Source: Betaproteobacteria bacterium (GTDB lineage: Bacteria; Pseudomonadota; Gammaproteobacteria; Burkholderiales; CAIKXV01). From it: a stretch of DNA of 56,984 bases. The translations under genes were made by a program, and so were the position numbers. The stretch covers positions 1-56,984 of the forward strand of contig CANHBC010000002.1 in assembly GCA_947458835.1 (NCBI GenBank), read 5' to 3'. Below, piece by piece: positions 1 through 56,984 of this stretch (within the stretch, counting starts at the first letter, position 1; every line of letters starts with the position of its first letter). Under the pieces are notes generated by a model that saw only the letters and a program-made list of their open reading frames with translations, had not been told where the DNA came from and searched no databases.

Positions 1-326
1 GGATGCCGACTAAGGTAGCAGGATAAGCAGTAAGCCACCGTGAACTCATTCCTGCCTTTAGCCGCGCATTCCGCCCTCTCGGGTCCGCGCGGTACTGGAG
101 TTCACTGCAGGGTGCCCCGGAACGCTTTGAAGCGGTCGACGCTGCGGCCCGTGTACCGGAAGCCAGGCGACAAGCCCCCCTGTCTGGCAGGCACGATGAG
201 ACCGACCGCCAGAGCGCGCGGGGCCAGTGTGGAAATCTGCTGCTCCGAAACGGTAGTTTTCCGACGCCAGCGTTTGCGGGAGCCGGGATACTTTGCAACA
301 TCCTCGAACGCCCAGTCGCCAAGCCC

Positions 327-1421
327 ATGGAAACGAGCAAGAAGCTCCTGTCGCTGCTGCGGGTTACCCCAGGCGTGGACGTGCACCGCGTCTATTCGTT
401 CCTTGAAGGACTCACGGTGCATGGCAAGCCGCTGCGGCTCTTCCGATGGCCCTCGCTGGACTACGACGTGCACTGGCCGATGTGGTTTCGACGGCCGGTG
501 CTGCAGGTCTTCAACCATGCGTTCATGGCCGCCGGCATCGTCAGGTCAGGCATCCTGGAACGCAGCGTGATGCTGGTCCGCGAATTCGACTACCGCCTGT
601 TCGTCGTCTGCGCGCTGCCACTGTGGCCATGGCGCAGGCGGATCGTGCTCAACATGAACTTCGCCCCCCCGATCCCGGGCGAGAGTCCTGCGTCTCAGCT
701 CTCGGCGTTCCGGACGCTGGTCCGGCTGGGCTACACATTCATGCTGTTCGAAGGCGATGCCGTCCGCAGGGAGATCGAAGAGGGCTACCCCGGCATCAGG
801 CTGATCTGCCCCCGCTTCGTCGTGCAGGATACCGATCCCCACCGGGCTTCGCCGACGCCGGGCGAACCATTCACCGTCGGCTTCGTCGGGGACTTCATGC
901 GCGACAAGGGCGGCTACGCGACCTTGATCGCAGCCATCCGGGAACTGGTGGACCTGCCTGGAATCACCGTACGCATCGGCATCCGCGATTCGAGGCGCCG
1001 TCGCGAGTTTCCCGACGAACTGGCGGACAGGCTCGATTTCACGGACACATGGTCCGTCGGGGACTACGAACGTTTCATCCGCGAGTGCGATGCGATCGTC
1101 ACGCTGGCGGAACGCAACGCCTACTACCGCCGGCACAGCGCGATCATCCTCGATTGCATCAGTGCAAGGACACTCGTCGTCTGCCCTCGTTACCCGCTGT
1201 TCGCCGAGGAAACGGGATTTCCAGTGGCCGTCGGCGAGACTTACGATGGGCTCGGAGACCTGAAGCGGGCGGTCATGGCCGTTCGTGAATCAGCCCCCGC
1301 GCTCCGGGCCAACCATGCGACCTACTTCGGTGCTCGATCCGGGATCGATGTCGCCCGTTGCATCGAGTCCGGCATGCCTGCAGTCGCGCCCCGACTGGAC
1401 CAGAAGGTCTACGAGGGTTGA
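327..1421 (+). CDS. putative glycosyltransferase (GT-B fold, GT1/GT4-like C-terminal half)
   Basis: 364-aa ORF with very high third-position GC. The C-terminal half (FVGDFMRDKGG...; AERNAYYRRHSAIILDCISARTLVVCPRYPLFAEETG) resembles the nucleotide-sugar-binding half of GT-B transferases. It lies next to an EPS export operon. Confidence 0.4.
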   Translation: METSKKLLSLLRVTPGVDVHRVYSFLEGLTVHGKPLRLFRWPSLDYDVHWPMWFRRPVLQVFNHAFMAAGIVRSGILERSVMLVREFDYRLFVVCALPLWPWRRRIVLNMNFAPPIPGESPASQLSAFRTLVRLGYTFMLFEGDAVRREIEEGYPGIRLICPRFVVQDTDPHRASPTPGEPFTVGFVGDFMRDKGGYATLIAAIRELVDLPGITVRIGIRDSRRRREFPDELADRLDFTDTWSVGDYERFIRECDAIVTLAERNAYYRRHSAIILDCISARTLVVCPRYPLFAEETGFPVAVGETYDGLGDLKRAVMAVRESAPALRANHATYFGARSGIDVARCIESGMPAVAPRLDQKVYEG

Positions 1422-2342
1422 TCAGGGCAGTCCGGAAAAGTACCGCGCAAGTTCCAGGGCGATGACGCGGTTGCCTGCTTCGTTAGGATGGTACGGATCG
1501 AAAAACAGGGCCCCGGCACCGCCGGCCTCGATCGCCACAGCGGGATTCACGTACGGAATACCCTCCAGCAGCGCCCGCTCTCGAAGCCTCCGCTTGGCCT
1601 GGTTGATGAGCGGCGTCCGGACCTCATGTGGATGCGGCTGTTCCACATGCAGGATCAGCGGCCTCGCGCCCGCATCGCGCACCAGCCTGACCATGTGCAT
1701 GAGCGTCGAAAGCCGTGCCTCTATGTGTTCGACGGTCGGCTCGGCTCCTGTCGTACCGGGGTCTTCGATGACCATCGGCCGCAGGCGCGGCAGCACATAG
1801 CGGGTCATCCCGGCATGCAGCGCCGAGATCGGAGCCCGGTCGGGGAAGGAGGGATGCGAGCCGACGATCGTCTCCGGCGCCCGCTCCTGCCAGAGATCGT
1901 GCGTGCCGACTTCGAGAATGACGACCTGGCTTCGGAACGTACCGTGCGCGAGCAGCCAACCCGCCGCATTGTCTAGGGCCCAGCCCCCGGCCGATGCGTT
2001 CAGTACCTGGACATTGCCACCCCGTTCCCGCAATACCCGCTCGAGCAGGGCGGGCCATGTAGCCGACTGGTCGACTCGCAAGCCACCGTTGGTGATTGAA
2101 TCGCCGATGCAGAGGATGCGGACCTGGCCCGGTGCCGGAGGGCCGGAAAACGGCCTGGACCGAAGTCCGTTCGCGTCGTACGAGGCACGCCGCGAAAGCA
2201 GTCGCGCCTGCTGTCCGGGCACGACGCGGTAGCCATAGCGGGTCCTCTCGTAGACCAGGGGCCGATGCAGACCTGCCGCCCGCGCGCAGAGCTCCGCGCA
2301 TGCCAGGATCACGATCGATGCCAATGCCCAGGACCATGCCAT
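1422..2342 (-). CDS. SGNH/GDSL-family hydrolase (possible polysaccharide esterase)
   Basis: Block I ILCIGDSITNGG and block V DPYHPNEAG (DxxH). N-terminal membrane anchor MAWSWALASIVILACAEL. I chose the ATG at 2342, 19 nt after the upstream stop, over the track start at 2438, which would overlap the upstream gene by 77 nt. Confidence 0.7.
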   Translation of the reverse strand: MAWSWALASIVILACAELCARAAGLHRPLVYERTRYGYRVVPGQQARLLSRRASYDANGLRSRPFSGPPAPGQVRILCIGDSITNGGLRVDQSATWPALLERVLRERGGNVQVLNASAGGWALDNAAGWLLAHGTFRSQVVILEVGTHDLWQERAPETIVGSHPSFPDRAPISALHAGMTRYVLPRLRPMVIEDPGTTGAEPTVEHIEARLSTLMHMVRLVRDAGARPLILHVEQPHPHEVRTPLINQAKRRLRERALLEGIPYVNPAVAIEAGGAGALFFDPYHPNEAGNRVIALELARYFSGLP

Positions 2343-2361
2343 CTGTTCGTCCGGCCCCGCG

Positions 2362-3270
2362 TCAGCTGCTGGCCGAGTGGGGGACGGGCACAGCCCCAGC
2401 CACATGCCGCTCTGCCGTGACCGGCTCCTCGGGAACATTGAACCGTGGCAGGAAAGGTATGCCCGTGCGCTCCCGGTCCTCGATGACCTCGCTGACGATG
2501 TCGCCGTCGATCACCGCCTTCTGCTGGGCGTATCCGTAGACCATCGCGGAATCACAGATCGTGTTGAGCACCCTCGGCACCCCACCGCTGTGCTTGAAAA
2601 CGAGGTCGAATGCCTCGGCTGTGAAGACAGTGGCCGAATCGCTGCAGCCCGCGGTGGACAGGCGATAGCGGACGTACTGCTCGGTCTCGCGCCGATCCAG
2701 TGGCTCCAGGTGGTAGCTGAATGCGATCCGCTGGACGAGCTGTTCGAGGCCGGGCTGCAGGAGCTTCTCGCGCAGATTCGTCTGTCCCGCCATGATGATC
2801 TGCAGCAGTTCATGACCCTCGACGTTCACGTTCGAGAGCAGCCGCAACTGCTCCAGTCCGGCCGGCGAAAGGTTCTGGGTCTCGTCTACCACCAGCACCA
2901 CCCGCTTGCCGAGCGCGTACTGCTCGACGAGGAAGCGGGTAAAGGCCTCGTACATCTCAGCCTGCGTCCGGCGCCTGGTTTCGATCCCGAACGCGGTGAG
3001 GATCCAGCGCAGGAAGTCCCCGTAGGCACTGTGCGTGAACGAGACCAGCCCCAGCGTCACGTCCTGCCCCACCTTCTTCAGCAGGCAGCGGATGAGCGTC
3101 GTCTTGCCCGTGCCGATGTCACCGGTGATCAGCGTCAGCATCGCATGGCTGATCAGTCCGTACTCCAGCAGGTGCAGGGCGGCACTGTGACGGCGGCTCG
3201 GGAACAGGAACTCCGCCTGTGGGACGATCGAGAAAGGTTTGGCCTTGAGGCCGTAGAACGCTTCGTACAC
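2362..3270 (-). CDS. ExeA-like AAA ATPase of the PEP-CTERM/XrtA-locus-associated type
   Basis: N-terminus MYEAFYGLKAKPF, Walker A GDIGTGKTTL and Walker B VVLVVDETQNL. Located inside the EPS export operon. Confidence 0.75.
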   Translation of the reverse strand: MYEAFYGLKAKPFSIVPQAEFLFPSRRHSAALHLLEYGLISHAMLTLITGDIGTGKTTLIRCLLKKVGQDVTLGLVSFTHSAYGDFLRWILTAFGIETRRRTQAEMYEAFTRFLVEQYALGKRVVLVVDETQNLSPAGLEQLRLLSNVNVEGHELLQIIMAGQTNLREKLLQPGLEQLVQRIAFSYHLEPLDRRETEQYVRYRLSTAGCSDSATVFTAEAFDLVFKHSGGVPRVLNTICDSAMVYGYAQQKAVIDGDIVSEVIEDRERTGIPFLPRFNVPEEPVTAERHVAGAVPVPHSASS

Positions 3271-3291
3271 GTCAGGCCTTCCGCGTGGTTG

Positions 3292-4332
3292 TCAACGCGT
3301 GCGCCGGAACCAGCGCCGCCACGATGGCTCTGCCACCCGCTTGCGCCCGTCCTCCGGACTGGTCTTGTTCAGCACGACGCCCAGCAGGTTGGTGGTCGAG
3401 CCGAGCAGCTCGGTGGCCCGCTCGAGGTCGTGGTGGCGCGTGTGGCCCTGTGCCGCGACCAGGATGGTTGCGTCCACGTACGGCGCGAACGCAAGCGCAT
3501 CGGACGCAGACAGGACCGGTGGAAGATCAAACAGGACGATCCGTTGCGGATACCGGTTCTTCAACTCATCGACGAGGTCCTGCATCATCGGCGAGCCGAG
3601 CATCTCCGCCGAGTTGGGCAGTGCGCATCCCCCCGGGAGTATGACCAGCCGCTCGATGCCGGGATTGATCATCAGCTCGTGGATCGGCACCTGGTCGACG
3701 AGGAAATCCGAGAGCCCCCGCACGGAGCCGAGACCGAAGTAGGAATGCAGTTCAGGCTGGCGCAGGTTGGCATCGACCAGCAGCACCGTGCGGTCGAGTT
3801 CGGCTGCCAGGTGGATCGCGAGGTTGATGGCGGTGACCGTCTTGCCGTCGGCGTCGCCCGGGCTGGTGATCGCGATCGCATTCCAGCCGTTGTCGCGCAT
3901 CGCATGGACGATCTGGGTGCGCAGGATCTTGAAGGCCTGAGTGAACTCGTCGTGCTCGTCACCGGTGATCACGCGGTTGGCGCGCAGTTGGTCTTCGGCC
4001 ACGCTGACCTGCCGGGTCTTCGTGTAGACAATGTCGACCTGCCGGTTGCGCACCGCCGGCGCCGTTGGCGAACGCGCCGCAGGGACGGCCGGCGCGACAT
4101 CGACCGCTGGAGCGTCCGCGACGTCCGCAGACGGCTGTGCGGAGGACGGCACCGACGCGTTCGGCACCGGTTGGACGGCAGCCACGTGGGCGGCCTTGAT
4201 CTGCGGCAGGCCGATCGGCATCACCGGTACGGACCTCGCCGGCATTGCCTGATCATCGGCGGCAGGGGGTGGATTGACGCGGCGTTCGCGCTCGTTCCGC
4301 GCCCGCTCCAGTGCCTCACCGATTCTGTCCAT
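3292..4332 (-). CDS. BY-kinase-like (CpsD/CapB/EpsG-type) P-loop ATPase of an EPS chain-length/export system
   Basis: Walker A-like ITSPGDADGKTV, Walker A' VLLVDANLRQP and Walker B IVLFDLPPV. It follows the chain-length determinant gene. The C-terminus (…RRWFRRTR) has no tyrosine cluster. Confidence 0.75.
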   Translation of the reverse strand: MDRIGEALERARNERERRVNPPPAADDQAMPARSVPVMPIGLPQIKAAHVAAVQPVPNASVPSSAQPSADVADAPAVDVAPAVPAARSPTAPAVRNRQVDIVYTKTRQVSVAEDQLRANRVITGDEHDEFTQAFKILRTQIVHAMRDNGWNAIAITSPGDADGKTVTAINLAIHLAAELDRTVLLVDANLRQPELHSYFGLGSVRGLSDFLVDQVPIHELMINPGIERLVILPGGCALPNSAEMLGSPMMQDLVDELKNRYPQRIVLFDLPPVLSASDALAFAPYVDATILVAAQGHTRHHDLERATELLGSTTNLLGVVLNKTSPEDGRKRVAEPSWRRWFRRTR

Positions 4333-4364
4333 GGGATTCCCGAAAAATGAAGTGGTTCAGTGGA

Positions 4365-6167
4365 TCAGAGCCATCTGTAGATGAGCGTGTCGATCGGGGT
4401 CAGGAAGAGGTGGACCAGGACCAGGCCGGCCACGATGACCACGAGCGTACCCGCAGCGAATGACCATCGCTGGAGCCGCTTGCGCTCGCCGTCCTCCACG
4501 CTGGGCAGATAGGGAACCTGCGCAAGGATCGGCAGCGCCACGTTGCGCGCGAGGTCCCGCGGCCCCTTGATGGAGGAATCGATCGCCTCACGCACCACTC
4601 CGATCCCGACTCCACCACCCAGCGCCAGCGCCAGGCCGATCAGGATGATGGCAGTACGGTCCGGCTTGAACGGCTTCTCGGGCAGCTGGGCCGGCTCCAG
4701 CAGCGAGAAACGCTCGCCCTTTCGATCCTTTTCGAGCTCTTCGGCGACCTGCGCCTCGAGTTCCTTGCCCTTGATGTCGCGGTACTGCTTCAGGGAATTG
4801 TCGTAGTCGCGCACGAGGTCGAGGTACTCCCGCTGCACGTTGGGCGCCGACTCGAGGCGCGCGGCGTAGACCCGCTGGCGCTGGCGCATCTCTTCCCGGC
4901 TGGAGGTCAGTGCGCGGGATTCCGAGACGGCCTGCTCGATGGACGCAACGAGCTGCAGGTAGGCCGGATTGTCGGGGCGCGTCTTGCCCGCCGCTGTCGA
5001 CGCGGCGCTGCCCGATGGCCGCTGCGTGGTGGTCGCCTGCTCGAGCGCGGCGAGCGACTTCTGCAAGCGAAGGACGTCGGGATGCGTGTCGGAGTAGCGC
5101 TCGCGTGCGCTGCGAAGCTTTTCACGAAGGGCGACGACCTCCTTCGTGGCCGCCTCGTCGATGCCCACCGAGCCACCCGACTCCTTGATCTCGCGCTCGA
5201 GCACCGCGATCTCCCGGGCGACACGCCTCATGTCCGGATGGACTTCCGAATAGCTGCCCGACAGCGTCGTCTGCTGCAGCCTGAGGACACGCAGACGTTC
5301 CGCGGGATCCTGGGCGCTCACCCGCTCCCCGGTAGCGGTGACGAGTTCCCGGGACGGGAGGTTGGGCGGGGTGATGGCAAGTTGCGCCTGCAGGAAGCTG
5401 CGGCGGTCCTCCAGCATGCGCAGTTCGCGGTCGACGCGCATGATCTCGCTCTCGTTGCGTTCCGCGAGCTGGCTGTTGACCTGCGACGATTCCGGCAGCG
5501 CATTGGCGTTGCGCGCGCGGAAGGTAGCGAGGCGGGCCTCCATTTCCTGGAGTTGCGTGGCCAGCCGCTTCGATTCCTCGCCCAGGAATGCGGAGGTCTC
5601 CGCCGTGCGCTGCTGGCGTACCCGCACGTTTTCGTTCAGGAACAGCGACACCAGCTCGTTGACCACACGCTGAGCCTTCTGCGGCGACTCCGAGACATAG
5701 GCGATGTTGAACGCGATGGTCACCTTTCCGCCGCTGCGCCCGCGGTCTGCGCTGATCGGCGTGAACCTGATGTCCGACCGCATGCGCTCGAGGATCTCGT
5801 CATTGGTCTCGCTCCGCCGCTGCGACGGGTAGAGGTCGAACTTCTCGACCAGCTGCAGCAGCGTCGTGCGCGTCAGTACCCGCTGGCTGATCACCTGGAT
5901 CCGCTCGTCGGCGAACGTGGTGATCGTCGACTTGATGAACTCCTCCGGGATGGACTGCTCTTCAACGAGGATCACCGCGGTAGACCTGTACAGCGCCGGG
6001 AGCGCCAGGGCGACGATCGCGGTGATGACGAATATCGCCACCGCGGACGCCAGCATGACGCCGAAGCGACGTCGAATGATGTCCAGGTAGTCGGCGATGC
6101 CAAGCTCGGGTCGCTCGGCCGGCAAGACAAGGTCGGTGCCTGGGAGGATGGTCGTCATCTGGTTCAT
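4365..6167 (-). CDS. polysaccharide chain-length determinant (Wzz/GumC-like, PEP-CTERM-locus type)
   Basis: Wzz-like N-terminus ADYLDIIRRRFGVMLASAVAIFVITAIVALALPALY, a long coiled-coil periplasmic region and C-terminal TM helices. ATG at 6167 (MNQMTT..., AGGA upstream) is preferred. The Pro/Arg-rich 80-aa extension in the track ORF would overlap the upstream gene. Confidence 0.75.
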   Translation of the reverse strand: MNQMTTILPGTDLVLPAERPELGIADYLDIIRRRFGVMLASAVAIFVITAIVALALPALYRSTAVILVEEQSIPEEFIKSTITTFADERIQVISQRVLTRTTLLQLVEKFDLYPSQRRSETNDEILERMRSDIRFTPISADRGRSGGKVTIAFNIAYVSESPQKAQRVVNELVSLFLNENVRVRQQRTAETSAFLGEESKRLATQLQEMEARLATFRARNANALPESSQVNSQLAERNESEIMRVDRELRMLEDRRSFLQAQLAITPPNLPSRELVTATGERVSAQDPAERLRVLRLQQTTLSGSYSEVHPDMRRVAREIAVLEREIKESGGSVGIDEAATKEVVALREKLRSARERYSDTHPDVLRLQKSLAALEQATTTQRPSGSAASTAAGKTRPDNPAYLQLVASIEQAVSESRALTSSREEMRQRQRVYAARLESAPNVQREYLDLVRDYDNSLKQYRDIKGKELEAQVAEELEKDRKGERFSLLEPAQLPEKPFKPDRTAIILIGLALALGGGVGIGVVREAIDSSIKGPRDLARNVALPILAQVPYLPSVEDGERKRLQRWSFAAGTLVVIVAGLVLVHLFLTPIDTLIYRWL

Positions 6168-6186
6168 GTCGCGTCCTGCGATAGGT

Positions 6187-7515
6187 TCATGGCCACAGGC
6201 GCCTGTTGGGCCATGCTTTTGAAATCGTGACGAACACCGCCTTCGAGCGGGCGGTGGTTCCGGACAGGTCGGTCTCGGACCAGCGCGCGCCGGCTCCGAG
6301 GTTCCAGTTGTCGGGCAACTGGTAGGACAGGCTTGCGCCAAGCGTCTGCAGGGTGCTGTCCGGGCTATTGCCGCCGAAGCCGGACAGGGCGTTGGTCGCC
6401 CAGACATATTCCACGCCGCCGCTGAACCGCTCGAGGAACTGATGGTTGAGGTTCAGGCTGACGCTCGTACGCTCGAGCAGTGAACCGGATGCGCCCGGGA
6501 TGATGCCCCTGTTCGCCGCGGCGCTGACCGCCGTCCGGGGGGTCACCTGGGTCGCGAAGGTGAAGCCGTAGGTGGGGCTGGTCGTCGACGAGTTCTGGTT
6601 GTTGACGAGCACCTGGAACGGGAAGAGGCCCGCCAGGCAGAACTCGACGGGCAGCAGGCAGATCGACTGGGAACTGCGCGACTGGATGTCGGACCGCGTC
6701 ACGCCGACAAAGGCCGAAAGCGTGGTGACTTCGCTCCAGCGCCGGTTCCACGAGAGCTGCACTGCGCGGGTGTCGGAGTCGGTGGTCGCCGGGGTCGTCG
6801 AGTACGAGGTCTGCGACACCGACACGCCGACGCCGTCGATCTCGGTCAGGCGATACTGGAAGCCACCGCTGAGCGATCCGGTCTGTGTGTCGACCTGCTG
6901 GCTCGCGCCCGCCCCTTGCGTGGTGATGGTCGAATGGCCGTAGCTCGTGTTGAACGAGAGCCGCTCGGTCACCGCATAGCTGTACGACGGAGCGATGCTG
7001 AACAGTGTCCGCGTGCCGCTGCCCAACTGGAAGCCACCCGCCGGTTGGGTGGCCAACGTACCGAACTGTCGATCTCGGAAGTAACTGACCGACAGACCGA
7101 AAGTGCTGCGCTCGAGCAGGTAGGACCCGTCGAAACGGAATCGAGGGTCGCCCGTCTGCGTTCGCCCCGCGTTCGAATTGGAGAAATGAGTGGCGAAAAT
7201 GCCTACGTTTCCCGCGACTCGGAGGGTCTCGCTGTCCATCCGGAAGGTCGCTGACGGTCCGACCGAGGAGATCAAGGTCGACACGCCGCGGAAGCCGTAG
7301 TTGTCGACGTACTCCTGCCGGGCACTCAAGGCGTAGTCCACCGTCAGGGGAGACGTGATGAAGCCGCCGGTGGCGCTGTCCACGGGACCGCCCGTCGATG
7401 CCCCCGACGAGGTCTGGGCCACTGCGGGGGCCGCCACCACCAGCGCGCTGGCGGCCGCGGCCGACAGCAGCGATCGGTGGATGGAGCCGCGCCCGCGGAG
7501 AGGGACCCTGCTCAC
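6187..7515 (-). CDS. outer-membrane beta-barrel protein associated with the EPS export locus
   Basis: Signal peptide ...LVVAAPAVAQT. Ser/Thr/Gly/Tyr-rich alternating beta-strand pattern ending ...KAVFVTISKAW. 4-nt overlap with the upstream exporter gene. Confidence 0.6.
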   Translation of the reverse strand: MSRVPLRGRGSIHRSLLSAAAASALVVAAPAVAQTSSGASTGGPVDSATGGFITSPLTVDYALSARQEYVDNYGFRGVSTLISSVGPSATFRMDSETLRVAGNVGIFATHFSNSNAGRTQTGDPRFRFDGSYLLERSTFGLSVSYFRDRQFGTLATQPAGGFQLGSGTRTLFSIAPSYSYAVTERLSFNTSYGHSTITTQGAGASQQVDTQTGSLSGGFQYRLTEIDGVGVSVSQTSYSTTPATTDSDTRAVQLSWNRRWSEVTTLSAFVGVTRSDIQSRSSQSICLLPVEFCLAGLFPFQVLVNNQNSSTTSPTYGFTFATQVTPRTAVSAAANRGIIPGASGSLLERTSVSLNLNHQFLERFSGGVEYVWATNALSGFGGNSPDSTLQTLGASLSYQLPDNWNLGAGARWSETDLSGTTARSKAVFVTISKAWPNRRLWP

Positions 7516-8156
7516 GGCACCAGCACCGTATCGCCAGCCTGCAGCAGTATGTTCTGGTCCATCCGTATCCCGCGCCGGACCTCCCCGAAGTTGAACGGGA
7601 TGCTGACCTGCTTGCCGCCCTCGCGCCGGAGGATCTGGATCCGGTTCTCGGAAGCGAACGGTGTCAGCCCGCCCGCCATGCTAAGCGCCTGAAGCACATC
7701 GACGAACCGGCCGGCCGGCATGTCGCCTGGCTTGTTCACCTTGCCGATGATGTAGATGCGGTTACTCGCGACCCGCACGATCGACACGCTGACCACCGGC
7801 GACGGCAGGAACTTCTCCAGCCGCTTCGCGATCTCGTCGCGGATCTCCTCGACGGTCTTGCCTGCAGCAAGCACCTCGCCGATCAGCGGGAACGAGATGC
7901 CGCCATCGGGACGCACCAGGGACTGCTGCTTCAGCGCGTCCTCACGCCATACGGTGATGTCCAGCAGGTCTTCAGGGCCGACCCGGTAGTCGCGGTCGGG
8001 CGTGAAATCACCGACCGGTTTCGCCGGAGCCGCGGCGGGCGCGGTCTGTGCGGTCGCCGCCAAGGGGGCGTCGGCCGCACGCGCAACATCCAACCCTGCA
8101 GCCGGAGGCAGGACCAGCGCGAGCAACCCCAGCGCGGCGAACAGTGCACGGCGCAT
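7512..8156 (-). CDS. polysaccharide export protein (Wza/EpsE-like periplasmic component)
   Basis: Signal peptide MRRALFAALGLLALVLPPAAG. Poly_export-like motif YRVGPEDLLDITVW and SLBB-like C-terminus ...LLQAGDTVLVP. Start moved to the ATG at 8156. Confidence 0.75.
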   Translation of the reverse strand: MRRALFAALGLLALVLPPAAGLDVARAADAPLAATAQTAPAAAPAKPVGDFTPDRDYRVGPEDLLDITVWREDALKQQSLVRPDGGISFPLIGEVLAAGKTVEEIRDEIAKRLEKFLPSPVVSVSIVRVASNRIYIIGKVNKPGDMPAGRFVDVLQALSMAGGLTPFASENRIQILRREGGKQVSIPFNFGEVRRGIRMDQNILLQAGDTVLVP

Positions 8157-8263
8157 GAGCGGTCGAAAAGCCGCTGACGCCCCATCGGCGTGAACGGATG
8201 ACGGGAAACGGCACAGGGTGGGCGAGGAAATCACATCTGCCTCCGGAAGCGTTCCGTTTGCAA

Positions 8264-8289
8264 CCACTCACACGGGTCAGGGTGAGTGG
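8264..8289. repeat. perfect 8-bp inverted repeat CCACTCAC-N10-GTGAGTGG in the EPS operon leader / divergent promoter region
   Basis: Read directly from the sequence. It lies between the exporter start (8156) and the divergent DUF456 gene (8518). Function unknown. Confidence 0.5.
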
Positions 8290-8517
8290 CTACCGATGGC
8301 TGGACTGGCCATCAGCCGCAGTCGGACAAAAAATGAGAGGGACTCGCTATAGTCGGACCCGCAAGCCCGACGTGTCCCCGCTGAGAACGCATTCGTGCGC
8401 AGTGTTTATGGGCGCAAAATCATTCTACGCGGGACAGGTACTTGTACGACGTGAACTTTTCGCTGTGGTTAAGCGGCATCATTTGGCGTCCGCGGGCGCA
8501 AACCCTGCGAAAGGGCC

Positions 8518-9003
8518 TTGATGGACATGACCTTGGTGTGGCTGGTGTCGGCGTTCCTCATCGTGGCCGGGCTCGTCGGGCTGGTCGCACCCTTCCTGCC
8601 CGGCACGCCGCTGATCTTCGTCGGGGTGGCGTTCGCCGCCTGGGCCGAGGGCTTTGCCCGCATCTCGGGCTGGACGGTCGGCTTCCTCGCCTTCCTGACC
8701 ATCGTCGCCTGGGTCCTCGAGTACGTGGCGGGACTCCTGGGGGCGAAGGCTGCCGGGGCGAGCCGGGCAGCACTGGTGGGCGCGGCCGTCGGTACGGTGC
8801 TGGGCGTGGTCAGCGGGCTCTGGGGCCTGCTGTTCTTCCCGCTGATCGGCGCCTTTGCGGGGGAGCTGTACGCCCGAGGAGATGCCTTGAAGGCCGGGCG
8901 CGTCAGTCTTGCCACCTGGATCGGCATCCTGATCGGTACGATCGCCAAGGTCGTCATCGGTTTCACGATGGTCGGCATCTTCCTCGGCGCGCTGCTTTTC
9001 TAG
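8518..9003 (+). CDS. DUF456-family small membrane protein
   Basis: 161 aa with four hydrophobic helices. N-terminus LVWLVSAFLIVAGLVGLVAPFLPGTPLIF is typical of DUF456. Confidence 0.65.
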   Translation: MMDMTLVWLVSAFLIVAGLVGLVAPFLPGTPLIFVGVAFAAWAEGFARISGWTVGFLAFLTIVAWVLEYVAGLLGAKAAGASRAALVGAAVGTVLGVVSGLWGLLFFPLIGAFAGELYARGDALKAGRVSLATWIGILIGTIAKVVIGFTMVGIFLGALLF

Positions 9004-9052
9004 GCAATAATCGAGGCCTGGTGATCGGCCGTCCAGAGCCGACGCGTCATCC

Positions 9053-10096
9053 ATGGGTGAAGATCCGATGAGCCTCCCGTTGCCTTTCCGCTGTCCTGCC
9101 GTCCCGGTCCGCCCGCGCGCGGATCGCGTTTGCCTTGCCGGGACTGCGACGGTGGCCGTCGCCGCCCTGCTGGCCCTGCCCGCAGCCCCGGCGCTGGCGC
9201 AGTCCTACCCGGCGAAACAGGTGCGTTTCATCGTACCGTTCGCTGCCGGGAGCGCGACCGACTCGGTCGCCCGGCTGGTCGGCGCCCACGTGACCGAGAG
9301 CACCGGCCAGCCGGTACTGGTCGAGAACCGCGCCGGCGCGAGCGGGATCATCGGCGCAGAGGCGGCCGCCCGAGCGCCTGCCGACGGCTACACGCTGCTG
9401 ATCGGGACGAACACGACCAACGCAGCAAACGCAAGTCTTTTCAAGACGTTGCCTTACAGCCAGCAGAAGGATTTCGCTCCGGTCTCGCTGGTGGGTACCG
9501 CCGGGCTGATCGCGGCGGTCCATCCGTCGCTGCCGGTGAAATCGATCACCGAACTGACGGCGCTCGCGAAGCGGAATCCGGGCAAGCTCAACTTCGGCGA
9601 AGGCAGCGCGTCCTCGCGTGCCTCGGTCGAAATGTACAAGGAGATGGCCGGCGTCGACTTCCTGCGGGTGCCCTACAAGAGCAACCCCCAGGCAGTGACC
9701 GATCTGGTGTCCGGCCAGGTGGTGCTGATGATCGCCGACATGGTGACCCTGCTGCCGCAGGTGAAGGCAGGCAAGCTGCGTGCGCTGGCGGTCTCCACGC
9801 CGAAGCGCCTGGCGATCCTCCCCGAACTGCCCACCATGAGCGAGGCGGGCGTGAAGGGCTATGAGCTGACCGTATGGTTCGCCGGGTTCATGCCGACCGG
9901 CTCGCCGACCGATGCGATCAAGCGCATGGCGGACCTGTTCGCCGGAGCTGCCCGGACACCGAAGATGCAGGAGTTCTTCGTGAACTTCGGGGGCGCTGCT
10001 CAGTCGAGCAGCCCGGAGGAACTCGGCCGTTTCGTCGCCAGCGAAACCGCCAAGTGGGCACGCATCGTGAAGAACGCCGGTATCGCACCGGAATGA
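9053..10096 (+). CDS. Bug/TctC-family tripartite tricarboxylate transporter substrate-binding protein
   Basis: Signal peptide, then YPAKQVRFIVPFAAGSATDSVARLV, and the family-typical C-terminus ...ASETAKWARIVKNAGI. Confidence 0.85.
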   Translation: MGEDPMSLPLPFRCPAVPVRPRADRVCLAGTATVAVAALLALPAAPALAQSYPAKQVRFIVPFAAGSATDSVARLVGAHVTESTGQPVLVENRAGASGIIGAEAAARAPADGYTLLIGTNTTNAANASLFKTLPYSQQKDFAPVSLVGTAGLIAAVHPSLPVKSITELTALAKRNPGKLNFGEGSASSRASVEMYKEMAGVDFLRVPYKSNPQAVTDLVSGQVVLMIADMVTLLPQVKAGKLRALAVSTPKRLAILPELPTMSEAGVKGYELTVWFAGFMPTGSPTDAIKRMADLFAGAARTPKMQEFFVNFGGAAQSSSPEELGRFVASETAKWARIVKNAGIAPE

Positions 10097-10908
10097 ACAT
10101 CCGGCCGCGCTCCGCCACGGTCGGCCCTGGCTCGCCCGCGCTGAGCGCCGACGAACGGGCGACGTTCGAGCGCGACGGGCTGCTGGTCGTACGCGGCTGG
10201 TCGGACCCGGCCGTGGTAGCGCAGGTGCGCGACGAAACGAACCGCCAGCTCGCAGCGCGCCAGCCACCGCTTGAACTGGAGGCAGAGGTCGGCTATCCGG
10301 GTGCCCCAGCCTCTACCGTCACTGCCGGCGGCCAGACGGTGCGCAGGCTGCTTCGCGCCCACGACCGCGGCGAACCGTTCCGCGCGCTAGCTGCCTCGGC
10401 TGCGCTCGGCCAATTGCTGCGCGAGCTGATGGTCACCGACGGCGACCCACAGCCCGTGCTGATGGCCCAGGCGCATCACAACTGCGTGATGACCAAGATG
10501 CCGAGCTTCTCCAGCCAGACGAACTGGCACCAGGACGTGCGCTACTGGTCCTACGAGCGCCCGGAACTGGTGTCAGCGTGGTTCGCACTCGGCCGCGAGA
10601 CCGAAGAGAACGGCTGCCTCTCGTTCATACCGGGCACGCACCGGATGAACTTCGCGCGCGATCGGCTGGACGATGCGCTGTTCCTGCGCCAGGAACGCGA
10701 GGACAACCGGGCGCTGCTCGCCACCGCCGTCACGCCGCAGCTCGAGCCCGGTGACCTGGTACTGTTCCATTGCCGGCTGTTCCACGCAGCGGGGCGGAAC
10801 CGGACGCAGGAGACGAAGTTCTCGCTGGTATGCACGTATCGCACCGGGGACAACCTGCCGCTGCGAGGGACCAAGTCGGCGTCGGTAGAGGATGTGACTG
10901 TCGGGTAG
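10093..10908 (+). CDS. phytanoyl-CoA dioxygenase (PhyH) family Fe(II)/2-oxoglutarate oxygenase
   Basis: ERDGLLVVRGW N-terminus, HxD motif NWHQDVRYW and distal LFHAAGRNRT. ATGA overlap with the preceding Bug gene. Confidence 0.7.
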   Translation: MNIRPRSATVGPGSPALSADERATFERDGLLVVRGWSDPAVVAQVRDETNRQLAARQPPLELEAEVGYPGAPASTVTAGGQTVRRLLRAHDRGEPFRALAASAALGQLLRELMVTDGDPQPVLMAQAHHNCVMTKMPSFSSQTNWHQDVRYWSYERPELVSAWFALGRETEENGCLSFIPGTHRMNFARDRLDDALFLRQEREDNRALLATAVTPQLEPGDLVLFHCRLFHAAGRNRTQETKFSLVCTYRTGDNLPLRGTKSASVEDVTVG

Positions 10909-10972
10909 CGCAACGTGTTCCGGATCGGCACGCACAGCGAGTTCGATCGCCTGCCTGCGAAGGCTACGCAGG

Positions 10973-12046
10973 CTATGCGGATACCCATCCCACGCGTCCT
11001 ACCGTTGCGCCCCGCCGGATCTCCTCGTGCAGGTCCGGCACAGCCTCCAGCGGCACGGTCTTCGTGACCACCGCGTTCACCTTGCCGTCCCTCACCAGTT
11101 CCAGCGTCCGCTCGATCTCCGCCAGCGTCACGTAGCGCGACGCGTGGATCTCCAGCCCGCGATGCAGGAAGCGGATCGGATCCACCGGGAAGCTCGGATC
11201 TTCGCCGTAGATCGTCGCCGGATGTGATCCGATGATCACCAGCCGTCCGCCCATCGCCAGTGACGCAAGCGATGCAGCCAGCGTGCCCCGCGCGGCGACG
11301 ATATCGATCACCGCATCGACGCCTTCACCCCCGGTGTGTGCCATCACCTGCGCGGCCAGGTCACCGGTCGAGGCGTCGATCACCACGTCGGCGGCACCGA
11401 TCGAGCGGATGAACGCCAGCTTTTCTGCACCCACGTCCGCAGCCAGCACCCGCGCGCCGCACAGCCGGGCCATCTGGATCATGTGGATGCCCACGCCTCC
11501 GGCCGCGCCGATCACCAGCACGCTGTCTCCGGCGCGCAGCCGCGCCTCCTTCACGCAGGCGTGGAACGGCGTGGCGATGGCGTCCGAGGCCACGGCCGCA
11601 TCGATGTCCGACACACCGTCGGGGATCGCGACCACGTTGCGCTCGGGCAGCGAAACGTACTCGGCATAACCGCCGTCGCGGTTCTGGCCGACATTGCCCC
11701 TGGGTGCCAGGCAGAGCGTCTCGCGGCCGCTGCGGCAGTTCCGGCAGTTGCCACAGGTGATGTAGAAGTGATTGGTGACGCGCGTGCCGACCTTGATGGT
11801 GCGCACGCCCGAGCCCACCGCCACCACGGTGCCGGCGATCTCGTGTCCGGGAATGCGCGGGTAGCGGTCGACCCGGCCTGGCGTGGCCAGCAGGTTGACC
11901 ACGGTCAGGCCGACACCGCAGGCGCCCACCTTGACCAGCACGTCGTTCGTGCCGATCGCTGGCAAGGGCACGTCCTTCAGCACCAGCGGTGCACCGAACG
12001 CGTCGAGCACCAGGGCCTGCATCGTCGAGGGAATCGATGCCATCAC
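10973..12046 (-). CDS. zinc-dependent alcohol dehydrogenase (MDR family)
   Basis: GHEIAGTVVAVG, structural-zinc cluster CGNCRNCRSGRETLC and NAD fold VLVIGAAGGVG. Confidence 0.85.
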   Translation of the reverse strand: MMASIPSTMQALVLDAFGAPLVLKDVPLPAIGTNDVLVKVGACGVGLTVVNLLATPGRVDRYPRIPGHEIAGTVVAVGSGVRTIKVGTRVTNHFYITCGNCRNCRSGRETLCLAPRGNVGQNRDGGYAEYVSLPERNVVAIPDGVSDIDAAVASDAIATPFHACVKEARLRAGDSVLVIGAAGGVGIHMIQMARLCGARVLAADVGAEKLAFIRSIGAADVVIDASTGDLAAQVMAHTGGEGVDAVIDIVAARGTLAASLASLAMGGRLVIIGSHPATIYGEDPSFPVDPIRFLHRGLEIHASRYVTLAEIERTLELVRDGKVNAVVTKTVPLEAVPDLHEEIRRGATVGRVGWVSA

Positions 12047-13308
12047 GGGCGCTTGAAACGCAGCACGTAGATGCCGTGGTTCTTGTCGGAGAGGAACACG
12101 TTGCCGCGGGCGTCCACCACCACATCCTCGGACTGCGTGACCAGACCGGTCTTGGGCAGCGGGCCGCGTCGCTCGACCGGGTCGGGCGGGATGAAGTAGC
12201 CGATTTCCTGGGGCTGGCGCTCGATCGAGATGTCGTACACGCGCAGCCCGGCATTGAACCAGGTGATGAACACGGTGTTCTCGTCCTGGTAGAGGATCTC
12301 CTGGTACTGCGGCTGGTGCTGGTTGTGCGGACCGAAGCGCCCCGGACGGTGGGCGAAGCTCTTGTAGGGTGCGTCTTCAGGCGGGATCGGCAGCGGGAAC
12401 AGGGAGATCAGCCGCGGGCGCGTCTCGACAGCGACGTCGATGATCGCGCCGAACTGCAGCGGCTCGTCGCAGCGCTCGGCGATCGCCTCGGAATTCACCA
12501 CCACCAGCGGCCGGCCGGTCAGCGGCAGCGCGGTATGCACGGCGATGCGGGAGGCGAACGGGGGCGAGAACGGCAGGTCGCTGATCATCGTCGGCCGAGT
12601 CACGTCCGAGATGTCCAGGATCACGAAGCCACCGCCACTGTAGGGCAGATAGGCGCGGTCGCCCTTCACGTAGGCGCCGCCGTGCAGCGCGGTGTCGGCC
12701 GGCGCACCGGTCTCGCCACCGGCCGTCCACTGGCCCTTGCGCCACCAGCGCGACACCTCGCGCGGGTTGGCCGGATCGCTGATATCAACGATCTGGTAGA
12801 TGTGGCCTTCGTACCCTTCGGGCAGCACGGTGGCGTGCACGTAGCGGCCACCGGCGTAGAAGTTGCGGTGCGTACCCTTGCCGCCGGTCTTGTAGTGGCC
12901 GAGGAGCTTCGGGTCTTCCGGGTCGGCGAGGTCCCAGATCAGGAAGCCTTCACCGAACGGCTGGCCAGGCACGTCGCCCCAGCCCGGCATGATCCGCTCC
13001 ATGGAGGTGACCATCTTGCCGTCGGCGATCTGCACCTGCAGCGTCCAGGTATTCGGGGTGCCCTCGACATAGCGAACGAAGCGCGGCGCAGCCGGGTCGG
13101 TGACCTCGACGATCGAGAAGCCGCTACACCAGAACTGCGCGGTGTACAGGTACCAGCGTTCGCCGGCACCCGTGGACGGATTGCCGGGCACGCGGTGCAG
13201 CGCCATCTTGAAGCCGGGGCGACCCTGCAGGTCGGTGTAGCCGACGGCTTCAAAGCCCTTGCTGTAGGCCTTGCCAGGCGGAAACGGGTCGGGGATATAG
13301 TTGGCCAC
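12043..13308 (-). CDS. LVIVD-repeat beta-propeller protein of unknown function
   Basis: Repeated xVxDISDPxxP-type units (IVEVTDPAAPRF, IWDLADPEDPKL, QIVDISDPANPRE, VILDISDVTRPT, RVYDISIERQPQE). No signal peptide seen. Coupled to the ADH by an ATGA overlap. Confidence 0.6.
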   Translation of the reverse strand: MANYIPDPFPPGKAYSKGFEAVGYTDLQGRPGFKMALHRVPGNPSTGAGERWYLYTAQFWCSGFSIVEVTDPAAPRFVRYVEGTPNTWTLQVQIADGKMVTSMERIMPGWGDVPGQPFGEGFLIWDLADPEDPKLLGHYKTGGKGTHRNFYAGGRYVHATVLPEGYEGHIYQIVDISDPANPREVSRWWRKGQWTAGGETGAPADTALHGGAYVKGDRAYLPYSGGGFVILDISDVTRPTMISDLPFSPPFASRIAVHTALPLTGRPLVVVNSEAIAERCDEPLQFGAIIDVAVETRPRLISLFPLPIPPEDAPYKSFAHRPGRFGPHNQHQPQYQEILYQDENTVFITWFNAGLRVYDISIERQPQEIGYFIPPDPVERRGPLPKTGLVTQSEDVVVDARGNVFLSDKNHGIYVLRFKRP

Positions 13309-13326
13309 GGGCGGATTCCTGTGCGG

Positions 13327-14313
13327 TCAGTCGAGGCTGATGCCGAGTTTGCGGCCGAGCGCGCCCCACTTCTTCGCCTCGGCGCGGATGAGTGCTGCGA
13401 ACTCCGCCGGGGTGTTGCCCACCGGCTCGTTGCCGCCATCGATGATGATCTTCGACACCTCGGGCCGCCGCAGCACGGCGACGATCTCGCGGTGCAGGGT
13501 CTCGACAATCGGCCGGGGCGTCTTGGCCGGGGCGAAGAACCCGTACCACACCACCGAGTCGTAGCCGGGCAGGCCGGACTCCGCGATGGTAGGCACGTCG
13601 GGGGCGATCGGCGAGCGGCGGGTGCCGCCGGTGGCCAGCAGCTTGATCCGCCCGGCCTTCACGTGCGGCAGCGTGGTGAAGATGTTGGCCAGCGTGAACT
13701 GCAGCTCGCCCTGGATCAGCGCGGTGGTCAGCGGCGCCGCGCCCTTGTAGGCGATGTGCGTGGTCTGGATGCCGGCCATTGCGTTGAGCTGCTCGGTCAT
13801 CAGGTGCGGCGCGCTGCCCGGGCCCGACGAACCGTAGTTGAGCTTGCCCGGGTTGGCCTTCGCGTAGGCCACGAACTCCTTGAAGTTGTTCACCGGCAGG
13901 CTCGGCGTGGTCAGCAGCACCAGCGGCGACTCGGTGGCCAGCGTGATCGGCGCGAAGTCGTTGATCGGGTGGTAGGGCAGCTTGGCGAACAGCTCGGCGC
14001 TCATCGCATGCGTGGAGAACACCGTGAGCAGCGTGTAGCCATCCGGCGGCGCCTTGGCGACGAGGTCGGTGCCGACGATGCCCGAGGCAGCAGGACGATT
14101 GTCGACGATGAACTGCTGGCCCAGGCGCTCGGTGAGGTTCGCGCTGACCAGCCGGGCGATCGCGTCCGAGCCGCCACCCGGGGCGAGCGGCACGATCATC
14201 CGTACCGGGCGGGCGGGATAGTTGGCAGCCGGGGCGGCGGCGAGCGCGCTGCCCGCCGCGGGAACCAGCACGGATGAACCCAATGCCTGGACAAGGCGAC
14301 GCCGCGTGTACAT
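13327..14313 (-). CDS. Bug/TctC-family substrate-binding protein
   Basis: Signal peptide, then YPARPVRMIVPLAPGGGSDAIARLV. C-terminus AEAKKWGALGRKLGI. Confidence 0.85.
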   Translation of the reverse strand: MYTRRRLVQALGSSVLVPAAGSALAAAPAANYPARPVRMIVPLAPGGGSDAIARLVSANLTERLGQQFIVDNRPAASGIVGTDLVAKAPPDGYTLLTVFSTHAMSAELFAKLPYHPINDFAPITLATESPLVLLTTPSLPVNNFKEFVAYAKANPGKLNYGSSGPGSAPHLMTEQLNAMAGIQTTHIAYKGAAPLTTALIQGELQFTLANIFTTLPHVKAGRIKLLATGGTRRSPIAPDVPTIAESGLPGYDSVVWYGFFAPAKTPRPIVETLHREIVAVLRRPEVSKIIIDGGNEPVGNTPAEFAALIRAEAKKWGALGRKLGISLD

Positions 14314-14539
14314 CTGTTGACTCCTCCGGGGGACTGTCTGCGTTTACGGCTCCGCACGGCGAGGTGCGGCGCCAGGGTCGGATGCGAGTCTCGCCGATCG
14401 CGGGGCGGGGCGTCAAACGGCGGGAGAGGCGGACGCTTCGATTCGCGCCCGCGCGGCAACTCGTGGCTAAGCCATCGAATTGCCGCTCAATACGGGAAGC
14501 ATCGCCCTTTCCGTTGGCGCAGAATGGCGAGTGCCGGAT

Positions 14540-15053
14540 TCAGGACTCCCTCAGCCCTCTCGTCCGTGCCCTGATGGTCGCAAGGTAGCAATGCTCCGCG
14601 CCAGCGGGGCGACCGCGTACGGCCTGCCCAATGAGGGTACAGAACGACCCACTGTCGCCCCAGGCTTCAAGTCCACCGCTGACGGCGCGTGCCGCGGAGC
14701 TGAAGCACTTCCGGCGCTGGGCAACCGAGATCTCGAAAGACGTTCCCGCTGCCTCGGATGAGATCGATCGATGCTTCCATCTCAGGCATGGCGAAGTTCT
14801 GGAACACATGCAGGACCCACACATCCTCGCCTGCGTGAGGCGCGTAGACGATACGGTAAGCATTGCCATCGTGGCTGCAGCGAATCGCGAGAGCCCCGGA
14901 ACCCAGCCCGTGGAGCGGCGCTGCGATCGCGGCCTTTCCGCCGTCTGCCGCAATGCCCAGCGCGTTCGCAGAGACCTCGCGCACCCGCTCCGGAAGATCA
15001 TCGAACGCCTTGCGCGCAGGAGAGCGGCATGAAACTGCTCGTTTGCAGACCAT
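14540..15053 (-). pseudogene. decayed RelE/ParE-superfamily (HigB/Gp49-DUF891-like) toxin fused to a truncated, frameshifted XRE-type antitoxin
   Basis: ARKAFDDLPERVREV...APLHGLGSGALAIRCSHDGNAYRIVYAPHAGEDVWVLHVFQ matches the toxin family. Its tail ...IDLIR runs in frame into GSGNVFRDLGCPAPEVLQL, a typical antitoxin N-terminus. The frame then stops. A weak HTH-like continuation (GGLEAWGDSGSFCTLIGQ) appears in another frame. Confidence 0.5.
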
Positions 15054-15219
15054 TGAATTCCGATTGGCCTGGTTTGGCAGATCTACCAACCCTCTGCAAT
15101 CTGCCATGCCTTCCATCGCGAAGCGCCTGTCAGCCCTGGTGCGTACGGATGACAATGCGCGTCAAGACCGTCGATTACGCACTCGGAAAACCGGGCATAC
15201 GCCAGGAATCTCTCCGAGA

Positions 15220-15714
15220 TCAGAGGCCCAGCGCACCGGTCCGCCGCGCCAGCACCTCGATGACCTTCCTCGCATAGCGGTCGCGCAGTACCGCGCTGCC
15301 AGCGTTGTACGCACCCACGGCCGTCCACGTATTGCCGTGCATCCGCATCTTCTGTGCAAGCACCCAGGCGCCCACGTGCACCGAGACGCAGGGATCGAGC
15401 AGGTCGCGCGCGGCGATGCCGTAGCGGCGAAGTTCCGGCAACCACAGGCTGTTGATCTGCATCAGCCCGATGTCGACCGAGCCATTGGCGTTGCGGCCGA
15501 TGGCGGTCGGGCGCAGCCCGCTCTCGACCTCGGCGATGGCGACGAGAAGCCAGGGGTTTACCTGGTGACGCCGGGCAGCCTGTTCCCAGCAGGTCGCAGG
15601 TGCCGAAGAGTCGGGTATGTGCAGCACGGTCTCTGCCGAGGCCACCCACGGGAACGCGACGAACGCCCACAGGGCTGCGGCGATCCAGGCACGGATGGCT
15701 TTCGCCCGGTTCAC
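15220..15714 (-). CDS. lytic transglycosylase (SLT domain; VirB1/PilT(R64)-like)
   Basis: Signal peptide (V)NRAKAIRAWIAAALWAFVAFPWVASA, catalytic-Glu motif AIAEVESG, then GLMQIN and AYNAG. GTG at 15714, 7 nt after the upstream stop, is preferred. The ATG at 15798 is an alternative. Confidence 0.8.
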   Translation of the reverse strand: MNRAKAIRAWIAAALWAFVAFPWVASAETVLHIPDSSAPATCWEQAARRHQVNPWLLVAIAEVESGLRPTAIGRNANGSVDIGLMQINSLWLPELRRYGIAARDLLDPCVSVHVGAWVLAQKMRMHGNTWTAVGAYNAGSAVLRDRYARKVIEVLARRTGALGL

Positions 15715-15721
15715 CTGGCGT

Positions 15722-16684
15722 TCACGGTCGCGGTTCGAGGCCGCCAGAGGACGACGGCGCGACTGGAATGCCTGGCATGCCCGCCGCCACAGGTGCACCC
15801 GGGACGCCAGCCCGCGCTACGCCACCGCCTGGCAGACCGCTTCCCGGAAGGCCAGGCTGTGGCCCGAGCACACTCAGTGGGTTGCGCGGATCCACTGGAC
15901 CGATTGGCGGAAGGGAAGGCAGCGGTGGCAACGGAGCAAATGGACCAGGCGACGCTTGTCCGAAGGGTGCCTGCACCGGCGGCCCGGCCGGCCGTGGCAT
16001 CGTGCCGGCGACTGCGCCCGCCTGCGGCTGCCCGGGCGGTGGGCGGCGATCGATCGCCGCGATCACCGCCGGGTTGCGCGGAAGTTCCACAGCGTTGCCG
16101 TCGATCATCACGGTACGTTCGGTGATCAGGCCGATTCGCCGGCCCATCCAGTCGTCACCTTCGGCGACCGTCGTGGCGCTGCCGCCGGCCTGGACGATTG
16201 CGCGACGCTGTTCGCCGTTGCGCACGATCGCCAGGACCTGCGGTGGCTGCGGACCTGGTACCACCGGTGCAGTTGCCATCGACGTGAGGGGGACTGCGCC
16301 TCCGTTGCCAGGCGGGGTGGCTGCCGGCTGGATGGGACTCGCCGGGCGCGCCGGCGTCCGGGGTGCTGCCGCCTGCGGCCGCGCAGCAGCCGGCGGCGAA
16401 GCCGCAGACGCCCCCGGCCCGAACATCTCCGACTGCAGTCGCCGCTCTTCCTGATTGCGACGGATGGGCGCCAGCGAAAGATTGTTGCGGATCGCCGCCT
16501 GCTTGGCCTCCTCCTCGAGCAATTGGGTCTCCAGGCGCATCTGCTCAAGCCGCCGCTGGGCGTTCTCGAATGCCAGGGGCTGGCCAGTCAGCGGATTCAC
16601 GGTGGCAGGCGCAGCCGCACCGGCCGGGGAACAGGCAATGGCGACGAACGACAGCAGCGCGGGCAGGGATCGGTTCATGGTCAC
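15722..16684 (-). CDS. PilP-like type IVb pilus biogenesis protein with a Pro/Gly-rich tail
   Basis: Signal peptide MTMNRSLPALLSFVAIACSPAGA, a coiled-coil (ENAQRRLEQMRLETQLLEEEAKQ) and a small beta domain (QVLAIVRNGEQRRAIVQAGGSATTVAEGDDWMGRRIGLITERTVMIDGNAVEL). This is followed by about 110 aa of Pro/Gly-rich low-complexity sequence. Confidence 0.5.
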   Translation of the reverse strand: MTMNRSLPALLSFVAIACSPAGAAAPATVNPLTGQPLAFENAQRRLEQMRLETQLLEEEAKQAAIRNNLSLAPIRRNQEERRLQSEMFGPGASAASPPAAARPQAAAPRTPARPASPIQPAATPPGNGGAVPLTSMATAPVVPGPQPPQVLAIVRNGEQRRAIVQAGGSATTVAEGDDWMGRRIGLITERTVMIDGNAVELPRNPAVIAAIDRRPPPGQPQAGAVAGTMPRPAGPPVQAPFGQASPGPFAPLPPLPSLPPIGPVDPRNPLSVLGPQPGLPGSGLPGGGVARAGVPGAPVAAGMPGIPVAPSSSGGLEPRP

Positions 16685-16716
16685 TCCGGCAACTGGAAAC
16701 GGGTCTGTACTTCAGG

Positions 16717-17697
16717 TCACAGCGTGCCCACGGCGCTCACGCGCAGCACCGTACCGCCGGGCAGCGTGGTGACGATCGCGGCGGTGAACGGCGGGACCTG
16801 CTGCGTGGCATCGGTGTTCTGAGGGTTGCGCACGAGGTTGCTGCAGTTGTCGTACTGCATCACCTGGCCATAGAGATCCGTAACATCGGCCACGGACAGG
16901 CCAAGGATCGACGCGGGACCGGTTCCGGATGCGATCAGCGGCGAGGGCGCGCCACACGCGGAAAGCGGCATCGAGCCTCCGAGGTCCCAGCGCTCGGCCG
17001 GCGTGCCACCGCTGGCGAAGTAGTTGATGGAGGCATCGCGGCTTGGATCGGCCTGCGCGCGCGTCTGGAAGTAGGTCTGGTAGGCGGCAGCGACGACCTG
17101 CATACGCGCGAGCGTCTGGCGCAGCAGGTCCGCCGCCAGGTTGAAGCCATCGACCAGCACGCCCTCGTCGTCGCCGCAGAGCGTGAGTTCTCCGGCGTCC
17201 GACAGTCCGGTGGCGCAGTTGCCAGCGGTGTCGAGGCGGCCATTCGCGCCTGGCGCGACGATCGCCACGATCCGGTAGAAGGTGTCGACACCACCGATCG
17301 TACGCATCAGGCGCGGCGTCATCAGCAGGCACATCGGCGCGGCAAAGCCATCGCGAAAGGCGGTGGAAGCCGACTGCGACAGGTAACGGGCAAGCGGCGC
17401 CAGCGTGGCCGGTCCGCTGCCGCAACGCCCGGTCGCACCGTCGGGCCTGACCGGGTCGATCGTCCCGCCGGGCAGCACGAACCGCGCACCGGCTTCACCG
17501 TCGACCAGCACCGGGTTGTCCCGGTAGGCCGCGAGGAAGGCCTGTCGTACCTCGGCGAGCTGGCGCCGGTTGTCGAGGCCGCCCTGGAAGGCGAGCATGG
17601 GCCCGAGGATGTCGAGCACGAACAGCACCAGCGGGATCATCACCGCGAGCACGATGGCCATTTCGGTGAGGGTGAAGCCTCGCGCGCGGCGTCTCAT
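16717..17697 (-). CDS. large prepilin-type protein (PilV-like minor pilin / possible tip adhesin)
   Basis: Class III signal peptide MRRRARG|FTLTEMAIVLAVM with Gly-1, Phe+1 and Glu+5. 326 aa. ATGA overlap with the pilT-like gene. Confidence 0.8.
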   Translation of the reverse strand: MRRRARGFTLTEMAIVLAVMIPLVLFVLDILGPMLAFQGGLDNRRQLAEVRQAFLAAYRDNPVLVDGEAGARFVLPGGTIDPVRPDGATGRCGSGPATLAPLARYLSQSASTAFRDGFAAPMCLLMTPRLMRTIGGVDTFYRIVAIVAPGANGRLDTAGNCATGLSDAGELTLCGDDEGVLVDGFNLAADLLRQTLARMQVVAAAYQTYFQTRAQADPSRDASINYFASGGTPAERWDLGGSMPLSACGAPSPLIASGTGPASILGLSVADVTDLYGQVMQYDNCSNLVRNPQNTDATQQVPPFTAAIVTTLPGGTVLRVSAVGTL

Positions 17698-18842
17698 GCA
17701 CCGGGCCCTCCGAGCCCGGACTGCATCAGCCAGGCGAACTCCTCCGCCGGATGCGCCACGTAGCGGGCATCCTCCTCCGCGATCTCGCCGCGTCGCACAC
17801 GATCGGCAAGCTGGGCGGTCATCTGGACATGGCCGTCCCGCCGACCCTGCGCCATGATGCCGCGCAACTGTCCGGTAGTCCCCTGCACGATCTGCTGGCG
17901 TACGGCAGGCGTGCTCACCATCAGTTCGCAGACCAGTGTCTGCGTGGCATCGTCCCGACGGCGTACCAGCGCCTGCGACAGCACGGCGATCAGGACATTG
18001 GCGAACACGCTGCGTGCCCAGGGCATCTCGTCCGGGGCGAAAAGGGACAGGACGCGTTCGACGGCCTCGGATGCATTCGGCGTGTGCAAAGTGGCAAGCA
18101 CGAGGTGACCGGTCTCGGCCGCAGAGAGCGCAGCATGCATCGTGGATCGATCTCGAATCTCGCCGATCACGATCACGTCCGGATCCTGGCGCATCGCCGC
18201 CCGTACCGCCCCGGCGAAATCAGACGCATCGACACCGACCTCGCGCGCACTGATATGGCCGATCGGCCGTCCGCCCCCGGGACAGTCCATCCGGTCGATC
18301 CGGTACTCGATCGGATCCTCGATGGTAAGCACGTGCAGCGCACGACTGCAGACCAGGCGCCGGACCAGCGCTGCCAGCGTGCTGCTCTTGCCGCTGCCGG
18401 TCGGCCCGGTTACCAGCAGCAGCCCGCGCGAGCGATCGACCAGCCGCCGCAGCAGGACTGGCAGCCCCAGCGTATCGAGGTCCGGCAGGGAGTCCCTGAG
18501 CCTGCGCAGCGAGACGCCCAGGTTTCCGCCGGTGCGCAGGTGCAGGTTTCCGCGCAGTCGGTACAGGCCCAACGTGGCCGAGAAGTCCATTGCCCCGCCG
18601 TCGCGCAGCCGCAGCGTCCGCCGGAGCGCCTCGGCGCTCGTGCCCGCAGAACCTTCGAACGGAACGAGGTTGCGCAGCAGTTCGAACAGCGCCGCCTCCT
18701 CCACCGCTGCTCCGTCGGCGACCGATAGCAGGCCACCGCAACGCTGCCGGACCGGCTCGCCAACCGCGAGGTGCAGGTCGGTCAGATCGTCCCTGGCGGA
18801 CAGCAGTCGCACCACCATCGACTCCAGCATGGAGATGGCCAT
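17694..18842 (-). CDS. pilT: PilT-family retraction ATPase
   Basis: Walker A LLLVTGPTGSGKSSTL, LTIEDPIEY, Walker B DVIVIGEIRD, AAETGHLVLATLHT and STPAVRQQIVQG (AIRNLIRE-like). Start moved to the ATG at 18842. Confidence 0.9.
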   Translation of the reverse strand: MAISMLESMVVRLLSARDDLTDLHLAVGEPVRQRCGGLLSVADGAAVEEAALFELLRNLVPFEGSAGTSAEALRRTLRLRDGGAMDFSATLGLYRLRGNLHLRTGGNLGVSLRRLRDSLPDLDTLGLPVLLRRLVDRSRGLLLVTGPTGSGKSSTLAALVRRLVCSRALHVLTIEDPIEYRIDRMDCPGGGRPIGHISAREVGVDASDFAGAVRAAMRQDPDVIVIGEIRDRSTMHAALSAAETGHLVLATLHTPNASEAVERVLSLFAPDEMPWARSVFANVLIAVLSQALVRRRDDATQTLVCELMVSTPAVRQQIVQGTTGQLRGIMAQGRRDGHVQMTAQLADRVRRGEIAEEDARYVAHPAEEFAWLMQSGLGGPGA

Positions 18843-18850
18843 GGGCGAAC

Positions 18851-19651
18851 TCACGGCGCCGCGACGGCGAAAAGCGGCAGCACGCTGCCCCAGGGGGTGG
18901 TGGTGCGCAGCGCGAGGGAAAACGGCATCGCCGCGGAAGCGTCGGTACCGTTGCTGGCCTCGACTACCCCACCCCATGCATTGACGGCGAGCAGCGGGTC
19001 GATGCCTGCGGCACGCGCGAGGCCGGACGCCTCGATCGGCGAGTAGTCTTCGATGCAAGGCAGTTCACCGGGCGCTGGCACCGCGCAGCGCACCGCGCGG
19101 AACCGGTTGATGCCGATGTCACGCGATGGATCCGAAAGCAACCGCGCGCGATACACGGACTCCAGTTGCCGGGCGAGACGGTCGAGGCGGGCGCGGGTCT
19201 CGGCCATCGCGCCAGCCTGGAGGTCGAATCCCGAAGCGACGACCCACCGCGCGCCGGGCGATGCCGTGAACTGCCCGGTCGACGTGTCCAGCGCCGATGC
19301 GTCAGCCTCGGCCGGTAGCCAAGCGGCCAACACGCGGTAGGCAATGCCGTCACGGGATAGCCGGTCGCTCACGGACAGACGCAGCCCCCAGCGGGGCACG
19401 ATTCCAGCCTCGCGCATGACGAGGTCTGCGCCTGGCGCCTCCACCACGCGGTCCACCGTTGCGAGTTCGCGCGCATACCAACCCAGCAGCGCGGCGCGGA
19501 CCTCCTGGAGCCACGCCTGCTGTACCCGCGCGAGGCCGTCGGCCTGGACACGCGTACCCAGCGTGGCCCAGCCGACAACGATGCTGGCCGCGATGGTCAC
19601 TACCGTAGCCACCACTGCGAGCACTGCATGGCCGGACTCCCCATTTCGCAT
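18851..19651 (-). CDS. pilin-like paralog of the 16717-17697 protein, lacking a canonical prepilin processing motif
   Basis: N-terminal hydrophobic helix HAVLAVVATVVTIAASIVVGW without G|FTLxE. It shares LQEVRAALLGWY.../LAEVRQAFLAAY... and DPSRDIGINRF/DPSRDASINYF with the PilV-like protein. Confidence 0.55.
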   Translation of the reverse strand: MRNGESGHAVLAVVATVVTIAASIVVGWATLGTRVQADGLARVQQAWLQEVRAALLGWYARELATVDRVVEAPGADLVMREAGIVPRWGLRLSVSDRLSRDGIAYRVLAAWLPAEADASALDTSTGQFTASPGARWVVASGFDLQAGAMAETRARLDRLARQLESVYRARLLSDPSRDIGINRFRAVRCAVPAPGELPCIEDYSPIEASGLARAAGIDPLLAVNAWGGVVEASNGTDASAAMPFSLALRTTTPWGSVLPLFAVAAP

Positions 19652-19660
19652 GGTGCTGCC

Positions 19661-20248
19661 TCAGCCCTGTGCGCTGTGGAACAGCATGTCGAAGGTCCCG
19701 GTAGTCGCCGCGCCTGAACCAGGCGCGCCGCGGCAGCGAAACCGGTCGAACCCGACCGTCGTATCGTTGCTGCCGTTGCACTCCTGCAGGAGTTCCAGGA
19801 TCTGTGCGTTGGGCACGCCGGTCGAGCGCGTGAAATAGCGCTGGCCGATGCCGCCGGTCTCCCGCTGGATCGACACCACCACGCCGGACATGATGCTGTT
19901 GACCAGCGCATTTCCGTCGGTGTTGTAGTCGGTCGGCTGCATGTAGGGCTGCTTCCAGTTGCCTGCAGGGACATCGACGCCGCAGAAGGTATTCGCAGCC
20001 TGGTTCGCCGCGTTGTCGAACAAACCGCGTACCTGGCGCGGGATGCAGTTGGTGTTCGCGTTCATGCGCAGCGCCGCTTCGCCGACGGTCCGCTGGAACG
20101 CGAGCAGCGCGGCGTTTCGGCTCTGTCCTCCGACGCCGAAGAAATAGCCCACGCCCACCGCCAATACCAGCAGCACTGCCACCACGATGCCCAGTTCGAC
20201 CAGCGTGAAACCGCCGGAACGACGCTTGATTCCGATCTCTCTGCCCAC
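19661..20248 (-). CDS. type IV major pilin (prepilin)
   Basis: GTG start at 20248 preceded by GGAGGG. 13-aa leader VGREIGIKRRSGG|FTLVELGIVVAVLLVLAVG. The C-terminal Cys pair ECNGSNDTTVGFDRFRC suggests a D-region-like disulfide loop. The rest of the 348-aa track ORF is Arg-rich shadow. Confidence 0.8.
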   Translation of the reverse strand: MGREIGIKRRSGGFTLVELGIVVAVLLVLAVGVGYFFGVGGQSRNAALLAFQRTVGEAALRMNANTNCIPRQVRGLFDNAANQAANTFCGVDVPAGNWKQPYMQPTDYNTDGNALVNSIMSGVVVSIQRETGGIGQRYFTRSTGVPNAQILELLQECNGSNDTTVGFDRFRCRGAPGSGAATTGTFDMLFHSAQG

Positions 20249-20299
20249 GTTGCCCTCCGTCGTGACTGCCTGTGAGTGCGCCCTGCGGCGCGATGGATC

Positions 20300-20317
20300 G
20301 TGATCCGGTCGGATCAC
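20300..20317. repeat. 7-bp inverted repeat GTGATCC-GGTC-GGATCAC overlapping the stop codon of the platform gene, upstream of the pilin gene
   Basis: Read directly from the sequence. Function unknown. Confidence 0.45.
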
Positions 20318-21498
20318 ACGTTGCGCAGGCCGATCGCCATGATCGGACCGTACGAAAGGAAGAAAGCGACCACGATGCCGGCCGCGAGCACCAGCATCGA
20401 GGCAAAGAACAGGACATCCGAGAGCCGTGCGGACAGTCCGATCACGTCCTCCTCGAATTCGCGCACCATGCGTTCGAGTTCGTCGGGCACCCGTCCGGAC
20501 TCGTCTGCCGCCGCCACGTCGGTGGCCACCAGCGGCGGGAAGCCGGCGCGCACGACCGCCTCGCGCATGAACACGCCGGTCTCCAGCAAGTGACCGAAAC
20601 GAGCAAACCAGCCACGCGTATCGGAGCGGCGCGCGGCGTCGCGCACAACGATCGCGGCGGTGGCGGGCGGGATCCGCGCACGCAGCAGTTGCGCGAATCC
20701 GTTCCACAGGGCGGCCAGTTCGGCCTTGACCGAGAGCTCCCGTACCAGCGGGAGCGACTCGGCCACTTGGCGGCAGGTCGATGTCCGGGTGAACGCGAAC
20801 AGCAGCACCGGCAGCGTGACGAAGATCGTCCAGGCCAGGGTCAGATGATCGTTGATCGCGCGGGTGAACTCGAAGTAGTTCACCGCGAACGGAGGCATGC
20901 GTGCGCCGGTCTTGGAGAAGAACTCCAGTGTCTTCGGCGCGGCCACGGTGACCACCACGAACAGGAACACATAGAGGAACGCGAAGGTGGCCACCGGGAT
21001 GGCAATCACCCGGGACAGCGAACCGCGCAGGGTGCGCTGCGTACGCACGTCATCGGCGAGTCGCTTCAGCGTCTCAGGCGTGCTGCCGGAGACCTCGGCG
21101 GCCCGCACCAGCATGCTGTCGCGCCTCGGGAAGCCGGCAAATGCCATCGCCGCGTGCAGTTCGGATCCGCCCAGGCACTGCTGCTGCATGGCCAGCGCCG
21201 CCTGCCTGAGCTTAGGATCCCGGAGGATGCCGCGACAGCTCTCCAACGCCTTGGGCGCCGGCGTGCCATTGCCCAGGCGCTGGCCGAATGACCGGTAGAA
21301 GCGCTCCAGGTCGCGAGCGTCGAACCCGCTGGAGATCCAGTTGCGAAGCGTCGCCGACGGATCCAGTCGCAGTCGAGTCGCGCGGACCCGGTTGGTCTTG
21401 AGCCGGGAATACGCGAAATCCCGGCTTTCGGCATAGACGACGCCGTGCACTGGCGCATTACCGGTATCGTATCCGCTGTAGTGGAAGGCGAGAAGCAT
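20314..21498 (-). CDS. GspF/PilC-family inner-membrane platform protein
   Basis: 394 aa with two T2SSF-like repeats and hydrophobic segments (IAIPVATFAFLYVFLFVVVTVAAP, LAWTIFVTLPVLLFAF, VLFFASMLVLAAGIVVAFFL). It follows the assembly ATPase. Confidence 0.8.
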   Translation of the reverse strand: MLLAFHYSGYDTGNAPVHGVVYAESRDFAYSRLKTNRVRATRLRLDPSATLRNWISSGFDARDLERFYRSFGQRLGNGTPAPKALESCRGILRDPKLRQAALAMQQQCLGGSELHAAMAFAGFPRRDSMLVRAAEVSGSTPETLKRLADDVRTQRTLRGSLSRVIAIPVATFAFLYVFLFVVVTVAAPKTLEFFSKTGARMPPFAVNYFEFTRAINDHLTLAWTIFVTLPVLLFAFTRTSTCRQVAESLPLVRELSVKAELAALWNGFAQLLRARIPPATAAIVVRDAARRSDTRGWFARFGHLLETGVFMREAVVRAGFPPLVATDVAAADESGRVPDELERMVREFEEDVIGLSARLSDVLFFASMLVLAAGIVVAFFLSYGPIMAIGLRNV

Positions 21499-21590
21499 CG
21501 TGGATCGGATCTTCGGCGACGTCCACCGGCAACACGATCGGTGAACATCAGGGGTTCAGTTCGAAACCTCGTTCTCTGAACGCGGGCGGG

Positions 21591-23606
21591 TCAGGAAGGT
21601 GGGTCAGCTACTCGACGCAGTTCATCGATGGACGTGATGCCCCGCGCGACCAGCCGAAGGCCGCACGCCCAGATCGAACGCCCGGGCGGCACGCCAGCGC
21701 GTGCGATCTCGCGGGCGGTCGCGCCGCGTTCGACCAGGTCGCGCACGTCGCGATCGATATCGAGCAGTTCGTAGATGATCCGGCGGCCGCGAAAGCCGCT
21801 CCATCCGCAGCGGAGGCATCCGACCTGGCGCATCGGGTTCCATTCGAGGTCGGCCACCCACGCCGAGCGACGCCGCTCGGCGTGCGTTTCCTCGCGTGCA
21901 TCGGAGGCGCAGCAGTCAGGGCAGAGTACCTGTACGAGCCGCTGCGCCAGCACACCGCGCAACGACGCCGCGAGGTTCTCGGACGTGACACCGATGTGCC
22001 GCAGCCGGGTGACCGCCAGCGCCGCCTCGGTGACGTGCAGCGTCGTGTAGACCAGGTGCCCGGTGAAGGCCGCGGAGATGACCCGATTGGCCACGTCGAG
22101 ATCTTCCCGGATCTCCCCCATCAGGATCACGTGCGGCGCCATGCGCAACGTGGCGTTAAGCATGATGCGCACGCCCTCGCCCTCGGCCACGTCCGCCGGG
22201 ACCTCCATCTGATGCCACATGGAATGGCGATACTCGATCGGTTTCTCGATGGTCCGGATCGAGCGCTCGATCGGATCGATCTTCTTCATCATGGCGTACA
22301 GCGACGTAGTCTTCCCGGACCCGGTAGGGCCGCAGACGACCACCAGCCCGGTGCTCGAACGGCTGTAATTCAACAGCTGGCGCTCGACCTGCTCGTCGAA
22401 TCCGAGCGCATGGAAATCCGCCTGTTCGGCCTGCCGGTCAAGGACGCGCACGACGGCTTCGCGCTCGGAGTGGCTGCGACCCTGGTTGAGTTGCAGCCGG
22501 AAGCTGTAGCGGTCGGTGATGTCGGCGAATTCATCCTTGAGGCCACCGATGATCCCGACGTTGGCCTCCTGAGGGTTGCGGGCAAGCGCGTCGGCGCTGG
22601 AGTTTTCCGAGACGAGCTTGTTCAGTATCTTGTCGAACAGGTCTTCCTTGATGGCCGCGAAGAGGTGCCCTACGCCGTTCACGTGCAGCTTGACCTTGCC
22701 CACGCCGGCCAGAGTCTTGTGAAGGAAGATGTCGTTCGCGCCGACATAACAGGCATGCCGGATCAGGCGACCGTAGATCCACTCGACCTCGTTGCCGTCC
22801 TGCACATCCGAACCACGCGCCGCGCGCTGGCGCTCCTCCCACTGCAGCACCGCAGCCCGGAAGGCCTCTTCGGTACGGGCGAAATGTCGACGAAAGACGG
22901 TCTCGATCGTGCGCGGGGATGCGATCACCACCTCTACCCGATACGACTGCCAGCGCGTCTGCGCCTCCAGGATCTTCTCGGGTTCGGCGACGGCGACCAC
23001 CAGACGGCCATCGACCCGCCCCGCCGGCACGTACCCGCTGAACTCCCCGACGGAAAGGTCCTCAAGCTCTGATGGATCGATCCGGTCGACATGGTCCTTC
23101 GGGAAGTACTGGCGGCCGTTCTCCTCGGCCAGGGCCTGGGCCATGGTCTCAGCGCTGATCAGCCCGAGGTCGAGCACGACCCGCGTGAGGGACGTTCCAG
23201 TGGCAGCGGCGAACTGGAGCGCGGCGCGGATGTGCGACTCCTTCACCCCGAGTTTGCGCAGCCGGTGGTCCATTCCGACCTGTGCCGTGACCAGTCGTTC
23301 CGACTCGCTCAGCACCACGCCGCTGCACTGCCGCTCGAGGGCAGCGTCGATGTCGGCGCGGCTGCATAGTCCGAGGGTGACCAGCAGGTCGCCCAGCGGT
23401 GCGTGCGACCGCGCCTGCACTTGAAGGGCCTCCTGCAATGCGGCGCGAGTGATTGCGGTGTCGGCCAGCAGCAGCTGGCCGAGGAGCGTCGTTGCCCCGG
23501 AGCTCTCTGGCCGCCGGGCCGCGGCGGTCACGACCGGGTCTGCCCTGCCCGGCTCCGCAACGCCGAGGGTATCGGCCCCACCGAACCATCGCGCGCGGAG
23601 GTCCAT
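21591..23606 (-). CDS. GspE/PilB-family assembly ATPase with N-terminal T2SSE_N (MshEN-like) repeats
   Basis: Walker A VVVCGPTGSGKTTSL, Walker B HVILMGEIRE, His box TTLHV and tetracysteine CPDCC...CLRCG. N-terminal LLGQLLLADTAITRAALQEALQVQ-ARSHA-PLGDLLVTLGLCSRADIDAALERQ. Confidence 0.9.
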   Translation of the reverse strand: MDLRARWFGGADTLGVAEPGRADPVVTAAARRPESSGATTLLGQLLLADTAITRAALQEALQVQARSHAPLGDLLVTLGLCSRADIDAALERQCSGVVLSESERLVTAQVGMDHRLRKLGVKESHIRAALQFAAATGTSLTRVVLDLGLISAETMAQALAEENGRQYFPKDHVDRIDPSELEDLSVGEFSGYVPAGRVDGRLVVAVAEPEKILEAQTRWQSYRVEVVIASPRTIETVFRRHFARTEEAFRAAVLQWEERQRAARGSDVQDGNEVEWIYGRLIRHACYVGANDIFLHKTLAGVGKVKLHVNGVGHLFAAIKEDLFDKILNKLVSENSSADALARNPQEANVGIIGGLKDEFADITDRYSFRLQLNQGRSHSEREAVVRVLDRQAEQADFHALGFDEQVERQLLNYSRSSTGLVVVCGPTGSGKTTSLYAMMKKIDPIERSIRTIEKPIEYRHSMWHQMEVPADVAEGEGVRIMLNATLRMAPHVILMGEIREDLDVANRVISAAFTGHLVYTTLHVTEAALAVTRLRHIGVTSENLAASLRGVLAQRLVQVLCPDCCASDAREETHAERRRSAWVADLEWNPMRQVGCLRCGWSGFRGRRIIYELLDIDRDVRDLVERGATAREIARAGVPPGRSIWACGLRLVARGITSIDELRRVADPPS

Positions 23607-23607
23607 C

Positions 23608-24144
23608 TCAGCCTCCGAAGACAGTGAGAGTGAGCTCGAAGCTTCGCTCCGATGCGACGAAAGCGGTCACCGCAACCGGCAGCGCGCGGAAACTCGAGAC
23701 GAAGTCGCGCAGGCCCTGGTAGTTCAGGTAGGCGCCCTTGATCCGCACGCTGACCGCGCGCAGTTGCCCACCGGAATAGGGCACCGGACGTGCCATTTCG
23801 GCGAGCGGCGTCACTCGGGTCACGCCCGACCCGGTGGTAACGGCGAGCGATTCGATGCTGATCGCGTCGCTGACGCGCCGCTCCATGGCGGCCGACACAG
23901 TCTCGGCCAGCGCACGCTCGAGCAGCTTGCCAGCGTGCGGATCCGTTTGCCGTGCGCTGGCGATGTCGCGCACCCGCGCAGAGAGTGCCTCGAGCGAGGT
24001 ACGTTCCGACTCGAGGCTTACTGCCTGCGCCTGGGCCGAAACGACTTTCGGCTGTTGCCCGCGGGCCGCGAGGGCGCTAGCGAGGCAGCATGCCAGCAAG
24101 AGCGGAATCAGGATGGTCGCAACGGACGATGAGCGAGATCTCAT
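23608..24144 (-). CDS. small pilus/T2SS assembly protein (GspM/PilO(IVa)- or PilP-like), possible lipoprotein
   Basis: Signal/anchor MRSRSSSVATILIPLLLACC, a coiled-coil and a C-terminal ferredoxin-like segment VRIKGAYLNYQGLRDFVSSFRALPVAVTAFVASERSFELTLTVFG. The ATPase start lies 1 nt after its stop. Confidence 0.5.
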   Translation of the reverse strand: MRSRSSSVATILIPLLLACCLASALAARGQQPKVVSAQAQAVSLESERTSLEALSARVRDIASARQTDPHAGKLLERALAETVSAAMERRVSDAISIESLAVTTGSGVTRVTPLAEMARPVPYSGGQLRAVSVRIKGAYLNYQGLRDFVSSFRALPVAVTAFVASERSFELTLTVFGG

Positions 24145-25312
24145 TCAAGGCTCCTGGGGCATTCAGGCCACTTCGCACGCAACCGACCGGCGGAGCGATG
24201 GACAGCGCCGACGCGACCTGCGAGCGGTCAGTGGCCGCGTTCACGCTGGGGCGGTTCTGGAAGGTCATGCGCGGCCGGGTGAAAGGCACGGTGATCGTGT
24301 ATTCCGCGACCCGGCCGCGGGCTTCGAGCGAGACCCGGGCGCCGGACCGCCACAGTTCCGCCGCGCGGTCGAGCAGCGCGACCGGATCCAGACTCAACTC
24401 CTGTGCGAGCGCACTCGGCCGGTCCCGCATCAGGGCTCCGAGCTCGAGTTGCAACCGTTCGATGTCCTGGCGGGCGTGGCGGGCGACCGACTCGGCCTCG
24501 CGGATGCGCAAGGTCGTATCGAACAGGTTTGCCGCTGCGCCGAGTGCGAGCACCGCGCTAACCGCAAGCATCCCGTGGCGGATGTGGCGCAGCGCGATCC
24601 CCGCCCACTCTGGCTCGGCCGGATAGGACTCGACTTCCGCAGCTGCGACCAGAACGTCGGCCGCATTGAACAGGATCCAGGGCGCGTCCTCGGGCAGTTT
24701 CTGCTCGTAAAGCACCAGCCTGGCAATATCGCGTACCGGCTCGTCCGTGACGCTGCAGACCACGGCCGGCTGCAGCATCGGATCGGGGATCACCACGCCG
24801 ATGACCAGGCGCTCCCGTGCCAGACGGGTGGGCGATGCCTCATCGGCGCGCGGGCAGAGATCGATCAACACGGCGAACGGTCGCCCGCTGCGTGCGGCCG
24901 GCGACTGGCCCGCGTGGTGCAGGAGCCGATCCACCAGCATCAGCCCGGGCGCCACCGCGGTGATCCGTGGCTGGGCGGACCGGGCTTCGTCATTGGCAGC
25001 CGGCTGGAAGGGTTCGTCCCCGGAAAGCGAGTCTAGGTAACCCACCGGGGCTGCGTAGATCACGCCATCCCGCTTCGACCGGTTCACCACGCGCACACGG
25101 TCGAGCGACAGCCCTTCCCGCACCACGAACGACTTGGCCGCCTCGGTAGAACGCGGGCTGCTGGCCAATCGACGCTCCTCCGGATGGAAGGCGATCACCC
25201 GCACCGACTCGCCACGAGGCAGAGGGCCGGCACCGTCCACGTTTACCTGCCAGTGGGCAAGGGTCCGGCTAGTGAGGAAGGTGGTCAGGCAGACCGACTC
25301 TGCGCTTGCCAT
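24077..25312 (-). CDS. bitopic pilus assembly protein (R64 PilO-type / GspL-like)
   Basis: About 260 aa cytoplasmic region, one TM (GMLAVSAVLALGAAANLF), then a periplasmic coiled-coil plus domain. ATG at 25312, 4 nt after the secretin stop. Position matches pilO in pilL-N-O-P-Q-R-S clusters. Confidence 0.55.
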   Translation of the reverse strand: MASAESVCLTTFLTSRTLAHWQVNVDGAGPLPRGESVRVIAFHPEERRLASSPRSTEAAKSFVVREGLSLDRVRVVNRSKRDGVIYAAPVGYLDSLSGDEPFQPAANDEARSAQPRITAVAPGLMLVDRLLHHAGQSPAARSGRPFAVLIDLCPRADEASPTRLARERLVIGVVIPDPMLQPAVVCSVTDEPVRDIARLVLYEQKLPEDAPWILFNAADVLVAAAEVESYPAEPEWAGIALRHIRHGMLAVSAVLALGAAANLFDTTLRIREAESVARHARQDIERLQLELGALMRDRPSALAQELSLDPVALLDRAAELWRSGARVSLEARGRVAEYTITVPFTRPRMTFQNRPSVNAATDRSQVASALSIAPPVGCVRSGLNAPGALNEISLIVRCDHPDSALAGMLPR

Positions 25313-25316
25313 GGGC

Positions 25317-26948
25317 TCAGAGCGCCTCGGAGAACAACGCGTCGTAGGCCCCGCCGGGGATGACCGTCGCGCGCAGCAGCAGCACCACCTCGCGCGCGAC
25401 GGTACGCTGGTTTCGCCTGCTGAGGATGTCACCGGCCACCGGGGTGTCGACGAGCCCCGGTACGCCGGCGCGGGTCTCGTCGCCGACCGAACTGCGTATG
25501 CCGCCGAAGATCAATGTATTGCCGGATCGTGCAACCACCTGCATCAGCGACTGGTTCGTCCGCTGGACCGGTGCGGTGACCCGCGAACCTGCGCCGATCT
25601 CGAAGGTCTGGAACTCCTGCACGCGGTTGAGCACTGGAACGATCGTGAGCTGTACCTCGGTGTCGGACAGGATGTCCGGTTGCAGCGAGAGCGTCACGCC
25701 GTCGACCGCAAAGGCCGCTGCAGCGCTGGTCGTCGTGGTGCCACCCGCAGCACCTGCAACGATGGTGGACGCCACGGTCGGCACATACGGAATCTGCTGG
25801 CCATCGAATATCACCGATGGCGTATTGTTCATCGCGAGCACTCTCGGCTGCGAGATGACGCGCACGTTGGTGTACTGCTGCAGGGCGCGCAAGACCACGG
25901 ATATCGACCCGCGCGTCACGTTGGCGCTGGCCGCGGGGCTGAAGCCAGGCACCGAGATCGCACTGGCACCGAGCAGGGAAACCGTTCCGGTGGACGTCCC
26001 CGAAAGCACGCGCGTCCAGTCGATCCCGTAGCGGAACTCGTCGGTCAGCGTGACCTCGACGATCGAAGCTTCGATGTCCACCCTGCGCATCGCTACGGCA
26101 GAGAACCGGTTCAGGAACTGAGACACCCGCCCCAGCGCAGCGCCGTTCGATCGCACCGTGATGAACCCCATCTCCGGCATCACCTGGACCTCTGCGTTCG
26201 CACCGGCGAGGTCGCGCAGGAACTGCGTAAGGCCAGCCGCATCGGTCTGGAAGCGCCCGGTCACCGTGAACTGCGCCAGCACACCCGAACTGGACGGCGA
26301 CGCACCTTGGGCAGTGGCTCCAGATGCTCCGCCGCCAAAACCACTGGCTGCGCCACCGGCGACCGAGGATGCACTGCCACCGCCTTGCACGGTGGGCGAA
26401 CCACCGACCGAGTACTGTGCGGAGAGCCGCTGCATTACGTGCAACGGAAGCCGGAACGTGTAGGACGCGGTATCGGCCACGGTCACTGTACGGCTCGTCC
26501 GGTCGATCACGAGCGCGAAACCCGCCGCAAGCGCCAGGCGGCGCATCGCCGCCTCCGGCGTCAGGTCGCGCAGGTCGACGGTGACCGGGCGGTTAACCTG
26601 CACGCCTTCCATGAACAGCACGCTGTACTGGTGGTCGCGGGCCACGTTGGAGAGCAGCGCACCGAACGACACGCCCGAGGCGGCCACCGAGACATCTCCC
26701 GCCTCGGGCGTGGCGACCACCGCACGCACGCGAATGGGATCCTCCGGTCGCTCCGTCAGAACCTCCCGTGCCTCCGACTGAGGCTCGAGCGCGGCCGCGA
26801 CCATCCGGCGCGATTCGGCCGAGGCTTCGGCCCGGCGCTGCGGAAACGGACTGGCGCAGCCCGCGAGCAGCGAAACGACCGCAAGTGCGGCCAATGCGCG
26901 CATGGGTCCGTTTGTCTTCAGATCATGCATCCGTCGTGGGTAGCTCAT
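25317..26948 (-). CDS. secretin lipoprotein (R64 PilN-type type IVb pilus secretin)
   Basis: Lipobox VVSLLAGC. Secretin C-domain RVISQPRVLAMNNTPSVIFDGQQIPYV...GVPGLVDTPVAGDILSRR...LLLRATV. The start is one of the ATGs at 26948, 26930 or 26903. The track start at 27056 would overlap the upstream gene. Confidence 0.85.
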   Translation of the reverse strand: MSYPRRMHDLKTNGPMRALAALAVVSLLAGCASPFPQRRAEASAESRRMVAAALEPQSEAREVLTERPEDPIRVRAVVATPEAGDVSVAASGVSFGALLSNVARDHQYSVLFMEGVQVNRPVTVDLRDLTPEAAMRRLALAAGFALVIDRTSRTVTVADTASYTFRLPLHVMQRLSAQYSVGGSPTVQGGGSASSVAGGAASGFGGGASGATAQGASPSSSGVLAQFTVTGRFQTDAAGLTQFLRDLAGANAEVQVMPEMGFITVRSNGAALGRVSQFLNRFSAVAMRRVDIEASIVEVTLTDEFRYGIDWTRVLSGTSTGTVSLLGASAISVPGFSPAASANVTRGSISVVLRALQQYTNVRVISQPRVLAMNNTPSVIFDGQQIPYVPTVASTIVAGAAGGTTTTSAAAAFAVDGVTLSLQPDILSDTEVQLTIVPVLNRVQEFQTFEIGAGSRVTAPVQRTNQSLMQVVARSGNTLIFGGIRSSVGDETRAGVPGLVDTPVAGDILSRRNQRTVAREVVLLLRATVIPGGAYDALFSEAL

Positions 26949-26955
26949 GTCCGCC

Positions 26956-28134
26956 TCATCGCGCCTGTTCAACCACCAGCAACCGGCCGCCGTGCATCTC
27001 GCCGCGCAGCCCCAGCCGCGCAAGCGCACGGCGCAGCACCTCGCGCAGGTCTTCACCGTCCACCTCGGCGAAGGCTTCCACCATGAGCAGGGGCACGGAC
27101 CGGAACTCGACCTCCACTCCGTGCGGCTTCAGGTAATCGCGCAGGGTCGCCTGTACGCTGCGGTTCGGCAGAAATGAAAGGCGCTTGTCCGGCGTCGCGG
27201 CTGCAGCAACGTGCTGCGTCGGTCTATGGACCTTCGATGCCTCAGCCTCAAGACCGACCGCCAGCGGGGTATTGCGCCATGCATCGTCCTGCGCCCTGGC
27301 GCGGTCAGATCCGGGCTCCGCCTGCTCGGTCGGGGCTGGGGATGCGGCATCTGCAATGGCCGCCGGCGGGCAGGGCGCTGTCTCGCGCAGCGCCACCACG
27401 TGTACGACCGGGGCCGCTGGCGGCTGCACCTGCTCGATGATCGATCCGGGTTCGACGCCTGACGCCACGAGCAGTTCCCTGAGGCGTGCCGCGCGAAGGC
27501 GCGTGATCGGTGAGTCGGCGCGAGCCGCCTGGGAGAGGATCGTGACCGTGCTGGCCCCGCGGGCGATCGCCACCATGCGCGCGAGGTAGTCCACGCCACC
27601 AGGCTCGGTCTGCAGCACGCCGGTTCCGAAGGGTATGGTCACACGCTGCGTCCCGGTCGTGGGAGCCACGCAGGTATCCGGGATCGCTGCGCGCCGAACC
27701 GGTCCGACATACTCGATGACCGTCCGGGCACTGCTTTCAGCAGAGGTCACGAGCTCGAATCGGCCAGGCAGACCACGGACGACCAGGTACGGTCTCTGCA
27801 CCTGGAAGGTTCCATTTACCACCCTGAGCGAAGACAGCAACGCCGGATCGGAAGGCTGAAGGAACACATATCGGCCATTGTCGAAAACGATTCCCATGGA
27901 CGGCCCATCCCCGTGTACGCGGTAGGCGAAGTCCAGGGGTGCGGTTCGCATGCCGATTTCGGTAGCACTCTCGACCGGTACTGCAGCGCCCCCTGCGCCT
28001 GCATGAACCGCACAGGCACGTCCCGACAGCGCGAGCGCAGCGGCGAGGAGGCCGGCGGCGATGACGACGCCCCCACGCCCAGGCGCTATGAACGACCTCG
28101 ATACCGAACATGGAATCTCAATCATTTTGATCAT
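26956..28134 (-). CDS. multidomain periplasmic protein: VirB9-C-like domain + OmpA-like domain + TcpQ/PilL (STN-like) C-terminal domain
   Basis: Signal peptide. aa 66-140, LDFAYRVHGDGPSMGIVFDNGRYVFLQ...YLVVRGLPGRFELV, parallels the VirB9-like C-terminus in this operon (LNFDYRISGRAPFRPVQVLDDGRFTYLQ...FVVVQRLADRFLLRLG). OmpA-like RVTIPFGTGVLQ...ITRLRAARLRELLVASGVEPGSI. C-terminus ATLRDYLKPHGVEVEF...DLREVLRRALARLGL. Confidence 0.55.
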   Translation of the reverse strand: MIKMIEIPCSVSRSFIAPGRGGVVIAAGLLAAALALSGRACAVHAGAGGAAVPVESATEIGMRTAPLDFAYRVHGDGPSMGIVFDNGRYVFLQPSDPALLSSLRVVNGTFQVQRPYLVVRGLPGRFELVTSAESSARTVIEYVGPVRRAAIPDTCVAPTTGTQRVTIPFGTGVLQTEPGGVDYLARMVAIARGASTVTILSQAARADSPITRLRAARLRELLVASGVEPGSIIEQVQPPAAPVVHVVALRETAPCPPAAIADAASPAPTEQAEPGSDRARAQDDAWRNTPLAVGLEAEASKVHRPTQHVAAAATPDKRLSFLPNRSVQATLRDYLKPHGVEVEFRSVPLLMVEAFAEVDGEDLREVLRRALARLGLRGEMHGGRLLVVEQAR

Positions 28135-28142
28135 TCAGATTA

Positions 28143-29519
28143 TTACTGGGCGAGAATTTTTTCTATCGTGCCAGTCTCGGGCCGAACGATCAAGAAGGTT
28201 CGCTGGACGGTGAGCGAGAACCGGTGGCCTTGCCCGATGAGCAACGTGGGCGAAATGTTTCGCGAACGACCCAGTATGGTGCGCGAGGTTTCGACCAGAA
28301 CCGAACCGGCTGCGGACGAGACAGCCGACCCGCTGGCGCCGCCTGCGCCAGGCACGACGACCACGGTCGGGGGCTGGGATTCCCGCCGTTGTACGAGCGA
28401 AGCGAGCGCCGCGATGACGAAGCTCGAGCCGAACATCGTCCAGAAATGGCGATCCACGCGGTCGTTCAACCCGCTGCGTCCCTGCGCGTCGGTCGCCTGC
28501 GTCCCGAGCAGGTCGAGACTGGCTCCATCGGGCAGGATCAGTCGCCGGAACGCAGCCAGGACACGTTCCTGGCCGGGACGTACGTCGGCGCTGTAATCGC
28601 CGACCAGGCGTGAACCCATTGGAATCAGCAGGTGGGTTCCATGCACCGAGTCCCAGATATCCTGCGTGACCTGAGCCACCAGCGTGCCGGGCAGGTCGCT
28701 GTTGACCTCCGTGAGCAGCACGGCCGGGATCACCGTCCCTTCCAGCACGACAGGTCCGCGCAGCGCCGGACGCAGGGCAACGGGTAGCCCGCCGTCACCG
28801 GCGCCGCGCGTACGTGCCTGCTCCAGCCAGGCAACGTCGGTTCGTCCATCAGCCGGCGGCATTGCGAACGGCACCACAGGCGCCACTGCGGGCGCCGCAT
28901 GCCCGGTAGCCAGACCCGTCTCTCGGATAACGGCCGTGAGCCCGGCTGCCGACGAGGCGATGGCCGCGGAGGCCGAGACGCCCCCGCCTCCGGCGCCGAG
29001 GGCGAGCAGCGGACTGGAGCGCGCTTCGGCGAGGCGTCGCTCCTGCTCCGCTGCCAGCTGTTCCTGGCGGGAGGGTCGTGGGTCATTGCCCGACGGCGAA
29101 CCACGGACAGTGACCACGCCGTCAGGCGCCCTGAAACCCGGAAAGGGCAGCGACTCGGGCAAGGGCGGCCGCGCCGGCGCAGCGGGCAGGGGCGGCAGGG
29201 GGGGCAGGGCAGCAGTCGGCCCGGCCACCCGCGTCTGGTCGTCGATCGTGCGGTCCAGGGCATTGGTCGTCTCCGGCGGACGGACCGATGAGCCAGACGC
29301 AGCGGCCTTAGCGGCACCGGCATTTGCAGCGTTCGACGGTGGCGTGTCGCGCGCCTGCCACGCGAGCATCGGCAGTGCGATGACCAGCAGACCGCCGCCG
29401 ACCCACCAGTGAAGGTCTCTGCGCTGCGCAGGCCTGCGATCCGCCTGCAACGGGTCGGCATCGACCAGCGAGTCGATCCCGAACGCCGTCGTGGTACGCC
29501 CACCGCCTGTGTCACTCAT
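28143..29519 (-). CDS. virB10: VirB10/TrbI-family type IV secretion core protein
   Basis: Cytoplasmic N-terminus, TM WWVGGGLLVIALPMLAW and a Pro-rich linker (PPLPPLPAAPARPPLPESLP). TrbI-like C-domain GTLVAQVTQDIWDSVHGTHLLIPMGSRLVGDY...LNDRVDRHFWTMFGSSFVIA. ATGA overlap with the virB9-like gene. Confidence 0.85.
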   Translation of the reverse strand: MSDTGGGRTTTAFGIDSLVDADPLQADRRPAQRRDLHWWVGGGLLVIALPMLAWQARDTPPSNAANAGAAKAAASGSSVRPPETTNALDRTIDDQTRVAGPTAALPPLPPLPAAPARPPLPESLPFPGFRAPDGVVTVRGSPSGNDPRPSRQEQLAAEQERRLAEARSSPLLALGAGGGGVSASAAIASSAAGLTAVIRETGLATGHAAPAVAPVVPFAMPPADGRTDVAWLEQARTRGAGDGGLPVALRPALRGPVVLEGTVIPAVLLTEVNSDLPGTLVAQVTQDIWDSVHGTHLLIPMGSRLVGDYSADVRPGQERVLAAFRRLILPDGASLDLLGTQATDAQGRSGLNDRVDRHFWTMFGSSFVIAALASLVQRRESQPPTVVVVPGAGGASGSAVSSAAGSVLVETSRTILGRSRNISPTLLIGQGHRFSLTVQRTFLIVRPETGTIEKILAQ

Positions 29520-30373
29520 TGGGACGCCTCTTCAGCTCCCGGACCGATGGCTCGTCCACGACTGTCGACCTCGGCGGGGGGCAACTGCGTCCGCTCCACT
29601 ACCACCTGCGCCCGCCCCAGGCGCAGCAGGAAGCGGTCGGCCAGCCTCTGGACGACCACGAAACGGCCGCGCACCAGGTAGTTGACCCGTTCGCCTTCAC
29701 CGGTCTCGCCGCCCGCGAAGAACGCGGGCAGTTCCTGCAGCCCGACCGGCATCTGCAGGTAGGTGAAGCGCCCGTCGTCGAGCACCTGCACGGGGCGGAA
29801 CGGAGCCCGGCCGCTGATCCGGTAGTCGAAGTTGAGCCGATCGATGCGCGGCACGTCCGTAGCGGGACGCTCGCGCGGCGGCGACACCGCAGGCGGGGGT
29901 GGGGGCGCATCCCGACCCGGTGGCTCGCCGCGCGGCACGATCAGCCCTGGATGAGACCAGCTGACGCGCTGGTACCAGGCGCCCCCTTCCGGCGAACTGC
30001 GCAGCCCAAGCTGGTAGGTGCGCCGGTTCGTCACGAGGGTGCCGCTGGTGTAGAGATCCGCGCGCAGCGGCTTCAGGAAAACGTTCGGACCCTTGTCCTG
30101 CACCAGCCATTGCACGGTATCGCCCAGTGCGAACGCCACGACCGACTCGTCTGGCTCCAGCGCGATGTGCGTGACCGCACCCGGCCGGGTCAGCAGCAGG
30201 TACGACTCGTTCGGGTCGTAGCGGAACACGACCAACCGGGTGTCCTGGGGCATCGCGATGGGTGGCTGCCGGGCGCTTGCAGCCCCGCCGCTTGCCAGCG
30301 TGGCAAGCGGCGCCAGGACCGCTGCGATGCACACCGCTGCGCGGAGCACCGGCGCCACAAGCCAGTGCCTCAA
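29516..30373 (-). CDS. virB9: VirB9/TrbG (CagX-family) type IV secretion core protein
   Basis: Signal peptide. N-domain RLVVFRYDPNESYLLLTRPGAVTHIAL...TNRRTYQLGLR. C-domain NFDYRISGRAPFRPVQVLDDGRFTYLQMP...LPAFFA...RVNYLVRGRFVVVQRLADRFLLRLG. The TTG (or nearby GTG) start overlaps the virB8-like stop. Confidence 0.85.
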   Translation of the reverse strand: MRHWLVAPVLRAAVCIAAVLAPLATLASGGAASARQPPIAMPQDTRLVVFRYDPNESYLLLTRPGAVTHIALEPDESVVAFALGDTVQWLVQDKGPNVFLKPLRADLYTSGTLVTNRRTYQLGLRSSPEGGAWYQRVSWSHPGLIVPRGEPPGRDAPPPPPAVSPPRERPATDVPRIDRLNFDYRISGRAPFRPVQVLDDGRFTYLQMPVGLQELPAFFAGGETGEGERVNYLVRGRFVVVQRLADRFLLRLGRAQVVVERTQLPPAEVDSRGRAIGPGAEEASQ

Positions 30374-31062
30374 GACAGTTCCTCCGCCACGTTGAAGCGG
30401 GTCACATAGAGGCCGATCGGGTTCTGGATGATCTCGGCCTCGGTCTTCGGCGGCACGATCGCGTAGTGCACCGTGACCTGCAACGTCTTCGACTGCACGG
30501 CTGCGCCGAGCGAGCGGGTCTCGGCGCGCACGCGTACCTGCATCACCGTTTCGTCGAGCGGTGCGACCGTGACGATGGCCACCGACCGACTGAGCCCCGG
30601 GTCCTTGCGCAACCGCTCGATGGGCCGGTCAGCCTTCATCCAGTCGAGCATCTGCTGGGTGGCCAGGCCGGAGGTCATCCGGTAGGCCTCTGCGAGCTGG
30701 CGCTCGGTGAGGTAAGGATCCACCGTCAGCAACTGCTGAACCCAGCGCGAGACGAAGTAGGTGCGCTCGGCGCGGCCCGGCCGGTAGCGCTGCGCAGCGG
30801 CCCGGTCGGCGATCGCCAGGCCGTTGTCGGCCACCTTCACCACGTACGGCTCGACGGTCTTGAGCGGCAGCAGCACGACCAGCGCGATGCATGCAGCCAG
30901 CAACGCGAGCGTGGTCAGCACCCACCCGACGAACAGCCGGTTGCGGTCGACCACCGCGCAGCCGTAGCGCTCGAACCACTCGACCCGCGCCCGTTCGTAG
31001 GCATTGAGCGGTGCCGAGGACGCCGGCACGCTGGTGCGCCGGCGCAGGAGGGCCTTCCACAT
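30370..31062 (-). CDS. virB8: VirB8-family type IV secretion protein
   Basis: 230 aa. N-terminal cytoplasmic segment, one TM (FVGWVLTTLALLAACIALVVLLPL) and a periplasmic domain ending ...HYAIVPPKTEAEIIQNPIGLYVTRFNV, which matches the characteristic NPlGl.Vt.y tail. Confidence 0.85.
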   Translation of the reverse strand: MWKALLRRRTSVPASSAPLNAYERARVEWFERYGCAVVDRNRLFVGWVLTTLALLAACIALVVLLPLKTVEPYVVKVADNGLAIADRAAAQRYRPGRAERTYFVSRWVQQLLTVDPYLTERQLAEAYRMTSGLATQQMLDWMKADRPIERLRKDPGLSRSVAIVTVAPLDETVMQVRVRAETRSLGAAVQSKTLQVTVHYAIVPPKTEAEIIQNPIGLYVTRFNVAEELS

Positions 31063-31168
31063 GCATCACCCCGCTGGAATCGCGCCGCGGACTGCGGCGA
31101 CGAGGTGATGATGGAAGGGACGGTGCCGCGGGTCGCTCGGCGGAACCGGCCCCTCCGGGGCGAAACCG

Positions 31169-32224
31169 TTACTCCGGCTTGATGCCCGCCGCCTTCACCG
31201 TCTTCTGCGCACCAGCCAGGTCAGCCTTCATGCGCGTGCCCAGCGCCTCGGGCGTGCCGCCGAACACCTCGAGCCCGAGCTGCGAGAAGCGCTCGCGGGT
31301 GGACGGCTGCGCGAGGTAGCCGTTCACCACGGTGTTGATCCGGTCGACGATCGGCCGCGGCAGGTTGGCCGGGCCGAGGATACCCAGCCAGATGCTGGTC
31401 TCGAATGCCGGGAACCCGACCTCGACCATGTTCGGCACGTCGGGCAGCAGCGGATGGCGCTTGGGCGAGGTGATCGCCAGCGCGCGCACCTTGCCGGCCT
31501 TGATGTTCTGCGCGGCGGTGGAGAGCTGGTCGAACATGATCGGCACGTGGCCGCCGATCACGTCCATGCCGGCGGCCGGGTTCGACTTGTACGGCACGTG
31601 GTTGAGCTTGATGCCCACCAGCGACGAGAAGTACTCGCCGGCCAGGTGTCCGGTAGAGCCGATGCCCGCGGTCGCCCAGCCGAGCTGGCCGGGCCGTGCC
31701 TTGGCGAAGGCGACCAGTTCCTTCACCGTCTTCACCGGCACCGACGGATGCACCACCAGCACCTGCGGTGCGTTCGAGGTGCCGATCACCGGAGTGAAGT
31801 CGCGGAAGATGTCGTACGGCAGCTTGGTCGTGAGCGCCGGGGCCATCGAGAACGCGCCCGAGGTGAGCAGCAGCGTGTAGCCGTCGGCGGGCTGGCGCGC
31901 GACGAACTCGGCGCCGATCGCGCCGGTCGCACCGGCGCGGACCTCGATCACCACCGGCTGGCCGAAGGCCTCCTGCATGCTCGGCGAGACCAGCCGGGCC
32001 ATGGTGTCGGCCGAGCCGCCGGCGCCGAAGTTGACGACCATGCGGATCGGCTTGGCCGGCCAGGCGGGTTGTGCCAGCGCGCTGCCCGTGGCCGCGAGCA
32101 GGCCGGTGGCAGCCACGGCGGCCGCCAGGGCGGAGGTGGATCGGTGGGCGGTCCGGCCAGGGGTGGCTACGGTGCTTCCAGTGCTGCGTGCTGCCTCGGG
32201 TTTCATGTTCGCCTTCATGGTCAT
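31169..32224 (-). CDS. Bug/TctC-family substrate-binding protein
   Basis: Signal peptide, then WPAKPIRMVVNFGAGGSADTMARLV and a family-typical C-terminus. Confidence 0.85.
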   Translation of the reverse strand: MTMKANMKPEAARSTGSTVATPGRTAHRSTSALAAAVAATGLLAATGSALAQPAWPAKPIRMVVNFGAGGSADTMARLVSPSMQEAFGQPVVIEVRAGATGAIGAEFVARQPADGYTLLLTSGAFSMAPALTTKLPYDIFRDFTPVIGTSNAPQVLVVHPSVPVKTVKELVAFAKARPGQLGWATAGIGSTGHLAGEYFSSLVGIKLNHVPYKSNPAAGMDVIGGHVPIMFDQLSTAAQNIKAGKVRALAITSPKRHPLLPDVPNMVEVGFPAFETSIWLGILGPANLPRPIVDRINTVVNGYLAQPSTRERFSQLGLEVFGGTPEALGTRMKADLAGAQKTVKAAGIKPE

Positions 32225-32237
32225 CCTGTGTTTTGCT

Positions 32238-33209
32238 TCACTCCGCCTTGATGCCTGCCGCCTTGATGGTCAGCGAAGCCCAGGCAAAATCGCGCTTCAT
32301 CTCGGCCGCGAACGCATCGGGCGACCCGCCGATGATGTCCAGGCCAAGGCCGGTGAGCCGATCACGCACGTCCGGAAGCTTCAGCGCCCGGTTGGCGTCG
32401 GCGTTGATCCGTGCCTGCACGTCCTTCTGCAGGCTGCCCGGGCCCAGCAGCCCGTGCCAGACGGTGGTCACGAAGTCCTTGTAGCCGCTCTCCACCATCG
32501 TCGGCACGTCGGGCAGGTTGGGTGCCCGGGCGGCCGAGGTCACGGCCAACGCACGAACCTTGCCTGCCCGGATGTGCGGCACGGCAGTGGAGATCTGGTC
32601 GAACATGATCGGCACGTGGCCGGCCATCACGTCGATCGAGCCCATTCCGTTCGACTTGTACGGCACGTGGATCAGCTTGAGCCCGTTGATGATGCCGAGG
32701 TTCGCCCCGGACAGGTGCGCGACCGAACCGATGCCCGAACTGGCATAGCCGAGTTCGCCCGGCCGCCTGCGGGCGAAGTCGACGAGATCCTTGACCGTCT
32801 TCGCTGGCAGCGACGGATGCACGTACAGCACCTGCGACACGGCGGTGGTCTGCACGATCGGGCTGATGTCGCGCTGCCAGTCGAACGGCAGCTTCGCGTA
32901 CAGCGCGGCGGCCGTGGACAGCGCCGAGGTAAACAGCAGCGTGTGGCCGTCGCCGGGCGCGCGGGCGACGACATCGGCGGCGATCGTGCCGGTGGCGCCG
33001 GAGCGATTCTCGACCACCACGGACTGGCCCCAGCCTTCGCCGAGCTTCAGCGCCAGCGTGCGCGCGACCGTGTCCGACGAGCCCCCGGCGCCAAAGGCGA
33101 CCACCAGCCGTACCGGGCGCTCGGGGAAGGCCTTCTGGGCCGTCGCGGGCGCGGCGACGGCCACGAGGAGGGCCGCTGCGGCCGCGCACGGCAGGGTGGT
33201 CGTGTTCAT
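32238..33209 (-). CDS. Bug/TctC-family substrate-binding protein
   Basis: Signal peptide, then FPERPVRLVVAFGAGGSSDTVARTL. Confidence 0.85.
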   Translation of the reverse strand: MNTTTLPCAAAAALLVAVAAPATAQKAFPERPVRLVVAFGAGGSSDTVARTLALKLGEGWGQSVVVENRSGATGTIAADVVARAPGDGHTLLFTSALSTAAALYAKLPFDWQRDISPIVQTTAVSQVLYVHPSLPAKTVKDLVDFARRRPGELGYASSGIGSVAHLSGANLGIINGLKLIHVPYKSNGMGSIDVMAGHVPIMFDQISTAVPHIRAGKVRALAVTSAARAPNLPDVPTMVESGYKDFVTTVWHGLLGPGSLQKDVQARINADANRALKLPDVRDRLTGLGLDIIGGSPDAFAAEMKRDFAWASLTIKAAGIKAE

Positions 33210-33227
33210 CGGGTCAGGACTCCGCGG

Positions 33228-34217
33228 TCACTGGTCGGCCTTGATCTTCGCATCACGCACGACCTTCTGCCACTTCAGGAAGTCGTTGCGGTGCAGGCTG
33301 GCGAAGGCCTCCGGCGTGCCGCCGGCCGGCTCGACGCCAAGCTCGTTGAAGCGCTTGACGATCTCCGGCAGTTTCACGATGCGGTTCACCTCGGTGTTCA
33401 GGCGCATCACCACGTCGCGCGGCACGTTCGCCGGGCCCATCATGCCGAGCCAGACGTTGGCGTCGAACGCCGGCAGCCCGGCCTCGGTGACCGTCGCCAC
33501 GTCGGGCAGCAGCGGCAGCCGCTGGCCGGAGGTGACCGCGAGCCCGCGCAGCTTGCCCGAGCGAACGTGCGGGGCGCCGGTGAGCACGAGGTCGAACATC
33601 ACAGGCACGTTGCCGGAGATCACGTCGATGACGGCGATCGGGTTGGCCTTGTACGGCACGTGCACCATCTGCGTCTCGGTCATCGCGAGGAACAGCTCGG
33701 TGGCCAGGTGCCCGGTGCTGCCCACGCCCGCGGTGGCATAGCCGATCTGGTTGGGCCGCTTCTTCGCGAACGCCACCAGCTCCTTGATGCTCTTCACCGG
33801 CAGCGACGGGTGGACGTTGATCAGGGTGGCCGTGTTCGAGATGTTCACGATCGGCGTGAAATCCTTGAACACGTCAACCGGCACCTTCGGGTTGAGCGCC
33901 GGCGTCGACGAGAAGGCGCCCGAGGTCACCATCAGCGTGTAGCCGTCAGGAGCGGCGCGCGCCACGGCCTCGGCGCCGATCATGCCGGCGGCCCCGGTAC
34001 GGTTCTCGACCAGCACGCTCTGGCCCCACGCTTCGGTGAAGCGCTGTCCGACCAGGCGGGCCATCGTGTCGGCGGAACCGCCAGCGCCGAACGGCACGAT
34101 GATGCGGATCGGCTTGGACGGGTACTGCTGTGCAGCCACCGGCAGCGCGGCGACGAGCGGCAGGGCGCCGGCGAGCGCTGCGAGGCGGACGATGCGTGAG
34201 GCGAGATTGGCGTTCAT
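33228..34217 (-). CDS. Bug/TctC-family substrate-binding protein
   Basis: Signal peptide, then YPSKPIRIIVPFGAGGSADTMARLV. Confidence 0.85.
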   Translation of the reverse strand: MNANLASRIVRLAALAGALPLVAALPVAAQQYPSKPIRIIVPFGAGGSADTMARLVGQRFTEAWGQSVLVENRTGAAGMIGAEAVARAAPDGYTLMVTSGAFSSTPALNPKVPVDVFKDFTPIVNISNTATLINVHPSLPVKSIKELVAFAKKRPNQIGYATAGVGSTGHLATELFLAMTETQMVHVPYKANPIAVIDVISGNVPVMFDLVLTGAPHVRSGKLRGLAVTSGQRLPLLPDVATVTEAGLPAFDANVWLGMMGPANVPRDVVMRLNTEVNRIVKLPEIVKRFNELGVEPAGGTPEAFASLHRNDFLKWQKVVRDAKIKADQ

Positions 34218-34301
34218 CGGGGAAGCTCCCGGTTGGTTGAAGAAGGCGGAGGGACGGGCGCCGCAGGCCGCGCTGGCCGTCAGCCGGCCGCGGACGCGGG
34301 C

Positions 34302-35456
34302 TCAGCCGCGCGCGGCGCGGATCATGTTCTTCGCGATCACCAGCTGCTGGATCTGGCTGGTGCCCTCGAAGATCCGGAACAGCCGTACGTCGCGGTACAG
34401 CCGTTCGATCGGGTATTCCTGCATGTAGCCGGCGCCGCCGTGCACCTGCACGCAGCGATCGGCCACGCGCGAGCACATCTCGGAGGCGAACAGCTTGGCG
34501 CACGAGGCCTCTGTGGCGATGTTCGCGCCTTCATCGGCCTGGCGTGCGGCATCGAGCGTCATGCAGCGTGCGGCGTAGATCTCGGCCTTCGAGTCGGCCA
34601 GCATCGCCTGCACCAGCTGGAAGCCCGCGATCGGCTGCCCGAACTGCTCGCGCTGCATCGCATAGGCGAGCGTCTCGTCAAGCATGCGCTGGGCGATGCC
34701 GACGCAGACCGCGGCGATGTTCAGCCGCGCGCGGTCGAGTACCTTCATCGCCGTCTTGAAGCCCTGCCCTTCGACGCCACCGATCAGCGCGCTGGCCGGC
34801 ACGCGAACATCCTGCAGGATCACGTCGGAGGTGTGCGAACCGCGCTGGCCCATCTTGCGGTCCGGTGGCGCGGTGGACAGACCCGGCGTGTCGCGCTCGA
34901 CGATGAACGCGCTGACACCAGCCGCGCCCTTCTGCGACGCATCGGTACGCGCCATCAGCGTGAAGATCGAGGCCTCGGGCGCGTTGGTGATGTACCGCTT
35001 GGTGCCGTTGATGACGTAGTGGTCGCCATCGCGCCGCGCGAAGGTCTTGAGGCCACCGGCATCCGAGCCATTGTCCGGCTCGGTCAGCGCGAAGCTGCCG
35101 ATGATCTCGCCGGCGGCGAGCCGGTGCAGGTAGCGCTCCTTCTGCTCCGGCGTGCCGTCGATGACGATACCCATGCCGCCGATGCCGTTGTTGGTTCCGA
35201 CGTAGGAGCGGAACACCGGCGACGCGTAGCAGAGCTCGAACGCGACGTGCATCTGCTCTTCGGTGGTCAGCCCCAGCCCGCCGTACTCGCGCGGCAGCGC
35301 GTAGCCGAACAGCCCCATCTCGCGCATCTCGCGAACGATGTCCGCGGGCATTGCGTCGGCTTCGGTGACCGCAGCCTCTGCCGGGATCAGCCGCTCGCGC
35401 ACGAAGCGGCGGATCGATTCGAGCAGCAGCCCGAGCGTTTCGGCATCCTGGATCAT
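34302..35456 (-). CDS. acyl-CoA dehydrogenase family protein
   Basis: 384 aa. ...FALTEPDNGSDAGGLKT..., ...VHGGAGYMQEYPIERLYRDVRLFRIFEGTSQIQ... Confidence 0.9.
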   Translation of the reverse strand: MIQDAETLGLLLESIRRFVRERLIPAEAAVTEADAMPADIVREMREMGLFGYALPREYGGLGLTTEEQMHVAFELCYASPVFRSYVGTNNGIGGMGIVIDGTPEQKERYLHRLAAGEIIGSFALTEPDNGSDAGGLKTFARRDGDHYVINGTKRYITNAPEASIFTLMARTDASQKGAAGVSAFIVERDTPGLSTAPPDRKMGQRGSHTSDVILQDVRVPASALIGGVEGQGFKTAMKVLDRARLNIAAVCVGIAQRMLDETLAYAMQREQFGQPIAGFQLVQAMLADSKAEIYAARCMTLDAARQADEGANIATEASCAKLFASEMCSRVADRCVQVHGGAGYMQEYPIERLYRDVRLFRIFEGTSQIQQLVIAKNMIRAARG

Positions 35457-35460
35457 CGGG

Positions 35461-36471
35461 TCAATCCGCGTTCGCGCCGGACTTGCGCACGACCTCGCCC
35501 CAGCGCTTGAGCTCGGCGTCGATCAGCCGGTTGAAGTCGGCTGGCGTGCCGCCCATCGCCTCGATGCTGAGGTCGGCCAGCTTCGCCTGGGTGCCCGGCA
35601 GCGCGAGCAGGCGGTTGGTCTCGGCGTTGACCTTGTCGATCACCGCCCTGGGTGTGCCGCGCTGGGTGATCAGGCCGAACCACGCGTAGGCCAGGTAGCC
35701 GGGAAGGCCCGCCTCCTCGACCGTAGGCACGTCGGGCAGGATGCTGCTGCGCTTGGGCGTGCCCATGGCCAGCGCGCGAAGCTTGCCGGACTTGATCTGC
35801 GGCACGTAGGGCGGCAGGTTGTCGATCGCCATCGCGATGCCGCTGGAGGTCATCAGGTCGGAGAGCACCATCGCGCTGCCCTTGAACGCGGCGAAGGTGA
35901 GGTCGACGCCGGCCATCGTCTTGAACAGTTCGCCCGAAAGGTGTCCGGTGGTCCCGATGCCAGGCGCGCCGAACGCGAGCTTGCCCGGGTTGGCGCGGGC
36001 TGCGGCGATGAATTCCTTCAGGGTGCGATGGGGCGAGCTCGCGTTGACCACGAACGCATTGGGCGTCTGGCCGACCGCAACCACCGCCTCGAAGTTCTGC
36101 GGGCTCCACGACAGCTTGCGGTAGAGCGTCGGGTTGATGCCCGACACCCCGGCCGTGGTCATCATCATCGTGTAGCCGTCGGGGTTGGCACGCGCGGCCA
36201 GTTCGGCACCGATGTTGCCGCCGGCGCCCGGGCGGTTGTCGATCACGAACGTCTGGCCCCAGCGCTCGCCCAGGTGCTGGGCGACCACTCGTGCGAGGAT
36301 GTCGGTGGTCCCGGCGGGTGGGAAACCGACGATGAAACGTACCGAGCGGTTCGGGTAGTCCGCCGCCGGATCAGCCCCCTTCGACGGCGCCTGCGCAAGC
36401 CCGTGGCCAGACGCGGAAACGAAGGCCGCAAGCGCGGCCGCCAGGTAACCCGCATTAATCCTGCGTGTCAT
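35461..36471 (-). CDS. Bug/TctC-family substrate-binding protein
   Basis: Signal peptide, then YPNRSVRFIVGFPPAGTTDILARVV. Its stop lies 4 nt from the ACAD gene start. Confidence 0.85.
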   Translation of the reverse strand: MTRRINAGYLAAALAAFVSASGHGLAQAPSKGADPAADYPNRSVRFIVGFPPAGTTDILARVVAQHLGERWGQTFVIDNRPGAGGNIGAELAARANPDGYTMMMTTAGVSGINPTLYRKLSWSPQNFEAVVAVGQTPNAFVVNASSPHRTLKEFIAAARANPGKLAFGAPGIGTTGHLSGELFKTMAGVDLTFAAFKGSAMVLSDLMTSSGIAMAIDNLPPYVPQIKSGKLRALAMGTPKRSSILPDVPTVEEAGLPGYLAYAWFGLITQRGTPRAVIDKVNAETNRLLALPGTQAKLADLSIEAMGGTPADFNRLIDAELKRWGEVVRKSGANAD

Positions 36472-36594
36472 GTTCTTTCTCCTCCGCGGCGTTATGCTCG
36501 GCTGTGGTCATATGACGGGTGCAAGCCCTTTATCCTTTTTCCCGCCTGACCAGATTGTAGCTGCGGGAAAACTCTTGAGGCTACGATCGATACG

Positions 36595-38040
36595 ATGAGC
36601 CCTCCTGACGTGTTCCGCTCCCTGGACTGCTGGCTCTGGCGGCTCGACACGCCGACCGCCCGCATCGTGTCCGCCGGCGGCCACAATCCCTTCGGACCGA
36701 GCGCGGGAAACTGGCGCGCGATGCTTCGCCTGCCAGAGACCGACGGTCGCCGGGCGGTGTTCCAGGCCATCCGCCGGCTGCGCGCGAGCCGCCGGGACGG
36801 GACACTGCGCGTGGAGGCGATCGCGATCCCTGCGGGGTCCGGCCAGAGCCAGCTGGTCGACCTGCTGCTCGGTCGCCATGTAGATGCGTCAGGGTGTCCG
36901 GCATGGACGGGGATGGTGGCGCGCCGCTGGCCGTCTGTCGGCCACCCCCCACCGGCTGTCGGACAAGGCGTCGCCCTCGCAGGCGATGAATTCGACGCCG
37001 CCGGCCTCGGCCGATGGTCGCTCGCCAGCCTCGAGGAAGACGTCCTGTTGTCGCGCACCGCGGCTCGGCTGATGGGATTCGGCGACCGCGCCTGCGCGGT
37101 GCCGCTCGGCGCATGGCTGGGACGCCCTCTCCCGCCGGACCAGCCGCGCCTGATCCGCCAGATGGAGCGTCTGGTCTCGGGCGACATCGAGCGCTTCGAG
37201 CTCGACCTGCGGGGCTGCAACCCTGCGCAGCCCCAGGCAGCCCTGCGGCTCACCGCACTGCGCGGCCGCGGAAAGGGCATGGAGATGGTCGGCATGGTGG
37301 AGGCGACGCCATCGGCCCCCGCCACCGCGTCGGCGCAGGGCAGCCAGACCGCGCCTCCTGCAGGCACGGCACCGGCCGGCACACCCGCCGGAACGAAACC
37401 CGGGCCGGAGCGCAACACCCTGGTGCGCGAGATACACCACCGGATCAAGAACCACCTGCAGGGCATGACCGGCTTGATCGAGCGCTACCGCAGCGACCAA
37501 CCTGGCATCGGCGAGGCGCTGGATGCCATCGGCAGCCAGCTGCAGTCGATCGGCACCGTGTACGGGCTGCTGGCCCGCTCCGGGCGCGCAGACCTCGCGC
37601 TCGACGAGATCGCACAGGCGGTGGCCGACGGCCTGCGCGGCATCGCTCCGAACGGCTTCCAGACCCGATTCCCCGAGGGGCTGGGCGGCTGGCACATCGC
37701 GGAACAGCACTGCGTGGCGATCGCGCTGGTGGTCAACGAGCTGCTGATGAACGCCATCAAGCACGGCGGTTCACGTCCCGGCCTGCCGCCGGTGACGGTC
37801 GACTGCGAACTGCTGTCCGGCGGCTGCAGGCTTCTTGTCCGCAATGAGGGAACCCTGCCGGCGGGGTTCGACTTCGCAACGAACAGCGGCACACGCACCG
37901 GCCTGCAGCTCGTGCGCGCGCTGCTTCCGGCGCGTGGCACGACGTTCATGATCCTCGGCAGCGGAGGCCATGTCGAGGTATCGCTGCTGCTCCAGCCCCC
38001 GGTGCTGGCGCCCACCGTCCCCGTGGCTGCCGACGCGTAA
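36595..38040 (+). CDS. cytoplasmic sensor histidine kinase, PAS-PAS-HisKA_2-HATPase (PdtaS-like)
   Basis: H-box REIHHRIKNHLQ (HisKA_2 type), N-box ELLMNAIKHG and G-box-like TGLQLVRAL. No TM segments. Two PAS-like N-terminal regions. Confidence 0.8.
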   Translation: MSPPDVFRSLDCWLWRLDTPTARIVSAGGHNPFGPSAGNWRAMLRLPETDGRRAVFQAIRRLRASRRDGTLRVEAIAIPAGSGQSQLVDLLLGRHVDASGCPAWTGMVARRWPSVGHPPPAVGQGVALAGDEFDAAGLGRWSLASLEEDVLLSRTAARLMGFGDRACAVPLGAWLGRPLPPDQPRLIRQMERLVSGDIERFELDLRGCNPAQPQAALRLTALRGRGKGMEMVGMVEATPSAPATASAQGSQTAPPAGTAPAGTPAGTKPGPERNTLVREIHHRIKNHLQGMTGLIERYRSDQPGIGEALDAIGSQLQSIGTVYGLLARSGRADLALDEIAQAVADGLRGIAPNGFQTRFPEGLGGWHIAEQHCVAIALVVNELLMNAIKHGGSRPGLPPVTVDCELLSGGCRLLVRNEGTLPAGFDFATNSGTRTGLQLVRALLPARGTTFMILGSGGHVEVSLLLQPPVLAPTVPVAADA

Positions 38041-38136
38041 CACGTGCGAGGAATTCCGCTCCGGCGCCGCTTCGCCGGGGATTACAATGAATGTTTACAA
38101 TCTTGCCATGATCGCCTACAGCGCCATCCGACCCAG

Positions 38137-38763
38137 ATGACAACGTCTCCCGTGACCGCCTCGGCGGAAGACATCGCTCCGACGACGGTACTGATCGTCG
38201 ATGACGATCCGCTGATCCTGACAACCATGCGGGACGGCCTGCAGCGCGCCGGCTACGACGTGCTGGCCGCCGCCTCGGCCGAAGAGGCGCTGGAACTCAC
38301 GCGCGATGACGCACCCGACGCAGCGCTGATCGACATGCGCATGCCGGGGATGAGCGGGCTCGAGCTCGCCGAGGCATTGCTCGACCGCGCACCGCTGGCG
38401 ATCGTGTTCCTGTCAGCTTACGACGACCTCGAACTCGTGCGCGAAGCAGCCACCCAGGGCGCCTACGGTTACCTGGTCAAGCCGGCGCTGCTCCGCCACA
38501 TCGTGCCGGCGATCGAATCGGCGGTGGTGCGCGCACGCGACCTTGCCCAGATCGAGGACGAGCAGGAGCGGCTGCGCGGCGCGCTCGAGGGCCAGCAGGA
38601 GATCAGCGTCGCGGTCGGCATCATGATGGAACGCCAGCGACTCTCCCGGAACGCGGCATTCAACTACCTGCGCAGCGAAGCACGCAGCGGACGCCGCAAA
38701 CTGCGCGATGTCGCAAACGAGTACATCGCCGCCGAAGAGCGACTCAACCGCACCGACGACTGA
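38137..38763 (+). CDS. response regulator with ANTAR RNA-binding output domain (PdtaR/AmiR-like)
   Basis: REC domain VLIVDDDP...DAALIDMRMPGMSG...KP. ANTAR domain QQEISVAVGIMMERQRLSRNAAFNYLRSEARSGRRKLRDVANEYI. ATG at 38137. Confidence 0.85.
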   Translation: MTTSPVTASAEDIAPTTVLIVDDDPLILTTMRDGLQRAGYDVLAAASAEEALELTRDDAPDAALIDMRMPGMSGLELAEALLDRAPLAIVFLSAYDDLELVREAATQGAYGYLVKPALLRHIVPAIESAVVRARDLAQIEDEQERLRGALEGQQEISVAVGIMMERQRLSRNAAFNYLRSEARSGRRKLRDVANEYIAAEERLNRTDD

Positions 38764-38884
38764 GCCTGTACACGGGGATCCGTACCATGGCGCCGGCCGC
38801 GCTGCAGGCCGGCCGTGCGCGCGCCCCGATGACCGGGCGGTTCCGGCGATACACTACCGGCCGGACTTCGCACGACGGGCTGCC

Positions 38885-40573
38885 ATGACCTCCTCCAACC
38901 ATCCGCCGCGTACCGGCGGCCAGATCCTCGCCGACCAGTTGCGCATCCACGGGGTCGACCTCGCCTTCGGCGTGCCGGGCGAGAGCTACCTCGCACTGCT
39001 CGACGCGATGCACGACCACCGCGACGCCATGCGCTTCGTGATCTGCCGCCAGGAAGGCGGGGCGGCGAACATGGCCGATGCATACGGCAAGCTGACCGGA
39101 CGGCCGGGCATCTGCATGGTCACCCGGGGCCCGGGAGCGACCAACGCGTCGATCGGCGTGCACACCGCCTTCCAGGACTCGACGCCGATGATCCTGTTCA
39201 TCGGTCAGGTCGCGCGCGACTACGTCGACCGCGAGTCGTTCCAGGAGATCGACTACCGCCGGTTCTACGGTCCGTTCATGAGCAAGTGGACCGCACAGAT
39301 CGACTCGGCCGCACGCGTTCCGGAGTACGTCAGCCGCGCGTTCCACGTCGCCACGTCCGGCCGGCCAGGCCCGGTGGTGCTGGCCCTGCCCGAGGACATG
39401 CTGACCGAGACCGCCTGCGTGCCCGACGCCGCGCCGTACCAGCGAGTGCAGGCCAGCCCGTCGGCGGCGGACCTCCAGGCGCTGCATGCAAGGCTGCTCG
39501 CCGCGAAGCGACCGTTCCTGATGGTCGGCGGCAGCGGCTGGACTGCACAGGCGGTCGAGGACATCGCGGCGTTCGCCCACGCCAACCGGCTGCCGGTGGG
39601 CTGCTCGTTCCGGTGCCAGGACCTGGTGGACAACCGCTCGCCGAACTACGCGGGCGACGTCGGCGTCGGCATCAACCCGGCGCTCGCCGAGCGCATCCGC
39701 AGCGCGGACCTGCTGCTGGTGGTCGGCCCGCGCCTGGGCGAGATGGCCACCCAGGGCTACACCCTGCTCGAGGTGCCACGCATGAAGCCGGCGCTGGTGC
39801 ACGTGCACGCCGGTGCCGAGGAGCTCGGCCGCGTGTACCAGGGCGAGCTGCTGATCAATTCCGGCATGCCGGAGATGGCCGCCGCGCTGCGCGCGCTGCC
39901 GACGGTGCCCGAAGACGTGGCGGCCAGCTGGAGCGACTGGACGGCGAGCGCGCATGCCGACTACCTGAAGACACTCGAGCCTGTTTCCCCCCCCGGGGAC
40001 GTCAACCTGTCGGTGGTGCTGCGGCAGTTGCGCCAGCGCCTGCCCGACGATGCGATCGTCACCAACGGCGCCGGCAACTACGCGGCCTGGCTGCACCGCT
40101 TCTTCGACTACCGGGGCTACCGCACGCAGCTCGCCCCGACCAGCGGCGCGATGGGCTACGGCGTACCCTCGGCCGTCGCGGCCGCGCTGGTGCACCCGGG
40201 GCGCACGGTCGTGTCGTGGAACGGCGACGGCTGCTTCATGATGAATGGCCAGGAGATGGCCACCGCCGCGCAGTTCGGCGCGAAGGTGGTGTTCTGCGTG
40301 GTCAACAACGGCATGTTCGGTACGATCCGGATGCACCAGGAACGCGAGTACCCGGCGCGGGTGTCCGGCACCGAGCTCAGGAACCCAGACTTCGTCCAGC
40401 TCGGCCGCGCCTACGGTGCCCACGCCGAGCTCGTCACGCGCACCGATGCTTTCGGGCCGGCGCTCGATCGCTGCCTCGCGCACGACGGCCCTTCGCTGAT
40501 CGAGATCCGCACCGACCCGGAAGCAATCACGCCGCGCACCACCCTTACCGCGCTGCGCAACGCGAAGCGCTGA
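38885..40573 (+). CDS. thiamine-pyrophosphate-dependent enzyme (acetolactate synthase large-subunit-like family)
   Basis: N-terminal GVDLAFGVPGESYLALLDA and GPGATNA. TPP-binding motif NGDGCFMMNGQEMATAAQFGAKVVFCVVNNG. Confidence 0.8.
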   Translation: MTSSNHPPRTGGQILADQLRIHGVDLAFGVPGESYLALLDAMHDHRDAMRFVICRQEGGAANMADAYGKLTGRPGICMVTRGPGATNASIGVHTAFQDSTPMILFIGQVARDYVDRESFQEIDYRRFYGPFMSKWTAQIDSAARVPEYVSRAFHVATSGRPGPVVLALPEDMLTETACVPDAAPYQRVQASPSAADLQALHARLLAAKRPFLMVGGSGWTAQAVEDIAAFAHANRLPVGCSFRCQDLVDNRSPNYAGDVGVGINPALAERIRSADLLLVVGPRLGEMATQGYTLLEVPRMKPALVHVHAGAEELGRVYQGELLINSGMPEMAAALRALPTVPEDVAASWSDWTASAHADYLKTLEPVSPPGDVNLSVVLRQLRQRLPDDAIVTNGAGNYAAWLHRFFDYRGYRTQLAPTSGAMGYGVPSAVAAALVHPGRTVVSWNGDGCFMMNGQEMATAAQFGAKVVFCVVNNGMFGTIRMHQEREYPARVSGTELRNPDFVQLGRAYGAHAELVTRTDAFGPALDRCLAHDGPSLIEIRTDPEAITPRTTLTALRNAKR

Positions 40574-40589
40574 CGCTGGCACGCCGGCG

Positions 40590-41357
40590 ATGCCGGGGAT
40601 GATGCCCGACCCGGCGACCCTGGCCGTCTGCCTGGTCGCCATCTTCGCGATCGCCTTCATGAAGGGCGCCTTCGGGGGCGGTCTGGCCGCGTTGGGTATC
40701 CCGCTGATGTCGCTGGTGCTCGACCCGATCTCGGCTGGCGCACTGATGGCGCCGCTGTTCATCGTGATGGACGTGGTGGCCTTCCGCTACTGGAAGCCGT
40801 CGACCTGGTCGAGGCCAGACCTGGCCTGGCTGGTGCCACCGATGGTGATCGGCATCGCCGTGGGCTGGTGGCTGATCAGCCGCCTGGACCCGCACTGGGT
40901 GGCGATCGTGATCGCGCTGGTCACGCTCGGCTTCGCCGCGCAGTGGTATGCCGGGGGCAGCCGGATCGTCACCCGCCCGCGATCACGGGCACGCGCCTTG
41001 CTGGCCGGTGGCGCCTCGGGGGTGACGACGATGATCGCGCACACCGGTGGCCCGCCGGTGGCGATGTACCTGCTGTCGCTGGGCCTGCCCAAGTCGATCT
41101 ACGCCGGGACCACCAGCATGTACTTCACCGTTGCCAACGCGGTGAAGGCGGGCCCCTGGCTGATGCTCGGGCAGCCGGACGCGAAGCTCTGGGTACTGAT
41201 CCTCGCCTGCACCAGCGTCGTGCCGCTCGGTGTATGGGTGGGCTGGCGGATGCACCAGCGGCTCGATCAGCGCCAGCTCTATTCGCTCTGCTACGCGCTG
41301 CTGGTGCTGACGTCCCTGAAGCTCCTGTGGGATGGCGTCCGCGGGCTGTCCGGCTGA
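40590..41357 (+). CDS. TauE/SafE (DUF81) family anion-export-type membrane protein
   Basis: 255 aa and polytopic. N-terminus VCLVAIFAIAFMKGAFGGGLAALGIPLMSLVL is typical of the family. Confidence 0.7.
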   Translation: MPGMMPDPATLAVCLVAIFAIAFMKGAFGGGLAALGIPLMSLVLDPISAGALMAPLFIVMDVVAFRYWKPSTWSRPDLAWLVPPMVIGIAVGWWLISRLDPHWVAIVIALVTLGFAAQWYAGGSRIVTRPRSRARALLAGGASGVTTMIAHTGGPPVAMYLLSLGLPKSIYAGTTSMYFTVANAVKAGPWLMLGQPDAKLWVLILACTSVVPLGVWVGWRMHQRLDQRQLYSLCYALLVLTSLKLLWDGVRGLSG

Positions 41358-41448
41358 CCCGCCACCGTCGCCCCACGGAGAAGTTGCGTGCGGCCACGCG
41401 GCTGAAGCGGGATAATCCGTGAATCCCGATAGCCCACCCGGAGCGGAT

Positions 41449-42446
<998 letters not shown>

Positions 42447-42450
<4 letters not shown>

Positions 42451-44435
42451 GCGACTCGCCGCAGATCGCCGGGGGCTCGCCCGGCACCGGGTCGGCCAGG
42501 GCGACGGGCGGCCCTGCCGCGCCCGGAGGCGACGGCGCAACGGGCGACGGCCCGTCAGCATCCGGCCACGACCCGCGCGTGCACGCGCTGGCGCTGGCCG
42601 CGCTGGGCGTGGTGTTCGGCGACATCGGCACCAGCCCGCTGTACGCGATGAAAGAGGTGTTCTCGGAGGCCTACGCGGTCACCGCGACCCACGACCACGT
42701 GCTCGGCGCGGTATCGCTCGTGCTCTGGGCCCTGATGCTGGTGGTATCGGTCAAGTACGTGATGTTCATCATGCGTGCCGACAATCGGGGCGAGGGCGGC
42801 ATCATGGCCCTGATCGCACTGGTGTTGCGCGGCACCGAAAACGCGGCAGACGCGCGCAAGCGGCGCATGCTGATGATCCTCGGCATCTTCGGGGCCGCGC
42901 TGTTCTACGGAGATGGCGCGATCACACCGGCCATATCGGTGCTGTCGGCGGTCGAGGGGCTGAACGTGATCGCCCCGTCTCTGTCTTCCTGGGTGGTGCC
43001 GATCACGCTGGGCGTGCTGGTCGCCCTGTTCCTGATCCAGCGCAAGGGCACCGGGACGGTCGGCCGGCTCTTCGGACCGATCACCCTCGCGTGGTTCCTT
43101 GCGCTGGGCTTGGGCGGCGTGGCCAGCATCGTGCATACGCCCGAGGTCCTGGCCGCGGTGAACCCGGCCTACGGCATCGCGTTCCTGCTCGAACAGCGAT
43201 TCTCGGCGGTGTTCGTGCTCGGCGCCGTGGTGCTGGCGGTCACCGGCGCCGAGGCCCTGTACGCCGACATGGGCCACTTCGGCCGCCGGCCGATCCGCCT
43301 GGCCTGGTTCGGGCTGGTGCTGCCGGCACTGGTGCTCAACTACTTCGGGCAGGCCGCGGTGATGCTGCGCGACCCGACCACCATCCGCAACCCGTTCTAC
43401 CTGATGTTCCCGGAATGGGCGCTGTTCCCGATGCTGCTGCTGGCCACCGCCGCGACGGTGATCGCCTCGCAGGCGGTGATCTCCGGCGCGTTCTCGATGA
43501 CCCGCCAGGCCATACAGCTCGGCTACTGCCCGCGGCTGGCGATCGTACACACCTCCGAGAAAGAGATCGGCCAGGTGTACATCCCCTGGGTCAACTGGAT
43601 GCTGCTGGCTGCGGTGATCGCCCTGGTGATCGGCTTCCAGTCCTCGAGCGCCCTGGCGTCGGCCTACGGCATCGCGGTCACCGGCACGATGGCGATCGAC
43701 ACGCTGCTCGCGGCGATGGTGTTCCGCCGGATCTGGGGCTGGTCCCGGTTGCGCACCGGCCTGTTCCTGGCTGTTTTCCTGGTGATCGACCTCGCGTTCT
43801 TCGGTGCCAACACGCTGAAGATCCTCGACGGCGGCTGGTTCCCGCTGGCCCTCGGGCTGCTGGGCTTCGTGCTGCTCACCACCTGGAAGCGCGGTCGCGA
43901 GCTGCTGATGTCCTCCCTGCGCGAGTCCGGCATCGCCCTTAAGCCGTTCATCGGCGGGCTGGGCAACCATCCACCCGCGCGGGTGGATGGCACTGGCGTG
44001 TTCCTGACCGCCGACCGCGACGGGGTGCCGCATGCGCTGCTGCACAACCTGCTGCACAACAAGGTGCTGCACGAGCGCGTGTTCCTGCTGACCGTGGTGA
44101 TCGACGACGTGCCCTACGTCCCGCCCGACGGCGCACTGTCGGTGGAGGACCTCGGGCACGGTTTCTTCCGCTTGCTGATCCATTTCGGCTTCCGCGACGT
44201 CCCCGACGTGCCGGCGGTGCTCGCCCGGCTCCCGGCGATCGGCCACGGGTTCGAGATGATGGAGACGTCGTTCTTCCTGTCGCGCGAGACCGTGGTGCCG
44301 ACCGTCAAGGCAGGCATGGTGCCGTGGCGCGAACGGCTGTTCGCGACGATGGCGCGCAACGCCGGCAGTGCAGCCGCCTACTTCCGGCTGCCACCGAACC
44401 GGGTGATCGAACTGGGCACGCAGGTCGAGATCTGA
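42447..44435 (+). CDS. kup: Kup-family potassium uptake transporter
   Basis: [21 protein letters not shown] and the full Kup-like polytopic body. The start is uncertain: a TTG at 42447 gives a low-complexity N-terminus, and a GTG at 42579 is the alternative. Confidence 0.85.
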
Positions 44436-44439
44436 CGGC

Positions 44440-45420
44440 TCAGCGCGCGCCGCCTGCGCGCAGGCGCTGCGCCGTGGCCGATGGCAGTTCACCAAACATC
44501 TGCCGGTAATCGGCGGCGAACTGGCCGAGGTGCCAGAAGCCCCAGTCGAGCGCGGCATCGGTGACGGCGGAGCCGCCCAGCAGCGCACGGCGTGCGCCGT
44601 TGAAGCGCAGCGCGCGCAGGTATGCAATCGGGCTCATGCCGAGTACGTCCTGGAAGCAATACTGCAGGGTACGCCGGCTGACCTCGAGCGCGGCGCACAG
44701 GCGGGCGACGTTCATCGGCTCATGGGGCACCGCATCGATCAGTTCACGCGCACGCGCGACGAGGCACCAGCGCGCGCGCAACTGCAGCGGCACCACGGCG
44801 GGCGCACGGGTGTCCTCAAGCAGTTCGCAGACATTGGCAACGATCGCATCCTTCAGCGCTGCACCGGCATGGCGGTTGGAGACCAGTACCGGCGTGGTTG
44901 CGAACGCTTCCATCAAGCCGGACACCAGGCGGCGCGTCGATTCGAGGGCTCGCGGATCTGCGCAGCGTACCTGCGCCCGATCCCCCATGCGGTCAAGGAG
45001 GCCAGCCGGGCCATTCACGCCGCCGAGCGCGGACACGAGTTCCGGCGACAGCGCGATGCCGGCGACCTGGTGGTCGGCCGGCGAGCAGAACTCGAAACCA
45101 TCCCGGCCCGAGTACACATAGGCCTGATCGATCGAGCAGGCTTCTCCGCAGAAGCGGGCGGCACCGTCCAGCCTCAGCGGCACGGCCACCGCGAGCGTGC
45201 CCCGCGCGAGGTGGCCGCGCTGCAGCAGTGCACGGTTGGCCGATTCGATGAACACATAGGTGCCCTCGAATGTCACGGCGCGGACGCTGCCATCAAAAAC
45301 GCCCCGGGACAGTTGCAAGTACGCCTGGTTCCAGCCTGGAAGGACCGCAGCCTGCTCCTGTGCATCGAAGCACCGGAAAGCGGCGACGGGTGCTTCTGCA
45401 GGTTGCACGTTCACGGACAT
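44440..45420 (-). CDS. AraC-family transcriptional regulator
   Basis: C-terminal double HTH: MNVARLCAALEVSRRTLQYCFQDVLGMSPIAYLRALRFNGARRAL...GFWHLGQFAADYRQMFGELPS. Confidence 0.85.
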   Translation of the reverse strand: MSVNVQPAEAPVAAFRCFDAQEQAAVLPGWNQAYLQLSRGVFDGSVRAVTFEGTYVFIESANRALLQRGHLARGTLAVAVPLRLDGAARFCGEACSIDQAYVYSGRDGFEFCSPADHQVAGIALSPELVSALGGVNGPAGLLDRMGDRAQVRCADPRALESTRRLVSGLMEAFATTPVLVSNRHAGAALKDAIVANVCELLEDTRAPAVVPLQLRARWCLVARARELIDAVPHEPMNVARLCAALEVSRRTLQYCFQDVLGMSPIAYLRALRFNGARRALLGGSAVTDAALDWGFWHLGQFAADYRQMFGELPSATAQRLRAGGAR

Positions 45421-45697
45421 CGGTGCCTCCTCGGGGACAGGATGAGGATCGTTTTATGTCAGTCGTGTTACCGGAATTCGAGGGTCGGAAATGCATGCGC
45501 GTTTACAGCCGGAGCAACTCCCGTACCAAGGATCGATGGCCTCGCGGATCAGCAACCCCGAAAGCATCCGCCCGCTTGCCTGCATTGCCGAAATCCGATA
45601 GCGGCGCAGCAGCGCCATCCCCTAGTTTCGGCAGGTGCGCGCATCGGCTCAGGCCGGACGCACCCGCAACCATCGACCCCGAACGAGGAACCGAACC

Positions 45698-46393
45698 ATG
45701 ATTTCCGCCCGCAAGCTCGTGCACATGATCATCGCCGCCACCGCGCTCGCGATCGCCGCCCCGGCATTCGCCGCAGACAACGTGCTGCGCGTCTACATCG
45801 CCCGCCATGGCATTACCGACTGGAACGTCGCAATGCGCGTCCAGGGCAACACCGACAACTCGCTCAACGAGACCGGCCGCAAGCAGGCGGCGGCCCTGGT
45901 CGAACGCATGCGCGGCGTGCAGCTCGACCATATCTACACCGCAGCCCTCGTGCGTACCCGGCAGACTGCCGAGGGATTCACCGGCGTGAAGCAGACGGCG
46001 ATTCCCGGTCTGAACGAGCGCAGCCATGGCAAGTTCGAGGGCATCGTCGACGATCCGAAGAACAATGCAGAAATGTCGGCCGAGTACCGGCGCCGCATCC
46101 GCATCGTCGACGACTCGCTGGACGGTGGCGAGTCGCTCGGAGACCAGTGGAGGCGAGTCGGGGCCGCTACCCGCGACATCCTGTCGCGCCACAAGAACGG
46201 CGGCGCGATCCTGATCGTCGGCCACGGCGGCAGCAACCCGCAGATCATGGCCGAGCTGCTCGGCCTGAAGCCGGACGAGGCCCTGAACCGCGTGCGCCAG
46301 GCGAACGACGAGGTGTACATGGTCGAGCTGCGGCCGGGACGTGCGCCGATGATCTGGAAGAACATCACGATGGCCACGCTCGAGGAACTGTAA
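45698..46393 (+). CDS. secreted histidine phosphatase (phosphoglycerate-mutase-like) family protein
   Basis: Signal peptide MISARKLVHMIIAATALAIAAPAFA. Catalytic RHG motif YIARHGITDWN and a distal LIVGHGG. GAGGAA RBS upstream of the ATG at 45698. Confidence 0.8.
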   Translation: MISARKLVHMIIAATALAIAAPAFAADNVLRVYIARHGITDWNVAMRVQGNTDNSLNETGRKQAAALVERMRGVQLDHIYTAALVRTRQTAEGFTGVKQTAIPGLNERSHGKFEGIVDDPKNNAEMSAEYRRRIRIVDDSLDGGESLGDQWRRVGAATRDILSRHKNGGAILIVGHGGSNPQIMAELLGLKPDEALNRVRQANDEVYMVELRPGRAPMIWKNITMATLEEL

Positions 46394-46507
46394 GCCACGC
46401 CCGGTCCATCGCATCACGCGCGTTACGACAGCTTGTTCCTGTCCCCCGCCCGGCCGGCGCAGACGCCCGCCGGGTCGATGTCGAATCCCCAGAACCGGAG
46501 ATCTCCC

Positions 46508-47902
46508 ATGAGTGACCGATTGGCTTCTCTCGTCCGCCCGATGGCCATAGCCTGCGCCCTCGGGGCGTCGGCGATGATCGCCACCCCGGATGCCGTCGCA
46601 GCACAGGCCTTCCCCGCCACCCTCGTCGGGCAGGCCATCCTGCCGGCCGCGTCGTTCATCAAGCCTCCCGCCGACGCGCCGGCTTCGATGGCCGTGTCCG
46701 GGCGCTATACCCACCCCGATACCCGCCGCCGCGACCAGATCGGCTCGATCCCCGGCATCTCGTTCCTGTCCGACCCCAAGGCGCCCCGCTTCACCGGCGT
46801 CGACACCCCGTTCAAGGGGCAGCCGATCCAGGGCTTCTCAGGCATCAAGTGGATGAAGGACGGCACCGCCTGGGTGACGGGCGACAACGGCTTCGGCACC
46901 CGCGCCAACTCGCCGGATGCGATGTTGATGTTCTATCACGTGCGCTTCGACTGGAAGACGCACCAGATCGTCATCCTGCGCACCGTATTCCTGCATGACC
47001 CGGACGGCATCCTGCCGTTCAACATCGTCAACTCGGCGAGCAAGACCCGCTACCTCACCGGCGCCGACCTCGACATCGAGTCGATCCAGGTCATCGGCGA
47101 CAACTTCTGGTTCGGCGACGAACTCGGCCCGTACCTGATCCGCACCGACCGCAACGGCAAGGTCACCGGCCTGTTCGAGACCGTGATCGATGGCCGCGTG
47201 GTGCGCTCGCCTGACCACTTCGCCGTGACCACGCCGAACGTGCCGGGGCAGTTCAATACGGTGGTGCGTCGCTCGCGCGGCTTCGAGGGGATGGCGGCCT
47301 CGCCGGACGGACGGTTCCTCTACCCGCTGCTCGAAGGCCCGATCTGGAACGAGGCGACCAAGGGCTGGGAGATGGCGGACGGCCGCGAGGCGCTGCGTAT
47401 CCTCGAGTTCGACGTGCAGAAGGGCGCCTACACCGGCCGCTCCTGGCGCTACCAGCTCGAAGCCAACGGGCACAACATCGGCGACTTCAACATGATCGAC
47501 GGCACCACCGCGCTGATCGTCGAACGGGACAACCGGGAAGGCATCCCGGAACTGGCCTGCAATGGCCCGGCCCGCGCTGACTGCTTCAACGCACCCGCGC
47601 AGTTCAAGCGCGTCTACAAGATCGACCTCGGCGGCACCGCACCCGACGGCGTAGTGCGCAAGATCGGCTACATCGACCTGCTGAACATCGCGGACCCCGA
47701 CAAGCGTGCGAAGCAGGGCACGATCGCCGGCCGGTTCACGATGCCGTTCTGGTGTATAGAGAACGTCGACATCGTCGATGCAGACCATATCATCGTGGGC
47801 AACGACAATAACCTGACCGTCGGTGGCGGCCGCGAGCCCGGAAAGCACGAGGACAACGAGTTCGTGCTCCTGCGCGTGAGCGAGTTCCTGCGGGCCCTGT
47901 GA
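46508..47902 (+). CDS. secreted 'esterase-like activity of phytase' family protein
   Basis: Signal peptide MSDRLASLVRPMAIACALGASAMIATPDAVA. Body with ...GFSGIKWMKDGTAWVTGDNGF..., DIESIQVIGDNFWFGDELGPYL and RGFEGMAASPDGRFLYPLLEGP, typical of the phytase-like esterase family. Confidence 0.65.
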   Translation: MSDRLASLVRPMAIACALGASAMIATPDAVAAQAFPATLVGQAILPAASFIKPPADAPASMAVSGRYTHPDTRRRDQIGSIPGISFLSDPKAPRFTGVDTPFKGQPIQGFSGIKWMKDGTAWVTGDNGFGTRANSPDAMLMFYHVRFDWKTHQIVILRTVFLHDPDGILPFNIVNSASKTRYLTGADLDIESIQVIGDNFWFGDELGPYLIRTDRNGKVTGLFETVIDGRVVRSPDHFAVTTPNVPGQFNTVVRRSRGFEGMAASPDGRFLYPLLEGPIWNEATKGWEMADGREALRILEFDVQKGAYTGRSWRYQLEANGHNIGDFNMIDGTTALIVERDNREGIPELACNGPARADCFNAPAQFKRVYKIDLGGTAPDGVVRKIGYIDLLNIADPDKRAKQGTIAGRFTMPFWCIENVDIVDADHIIVGNDNNLTVGGGREPGKHEDNEFVLLRVSEFLRAL

Positions 47903-47915
47903 GCGAATATCCACG

Positions 47916-49298
47916 ATGAGCAACCGTCCCGGTTCCCCGCAGCTGCGAAAGACCCTGTCCACGTTGCAGCTGTGGGGGATCGCGGTCGGCCTGGTCATCT
48001 CCGGCGAGTATTTCGGCTGGAGCTTCGGGTGGGCTTCGGCCGGCACCCTCGGTTTCCTGGTCACGACGCTGTTCGTGGCCGCGATGTACACCACCTTCAT
48101 CTTCAGCTTCACCGAACTGACCACCGCGATACCGCACGCAGGCGGGCCTTTCGCCTACGCACGCCGCGCCTTCGGACCGACTGGCGGCTACTTCGCCGGT
48201 GCCGCCACGCTGGTCGAGTTCGTGTTCGCGCCGCCGGCGATTGCACTGGCGATCGGCGCCTACCTCAACGTACAGTTTCCATCGGTCGACCCGAAGCTGG
48301 CGGCGGTCGGCGCGTACCTGGTGTTCATGTCGCTGAACATCGCGGGCGTGCGCATCGCAGCCACCTTCGAGCTGCTGATCACGCTGGTTGCGGTGTTCGA
48401 GTTGCTGGTGTTCATGGGCGTGGTCGCCCCCGGCTTCTCGATGTCCAGCTTCACCGCCGGCGGCTGGGCTGGCGCGGACAGCTTCACGCTGGCGGCCATC
48501 CCCGGCATCATCGCGGCAATCCCGTTCGCGATCTGGTTCTTCCTGGCGATCGAGGGCGTGGCAATGGCCGCGGAGGAAGCGAAGGATCCGCAACGCTCGA
48601 TTCCCGTCGCCTATGTCACCGGCATCCTGACCCTGGTCGCGCTCGCCTTCGGCGTGATGCTGCTCGCCGGCGGTGCCGGCGACTGGCGGCAACTGTCCAA
48701 CATCAACGACCCGCTGCCACAGGCGATGAAGATGGTGGTCGGCGAATCCAGCGGCTGGCTCACGATGCTGGTCTGGCTCGGACTTTTCGGGCTGATCGCC
48801 TCGTTCCACGGAATCATCCTGGGCTATTCACGACAGTGGTTCGCGCTGGCCCGCGCCGGCTACCTGCCGGCCTGGTTCGCGCAGCTGCATCCTCGCTTCC
48901 ATACGCCGCACCGTGCGATCCTCGCCGGTGGCGTGATCGGCATCGCCGCGATCTTCAGCGACGAAGTCATCAAGCTCGGCGGACAGACATTGACCGCGAA
49001 TATCGTCACCATGGCGGTTTTCGGGGCCCTGACCATGTACATCATCAGCATGCTTTCCCTGTTCCGGCTGCGCCGCAGCGAACCCGGCCTGGCGCGTCCG
49101 TTCCGGGCACCGGCCTACCCGGTGTTTCCGGCGTTCGCGCTGTGCACCGCGGTAGCCGCGCTGCTGGCGATCATCGTGTTCAACCCGTTGATCGCAGCCG
49201 TGTTCGCGGGCTTGATGCTGGCAGGCTATGTCTATTTCCTGCTCACCGCCGGCCAGCGCGAACGGGCAGCCCGCGACCCGCTGCTCGAAACCCGCTGA
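47916..49298 (+). CDS. APC-family amino acid/amine permease, ethanolamine-permease-like
   Basis: LRKTLSTLQLWGIAVGLVISGEYFGWSFGWASAGTLGF...AIPHAGGPFAYARRAFGP. About 12 TM segments. Confidence 0.75.
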   Translation: MSNRPGSPQLRKTLSTLQLWGIAVGLVISGEYFGWSFGWASAGTLGFLVTTLFVAAMYTTFIFSFTELTTAIPHAGGPFAYARRAFGPTGGYFAGAATLVEFVFAPPAIALAIGAYLNVQFPSVDPKLAAVGAYLVFMSLNIAGVRIAATFELLITLVAVFELLVFMGVVAPGFSMSSFTAGGWAGADSFTLAAIPGIIAAIPFAIWFFLAIEGVAMAAEEAKDPQRSIPVAYVTGILTLVALAFGVMLLAGGAGDWRQLSNINDPLPQAMKMVVGESSGWLTMLVWLGLFGLIASFHGIILGYSRQWFALARAGYLPAWFAQLHPRFHTPHRAILAGGVIGIAAIFSDEVIKLGGQTLTANIVTMAVFGALTMYIISMLSLFRLRRSEPGLARPFRAPAYPVFPAFALCTAVAALLAIIVFNPLIAAVFAGLMLAGYVYFLLTAGQRERAARDPLLETR

Positions 49299-49373
49299 GC
49301 AGCCTGCCGTCCCCGCACGGCCTGCGCTGCCTCGCCCCTCGCATCCTTGCGTACTCACGACTGAACGTCCACC

Positions 49374-50807
49374 ATGCACGACCCTGTATCTGCTGGCCCC
49401 ACCTCCCCGCTCGACTCACCTGCAGCAGGCGGGACGATGGTCACCGGATCCGCAGGCCCGGAACACCCTGCGCTCGCCGCCGTGCGGACATCCGATACGG
49501 TCAAGGTCAAGGTCGCATGCAGCGACATCGACGGCATCCTGCGCGGCAAGTACCTGCATCGCGACAAGTTCATGGCTGCCGCGGAAGGTGGGTTCGGCTT
49601 CTGCGACGTCGTGTTCGGATGGGACGCGCATGACGCCTGCTACGACAACACGCAGGTCACCGGCTGGCAGCACGGGTACCCCGATGCGCTGGCACGTATC
49701 GACCTCGGCACCGCACGCCACGTACCCTGGGATGCCGGCGTTCCGTTCTTCCTCGGCGAGTTCATCAACGCGGACGGCTCTCCGTTCGCGGTGTGTCCGC
49801 GGCAGACCCTGAAGCGCGTGCTCAAGCGCGCCGAGAAGCTGGGCTTCGCGCCGATGGCCGGCATGGAGTTCGAATGGTTCAACTTCGCCGAGACGCCGCA
49901 GAGCTGGGCGGCCAAACGCGGCGTCGGCCCGGAGACGATCACCCCGGGCATGTTCGGCTACTCGCTGCTGCGCATGGCCGACAACGGCGGCTTCTTCCAT
50001 GCCCTGATGGACGAGATGGCGGCCTTCCGCGTGCCCATCGAAGGGCTGCACACCGAGACTGGCCCGGGCGTCTACGAGGTCGCGATCACCTTCAGCGAAG
50101 CCCTCGAAGCGGCCGACCGCGCCATACTGTTCAAGACCGGTGCGAAAGAGATCGGCAAGCGCTTTGGCGTGATGCCGAGCTTCATGGCCAAGTGGAACGC
50201 TGCGCTGCCCGGCTGCTCGGGACATATCCACCAGAGCCTGTCGGACGGCCGGAAGAACGTGTTCCATGATGCCGCAGGCAGGCACTCGATGAGCCCGGTA
50301 TTCGAGAGCTATCTGGCCGGCCAGGTGGCGTGCCTGATGGAGTTCGCGCCGATGTTCTGGCCGACGATCAACAGCTACAAGCGTCTGGTCGATGGCTTCT
50401 GGGCGCCGGTCAAGCCCACCTGGGGCGTGGACAACCGCACCGCGAGCTTCCGCGTCATCGCCGGCAGCCCGAAGTCCACGCGGCTCGAGACACGCTGCCC
50501 CGGCGCCGATGTGAACCCGTACCTGGCGATGGCCGCAGTGCTCGCCGCGGGCCTCGACGGAATCGAGAAGGGCCTGAAGCTCACCGCGCCTGCGATCACC
50601 GGGACCAACCAGGGCGCTGAGGACGTCGCCCGCGCACCGCGTTCGCTCATGCAGACGACCGCGAACTTCCGAGCGAGCGACATCGCCCGCGACTGGCTTG
50701 GAGACACGTTCGTCGACCACTTCGCCGCCACCCGCGAATGGGAGCACCGTCAGTGGCAGGATGCGGTGACCGACTGGGAACTGAAGCGCTACCTAGAGAT
50801 CATCTGA
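49374..50807 (+). CDS. glutamine-synthetase-family gamma-glutamyl ligase (PuuA/GlnA4/IpuC-like)
   Basis: GS beta-grasp N-domain (CSDIDGILRGKYL) and catalytic domain (MAGMEFEWF, HTETGPGVYEV, GCSGHIHQSL, NSYKRLV, NRTASFRV, NPYLAMAAVLAAGLDGI). An alternative start lies at 49437. Confidence 0.8.
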   Translation: MHDPVSAGPTSPLDSPAAGGTMVTGSAGPEHPALAAVRTSDTVKVKVACSDIDGILRGKYLHRDKFMAAAEGGFGFCDVVFGWDAHDACYDNTQVTGWQHGYPDALARIDLGTARHVPWDAGVPFFLGEFINADGSPFAVCPRQTLKRVLKRAEKLGFAPMAGMEFEWFNFAETPQSWAAKRGVGPETITPGMFGYSLLRMADNGGFFHALMDEMAAFRVPIEGLHTETGPGVYEVAITFSEALEAADRAILFKTGAKEIGKRFGVMPSFMAKWNAALPGCSGHIHQSLSDGRKNVFHDAAGRHSMSPVFESYLAGQVACLMEFAPMFWPTINSYKRLVDGFWAPVKPTWGVDNRTASFRVIAGSPKSTRLETRCPGADVNPYLAMAAVLAAGLDGIEKGLKLTAPAITGTNQGAEDVARAPRSLMQTTANFRASDIARDWLGDTFVDHFAATREWEHRQWQDAVTDWELKRYLEII

Positions 50808-51940
50808 TGACCCTCACTCATTTCTCGTTTCCGACTGCCATTGCCTTCGGCGCCGGCGCGCGCAAGCTGGTCGCCGAGCACCTGCTCGCGCGGGGCCTGA
50901 AGCGCCCGTTGGTCGTGACCGACCGTGCACTGGCTGCGCTGCCGGTGATGGACGAGTTCAAGAGCCATCTCGGTGGCCTGCATCCCGCTGTCTTCGATGG
51001 CGTACATGGCAATCCCACCTGCGCGCAGGTGATGGCCGGCGCTGCCGCGTTCAAGTCACATGGCGCCGACTGCGTGATCGGCTTCGGCGGGGGTGCCGCG
51101 CTGGACGTGGCCAAGGTCGTCGGCCTGATGGCCGTCCACGATGGCGACATCCTCGACTATGTCTGGGACCACCCGAACGTCCGGCCCATCACCCAACCCC
51201 TGCCCTGGTTCGTGGCGCTGCCAACCACGGCGGGCACCGGCAGCGAGGTCGGCCGCTCGGCCGTGGTGTCGGAGAACGACACGCACCACAAGCGCACCGT
51301 GTTCAGCGCCAGGATCCTGGCGCAGGCGGTCTTTGCAGATCCGGAGCTGACGCTAGGCCTGCCGGCGGCGGTCACCGCAGCCACCGGAATGGACGCGCTC
51401 ACGCACAACATCGAGAGCTACCTGTCACCGGCGTACCACCCGCTGTGCGACGGCATCGCACTCGAAGGCCTGCGCGTGGGCGCACGCGCGCTGGCTGCTG
51501 CCGTGCGTGATCCTGGAAACCTGGCCGCGCGCACCGACATGATGATGAGCTCGATGATGGGTGCCATCGCCTTCCAGAAGGACCTCGGCTCGGTGCATGC
51601 CTGCGCCCATGCGCTGGGCGCCGTCTGCGACCTGCATCATGGCCTGGCCAACGCGCTGATGATCGACACCGTGCTCGCCTGGAATTTCGAAGCGGTGCCG
51701 GCGAAGTTCGACGAGCTCGCACACGCGGCCGGCCTGTCCGGCGGCGGCGCGGCCTTCGTTCCCTGGTTGCGCGAGCTCAAGGCGACGATCGGCATCGAGG
51801 GTGGCCTCGCTGCACGCGGCGTGACGCGCGCGCAACTGCCACGGCTGATCGAGCTGGCGGACAAGGACTTCACCAGCCAGACCAATCCGCGCAAGGCGTC
51901 CGCTTCGGATTACGAGCGGCTGTTCCTGGCGGCACTGTGA
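50807..51940 (+). CDS. iron-containing (group III) alcohol dehydrogenase
   Basis: GFGGGAALDVAK. Metal-binding region with ...THNIESY... and ...HACAHALGAVCDLHHGLANA. The start overlaps the GS-like stop (TGATG). Confidence 0.85.
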   Translation: MTLTHFSFPTAIAFGAGARKLVAEHLLARGLKRPLVVTDRALAALPVMDEFKSHLGGLHPAVFDGVHGNPTCAQVMAGAAAFKSHGADCVIGFGGGAALDVAKVVGLMAVHDGDILDYVWDHPNVRPITQPLPWFVALPTTAGTGSEVGRSAVVSENDTHHKRTVFSARILAQAVFADPELTLGLPAAVTAATGMDALTHNIESYLSPAYHPLCDGIALEGLRVGARALAAAVRDPGNLAARTDMMMSSMMGAIAFQKDLGSVHACAHALGAVCDLHHGLANALMIDTVLAWNFEAVPAKFDELAHAAGLSGGGAAFVPWLRELKATIGIEGGLAARGVTRAQLPRLIELADKDFTSQTNPRKASASDYERLFLAAL

Positions 51941-52743
51941 GCATCGCTGGCGATCGGCCGCTGCTGATCGGAGTGTCTTCACGCGTGCAGTACCCCGACG
52001 CCACGACCGCGTCGCTGGGCGGCGTGTTCACCAAGACCCTGCACTACCTGGAGCAGTCGGTCGCCCACTGGGTGCTCTCCGGCCACGCCATCGCAGTCAT
52101 GATACCGGCGGTCACGCGCGACAGCATCGTGACCCGCGCCGACCTGAACCTGGACGACTACGCGGCCGCGCTCGACGGCCTGGTCCTCCAGGGCGGGGCC
52201 GACATCGCCCCAGAGAGCTATGGCGAGGTGCCGATGCGTCCGGAATGGCAGGGCGACCGGCTGCGCGACCTTCACGAGATCGCACTCATCGACGCGTTCC
52301 TCGCCGCCGGAAAGCCGATCTTCGGCATCTGCCGCGGCCTGCAGATGCTCAACGTGAAGTTCGGCGGCACGCTGTTCCAGGATATCTCGACCCAGCAGCC
52401 GGCGGCCCGGTCGCACCGCGAGCACGCGCAGTACGAGAAGCACGGGCACGAGATCGAGATCGTCCCCGGCACACGCCTGGCGGAACTGTGCCCTGGCGTC
52501 ACCCGTGCCAGCGCCAACAGCATCCACCACCAGGGCATCAAGGACCTCGCTCCCGGCTTCGTGGTCGAGGCGCGCTGCCCGCAGGACGGCATCATCGAGG
52601 CGGTGCGCCGCGTCGGGCCCACCTACGTGGCCGCCGTGCAATGGCACCCCGAGTTCCATGACAAGGCCGTGCCGGGACAGTTCGACGACACGCCATTACT
52701 GAACGATTTCCTCCAGGCGGTACGTACCGCACGAACGACATGA
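51937..52743 (+). CDS. gamma-glutamyl-amide hydrolase (peptidase C26 / class I glutamine amidotransferase-like, PuuD-like)
   Basis: Nucleophile motif IFGICRGLQMLNV and NSIHHQGI. The GTG start overlaps the ADH stop (GTGA). Confidence 0.8.
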   Translation: MSIAGDRPLLIGVSSRVQYPDATTASLGGVFTKTLHYLEQSVAHWVLSGHAIAVMIPAVTRDSIVTRADLNLDDYAAALDGLVLQGGADIAPESYGEVPMRPEWQGDRLRDLHEIALIDAFLAAGKPIFGICRGLQMLNVKFGGTLFQDISTQQPAARSHREHAQYEKHGHEIEIVPGTRLAELCPGVTRASANSIHHQGIKDLAPGFVVEARCPQDGIIEAVRRVGPTYVAAVQWHPEFHDKAVPGQFDDTPLLNDFLQAVRTARTT

Positions 52744-54116
52744 ACGACCGACTCGAAGTCCACAACCCCGCCACCGGCCGAAGCGTGGCCGAGGTAGCCG
52801 CCGACAGCGCGGCCTCGGTCGCGCTGAAGGCAATGGCAGCCCGCGCGGCGCAGCCGGGCTGGTCCGCCACGCCGATGACCGAACGCCTGGCTGCGATCGT
52901 ACGCTTTCGTGCAAGCGTCGCCGCCGAGATCGAGACGCTGGCAACCACGTTGACGCAGGAGGTCGGAAAACCGATCAGCCAGTCGCGCAACGAGATCAAC
53001 GGCATGATCACGCGCATCGACTTCTTCATCGAACACACCGAAGCTGCGGTGCGCGACGAGCCTGTGTTCGACGACGGCGCCATGCGCGAGCAGATCTCGC
53101 ATGAACCGCTGGGCGTGGTCGGCAACATCTCGGCCTGGAACTATCCCTATCTGGTCGGCTGCAATGTCATCGTGCCGGCGCTGCTCACCGGCAATGCCGT
53201 GCTGTACAAGCCCTCGGAATACGCCGCGCTGACCGGGCTGCACATCACGCGGCTGCTGCATGAAGCCGGCATTCCAGGCGAGGTGATGCAGGCCGTCATC
53301 GGCGCCGCGGATGTCGGCACCGTACTGCTCGAGCAGCCGCTCGACGGCCTGTTCTTCACCGGCAGCCACGCCACCGGCGTGCGCATTGCCCAGGCGCTGG
53401 CGCCACGGCTGATCAAGCTGCAACTGGAACTGGGCGGCAAGGACCCGGTCTATGTGCGCGCAGATGCAGACCCGAAGATCGCCGCCGAAAGCCTGGCGGA
53501 CGGGGCGATGTACAACACCGGCCAGAGCTGCTGCTCGGTCGAGCGCATCTATGTCCACGCCAGCCTGCACGACGCGTTCGTCGAGCATTTCCTGGCCACG
53601 GTGGCTGGGTTCAGGCAGGGCGACCCGATGGCCGATGACACCTACATCGGCGCCATCACGCGCGCACCGCAGCTCGATGTGCTCGACGCGCAGGTCGCCG
53701 ATGCAACCTCCCGGGGCGCCACGCTGCGCTGCGGCGGCAAGCGCCTGTCCCAGCCGGGGAACTGGTACGCGCCGACGGTATTTACAGAGGTCGACCACAC
53801 GATGGCGCTGATGCGCGAGGAGAGCTTCGGCCCGATCATCGGCATCCAGAAGGTCTCCGGCGACGACGAGGCCGTGTCACTGATGAACGACACCCGGTAT
53901 GGCCTGACGGCTGGCGTGTTCACGCGAGACGAGGCCTCCGCCCGCGTCTTGCTGTCGCGCGTGAAAGCCGGGACCGTGTACTGGAACTGCTGCGACAGGG
54001 TGAGCCCGCGCCTGCCCTGGTCGGGCCATGGCGACTCGGGGCTGGGGCTGACGCTGTCCACGTACGGCATCCAGACCTTCACGCGGCCAAAGGCCTGGCA
54101 TCTGCGGCGTCCTTGA
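52740..54116 (+). CDS. NAD(P)-dependent aldehyde dehydrogenase
   Basis: ELGGKDP and catalytic Cys region NTGQSCCSVERIYV. ...EESFGPI... ATGA overlap with the upstream hydrolase gene. Confidence 0.9.
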   Translation: MNDRLEVHNPATGRSVAEVAADSAASVALKAMAARAAQPGWSATPMTERLAAIVRFRASVAAEIETLATTLTQEVGKPISQSRNEINGMITRIDFFIEHTEAAVRDEPVFDDGAMREQISHEPLGVVGNISAWNYPYLVGCNVIVPALLTGNAVLYKPSEYAALTGLHITRLLHEAGIPGEVMQAVIGAADVGTVLLEQPLDGLFFTGSHATGVRIAQALAPRLIKLQLELGGKDPVYVRADADPKIAAESLADGAMYNTGQSCCSVERIYVHASLHDAFVEHFLATVAGFRQGDPMADDTYIGAITRAPQLDVLDAQVADATSRGATLRCGGKRLSQPGNWYAPTVFTEVDHTMALMREESFGPIIGIQKVSGDDEAVSLMNDTRYGLTAGVFTRDEASARVLLSRVKAGTVYWNCCDRVSPRLPWSGHGDSGLGLTLSTYGIQTFTRPKAWHLRRP

Positions 54117-54247
54117 CGCCCGCTTCCCGGCGGCGCCGAATCGCAGTAGATTGACGAGGCTCCATCTTCCGGAACAGGAAGGGAGCATCGGCATCTGACG
54201 AACACGCGACCAACGACCACGCTGCGCAAACACCGGGAGGCAACAGC

Positions 54248-55762
54248 ATGAGCATGATGACCGACGAAGACCTGGCACGACTGGCACCGGCTGAATCCTC
54301 GCTGTTCGCCTCGCCGATACCCGTTCAGTCCGTGTCCTCCGACGAGTTCATGCCGGCACCCCAGACCGAGCGCCAGCGCGAGTTCGAAGCCCGCGTGAAG
54401 GCGATTGGCTCGGAGCTCGCCGAGCACCAGGGCCTGAGCCGGCGCGCGTTCTTCAAGACCTCTGCCGGCATGGCCGCCGCATTCGTCGCGATGAACGACA
54501 CCTTCGGGCCGCTGTACATGGTGAGCCGCGCCGAAGCGGCCACGCCCGAGATGGCCAACGCGCGCGCCGCCGCGCTGAAGGGCCAGTTCATCATGGACAT
54601 GCATACGCACTTCCTGCGCGATGACACCCGGCTTGAAGGCTTCGTGCGCTCGCGCGAAGCGGTCGGCAAGGCTGGCTGGAACCCGGCGCTCGTGGGCAAG
54701 CCACAGACCCTCGAAGACCTGAAGTTCGCGAACTACTTCAAGGAGATCTACCTCGACAGCGACACCAAGGTCGCCCTGATCTCCGGCTCGGGTTCCGAGG
54801 ATCCGCGCGACTGGTTCCTCACCAACGAGATGAAGGCCGACGCGCGCACCAATGTGAACAAGCAGAGCGGCACGAAGCGCATGTTCTCGCACGCGATCTT
54901 CATGCCGGGCATGCCGGGCTGGCTCGAGAAGGTCGACCGCGACCTGGAGATGCTCAAGCCCGATTCGTTCAAGGGCTACACCGTCGGCGACAACACGAAC
55001 AAGCACCTCGCCCGCCATCCGTGGCACCTCGACGACGAGAAGCTGATGTATCCGTTCTACGAGAAGCTGGTGAAGGCAAGCAAGTCGAACCCGAGCCTGG
55101 CCAATGTCTGCGTGCACAAGGGTCTGTTCCCGCCGTCGACGACCAGGCAGTTCCCCGACCTGGTCAAGTACGCGGACGTGCGCGACGTCGGCAAGGCCGC
55201 GAAAGACTGGCCGCAGCTGAACTTCGTGATCTACCACTCGGGTTTCCGTTTCACCGGTGGCGCCCAGAACACCGGCTGGGAACAGTTCGAGAAGACCGGC
55301 CGTATCGACTGGGTGACCGACCTCGCCGAGATCCCGGCGAAGTACGGTGTGAACAACGTCTACGGCGACCTCGGCCAGATCTTCGCCCAGAGCACGGTGG
55401 CCGAGCCGCGGCTGTGTGCCGCGATGCTGGGGCAACTGGTCAACGGGCTGGGGGCCGACCGTATCGTCTGGGGAACCGACGCAGTATGGACCGGCGCTCC
55501 GCAATGGCAGATCGAGGCGCTGCGCCGACTGGAGATCCCGGAAGAGATGCAGAAGCGGTACGGTTTCAAGCCGCTGGGTGCGCCCGACGGCCCGGTCAAG
55601 AACGCGATCTTCGCGGAGAACTCGGCGCGTCTGTACCGGTTCACGCAAGGCATGCGGGCCGGCCTGGAAAACGATATCGTCGCGCGCGCCAAGCGCATCT
55701 ACGACGAGCAGGGCGACGGACGGACCAACCTCGCATATGGCTATGTGAACCCGGGTGCCTGA
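54248..55762 (+). CDS. amidohydrolase-fold metal-dependent hydrolase with a twin-arginine motif
   Basis: SRRAFFKTSAGMAAAFVA (aa 64-81) and metal motif FIMDMHTHF. TIM-barrel amidohydrolase_2-like body. The start is uncertain (54248, or the internal ATG at 54350). Confidence 0.65.
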   Translation: MSMMTDEDLARLAPAESSLFASPIPVQSVSSDEFMPAPQTERQREFEARVKAIGSELAEHQGLSRRAFFKTSAGMAAAFVAMNDTFGPLYMVSRAEAATPEMANARAAALKGQFIMDMHTHFLRDDTRLEGFVRSREAVGKAGWNPALVGKPQTLEDLKFANYFKEIYLDSDTKVALISGSGSEDPRDWFLTNEMKADARTNVNKQSGTKRMFSHAIFMPGMPGWLEKVDRDLEMLKPDSFKGYTVGDNTNKHLARHPWHLDDEKLMYPFYEKLVKASKSNPSLANVCVHKGLFPPSTTRQFPDLVKYADVRDVGKAAKDWPQLNFVIYHSGFRFTGGAQNTGWEQFEKTGRIDWVTDLAEIPAKYGVNNVYGDLGQIFAQSTVAEPRLCAAMLGQLVNGLGADRIVWGTDAVWTGAPQWQIEALRRLEIPEEMQKRYGFKPLGAPDGPVKNAIFAENSARLYRFTQGMRAGLENDIVARAKRIYDEQGDGRTNLAYGYVNPGA

Positions 55763-55830
55763 CCGCCGCACGTGGAGCCGGCCGTAGCCGGCTCCACTGA
55801 AATGCTTCCCGCGCCAGCCGGCTGGCCCCC

Positions 55831-56760
55831 TCAGTAGCCGCGCGCCTTCTCTACCGCATTGAGCGGAGCGTCACCGCGCGCGATGCGGTGCAGGTTGTCG
55901 ACGATCTGCGCGGCTGCCGTGCGCGGGATCGCGATCGACGCGAGATGAGGGGTAATCAGCACCTGCGGCAGGTCCCACAGCGGATGCGCTGGCGGCAGCG
56001 GCTCTTCATGGAACACGTCGAGCGTCGCCTCGGCCAGGTGCCCCGAGCGCAACGCCTCCACCAGCGCCTGCTCATCGACCGTACGGCCGCGTCCGGCGTT
56101 GACGAACTTCGCGCCACGCGGCAGCTGCGCGAATCGCGCGGCCGTCATCAGATTCTCGGTGGCGGGCGTCAGCGGAAGCAGCATCACGCAGATCTCGGTT
56201 TGCGCAAGGAAGGCCGGCAGGGCGTCGATGCCGGAGAACGTCTCGACGCCGGGCAGCACCTTCGGCGAGCGCGACCAGCCGAGCACGCGGAACCCCTGCC
56301 GGACGAACTCGGCGGCAGCGACAGCGCCGAGCTGTCCCAGCCCCATCATGCCGACGGTGCACTCGCGCGTCTCGCGCGGATGCACGTAGGCCCAACGGCG
56401 CTCAGCACGCGCGCGCTCGAAGGTGCCGAACTCGCGGAAGTGGCGCAGCACACAGGTCAGCAGGAACTGCCCCATCATGCGGCCCATCTCGGGGTCGGAG
56501 ATGCGGGTGATCGGGACACCCGGCGGCAGCGTCGCATCACCAATGATGTTGTCGACGCCGGCGCCGAGCGTGATGATCAGCCTGAGATTCGGGAACTGCC
56601 GGTAGAAACCGGGGGGCGCCTTCCACGCAAGCACCGCCTCGACCGCTTCGAACGGCCCGCAATCGGGCCAGACACGGAACGCCAGCGAGGGATCGGCGCC
56701 GCGCAGCGCCTCGCGCCAGTCATCGGCGTTGTCGACCTGACTGTAGAAGACCAGCGTCAT
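55831..56760 (-). CDS. D-isomer-specific 2-hydroxyacid dehydrogenase (glyoxylate/hydroxypyruvate reductase A-like)
   Basis: NAD fold TVGMMGLGQLG. ...NAGRGRTVDEQALVEAL... and ...TPHLASI... ATG at 56760 (MTLVFYSQ...) is preferred over the Arg-rich extended track start. Confidence 0.85.
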   Translation of the reverse strand: MTLVFYSQVDNADDWREALRGADPSLAFRVWPDCGPFEAVEAVLAWKAPPGFYRQFPNLRLIITLGAGVDNIIGDATLPPGVPITRISDPEMGRMMGQFLLTCVLRHFREFGTFERARAERRWAYVHPRETRECTVGMMGLGQLGAVAAAEFVRQGFRVLGWSRSPKVLPGVETFSGIDALPAFLAQTEICVMLLPLTPATENLMTAARFAQLPRGAKFVNAGRGRTVDEQALVEALRSGHLAEATLDVFHEEPLPPAHPLWDLPQVLITPHLASIAIPRTAAAQIVDNLHRIARGDAPLNAVEKARGY

Positions 56761-56984
56761 CGCCAGGCCTTCGGCCGTTCGAGCCGCCGGCGATCGGCAG
56801 GATGGCGCCCCAGCTGCGCGCCGAGGCCTGGGTTGGACGGACGGATCATGGCCTGTGAGCTTAGCGGTTCGCCCTCGCACGGACAACAAGACCGACGCAA
56901 GGCCGACCGGCGGAGGTCCCGATTGGCGCAGGACGACCGGCGCGCCGCTAGTTGAACGCCTGCAGCCCCGTCATCGCCCGGCCC

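Follow-up and report, generated by a model that had tools for sequence, protein, structure and literature searches.

A pilus operon that opens with genes for VirB8, VirB9 and VirB10

The window, by which we mean the whole 57-kb stretch of DNA analysed here, derives from a freshwater Burkholderiales bacterium and carries a chromosomal type IV pilus operon that opens with intact VirB8, VirB9 and VirB10 genes. Fifteen closely packed genes, all on the minus strand, occupy positions 15220-31062 and encode VirB8, VirB9 and VirB10, a linker protein, a secretin, two ATPases, a GspF platform, two pilins, a lytic transglycosylase (SLT) and four poorly assigned proteins:

30370..31062, minus: VirB8/TrbF-like bitopic inner-membrane protein, 230 aa (Pfam VirB8 PF04335, E 3e-35, whole profile covered; NCBIfam TrbF)
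29516..30373, minus: VirB9/TrbG-like protein, 285 aa (Pfam CagX/VirB9 PF03524, E 3e-56; TIGR02781/TIGR02775)
28143..29519, minus: VirB10/TrbI-like protein, 458 aa (Pfam TrbI/VirB10 PF03743, E 8e-53)
26956..28134, minus: three-domain linker in the PilL/TcpQ position, 392 aa (hhalign, family profile matches, AF2 model, Foldseek)
25317..26948, minus: secretin with a lipoprotein signal, LLAGC (Pfam Secretin PF00263, E 8e-25; weak STN match)
24077..25312, minus: bitopic protein in the PilO2/BfpC/GspL position, 411 aa (AF2 model and Foldseek)
23608..24144, minus: small putative lipoprotein in the PilP/GspM position, 178 aa (position; conservation)
21591..23606, minus: PilB/GspE/MshE-type assembly ATPase, 671 aa (T2SSE PF00437, E 2e-67; MshEN)
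20314..21498, minus: GspF/PilC platform, 394 aa (T2SSF PF00482, E 6e-22, two stretches; GspF TIGR02120)
19661..20248, minus: major pilin candidate, 195 aa (leader ...RRSGG/FTLVELG; N_methyl E 2e-4)
18851..19651, minus: protein with an N-terminal hydrophobic helix, possibly pilin-like without E5, 266 aa (position, helix)
17694..18842, minus: PilT/PilU-family retraction-type ATPase, 382 aa (pilT_fam 293 bits, just below the 319-bit cutoff; T2SSE E 6e-44)
16717..17697, minus: large pilin-like protein in the PilV position, 326 aa (leader MRRRARG/FTLTEM; N_methyl E 4e-4; TIGR02532)
15722..16684, minus: secreted Pro-rich protein, 320 aa (TIGR03021 pilP_fam E 6e-4, below cutoff)
15220..15798, minus: lytic transglycosylase (SLT) of pilus-operon type, probable start 15714 (SLT E 2e-22)

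These coordinates agree with the gene order and spacing described in an earlier note on this DNA: virB9 begins with a TTG codon that overlaps the virB8 stop (TTGA, 30370-30373), ATGA overlaps lie at 29516-29519 and 17694-17697, short gaps measure 8 nt (virB10 to the linker gene), 7 nt (linker to secretin gene), 4 and 1 nt, and the widest measure 92 and 65 nt. Pfam and NCBIfam profile searches likewise upheld its gene content and its full-length VirB8, VirB9 and VirB10.

Evaluating the pilus genes individually, we read the secretin lipobox from the translation and found MshL to be the best NCBIfam match of this protein (157 bits, below cutoff). The 411-aa bitopic protein, whose start agrees with the collection's gene call P0126, had no match in Pfam or PDB sequences and no PilO2 profile similarity; in its AF2 model (pLDDT 64) a long helix accompanies one domain on the cytoplasmic side and an alpha/beta domain in the periplasm, and Foldseek matched the model to 3hrg, which has an actin-like fold (prob 0.98), and to cyto-EpsL (1w97, prob 0.63). 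The 178-aa putative lipoprotein, for which profile searches gave no family match, starts 68 nt inside the preceding gene and is 75-80% identical in relatives, which keep the same overlap. These proteins and the Pro-rich 320-aa protein, which has no Pfam match, leave the ‘GspL/M-like’ and ‘PilP-like’ labels given earlier weakly supported. The assembly ATPase possesses an N-terminal c-di-GMP-binding MshEN motif (NF053729, 66 bits against a cutoff of 38).

Two of the three pilins proposed earlier are of pilin type. The 195-aa candidate scores 19.9/21.1 bits with N_methyl, just below the Pfam cutoff of 21.2, and is 87-90% identical in relatives, while the 326-aa protein scores 20.2 bits, also below that cutoff, exceeds the cutoff of TIGR02532 (prepilin N-terminal methylation; 20.0 bits against 16.3) and is 78% identical in a more distant relative (L092). 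The third, at 18851-19651, matched neither N_methyl nor any family in profile searches, and homologs of it occupy the same position in L058 and L092. We rejected the earlier VirB1-like label for the SLT, which is 40% identical to the SLT of the R721 pil cluster and has no match to R721 VirB1. The description of the pilus machine as complete proved slightly overstated: secretin, ATPases, platform and pilins are present, but no prepilin peptidase lies in the window.

VirB8, VirB9 and VirB10 are intact and under purifying selection

Pfam profiles bore out the identities of all three proteins, and all NCBIfam Trb/VirB scores of the window proteins fell below equivalog cutoffs. The VirB10-like protein has an N-terminal tail, a TM helix, a Pro-rich region and a C-terminal domain, and alignment with VirB10 of complete T4SS loci revealed no clade-specific deletions in the C-terminal region, including its hydrophobic two-helix segment. 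The three ORFs are full length and unbroken in every relative examined. No protein of the operon is better conserved than VirB8, with 90-94% identity to relatives and a dN/dS of 0.04-0.09. The dN/dS is 0.13-0.16 for VirB10 and 0.17-0.24 for VirB9; for comparison, the secretin gives 0.07-0.10, PilB (the assembly ATPase) 0.08 and PilC about 0.08. VirB8-10 are thus under purifying selection as strong as that on the pilus core.

The linker protein has three domains

The gene that separates virB10 from the secretin gene encodes a protein combining a VirB9-C-terminal-like beta-sandwich, an OmpA-like domain and a BfpG/TcpQ-like C-terminal domain. Compared with the VirB9 family by hhalign, its residues 60-148 align with VirB9 173-267 (98.7%, E 3e-16), and profile matches across its family were to CagX (12 of 20 members), OmpA (7), TcpQ (4) and DotD (3). 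The AF2 model shows three folded domains, which Foldseek matched to BfpG (9u5s_R, TM 0.68), OmpA-like domains and X. citri VirB9. Because a T4SS-only Paraburkholderia locus (L075) encodes, after virB10, a 152-aa lipoprotein that corresponds to the VirB9-CTD-like domain alone, this domain was present in the Trb subfamily before its fusion to OmpA/TcpQ modules. Judging by its domains, the linker may tether the VirB9/10 ring physically to the secretin.

The operon appears to descend from clusters combining a Trb T4SS with a pilus

Searching by tblastn with two reference sets, one of Trb proteins from L001/L005 and one of every VirB/Pil protein of R721, we found no VirB2/3/4/5/6/11, VirD4, relaxase or prepilin peptidase in the window, which bears out the local absence of T4SS ATPases, VirB6, coupling protein and relaxase reported earlier. 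Genome coverage comprised the 57-kb window and the 10 kb past its right edge, and no other T4SS gene occurs in either. The flanks are chromosomal and hold TctC/Bug and metabolic genes, also as reported, metabolic genes continue over the following 10 kb of the source contig, and neither integrase nor tRNA was found at the locus. The upstream order HK-TctC-ACAD-TctC...-virB8 is common to the window and six relatives, with ACAD 94-97% identical, and in L002, L006, L007, L009, L010, L013 and L014 the 9-10 kb upstream of virB8 contain no T4SS gene. All close relatives are MAGs. L092 keeps 15 of 15 genes, 14 of them at 54-85% identity, with the linker matching in two segments (45% and 73%).

Of the loci that we fetched with sufficient flanking sequence, at least 21 from betaproteobacteria hold pilus genes in the same cluster as TrbB-L and VirB8-10 (21 carry TrbB-L, VirB8-10, linker, secretin, ATPase and platform), in genera including Crenobacter, Chromobacterium, Aromatoleum, Methylophilus, Polaromonas, Ramlibacter, Achromobacter and Thiobacillus, and another such cluster resides on a conjugative MOBH/MPF_T plasmid of Rhodoferax ferrireducens (T118, NC_007901). 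Their Trb genes form two blocks 2.5-3 kb apart, often with an AAA ATPase gene on the opposite strand in the interval, and literature searches gave no name or description for these betaproteobacterial clusters. In the IncI2 plasmid R721, VirB1-B11/D4 lie between pilL/pilM and pilN-pilV in a single co-directional cluster. R721, the 21 loci and the Rhodoferax plasmid together contradict the earlier statement that no described system has T4SS core genes in a type IV filament operon. A neighbour-joining tree of VirB8+9+10 nests the window clade among the complete Trb+pilus clusters, and the operon appears to descend from such conjugative clusters. The suggestion of a streamlined remnant of a conjugative element therefore holds for the origin but not for any decay, given the VirB8-10 dN/dS of 0.04-0.24.

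A retained scaffold that may be docked to the pilus secretin

We give about an even chance to the reading that the operon descends from a conjugative cluster, has been passed on vertically in the chromosome and docks its VirB8-10 scaffold to the pilus secretin via the linker. The ancestor would have encoded a Trb-type (MPF_T) T4SS together with a type IV pilus, with trbF/G/I (virB8/9/10) directly before the pilus genes, and the window lineage would have lost the TrbB-C-D-E-J-L half, coupling protein and relaxase from the locus. What is left would be a retractile type IV pilus machine, probably under c-di-GMP control, comprising lipoprotein secretin, MshE-like PilB, PilC, PilT, pilins and SLT, and presumably still assembling an envelope-spanning VirB8-VirB9-VirB10 scaffold. 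Docking would most likely proceed through the three linker domains, with the VirB9-CTD-like domain binding the VirB9/VirB10 outer ring, the OmpA-like domain peptidoglycan and the BfpG/TcpQ-like domain the secretin. Sequence comparisons show the gene content, the origin, the synteny, the purifying selection and the linker's domain architecture; beyond these, the scaffold would be physically coupled to the pilus, and VirB8-10 may now be needed for assembly or positioning of the pilus or secretin rather than for substrate transfer. The short gaps on either side of the linker gene and the retained helix region of VirB10 speak for this reading. A need for VirB8-10 is not obvious, because alignment-type proteins seem to be encoded in the pilus part itself; with an actin-like/GspL-like bitopic protein and a small lipoprotein in the PilO2/PilP positions, the earlier proposal that VirB8-10 replaces a PilMNOP-type alignment complex is weakened.

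A somewhat unlikely alternative is that VirB8-10 supply the envelope core for a Trb-type system of conjugation or secretion, with its ATPases, pilin, VirB6, coupling protein and relaxase encoded at other places in the genome and the pilus serving it as an accessory mating pilus, as in R64/IncI2. The separation of the Trb blocks in complete clusters is a precedent, as is a rearranged locus (L005) with its triplet 2.5 kb upstream of a relaxase-T4CP-TrbB-E block, and partners in trans would easily explain orphan triplets under purifying selection. Against it stand the lack of T4SS genes in the window, in the adjoining 10 kb and upstream of virB8 in the seven loci named above, and the position of the locus in conserved chromosomal synteny rather than on a mobile element.

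The orphan triplets also bear on a second alternative, which we consider unlikely, namely that VirB8-10 form a stand-alone envelope-spanning complex independent of T4SS ATPases and pilus, with a merely historical position beside the pilus genes. In eleven loci (e.g., Ferrovum myxofaciens (L062), L003, L044) neither a T4SS nor a pilus gene lies closer than 10 kb to VirB8-10, and since these triplets are equally conserved (orphan-pair dN/dS 0.05-0.16; L044/46/47, L062/66/69, L029/33, L003), a triplet can persist without an adjacent pilus. An orphan (L003) and a locus with triplet and pilus genes (L004) have a common Rho-Trx-Fdx-SOD neighbourhood, suggesting that the pilus genes can go while the triplet stays. 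However, the linker joins VirB9-like and secretin-partner-like domains, translational coupling to the pilus genes is kept across the clade, and we know of no T4SS-independent role of VirB8-10.

It is highly improbable that the pilus ATPases power DNA or protein import or export through a VirB9/10 outer-membrane channel, as a ComB-like translocator would: the VirB10 region matching outer-membrane helices is kept, the operon includes a retraction ATPase and the ComB10 model NF038092 picks up the VirB10-like protein, albeit at 81 bits, far short of its cutoff, but the window has no ComB4/VirB4, ComB2/3/6 or ComEC/ComEA-type genes and the dedicated secretin already provides an outer-membrane conduit. 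That virB8-10 no longer function and are decaying relics of a conjugative element now dead, as the absence of the remaining T4SS genes and the ongoing disruption of the operon in one relative (L091) by an integrase/primase element inserted in pilB might suggest, is barely credible, being contradicted by the selection analysis, the intact ORFs, the conservation of VirB8 and the full gene set of L092.

Comparison with known systems

Helicobacter ComB DNA uptake is a case of a VirB8-10-type core working without coupling protein or relaxase; the window shares weak ComB10 similarity with it, whereas ComB retains ComB2/3/4/6 and lacks genes for a type IV pilus, and a VirB4-type ATPase is missing from the window. 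Homologs of TrbF, TrbG and TrbI stand in the canonical order of the IncP/Ti-type Trb system, but without TrbB/C/D/E/J/L or TrbH.

The pilus part follows the order of the type IVb pili of R64, PAPI-1 and Burkholderia Tfp7: TcpQ/PilL-type protein, lipoprotein secretin, bitopic accessory protein, small lipoprotein, ATPase, platform, pilin, large minor pilin and SLT. An evolutionary link to conjugation has been described for these ‘R64 thin-pilus variant’ pili (PMC3984277). Unlike them, the window has no PF06864 (PilO2), PF08805 (PilS) or PilN-family equivalog matches, MshL/GspE/PilB models give the best scores for its secretin and ATPase, and its operon includes a retraction ATPase and VirB8-10.

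R721, with a VirB-type MPF_T T4SS and a pilL-pilV type IVb thin pilus, resembles the window in placing T4SS core and pilus genes in one co-directional cluster, in the order virB8-virB9-virB10 and then secretin, accessory proteins, ATPase, platform, pilin and SLT, and in having a TcpQ-family protein. It differs in possessing VirB1-B6, B11, VirD4, a MOBP relaxase, an A24 prepilin peptidase, PilO2/PilP family proteins and a PilV shufflon, none of which the window has, and in a PilL without the VirB9-like domain of the linker; the PilT-type ATPase and MshE-type c-di-GMP domain occur in the window but not in R721.

The Trb+pilus clusters (R. ferrireducens T118, Crenobacter sp. SG2305, Thiobacillus MAG L060) belong to the same VirB8-9-10 clade and have the same junction, from virB10 through a VirB9-CTD/TcpQ-type protein to the secretin, and the same downstream pilus gene order, with PilB/PilC of the window type in L019 and L060. 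They differ in carrying TrbB, TrbC, TrbD, TrbE, TrbJ and TrbL upstream and, in some cases, in also having a T4CP and a MOBH relaxase and lying on plasmids or islands; the window lineage lacks all these genes. What seems new in that lineage is the absence of TrbB-L within the sequence examined, an operon settled in conserved chromosomal synteny, selection on VirB8-10 matching that on the pilus core, and a linker of VirB9-CTD/OmpA/TcpQ type.

Gene content of the operon

Translation and ORF analysis of the window revealed 15 ORFs at 15220-31062, all read in one direction from the minus strand, and together with profile searches these bear out the gene content and co-directional order described in the earlier note. 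Those that matter here are:

30370-31062, minus strand: VirB8 (Pfam PF04335, E 3e-35)
29516-30373, minus strand: VirB9/CagX (Pfam PF03524, E 3e-56)
28143-29519, minus strand: VirB10/TrbI (Pfam PF03743, E 8e-53)
26956-28134, minus strand: linker, 392 aa, without a Pfam or NCBIfam match of its own
25317-26948, minus strand: secretin (PF00263, E 8e-25), LLAGC lipobox
24077-25312, minus strand: 411-aa bitopic protein
23608-24144, minus strand: 178-aa small putative lipoprotein
21591-23606, minus strand: PilB/GspE-type ATPase (T2SSE; MshEN PF05157; MshE-type c-di-GMP motif above the curated cutoff)
20314-21498, minus strand: GspF platform (T2SSF)
19661-20248, minus strand: prepilin-type protein 1, the candidate major pilin (N_methyl just under the Pfam cutoff; G|FTLxE leader)
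18851-19651, minus strand: third "pilin-type" protein of the earlier note (no N_methyl match)
17694-18842, minus strand: PilT/PilU-family ATPase (pilT_fam 293 bits, slightly short of its 319-bit cutoff)
16717-17697, minus strand: prepilin-type protein 2, 326 aa (N_methyl just under the Pfam cutoff; TIGR02532 above cutoff; G|FTLxE leader)
15220-15798, minus strand: SLT (PF01464)

VirB8, VirB9 and VirB10 cover their profiles at full length with scores well above gathering, and their translations possess the expected topology, such that these assignments hold. So do the quoted gene spacings, including three 4-nt overlaps (30370-30373, TTGA; 29516-29519; 17694-17697). The 178-aa lipoprotein gene additionally starts 68 nt inside the 411-aa gene (24077-24144), an overlap kept in the related loci L006, L007, L009 and L011. 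Other labels fared less well: two of the three proteins called pilin-type carry N_methyl-type leaders but the third does not, "GspL/M-like" and "PilP-like" can be kept only tentatively, and we rejected a VirB1-like identity for the SLT, which is of the pilus-operon type (40% identical to the pil SLT of the IncI2 reference plasmid R721, with no match to R721 VirB1). The five unassigned operon proteins returned only noise against Pfam at E 10. Scanning 14000-32500 for sigma-70 promoters and for terminators gave nothing promoter-like, and sites resembling terminators were no more frequent than chance, which is uninformative on transcript structure.

Missing secretion genes and genomic surroundings

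The VirB4/TrbE ATPase is the one ubiquitous T4SS marker, and tblastn with R721 VirB4 or the TrbE of L001, another related locus, found no match within the window or the 10 kb past its right edge. Searches of the whole 57-kb window with two independent reference sets likewise found no VirB2 pilin, VirB3, VirB5, VirB6/TrbL, VirB11/TrbB or TrbC/D/E/J, nor any relaxase or type IV coupling protein matching L005 TraI_2, L005 T4CP or R721 VirD4, and Pfam/NCBIfam searches account for all 15 of the operon's ORFs in other ways; the local absence of other T4SS parts thus stands as first described. The same window possesses no tblastn match to the R721 A24 prepilin peptidase, so the pilus machine, called complete in the earlier note, has its core parts but is not strictly complete. 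By analogy with PAPI-1 and Tfp7, where this peptidase is encoded elsewhere (PMC3984277), the operon's own could be too.

The flanks are ordinary Bug/metabolic genes, as noted before (TctC, acyl-CoA dehydrogenase, histidine kinase, TPP enzyme, ADH and similar), and the next 10 kb to the right on the source contig (~160 kb) are also metabolic. The operon lies between paralogous TctC/Bug receptor genes, five in all (13327-14313 and 31169-36471), one downstream and four upstream, with the upstream run broken by the acyl-CoA dehydrogenase gene and with copy number beside virB8 differing between relatives. A Gp49-like ORF of the HigB/RelE toxin type (14667-15155, minus strand) sits directly downstream of SLT, and in the more distant relative L092 a Gp49 + HTH_3 pair (2042-2666) sits directly upstream of virB8, so that a toxin-antitoxin pair accompanies the operon, at opposite ends. 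The window holds no tRNA gene (tRNA scan) and no Rfam family at gathering cutoffs, hence no c-di-GMP riboswitch.

Relatives and origin

Relatives of the VirB9-like protein are few (104 clusters, mostly metagenomic). We classified the layouts of 5 protein-collection contexts and 80 loci from GTDB species genomes by tblastn, counting loci with enough flank. TrbB/C/D/E/J/L upstream with pilus genes downstream occurred in 21 loci (Crenobacter, Chromobacterium, Aromatoleum, Methylophilus, Polaromonas, Ramlibacter, Achromobacter, Thiobacillus), Trb genes only in 15 (Paraburkholderia and relatives), and isolated VirB8-10 triplets in 11 (Ferrovum and other MAGs). VirB8-10 with pilus genes and without Trb genes occurred in 11 loci, among which we identified no cultured isolate: the window, L002, L004, L006, L007, L009, L014, L052, L058, L064 and L067. 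Contigs bearing the operon include ENA ERZ27280125 k141_392789 (the source contig), CANGYF010000001, CANGXU010000026, CAIQON010000352, JBIITW010000083 and JGI Ga0620611_000141. Two of these, L058 and L064, sit in one MAG (Hydrogenophilales nzgw566), while the SKS3.bin10 MAG possesses one pilus-linked locus and one orphan triplet (L024 and L033). The full Trb+pilus hybrid is found on a 257-kb plasmid of Rhodoferax ferrireducens T118, typed as conjugative, MOBH and MPF_T, in the order TraD ... TrbB-TrbC-VirB4 ... AAA ATPase - VirB8-TrbG-TrbI-TcpQ-TcpQ-x-x-PilO2-ATPase.

A rough neighbor-joining tree of concatenated VirB8+9+10 placed the window clade, all of it pilus-positive and Trb-negative, beside L005 and an orphan clade, and nested all three together among the complete Trb+pilus clusters, which argues that loss or relocation of TrbB-L is derived. 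In two loci, L019 and L060, window-type PilB/PilC occur together with complete Trb genes. In L005 (9267-20774), virB8-9-10 are followed by two unrelated genes, a TraI_2 relaxase, T4CP, TrbB, TrbC, TrbD and TrbE, with no pilus genes; this rearranged layout indicates that the triplet is separable from the rest of the T4SS.

Synteny and selection

The upstream order HK, TctC, ACAD, TctC, TctC, virB8 is common to the window, L002, L006, L007, L009, L010 and L011, with ACAD 94-97% identical to the window's. L092 keeps all 15 genes in the same order (identities: VirB8 81%, VirB9 54%, VirB10 C-terminal domain 66%, secretin 83%, PilB 82%, PilT 64%, SLT 84%). Alignment of VirB10 to the hydrophobic two-helix segment of complete systems revealed no clade-specific deletion. 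Pairwise Nei-Gojobori dN/dS between the window and five relatives was 0.04-0.09 for VirB8, the best-conserved protein of the operon, 0.17-0.24 for VirB9, 0.13-0.16 for the VirB10 C-terminal domain, 0.24-0.33 for the linker, 0.07-0.10 for the secretin, and about 0.08-0.10 for PilB, PilC and the major pilin, such that the VirB genes are not decaying. The dS of virB8 (30370-31062) is 0.43-0.63 vs 0.8-1.3 for other operon genes in the same genome pairs.

In L091 (13120-17640), a 74-90% identical relative, pilB is cut after about residue 470, and next come genes for a phage-type integrase and a PriCT_2/Toprim/DUF3987 primase, as if a mobile element had entered the operon.

The linker between virB10 and the secretin gene

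A profile of 20 positional linker homologs aligned over residues 60-148 to positions 173-267 of the VirB9-family C-terminal domain (hhalign 98.7%, E 3e-16). Scanned singly, these homologs matched CagX (12/20), OmpA (7/20), TcpQ (4/20; PF10671, in related loci) and DotD (3/20). The AlphaFold2 model, built with homologs from collection proteins, has a mean pLDDT of 66, with disordered stretches between three domains at about 80-90; residues 67-148 form a beta-sandwich, and 157-252 and the C-terminal 315-392 are both alpha/beta. Foldseek against PDB matched the model to BfpG of the type IVb BfpB-BfpG secretin complex (TM 0.68, prob 1.0). It also matched CagT, VirB9 from the Xanthomonas core complex (prob 0.94) and numerous peptidoglycan-binding domains of the OmpA-like kind (prob 0.99-1.0); E-values were weak because the model is multi-domain. 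The collection gene call (P0106, 313 aa) begins at an internal Met, which would cut off the signal peptide together with some of the VirB9-like domain; the ORF conserved in relatives is the longer one.

Directly after virB10 in the T4SS-only Trb locus of Paraburkholderia denitrificans (L075, 12144-12602) lies a 152-aa lipoprotein (LIAGC lipobox) that is the VirB9-CTD-like domain alone (hhalign 97.6% vs the linker family) and could serve this Trb subfamily as an accessory in the VirB7 position. From this, the linker's N-terminal domain looks like an original accessory of the subfamily, with OmpA-like and secretin-partner modules added in pilus-linked loci. Second VirB9-like matches likewise follow virB10 in L078 and L081. 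R721 PilL possesses no similarity to the VirB9 profile, so this domain is not a general PilL feature, and tblastn of the window linker against PLSDB plasmids found no match.

Proposed mechanism and alternatives

From the observed gene content, ancestry, synteny, selection and linker architecture, we infer a set of protein contacts and a dependence of the pilus on the VirB proteins. The operon would encode a retractile type IV pilus, probably c-di-GMP-gated, whose machine still builds a VirB8-10 scaffold in the envelope that descends from a Trb+pilus conjugation module, with the three-domain linker docking this scaffold to the secretin and peptidoglycan. In ancestral elements such docking would put the mating pilus beside the DNA channel; the Trb half (TrbB-C-D-E-J-L) would have been lost, and the scaffold kept since secretin/pilus assembly or positioning came to need it. 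For this mechanism as a whole, a VirB8-10 scaffold retained in a c-di-GMP-gated pilus and docked by the linker, we see an even chance. A stronger version, a chimeric nanomachine in which the conjugative core is exapted as a selection-maintained structural part of a pilus free of T4SS ATPases and linker-coupled to the secretin, is one we offer tentatively and hold to be somewhat doubtful. It would be the first example in which T4SS core proteins function as part of a type IV filament machine. If confirmed, the operon would provide a natural minimal system for VirB8-10 scaffold assembly without ATPases, explain the positioning of mating pili beside the conjugation channel, and document a chromosome's domestication of conjugation parts.

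The alternative that survives best, though we think it unlikely, is a split T4SS whose Trb half lies elsewhere in the genome (about 67 kb was in view), which would make this an ordinary split conjugation system with an accessory pilus. It draws on the two-block layout of complete clusters, on L005, and on isolated triplets that lack T4SS and pilus genes in the 10 kb to either side (match about 9300-12100 in each of L003, L029, L043, L044, L046, L047, L062 of Ferrovum myxofaciens P3G, L066 and L069) and that, among the pairs analyzed (L044/46/47, L062/66/69, L029/33, L003), are under strong purifying selection (dN/dS 0.05-0.16). The existence of these triplets also favors an autonomous VirB8-10 module unrelated to the pilus, as does the Rho-thioredoxin-ferredoxin-SOD neighborhood common to L003, an orphan, and L004, with triplet, secretin and ATPase; we consider this distinctly unlikely. 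A ComB-like or pilus-driven translocator, suggested by analogy, seems quite improbable: ComB DNA uptake uses ComB4 and ComB2/3/6 whereas the window lacks VirB4/B2/B3/B6 homologs, and the ComB10 model scores 81 bits on window VirB10 against a cutoff of 300. We rejected a decaying remnant, to which the element inside L091 pilB might point, as contradicted by dN/dS; of the conjugative-remnant idea in the earlier note, whose interpretation is partly supported overall, the ancestry stands but any implied decay does not.

Comparison with known systems

Type IV pili in diderms possess a secretin, and retractile ones a retraction ATPase; both are present here (PF00263; pilT_fam), alongside the T2SSE ATPase, T2SSF platform and two N_methyl proteins. 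With R64 and Tfp7 the operon shares gene order and a TcpQ/BfpG-type partner, and with the R64 thin-pilus variant a PilL/TcpQ-type secretin partner (BfpG-like C-terminal domain) upstream of a lipoprotein secretin (LLAGC). It differs from R64 in its secretin (PilN-family TIGR02520 67.5 bits vs cutoff 288, with the MshL model scoring higher), in its pilin (no match to PF08805, the PilS family) and in having no PilO2 (PF06864; no Pfam match even at E 10). The PilO2/PilP position is filled by the 411-aa bitopic protein and the small lipoprotein. We dropped the PilO2 label for the former: its profile was not significant against PilO2 of R721, L001 or L086, and it matched nothing among PDB sequences. 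Its model (pLDDT 64) has a cytoplasmic domain like actin-like folds (prob 0.98) and cyto-EpsL (prob 0.63), a predicted fold only compatible with a GspL/actin-like domain; this pair of proteins speaks against VirB8-10 being a simple substitute for an alignment complex, as had been proposed. By sequence, then, the pilus part is not R64-type, its best models being MshL, GspE/PilB and GspF. The ATPase possesses the MshE-type c-di-GMP-binding N-terminal domain of the MSHA pilus (NF053729 66 bits, cutoff 38), but the secretin falls short of the MshL equivalog (TIGR02519 157 bits vs cutoff 250) and operon proteins matched no other Msh family in NCBIfam.

Contrary to the earlier note, there is precedent for T4SS core genes inside a pilus cluster, in that R721 is annotated with a single co-directional cluster of a TcpQ-family PilL, PilM, VirB1, B2, B3, B4, B8, B9, B10, B11 and VirD4 followed by PilN, PilO2, PilP, PilQ, PilR, PilS, SLT, A24 peptidase and PilV. 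Type IVb "thin" pili that stabilize mating are well described for R64, IncI2 TP114 and PAPI-1 (PMC9045228, PMC5297154, PMC3984277). Our literature search found no description of the betaproteobacterial Trb+pilus family with a VirB9-CTD/TcpQ linker, of a VirB8-10 + pilus version lacking all T4SS ATPases (no VirB4), or of orphan VirB8-10 triplets. The operon is a conjugation-derived T4SS/pilus hybrid cluster, and what appear undescribed are a chromosomal locus where VirB8-10 alone are kept and strongly constrained, the VirB9-CTD/OmpA/TcpQ linker, and the conserved orphan triplets. The usual view keeps T4SS and type IV filament machines apart as distinct nanomachines, and in R64-, IncI2- and PAPI-1-type elements the two are thought to cooperate only via cell contact. 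The VirB9-like/secretin-partner fusion and the VirB8-10-plus-pilus-only lineages under strong purifying selection argue for closer coupling, and suggest that a physical link joins the two machines within the envelope and that a T4SS outer core can be retained for a non-transfer job.

Follow-up and report, generated by a model that had tools for sequence, protein, structure and literature searches.

Within the window (the whole stretch of DNA analyzed, 56,984 nucleotides), the target gene is located between VirB-type genes of a T4SS and a set of type IV pilus (T4P) genes. The genes of this region are as follows.

30370..31062 (-), VirB8/TrbF-like gene (Pfam VirB8, E=2.9e-35)
29516..30373 (-), VirB9/TrbG (CagX) gene, two genes upstream of the target (Pfam CagX, E=3e-56)
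28143..29519 (-), VirB10/TrbI gene, directly upstream of the target (Pfam TrbI, E=7.6e-53; dN/dS about 0.21-0.28)
26956..28134 (-), target gene for a 392-aa exported protein (VirB9-CTD-like, OmpA-like, linker, TcpQ/N0-like)
25317..26948 (-), lipoprotein secretin (lipobox LLAGC) with BfpB-like length and layout (Pfam Secretin and weak STN)
24077..25312 (-), PilO-position protein (411 aa; syntenic, no Pfam/NCBIfam match, start inferred)
23608..24144 (-), PilP-position protein (178 aa; syntenic, no family match)
21591..23606 (-), pilus extension ATPase with MshE-type N-terminal c-di-GMP-binding motifs (Pfam T2SSE and MshEN)
20314..21498 (-), platform protein, T2SSF/PilC-like (Pfam T2SSF, E=6e-22)
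19661..20248 (-), major pilin candidate (195 aa; prepilin motif GG|FTLVELG; the size equals that of the 195-aa gene called in locus L001)
17694..18842 (-), PilT-family (retraction-type) ATPase (NCBIfam pilT_fam, 293 bits against a cut-off of 319; start inferred)
16717..17697 (-), large pilin-like protein (326 aa; RG|FTLTEM; Pfam N_methyl, E=4e-4)

The VirB8-like gene is 74-94% identical to its counterparts in orthologous MAG loci, with dN/dS of 0.04-0.24 (0.04-0.09 in the six closest loci), while the VirB9/TrbG gene, of which the NCBIfam VirB9 and TrbG scores stay below the cut-offs, gave dN/dS of about 0.2-0.29. VirB8-10 are thus under purifying selection across the MAG loci (dN/dS 0.04-0.29). 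No further T4SS genes were found among the larger ORFs of the window. The lineage is one of uncultured freshwater Betaproteobacteria, and genes for VirB2/3/4/6/11 or a coupling protein are absent nearby. The window flanks carry metabolic and housekeeping genes (TctC, acyl-CoA dehydrogenase, ADH, Kup, and a glutamine-synthetase-like gene).

The position of the target at the junction of the two gene sets, as proposed by an earlier sequence-only reading of this DNA, was borne out: the TrbI/VirB10 gene lies upstream with a gap of 8 nt, and the secretin gene starts 7 nt past the target stop codon. Upon phmmer search against PDB, the longest match of this secretin among solved structures was BfpB (9u5s_A, over aa 193-518, E 5e-11), and PilQ matched over the secretin core only. 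The extension ATPase scored 66 bits against a cut-off of 38 for the NCBIfam c-di-GMP_motif, in two stretches. The classification of the pilus as a plain R64-type T4b was rejected: the PilO- and PilP-position proteins are without PAP_PilO/PilP match, and the ATPase is MshE-like and accompanied by a separate PilT. Likewise, the ORF at 19350-20417 is an off-frame artefact, the real pilin gene being 19661-20248.

The target ORF is as described before, a reading frame of 392 aa in which residues 66-140 correspond to nt 27715-27939. The automatic gene call at this locus begins at M80 (P0002, 313 aa), but the long start is correct, and homologues are conserved from residue 66 on. The gene is intact and no relic, with dN/dS of about 0.28-0.34 against the orthologous MAG loci. 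A total of 21 close homologues and 92 representative relatives were collected, the latter being matches of the family profile at E<=1e-3, the majority of them 320-450 aa in length with the N-module at the N-terminus; full-length sequence kinship of the target to this family is detectable via the family profile. Pfam and NCBIfam scans of the target protein itself gave no match at E<=0.1, and all domain assignments therefore rest on profile, structure or transitive evidence. When PDB was searched with hmmsearch, the profiles of the full-length protein, the N-domain and the C-domain yielded nothing but weak, spurious matches (augmin, alginate lyase, and a cobalamin protein). Given the lack of a direct family match and the many spurious long ORFs in this window of 67-69% GC, one might suspect that the similarities arose from chance or composition, or that the ORF is not a real gene in high-GC sequence. 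This explanation, to which we assign a negligible probability, is refuted by the number of homologues, the conserved synteny, the dN/dS below 0.5, the three modules predicted with confidence by AF2, and the agreement between independent profile and structure matches.

The target protein consists of three folded modules, each confident in AF2, and a disordered Pro/Ala linker, preceded by a signal-like region.

28000..28134 (-), signal-peptide-like region without lipobox (aa 1-45; hydrophobic stretch VVIAAGLLAAALALSG, followed by ACA/VHA)
27700..27939 (-), VirB9 C-terminal-domain-like beta-sandwich module (aa 66-145; BLASTP, hhalign, HMM, AF2)
27379..27663 (-), OmpA-like alpha/beta module (aa 158-252; Foldseek), flanked by the near-invariant Cys155 and Cys255
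27196..27369 (-), Pro/Ala-rich disordered linker (aa 256-313), with length and sequence varying among homologues
26959..27189 (-), TcpQ/BfpG-like N0 domain (aa 316-392; AF2, Foldseek, hhalign)

The Sec signal was assigned by inspection. No conserved Cys was detected in the signal-like region across the homologues, and residues 1-67 are disordered in the AF2 model.

The N-module was predicted by AF2 to form eight strands (pLDDT 74-84). In a single BLASTP comparison with the neighboring VirB9, residues 67-128 of the target were aligned to VirB9 residues 180-250 with 31% identity (E=1e-4), and the motifs that had been picked out by eye were recovered in this alignment, LDFAYRV..G..P...VFDNGRYVFLQ in the target facing LNFDYRI..G..P...VLDDGRFTYLQ in VirB9, together with the second strand motif (YLVVRGLPGRFEL and FVVVQRLADRFLL, respectively). 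By hhalign, a profile of the N-module made from 14 family members was aligned to positions 179-251 of the co-located VirB9 proteins (94.7%, E=5.9e-8), and at nine other loci the N-module profile matched the C-terminal domain of VirB9 with 12.6-28 bits. The similarity to VirB9 is well beyond chance, because BLASTP, hhalign and the family-profile matches all detect it. Against CagX (PF03524) the target gave no match; sub-threshold matches were obtained for 10 of the 21 close family members at model positions of about 110-186, the best of them reaching 17.4 bits against a cut-off of 34.2 over positions 110-186 only. The target is a homologue of a VirB9 domain but not a VirB9.

The best Foldseek matches of the central module were 4rha, 6u83, 5u1h and 3td3, with probability 1.0 and TM(target) of 0.45-0.57, and when the full-length model was submitted, the OmpA-like domain alone was matched among the best 50. 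The target is below the threshold of OmpA (PF00691), and for this module similarity of fold alone was found. Weak matches in this region among the 21 close homologues were to Pilus_CpaD in 17 and to OmpA in two (E about 0.06). Of the Asp and Arg that bind diaminopimelate in OmpA-like domains, the Arg (OmpA 'RRA' motif) appeared conserved in the family upon alignment with approximate sequences of E. coli OmpA and Pal; at the Asp position, most members have D or E, and the window protein has Ala. The GxxxYN loop (five residues) is missing from the OmpA-like domain of the whole family. Peptidoglycan binding by the window protein is doubtful because of the missing loop and the Ala in place of Asp/Glu. 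The linker that follows has AF2 pLDDT below 50 (aa 254-313).

The C-terminal domain is the most conserved module of the target, with 35 of 81 positions invariant. Modeled alone by AF2 (pLDDT 83.8), it adopts an N0-like beta-alpha-beta-beta-alpha-beta-beta fold, for which the best Foldseek match was BfpG in the BfpB-BfpG type IVb secretin complex (9u5s_R; E 4.3e-4, TM 0.74, rmsd 2.2 A). The next matches were STN/N0 domains and Xanthomonas citri VirB7 (6gyb_A, 3ov5, 2l4w), the VirB7 matches with TM of 0.53-0.58 being below BfpG. TcpQ (PF10671) gave no match in the target or in any of the 21 close homologues, even at E<=10, but hhalign of the C-domain against the TcpQ-domain alignment gave 91.2% (E=1e-6).

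The same three domains become recognizable by Pfam in more distant relatives, which pass the gathering thresholds of CagX, OmpA and TcpQ in the same order. WP_011486287.1 of Polaromonas JS666 plasmid 2 is above all three thresholds, in the order CagX, OmpA, TcpQ, and the relative P0058 is above two of the three. Among 83 relatives scanned, Pfam matches were found for CagX in 65, OmpA in 30, TcpQ in 25 and DotD in 23. The three domain calls made from the letters alone (VirB9 C-domain, OmpA and TcpQ) are all correct by profile and structure searches, and the target is a divergent member of an uncharacterized tri-domain family, Sec-exported, non-lipidated, and periplasmic.

In all loci examined, the gene for the tri-domain protein is located immediately upstream of the secretin gene or is separated from it by small TcpQ gene(s), to which L025 adds a 110-aa gene belonging to no known family. 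It is located between virB10 and the pilus secretin in the window, L006, L007, L018-L020 and L023. In the composite operons of plasmids, the tri-domain gene and the secretin gene have one or two genes for stand-alone TcpQ proteins between them, and these proteins might be the real BfpG equivalents. The plasmid relatives emerged only with the remote relative P0058 as query; tblastn of the target against 72,556 plasmids gave no match. The loci form a graded series, from a full T4SS plus pilus (L025 and the plasmids, the tri-domain gene of conjugative megaplasmids following a full VirB2-B11 set), through VirB8-10 plus pilus (the window together with about 12 MAG loci of freshwater Betaproteobacteria, in which VirB8-9-10 alone remain of the VirB set), to the pilus alone with the tri-domain protein (L021 and L022). 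In the last two loci, a tri-domain-type protein with the VirB9-like module heads a pilus cluster orthologous to that of the window, without VirB8-10 upstream, indicating that the constant partner is the secretin and pilus, not the VirB proteins.

The gene context bears on whether the target is an additional subunit of the T4SS outer-membrane core, i.e., a VirB9 paralogue or a VirB7-like N0 ring protein acting with VirB9/VirB10 only, with the pilus in proximity by accident. In support of such a subunit, virB10 directly precedes the tri-domain gene in L006-L007, L023-L024, the window family and the loci on plasmids (the two are separated by an SLT-like gene in L025); DotD, a T4BSS core lipoprotein, matches 23 relatives; one relative is named 'TrbG/VirB9 family P-type conjugative transfer protein' by NCBI; and the structural matches include the N0 domain of X. 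citri VirB7. BfpG, however, ranks first among these matches, ahead of VirB7 (TM 0.74 vs 0.53-0.58), the gene is kept in pilus clusters without VirB genes, and the window contains no other TcpQ-like gene ahead of its lipoprotein secretin. We therefore regard a role confined to the T4SS core as quite improbable.

Another explanation, the strong form of the adaptor proposed in the sequence-only reading, is that the target is a structural bridge, physically coupling the VirB8-9-10 envelope scaffold to the pilus secretin and thereby making one hybrid machine. The target gene sits at the junction in a compact operon whose gaps do not exceed 8 nt, its product combines a VirB9-CTD-type domain with a secretin-partner-type domain, and VirB8-10 are kept under purifying selection in about 12 MAG loci without VirB2/3/4/6/11 nearby. 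The non-covalent attachment of the X. citri VirB7 N0 domain to the VirB9 CTD gives a precedent for the pairing of these two kinds of domain. Bridging cannot be the general function of the tri-domain protein, since L021 and L022 have the protein and the orthologous pilus genes without VirB8-10 upstream, and in addition other VirB genes may lie elsewhere in the MAG genomes. On balance a bridge of this kind, though plausible in the window, appears rather unlikely. Its more specific form is just as tentative, namely, that a stripped-down VirB8-VirB9-VirB10 scaffold would have been kept within a chromosomal, c-di-GMP-responsive, retractile type IV pilus, for which the target might serve as the covalent tie from the VirB9/VirB10 core to the secretin.

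Based on these comparisons, the target is probably in the first place a secretin partner, belonging to a tri-domain family of T4SS-T4P operons, and its coupling to VirB8-9-10 would be a secondary possibility specific to the window. A partner of the pore is the most likely role because the gene is always located just upstream of the pilus secretin gene. As suggested by the gene contexts, the family may have arisen in operons formed by fusion of a type IV pilus with a conjugative T4SS of the P-type (MPF_T), in which the gene lies between the virB10 and (TcpQ-)secretin genes. In the secretin-partner model, the C-terminal N0-like domain would dock on the tether at the N-terminus of the lipoprotein secretin encoded next to it, by analogy with the BfpG-BfpB ring around the secretin; the OmpA-like domain would be placed at the peptidoglycan layer; and the VirB9-like domain would offer a second surface for contacts with other proteins. 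In the window, and wherever else VirB9 and VirB10 occur, this surface could attach to the VirB9/VirB10 outer-membrane core.

In this protein, the N0/TcpQ domain known from simpler secretin partners is fused to VirB9-derived and OmpA-like domains, and the tri-domain family marks a class of operons encoding a conjugative T4SS and a type IV pilus as one unit. To our knowledge, the conjugation channel and the mating pilus have so far been regarded as two distinct machines; a mechanical link between them would follow if the fusion reflects physical contact. From the graded loci it can be seen how a conjugation system may keep or lose some of its parts as a pilus is domesticated. The family labels at present are "hypothetical", "TcpQ domain-containing" (RefSeq, for the megaplasmid relatives) and "TrbG/VirB9 family", none of which conveys the tri-domain architecture, and in literature searches no description was found of this architecture or of composite T4SS-T4P operons.

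The nearest counterparts are encoded by the T4SS-T4bP operons of Comamonadaceae megaplasmids, i.e., WP_011486287.1 of Polaromonas JS666 plasmid 2, WP_011458801.1 of Rhodoferax ferrireducens T118, and WP_159597363.1 of Hydrogenophaga BPS33. As in the target, the domain order in these proteins (375-567 aa, a size class close to that of the target) is CagX-CTD, OmpA, TcpQ, and their genes are located directly after virB10 and before the secretin genes, but the sequence identity is very low and the link is made via profiles. In the megaplasmid operons, VirB2-B11 are complete and accompanied by a coupling protein, the pilus is a thin pilus of R64 type (PilN/O2/P/Q/R/S/M/V), and there is an additional TcpQ gene that stands alone. 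The window, by contrast, has VirB8-10 alone and lacks a separate TcpQ gene, and its pilus module is of another kind, with MshE-type ATPase and PilT.

VirB9/TrbG/CagX proteins have a C-terminal beta-sandwich homologous to the N-module of the target; the N-terminal domain of VirB9 has no counterpart in the target, and the genuine VirB9 is the product of the gene two positions upstream. The R64 PilL protein is similar to the target in length (355 aa), in its C-terminal TcpQ domain (aa 264-350, E=1.3e-15), and in the location of its gene upstream of the secretin gene pilN. It differs in being a lipoprotein (LLSGC), in the insertion of pilM between the PilL gene and pilN, and in its N-terminal two-thirds, which gave no CagX or OmpA match. 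The likeness to PilL suggested by the sequence-only reading thus holds for the C-terminal domain and fails elsewhere, BLASTP between the target and R64 PilL showing no significant similarity (best E=0.09).

The N0 domain of X. citri VirB7 has been cited as BfpG-like (PMC12531336). As in the target, this N0 domain is associated with a VirB9-CTD-type domain, but the N0 and VirB9 CTD are on separate polypeptides in X. citri, VirB7 is lipidated, and its structural match to the target is weaker than that of BfpG.

BfpG and TcpQ are small single-domain proteins of about 130-150 aa. BfpG consists of a signal peptide and one N0-like domain, is homologous to TcpQ, and binds the lipidated N-terminal LG region of BfpB with 17:17 stoichiometry (PMC12531336). 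The target shares with BfpG, TcpQ, CofC and LngC, the partners of type IVb lipoprotein secretins, the N0-like fold and the nature of a periplasmic non-lipoprotein, and its gene directly precedes that of a BfpB-like lipoprotein secretin, as with the BfpG/TcpQ-type partners. Beyond what BfpG has, the target carries VirB9-like and OmpA-like domains as well as a long linker.

The protein encoded at 26956-28134 gave no matches in scans against Pfam and NCBIfam, and a search of 5.8 billion proteins returned only 21 clusters of close relatives, every one of them unnamed or annotated as "hypothetical". In the alignment of these 21 clusters, three conserved blocks were recognized (aa 66-145, 155-255, and 316-392), the latter two being separated by a Pro/Ala-rich segment of variable length, and the middle block being flanked by the near-invariant C155 and C255. 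The N-terminus is hydrophobic and variable, and because no Cys is conserved there across the clusters, it was judged by inspection to be a signal peptide of the non-lipoprotein type. Modelling by AlphaFold2 with the same alignment gave three folded modules (pLDDT about 74-89):

aa 71-142, all-beta module
aa 161-250, alpha/beta module
aa 318-390, beta-alpha-beta-beta-alpha-beta-beta module

Residues 1-67 and 254-313 were predicted to be disordered, and the full-length model (pTM 0.31) showed no confident packing between domains. The three-domain architecture is real, and the protein is a member of a wider uncharacterised family. When 1.84 billion representatives were searched exhaustively by HMMER with the alignment, 92 relatives were recovered at E<=1e-3, most of them 320-450 aa in length and carrying the N-module N-terminally; Pfam matches among the 83 relatives scanned were to CagX (65), OmpA (30), TcpQ (25), and DotD (23). 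WP_011486287.1 from Polaromonas JS666 plasmid 2 exceeded all three gathering thresholds (CagX 26-107, OmpA 184-252, TcpQ 343-422), and the relative P0058 exceeded those for CagX (35-118, 51.6 bits) and TcpQ (301-377, 65.7 bits), with a weak OmpA match in between. By threshold, the window protein is a member of neither the Pfam OmpA nor the Pfam TcpQ family. Such relatives are named "TcpQ domain-containing protein" in RefSeq, and one from Thauera "TrbG/VirB9 family"; no paper on the CagX-OmpA-TcpQ architecture was found by literature search.

Variants of the layout were also observed. A 342-aa member (P0021) keeps the N- and C-modules, with unrelated sequence where the OmpA-like module would be, and the linker of a 496-aa member (P0019; locus L003, 10001-11491) is lengthened by about 100 inserted aa. 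A 214-aa 'TcpQ' protein of locus L006 (6769-7413) shows by eye an OmpA-like motif (…VVGRGDVHYTPGLALSRASAIRERLIAHGADVETI…) before its TcpQ domain, and would, if the motif is real, be a two-domain relative without the VirB9-like module.

The gene is preceded by three genes of type IV secretion system (T4SS) type:

26956-28134, minus strand, tri-domain protein, 392 aa
28143-29519, minus strand, TrbI/VirB10, preceding the tri-domain gene with an 8-nt gap
29516-30373, minus strand, CagX/VirB9, upstream of VirB10
30370-31062, minus strand, VirB8, upstream of VirB10

No T4SS genes other than VirB8-9-10 were found within the 57-kb window. A secretin gene follows 7 nt after the tri-domain gene, its actual start being at 26948 (MSYPRR...), with the lipobox LLAGC. 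The automatic call at the tri-domain locus (P0002) starts at Met80 (313 aa), and with this start the signal peptide is lost along with the initial strands of the VirB9-like module; the 392-aa form is right, because conservation among homologues begins at residue 66.

Upon BLASTP comparison, aa 67-128 aligned with aa 180-250 of the neighbouring VirB9 (31% identity, E=1e-4), and since the alignment made by eye in the sequence-only reading is thereby reproduced, the VirB9-like segment proposed there is correctly placed. Sub-threshold CagX matches were detected in 10 of the 21 members, always at model positions about 110-186 of 198, corresponding to the C-terminal domain. The N-module HMM matched the C-terminal domains of co-located VirB9 proteins from nine further loci (12.6-28 bits), and hhalign against the alignment of co-located VirB9 paired N-module positions 7-70 with VirB9 179-251 (94.7% probability, E=5.9e-8). 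In the reverse direction, phmmer with the window VirB9 found the N-modules of remote family members (E=4e-8 to 1e-4). By sequence comparison, the N-module is VirB9 C-terminal-domain-like; the protein is not a VirB9.

For the middle module, Foldseek with the full model placed OmpA-like peptidoglycan-binding domains (4rha, 6u83, 5u1h, 3td3) at the top of PDB matches (probability 1.0, TM normalised to the target 0.45-0.57), as had been expected from the appearance of this region. By sequence, the same stretch gave weak Pilus_CpaD matches in 17 and OmpA matches in two of the 21 members. There is support for the OmpA-like fold; binding to peptidoglycan is uncertain. Against approximate E. coli OmpA and Pal sequences, a comparison that serves as a lead and not as a test, the family keeps the Arg of the "RRA" motif, has D/E at the Asp position in most members and Ala in the window protein, and lacks the GxxxYN loop throughout.

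The C-module modelled alone (pLDDT 83.8, pTM 0.71) found its best PDB match in BfpG (9u5s chain R; E=4.3e-4, TM 0.74, rmsd 2.2 A), followed by STN domains from anti-sigma factors and from FecA, and by N0 domains, both of secretins and of X. citri VirB7. Together with the hhalign match (91.2%, E=1e-6) to a TcpQ-domain alignment, which contained the R64 PilL C-terminus, stand-alone TcpQ proteins, and remote relatives, this bears out the TcpQ-like C-terminus suggested earlier. The module is invariant at 35 of 81 positions. The structure 9u5s shows BfpB and BfpG as the secretin complex of the bundle-forming pilus of EPEC: the lipoprotein secretin BfpB binds 17 copies of BfpG through its lipidated N-terminal "LG" region, and pilus biogenesis is impaired when this contact is disrupted; BfpG itself is an N0-like homologue of TcpQ, CofC, and LngC and is also similar to X. 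citri VirB7 (PMC12531336). The secretin beside the tri-domain gene is likewise a BfpB-like lipoprotein (543 aa), its longest match among solved structures being BfpB (535 aa) over aa 193-518. Since the window contains no stand-alone TcpQ gene, the N0 domain of the tri-domain protein is the sole candidate for a BfpG equivalent.

The remaining pilus genes of the window include the following:

17694-18842, PilT-family ATPase, a gene separate from the extension ATPase
19661-20248, minus strand, prepilin of 195 aa (…KRRSGG/FTLVELG…)
21591-23606, minus strand, extension ATPase
23608-24144, minus strand, PilP-position protein
24077-25312, minus strand, PilO-position protein

The extension ATPase carries an MshEN domain with two MshE-type c-di-GMP-binding motifs (66 bits versus a cut-off of 38), and the pilus is likely to be under c-di-GMP control and able to retract. 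The PilO- and PilP-position proteins matched nothing in Pfam or NCBIfam, and phmmer detected no similarity between them and R64 PilO2 or PilP; both are conserved along with the pilus cluster, including loci L021 and L022, which lack VirB genes. A 355-aa open reading frame at 19350-20417 (minus strand) was rejected as an Arg-rich off-frame artefact of high-GC sequence, the prepilin being the real gene of this interval in another frame.

Throughout the loci compared, the tri-domain gene is always located just upstream of pilus secretin genes, and its contexts form a graded series: full T4SS plus pilus, VirB8-10 plus pilus, and pilus alone. A composite operon of one kind is carried by three Comamonadaceae megaplasmids, those of Hydrogenophaga and Polaromonas being the best annotated; the Rhodoferax T118 and Polaromonas JS666 plasmids are typed as conjugative (MOBH/MPF_T) and Hydrogenophaga pBPS33-1 as non-mobilizable. 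The order is VirB11-like, VirB2, VirB3, VirB4, an unknown gene, VirB6, and an AAA ATPase, then VirB8, VirB9, VirB10, and the tri-domain gene, and finally small TcpQ, PilN, PilO2, PilP, PilQ, PilR, PilS, ATPase, PilM, ATPase, and PilV; the metagenomic loci L006, L007, and L023 have the same layout. In locus L025, full VirB2-B10 and the tri-domain gene occur together with an orthologue of the window's pilus module (identity: secretin 37%, MshE-type ATPase 41%, PilC 34%, PilT 39%). Only VirB8-9-10 precede the gene in the window, L001-L004, and L008-L016, from freshwater Betaproteobacteria/Burkholderiales MAGs. In L021 and L022, the gene is first in the orthologous pilus cluster (secretin 55-57%, ATPase 50% identity), and no VirB genes were found in the 2.7-10 kb upstream; the L022 protein (P0025) has CagX and TcpQ matches.

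Genes upstream of virB8 in the compared loci
TctC-family receptor genes and acyl-CoA dehydrogenase gene, flanking virB8: window 31169-37466 (minus strand); L001 1561-6857; L003 1-5149
Large AAA-family ATPase (about 645-690 aa): L006 492-2510; L007 4743-6734; L018 10698-12764; L019 7627-9651; L020 7900-9834; L023 4055-6061

The TctC genes are conserved upstream of VirB8-10; in the window, L001, and L003/L004 they are accompanied by the acyl-CoA dehydrogenase gene, and most other loci of the window family keep at minimum the TctC gene next to virB8. This flank suggests a stable location on the chromosome rather than a mobile element inserted recently. In composite operons with an R64-type pilus, the AAA-family ATPase gene precedes virB8, either immediately or separated from it by up to three small genes; neither the window family nor L025 has it. 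Within the composite operon of L020 (Polaromonas JS666 plasmid 2), a gene for the RNA-guided endonuclease IscB (15979-16917) is inserted between small TcpQ and pilN.

Selection was estimated by NG86 between the window and nine orthologous loci; as dS (about 0.4-1.5) is near saturation, the values are rough.

dN/dS of operon genes
VirB8, 0.04-0.24
VirB9, about 0.20-0.29
VirB10, 0.21-0.28
Tri-domain gene, 0.28-0.45
Secretin, about 0.07-0.19
ATPase, about 0.08-0.35
PilC, about 0.07-0.15

All the operon genes compared are intact and constrained, and VirB8-10 are retained under constraint in the window lineage. Among the three VirB genes, conservation is highest, by a wide margin, in VirB8 (90-94% identity and dN/dS 0.04-0.09 in the six closest loci). 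The tri-domain gene is overall the fastest evolving, yet its C-module is highly conserved. The dS of VirB8 (0.42-0.65) was below that of neighbour genes (about 0.9-1.4).

We propose that the C-module would dock onto the N-terminal tether of the secretin in the fashion of BfpG, that the OmpA-like module would be placed at the cell wall, and that the VirB9-like module may provide an additional protein-protein interface. Retention of the VirB9-like module in L021 and L022, without neighbouring VirB genes, indicates that the core role is with the secretin. The sequence-only reading had proposed the chimeric protein as a candidate adaptor joining the T4SS-derived and type IV pilus-derived halves. 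In the window, with VirB8-10 conserved and tightly packed with the gene in one operon, the protein may bridge the VirB core to the pilus, but given the two VirB-less loci this is not a general role of tri-domain proteins. That the protein forms part of a hybrid envelope machine of T4SS core and type IV pilus is considered rather unlikely. Within the TcpQ/BfpG/PilL class of secretin partners, the protein belongs to a multi-domain variant and is divergent among its members.
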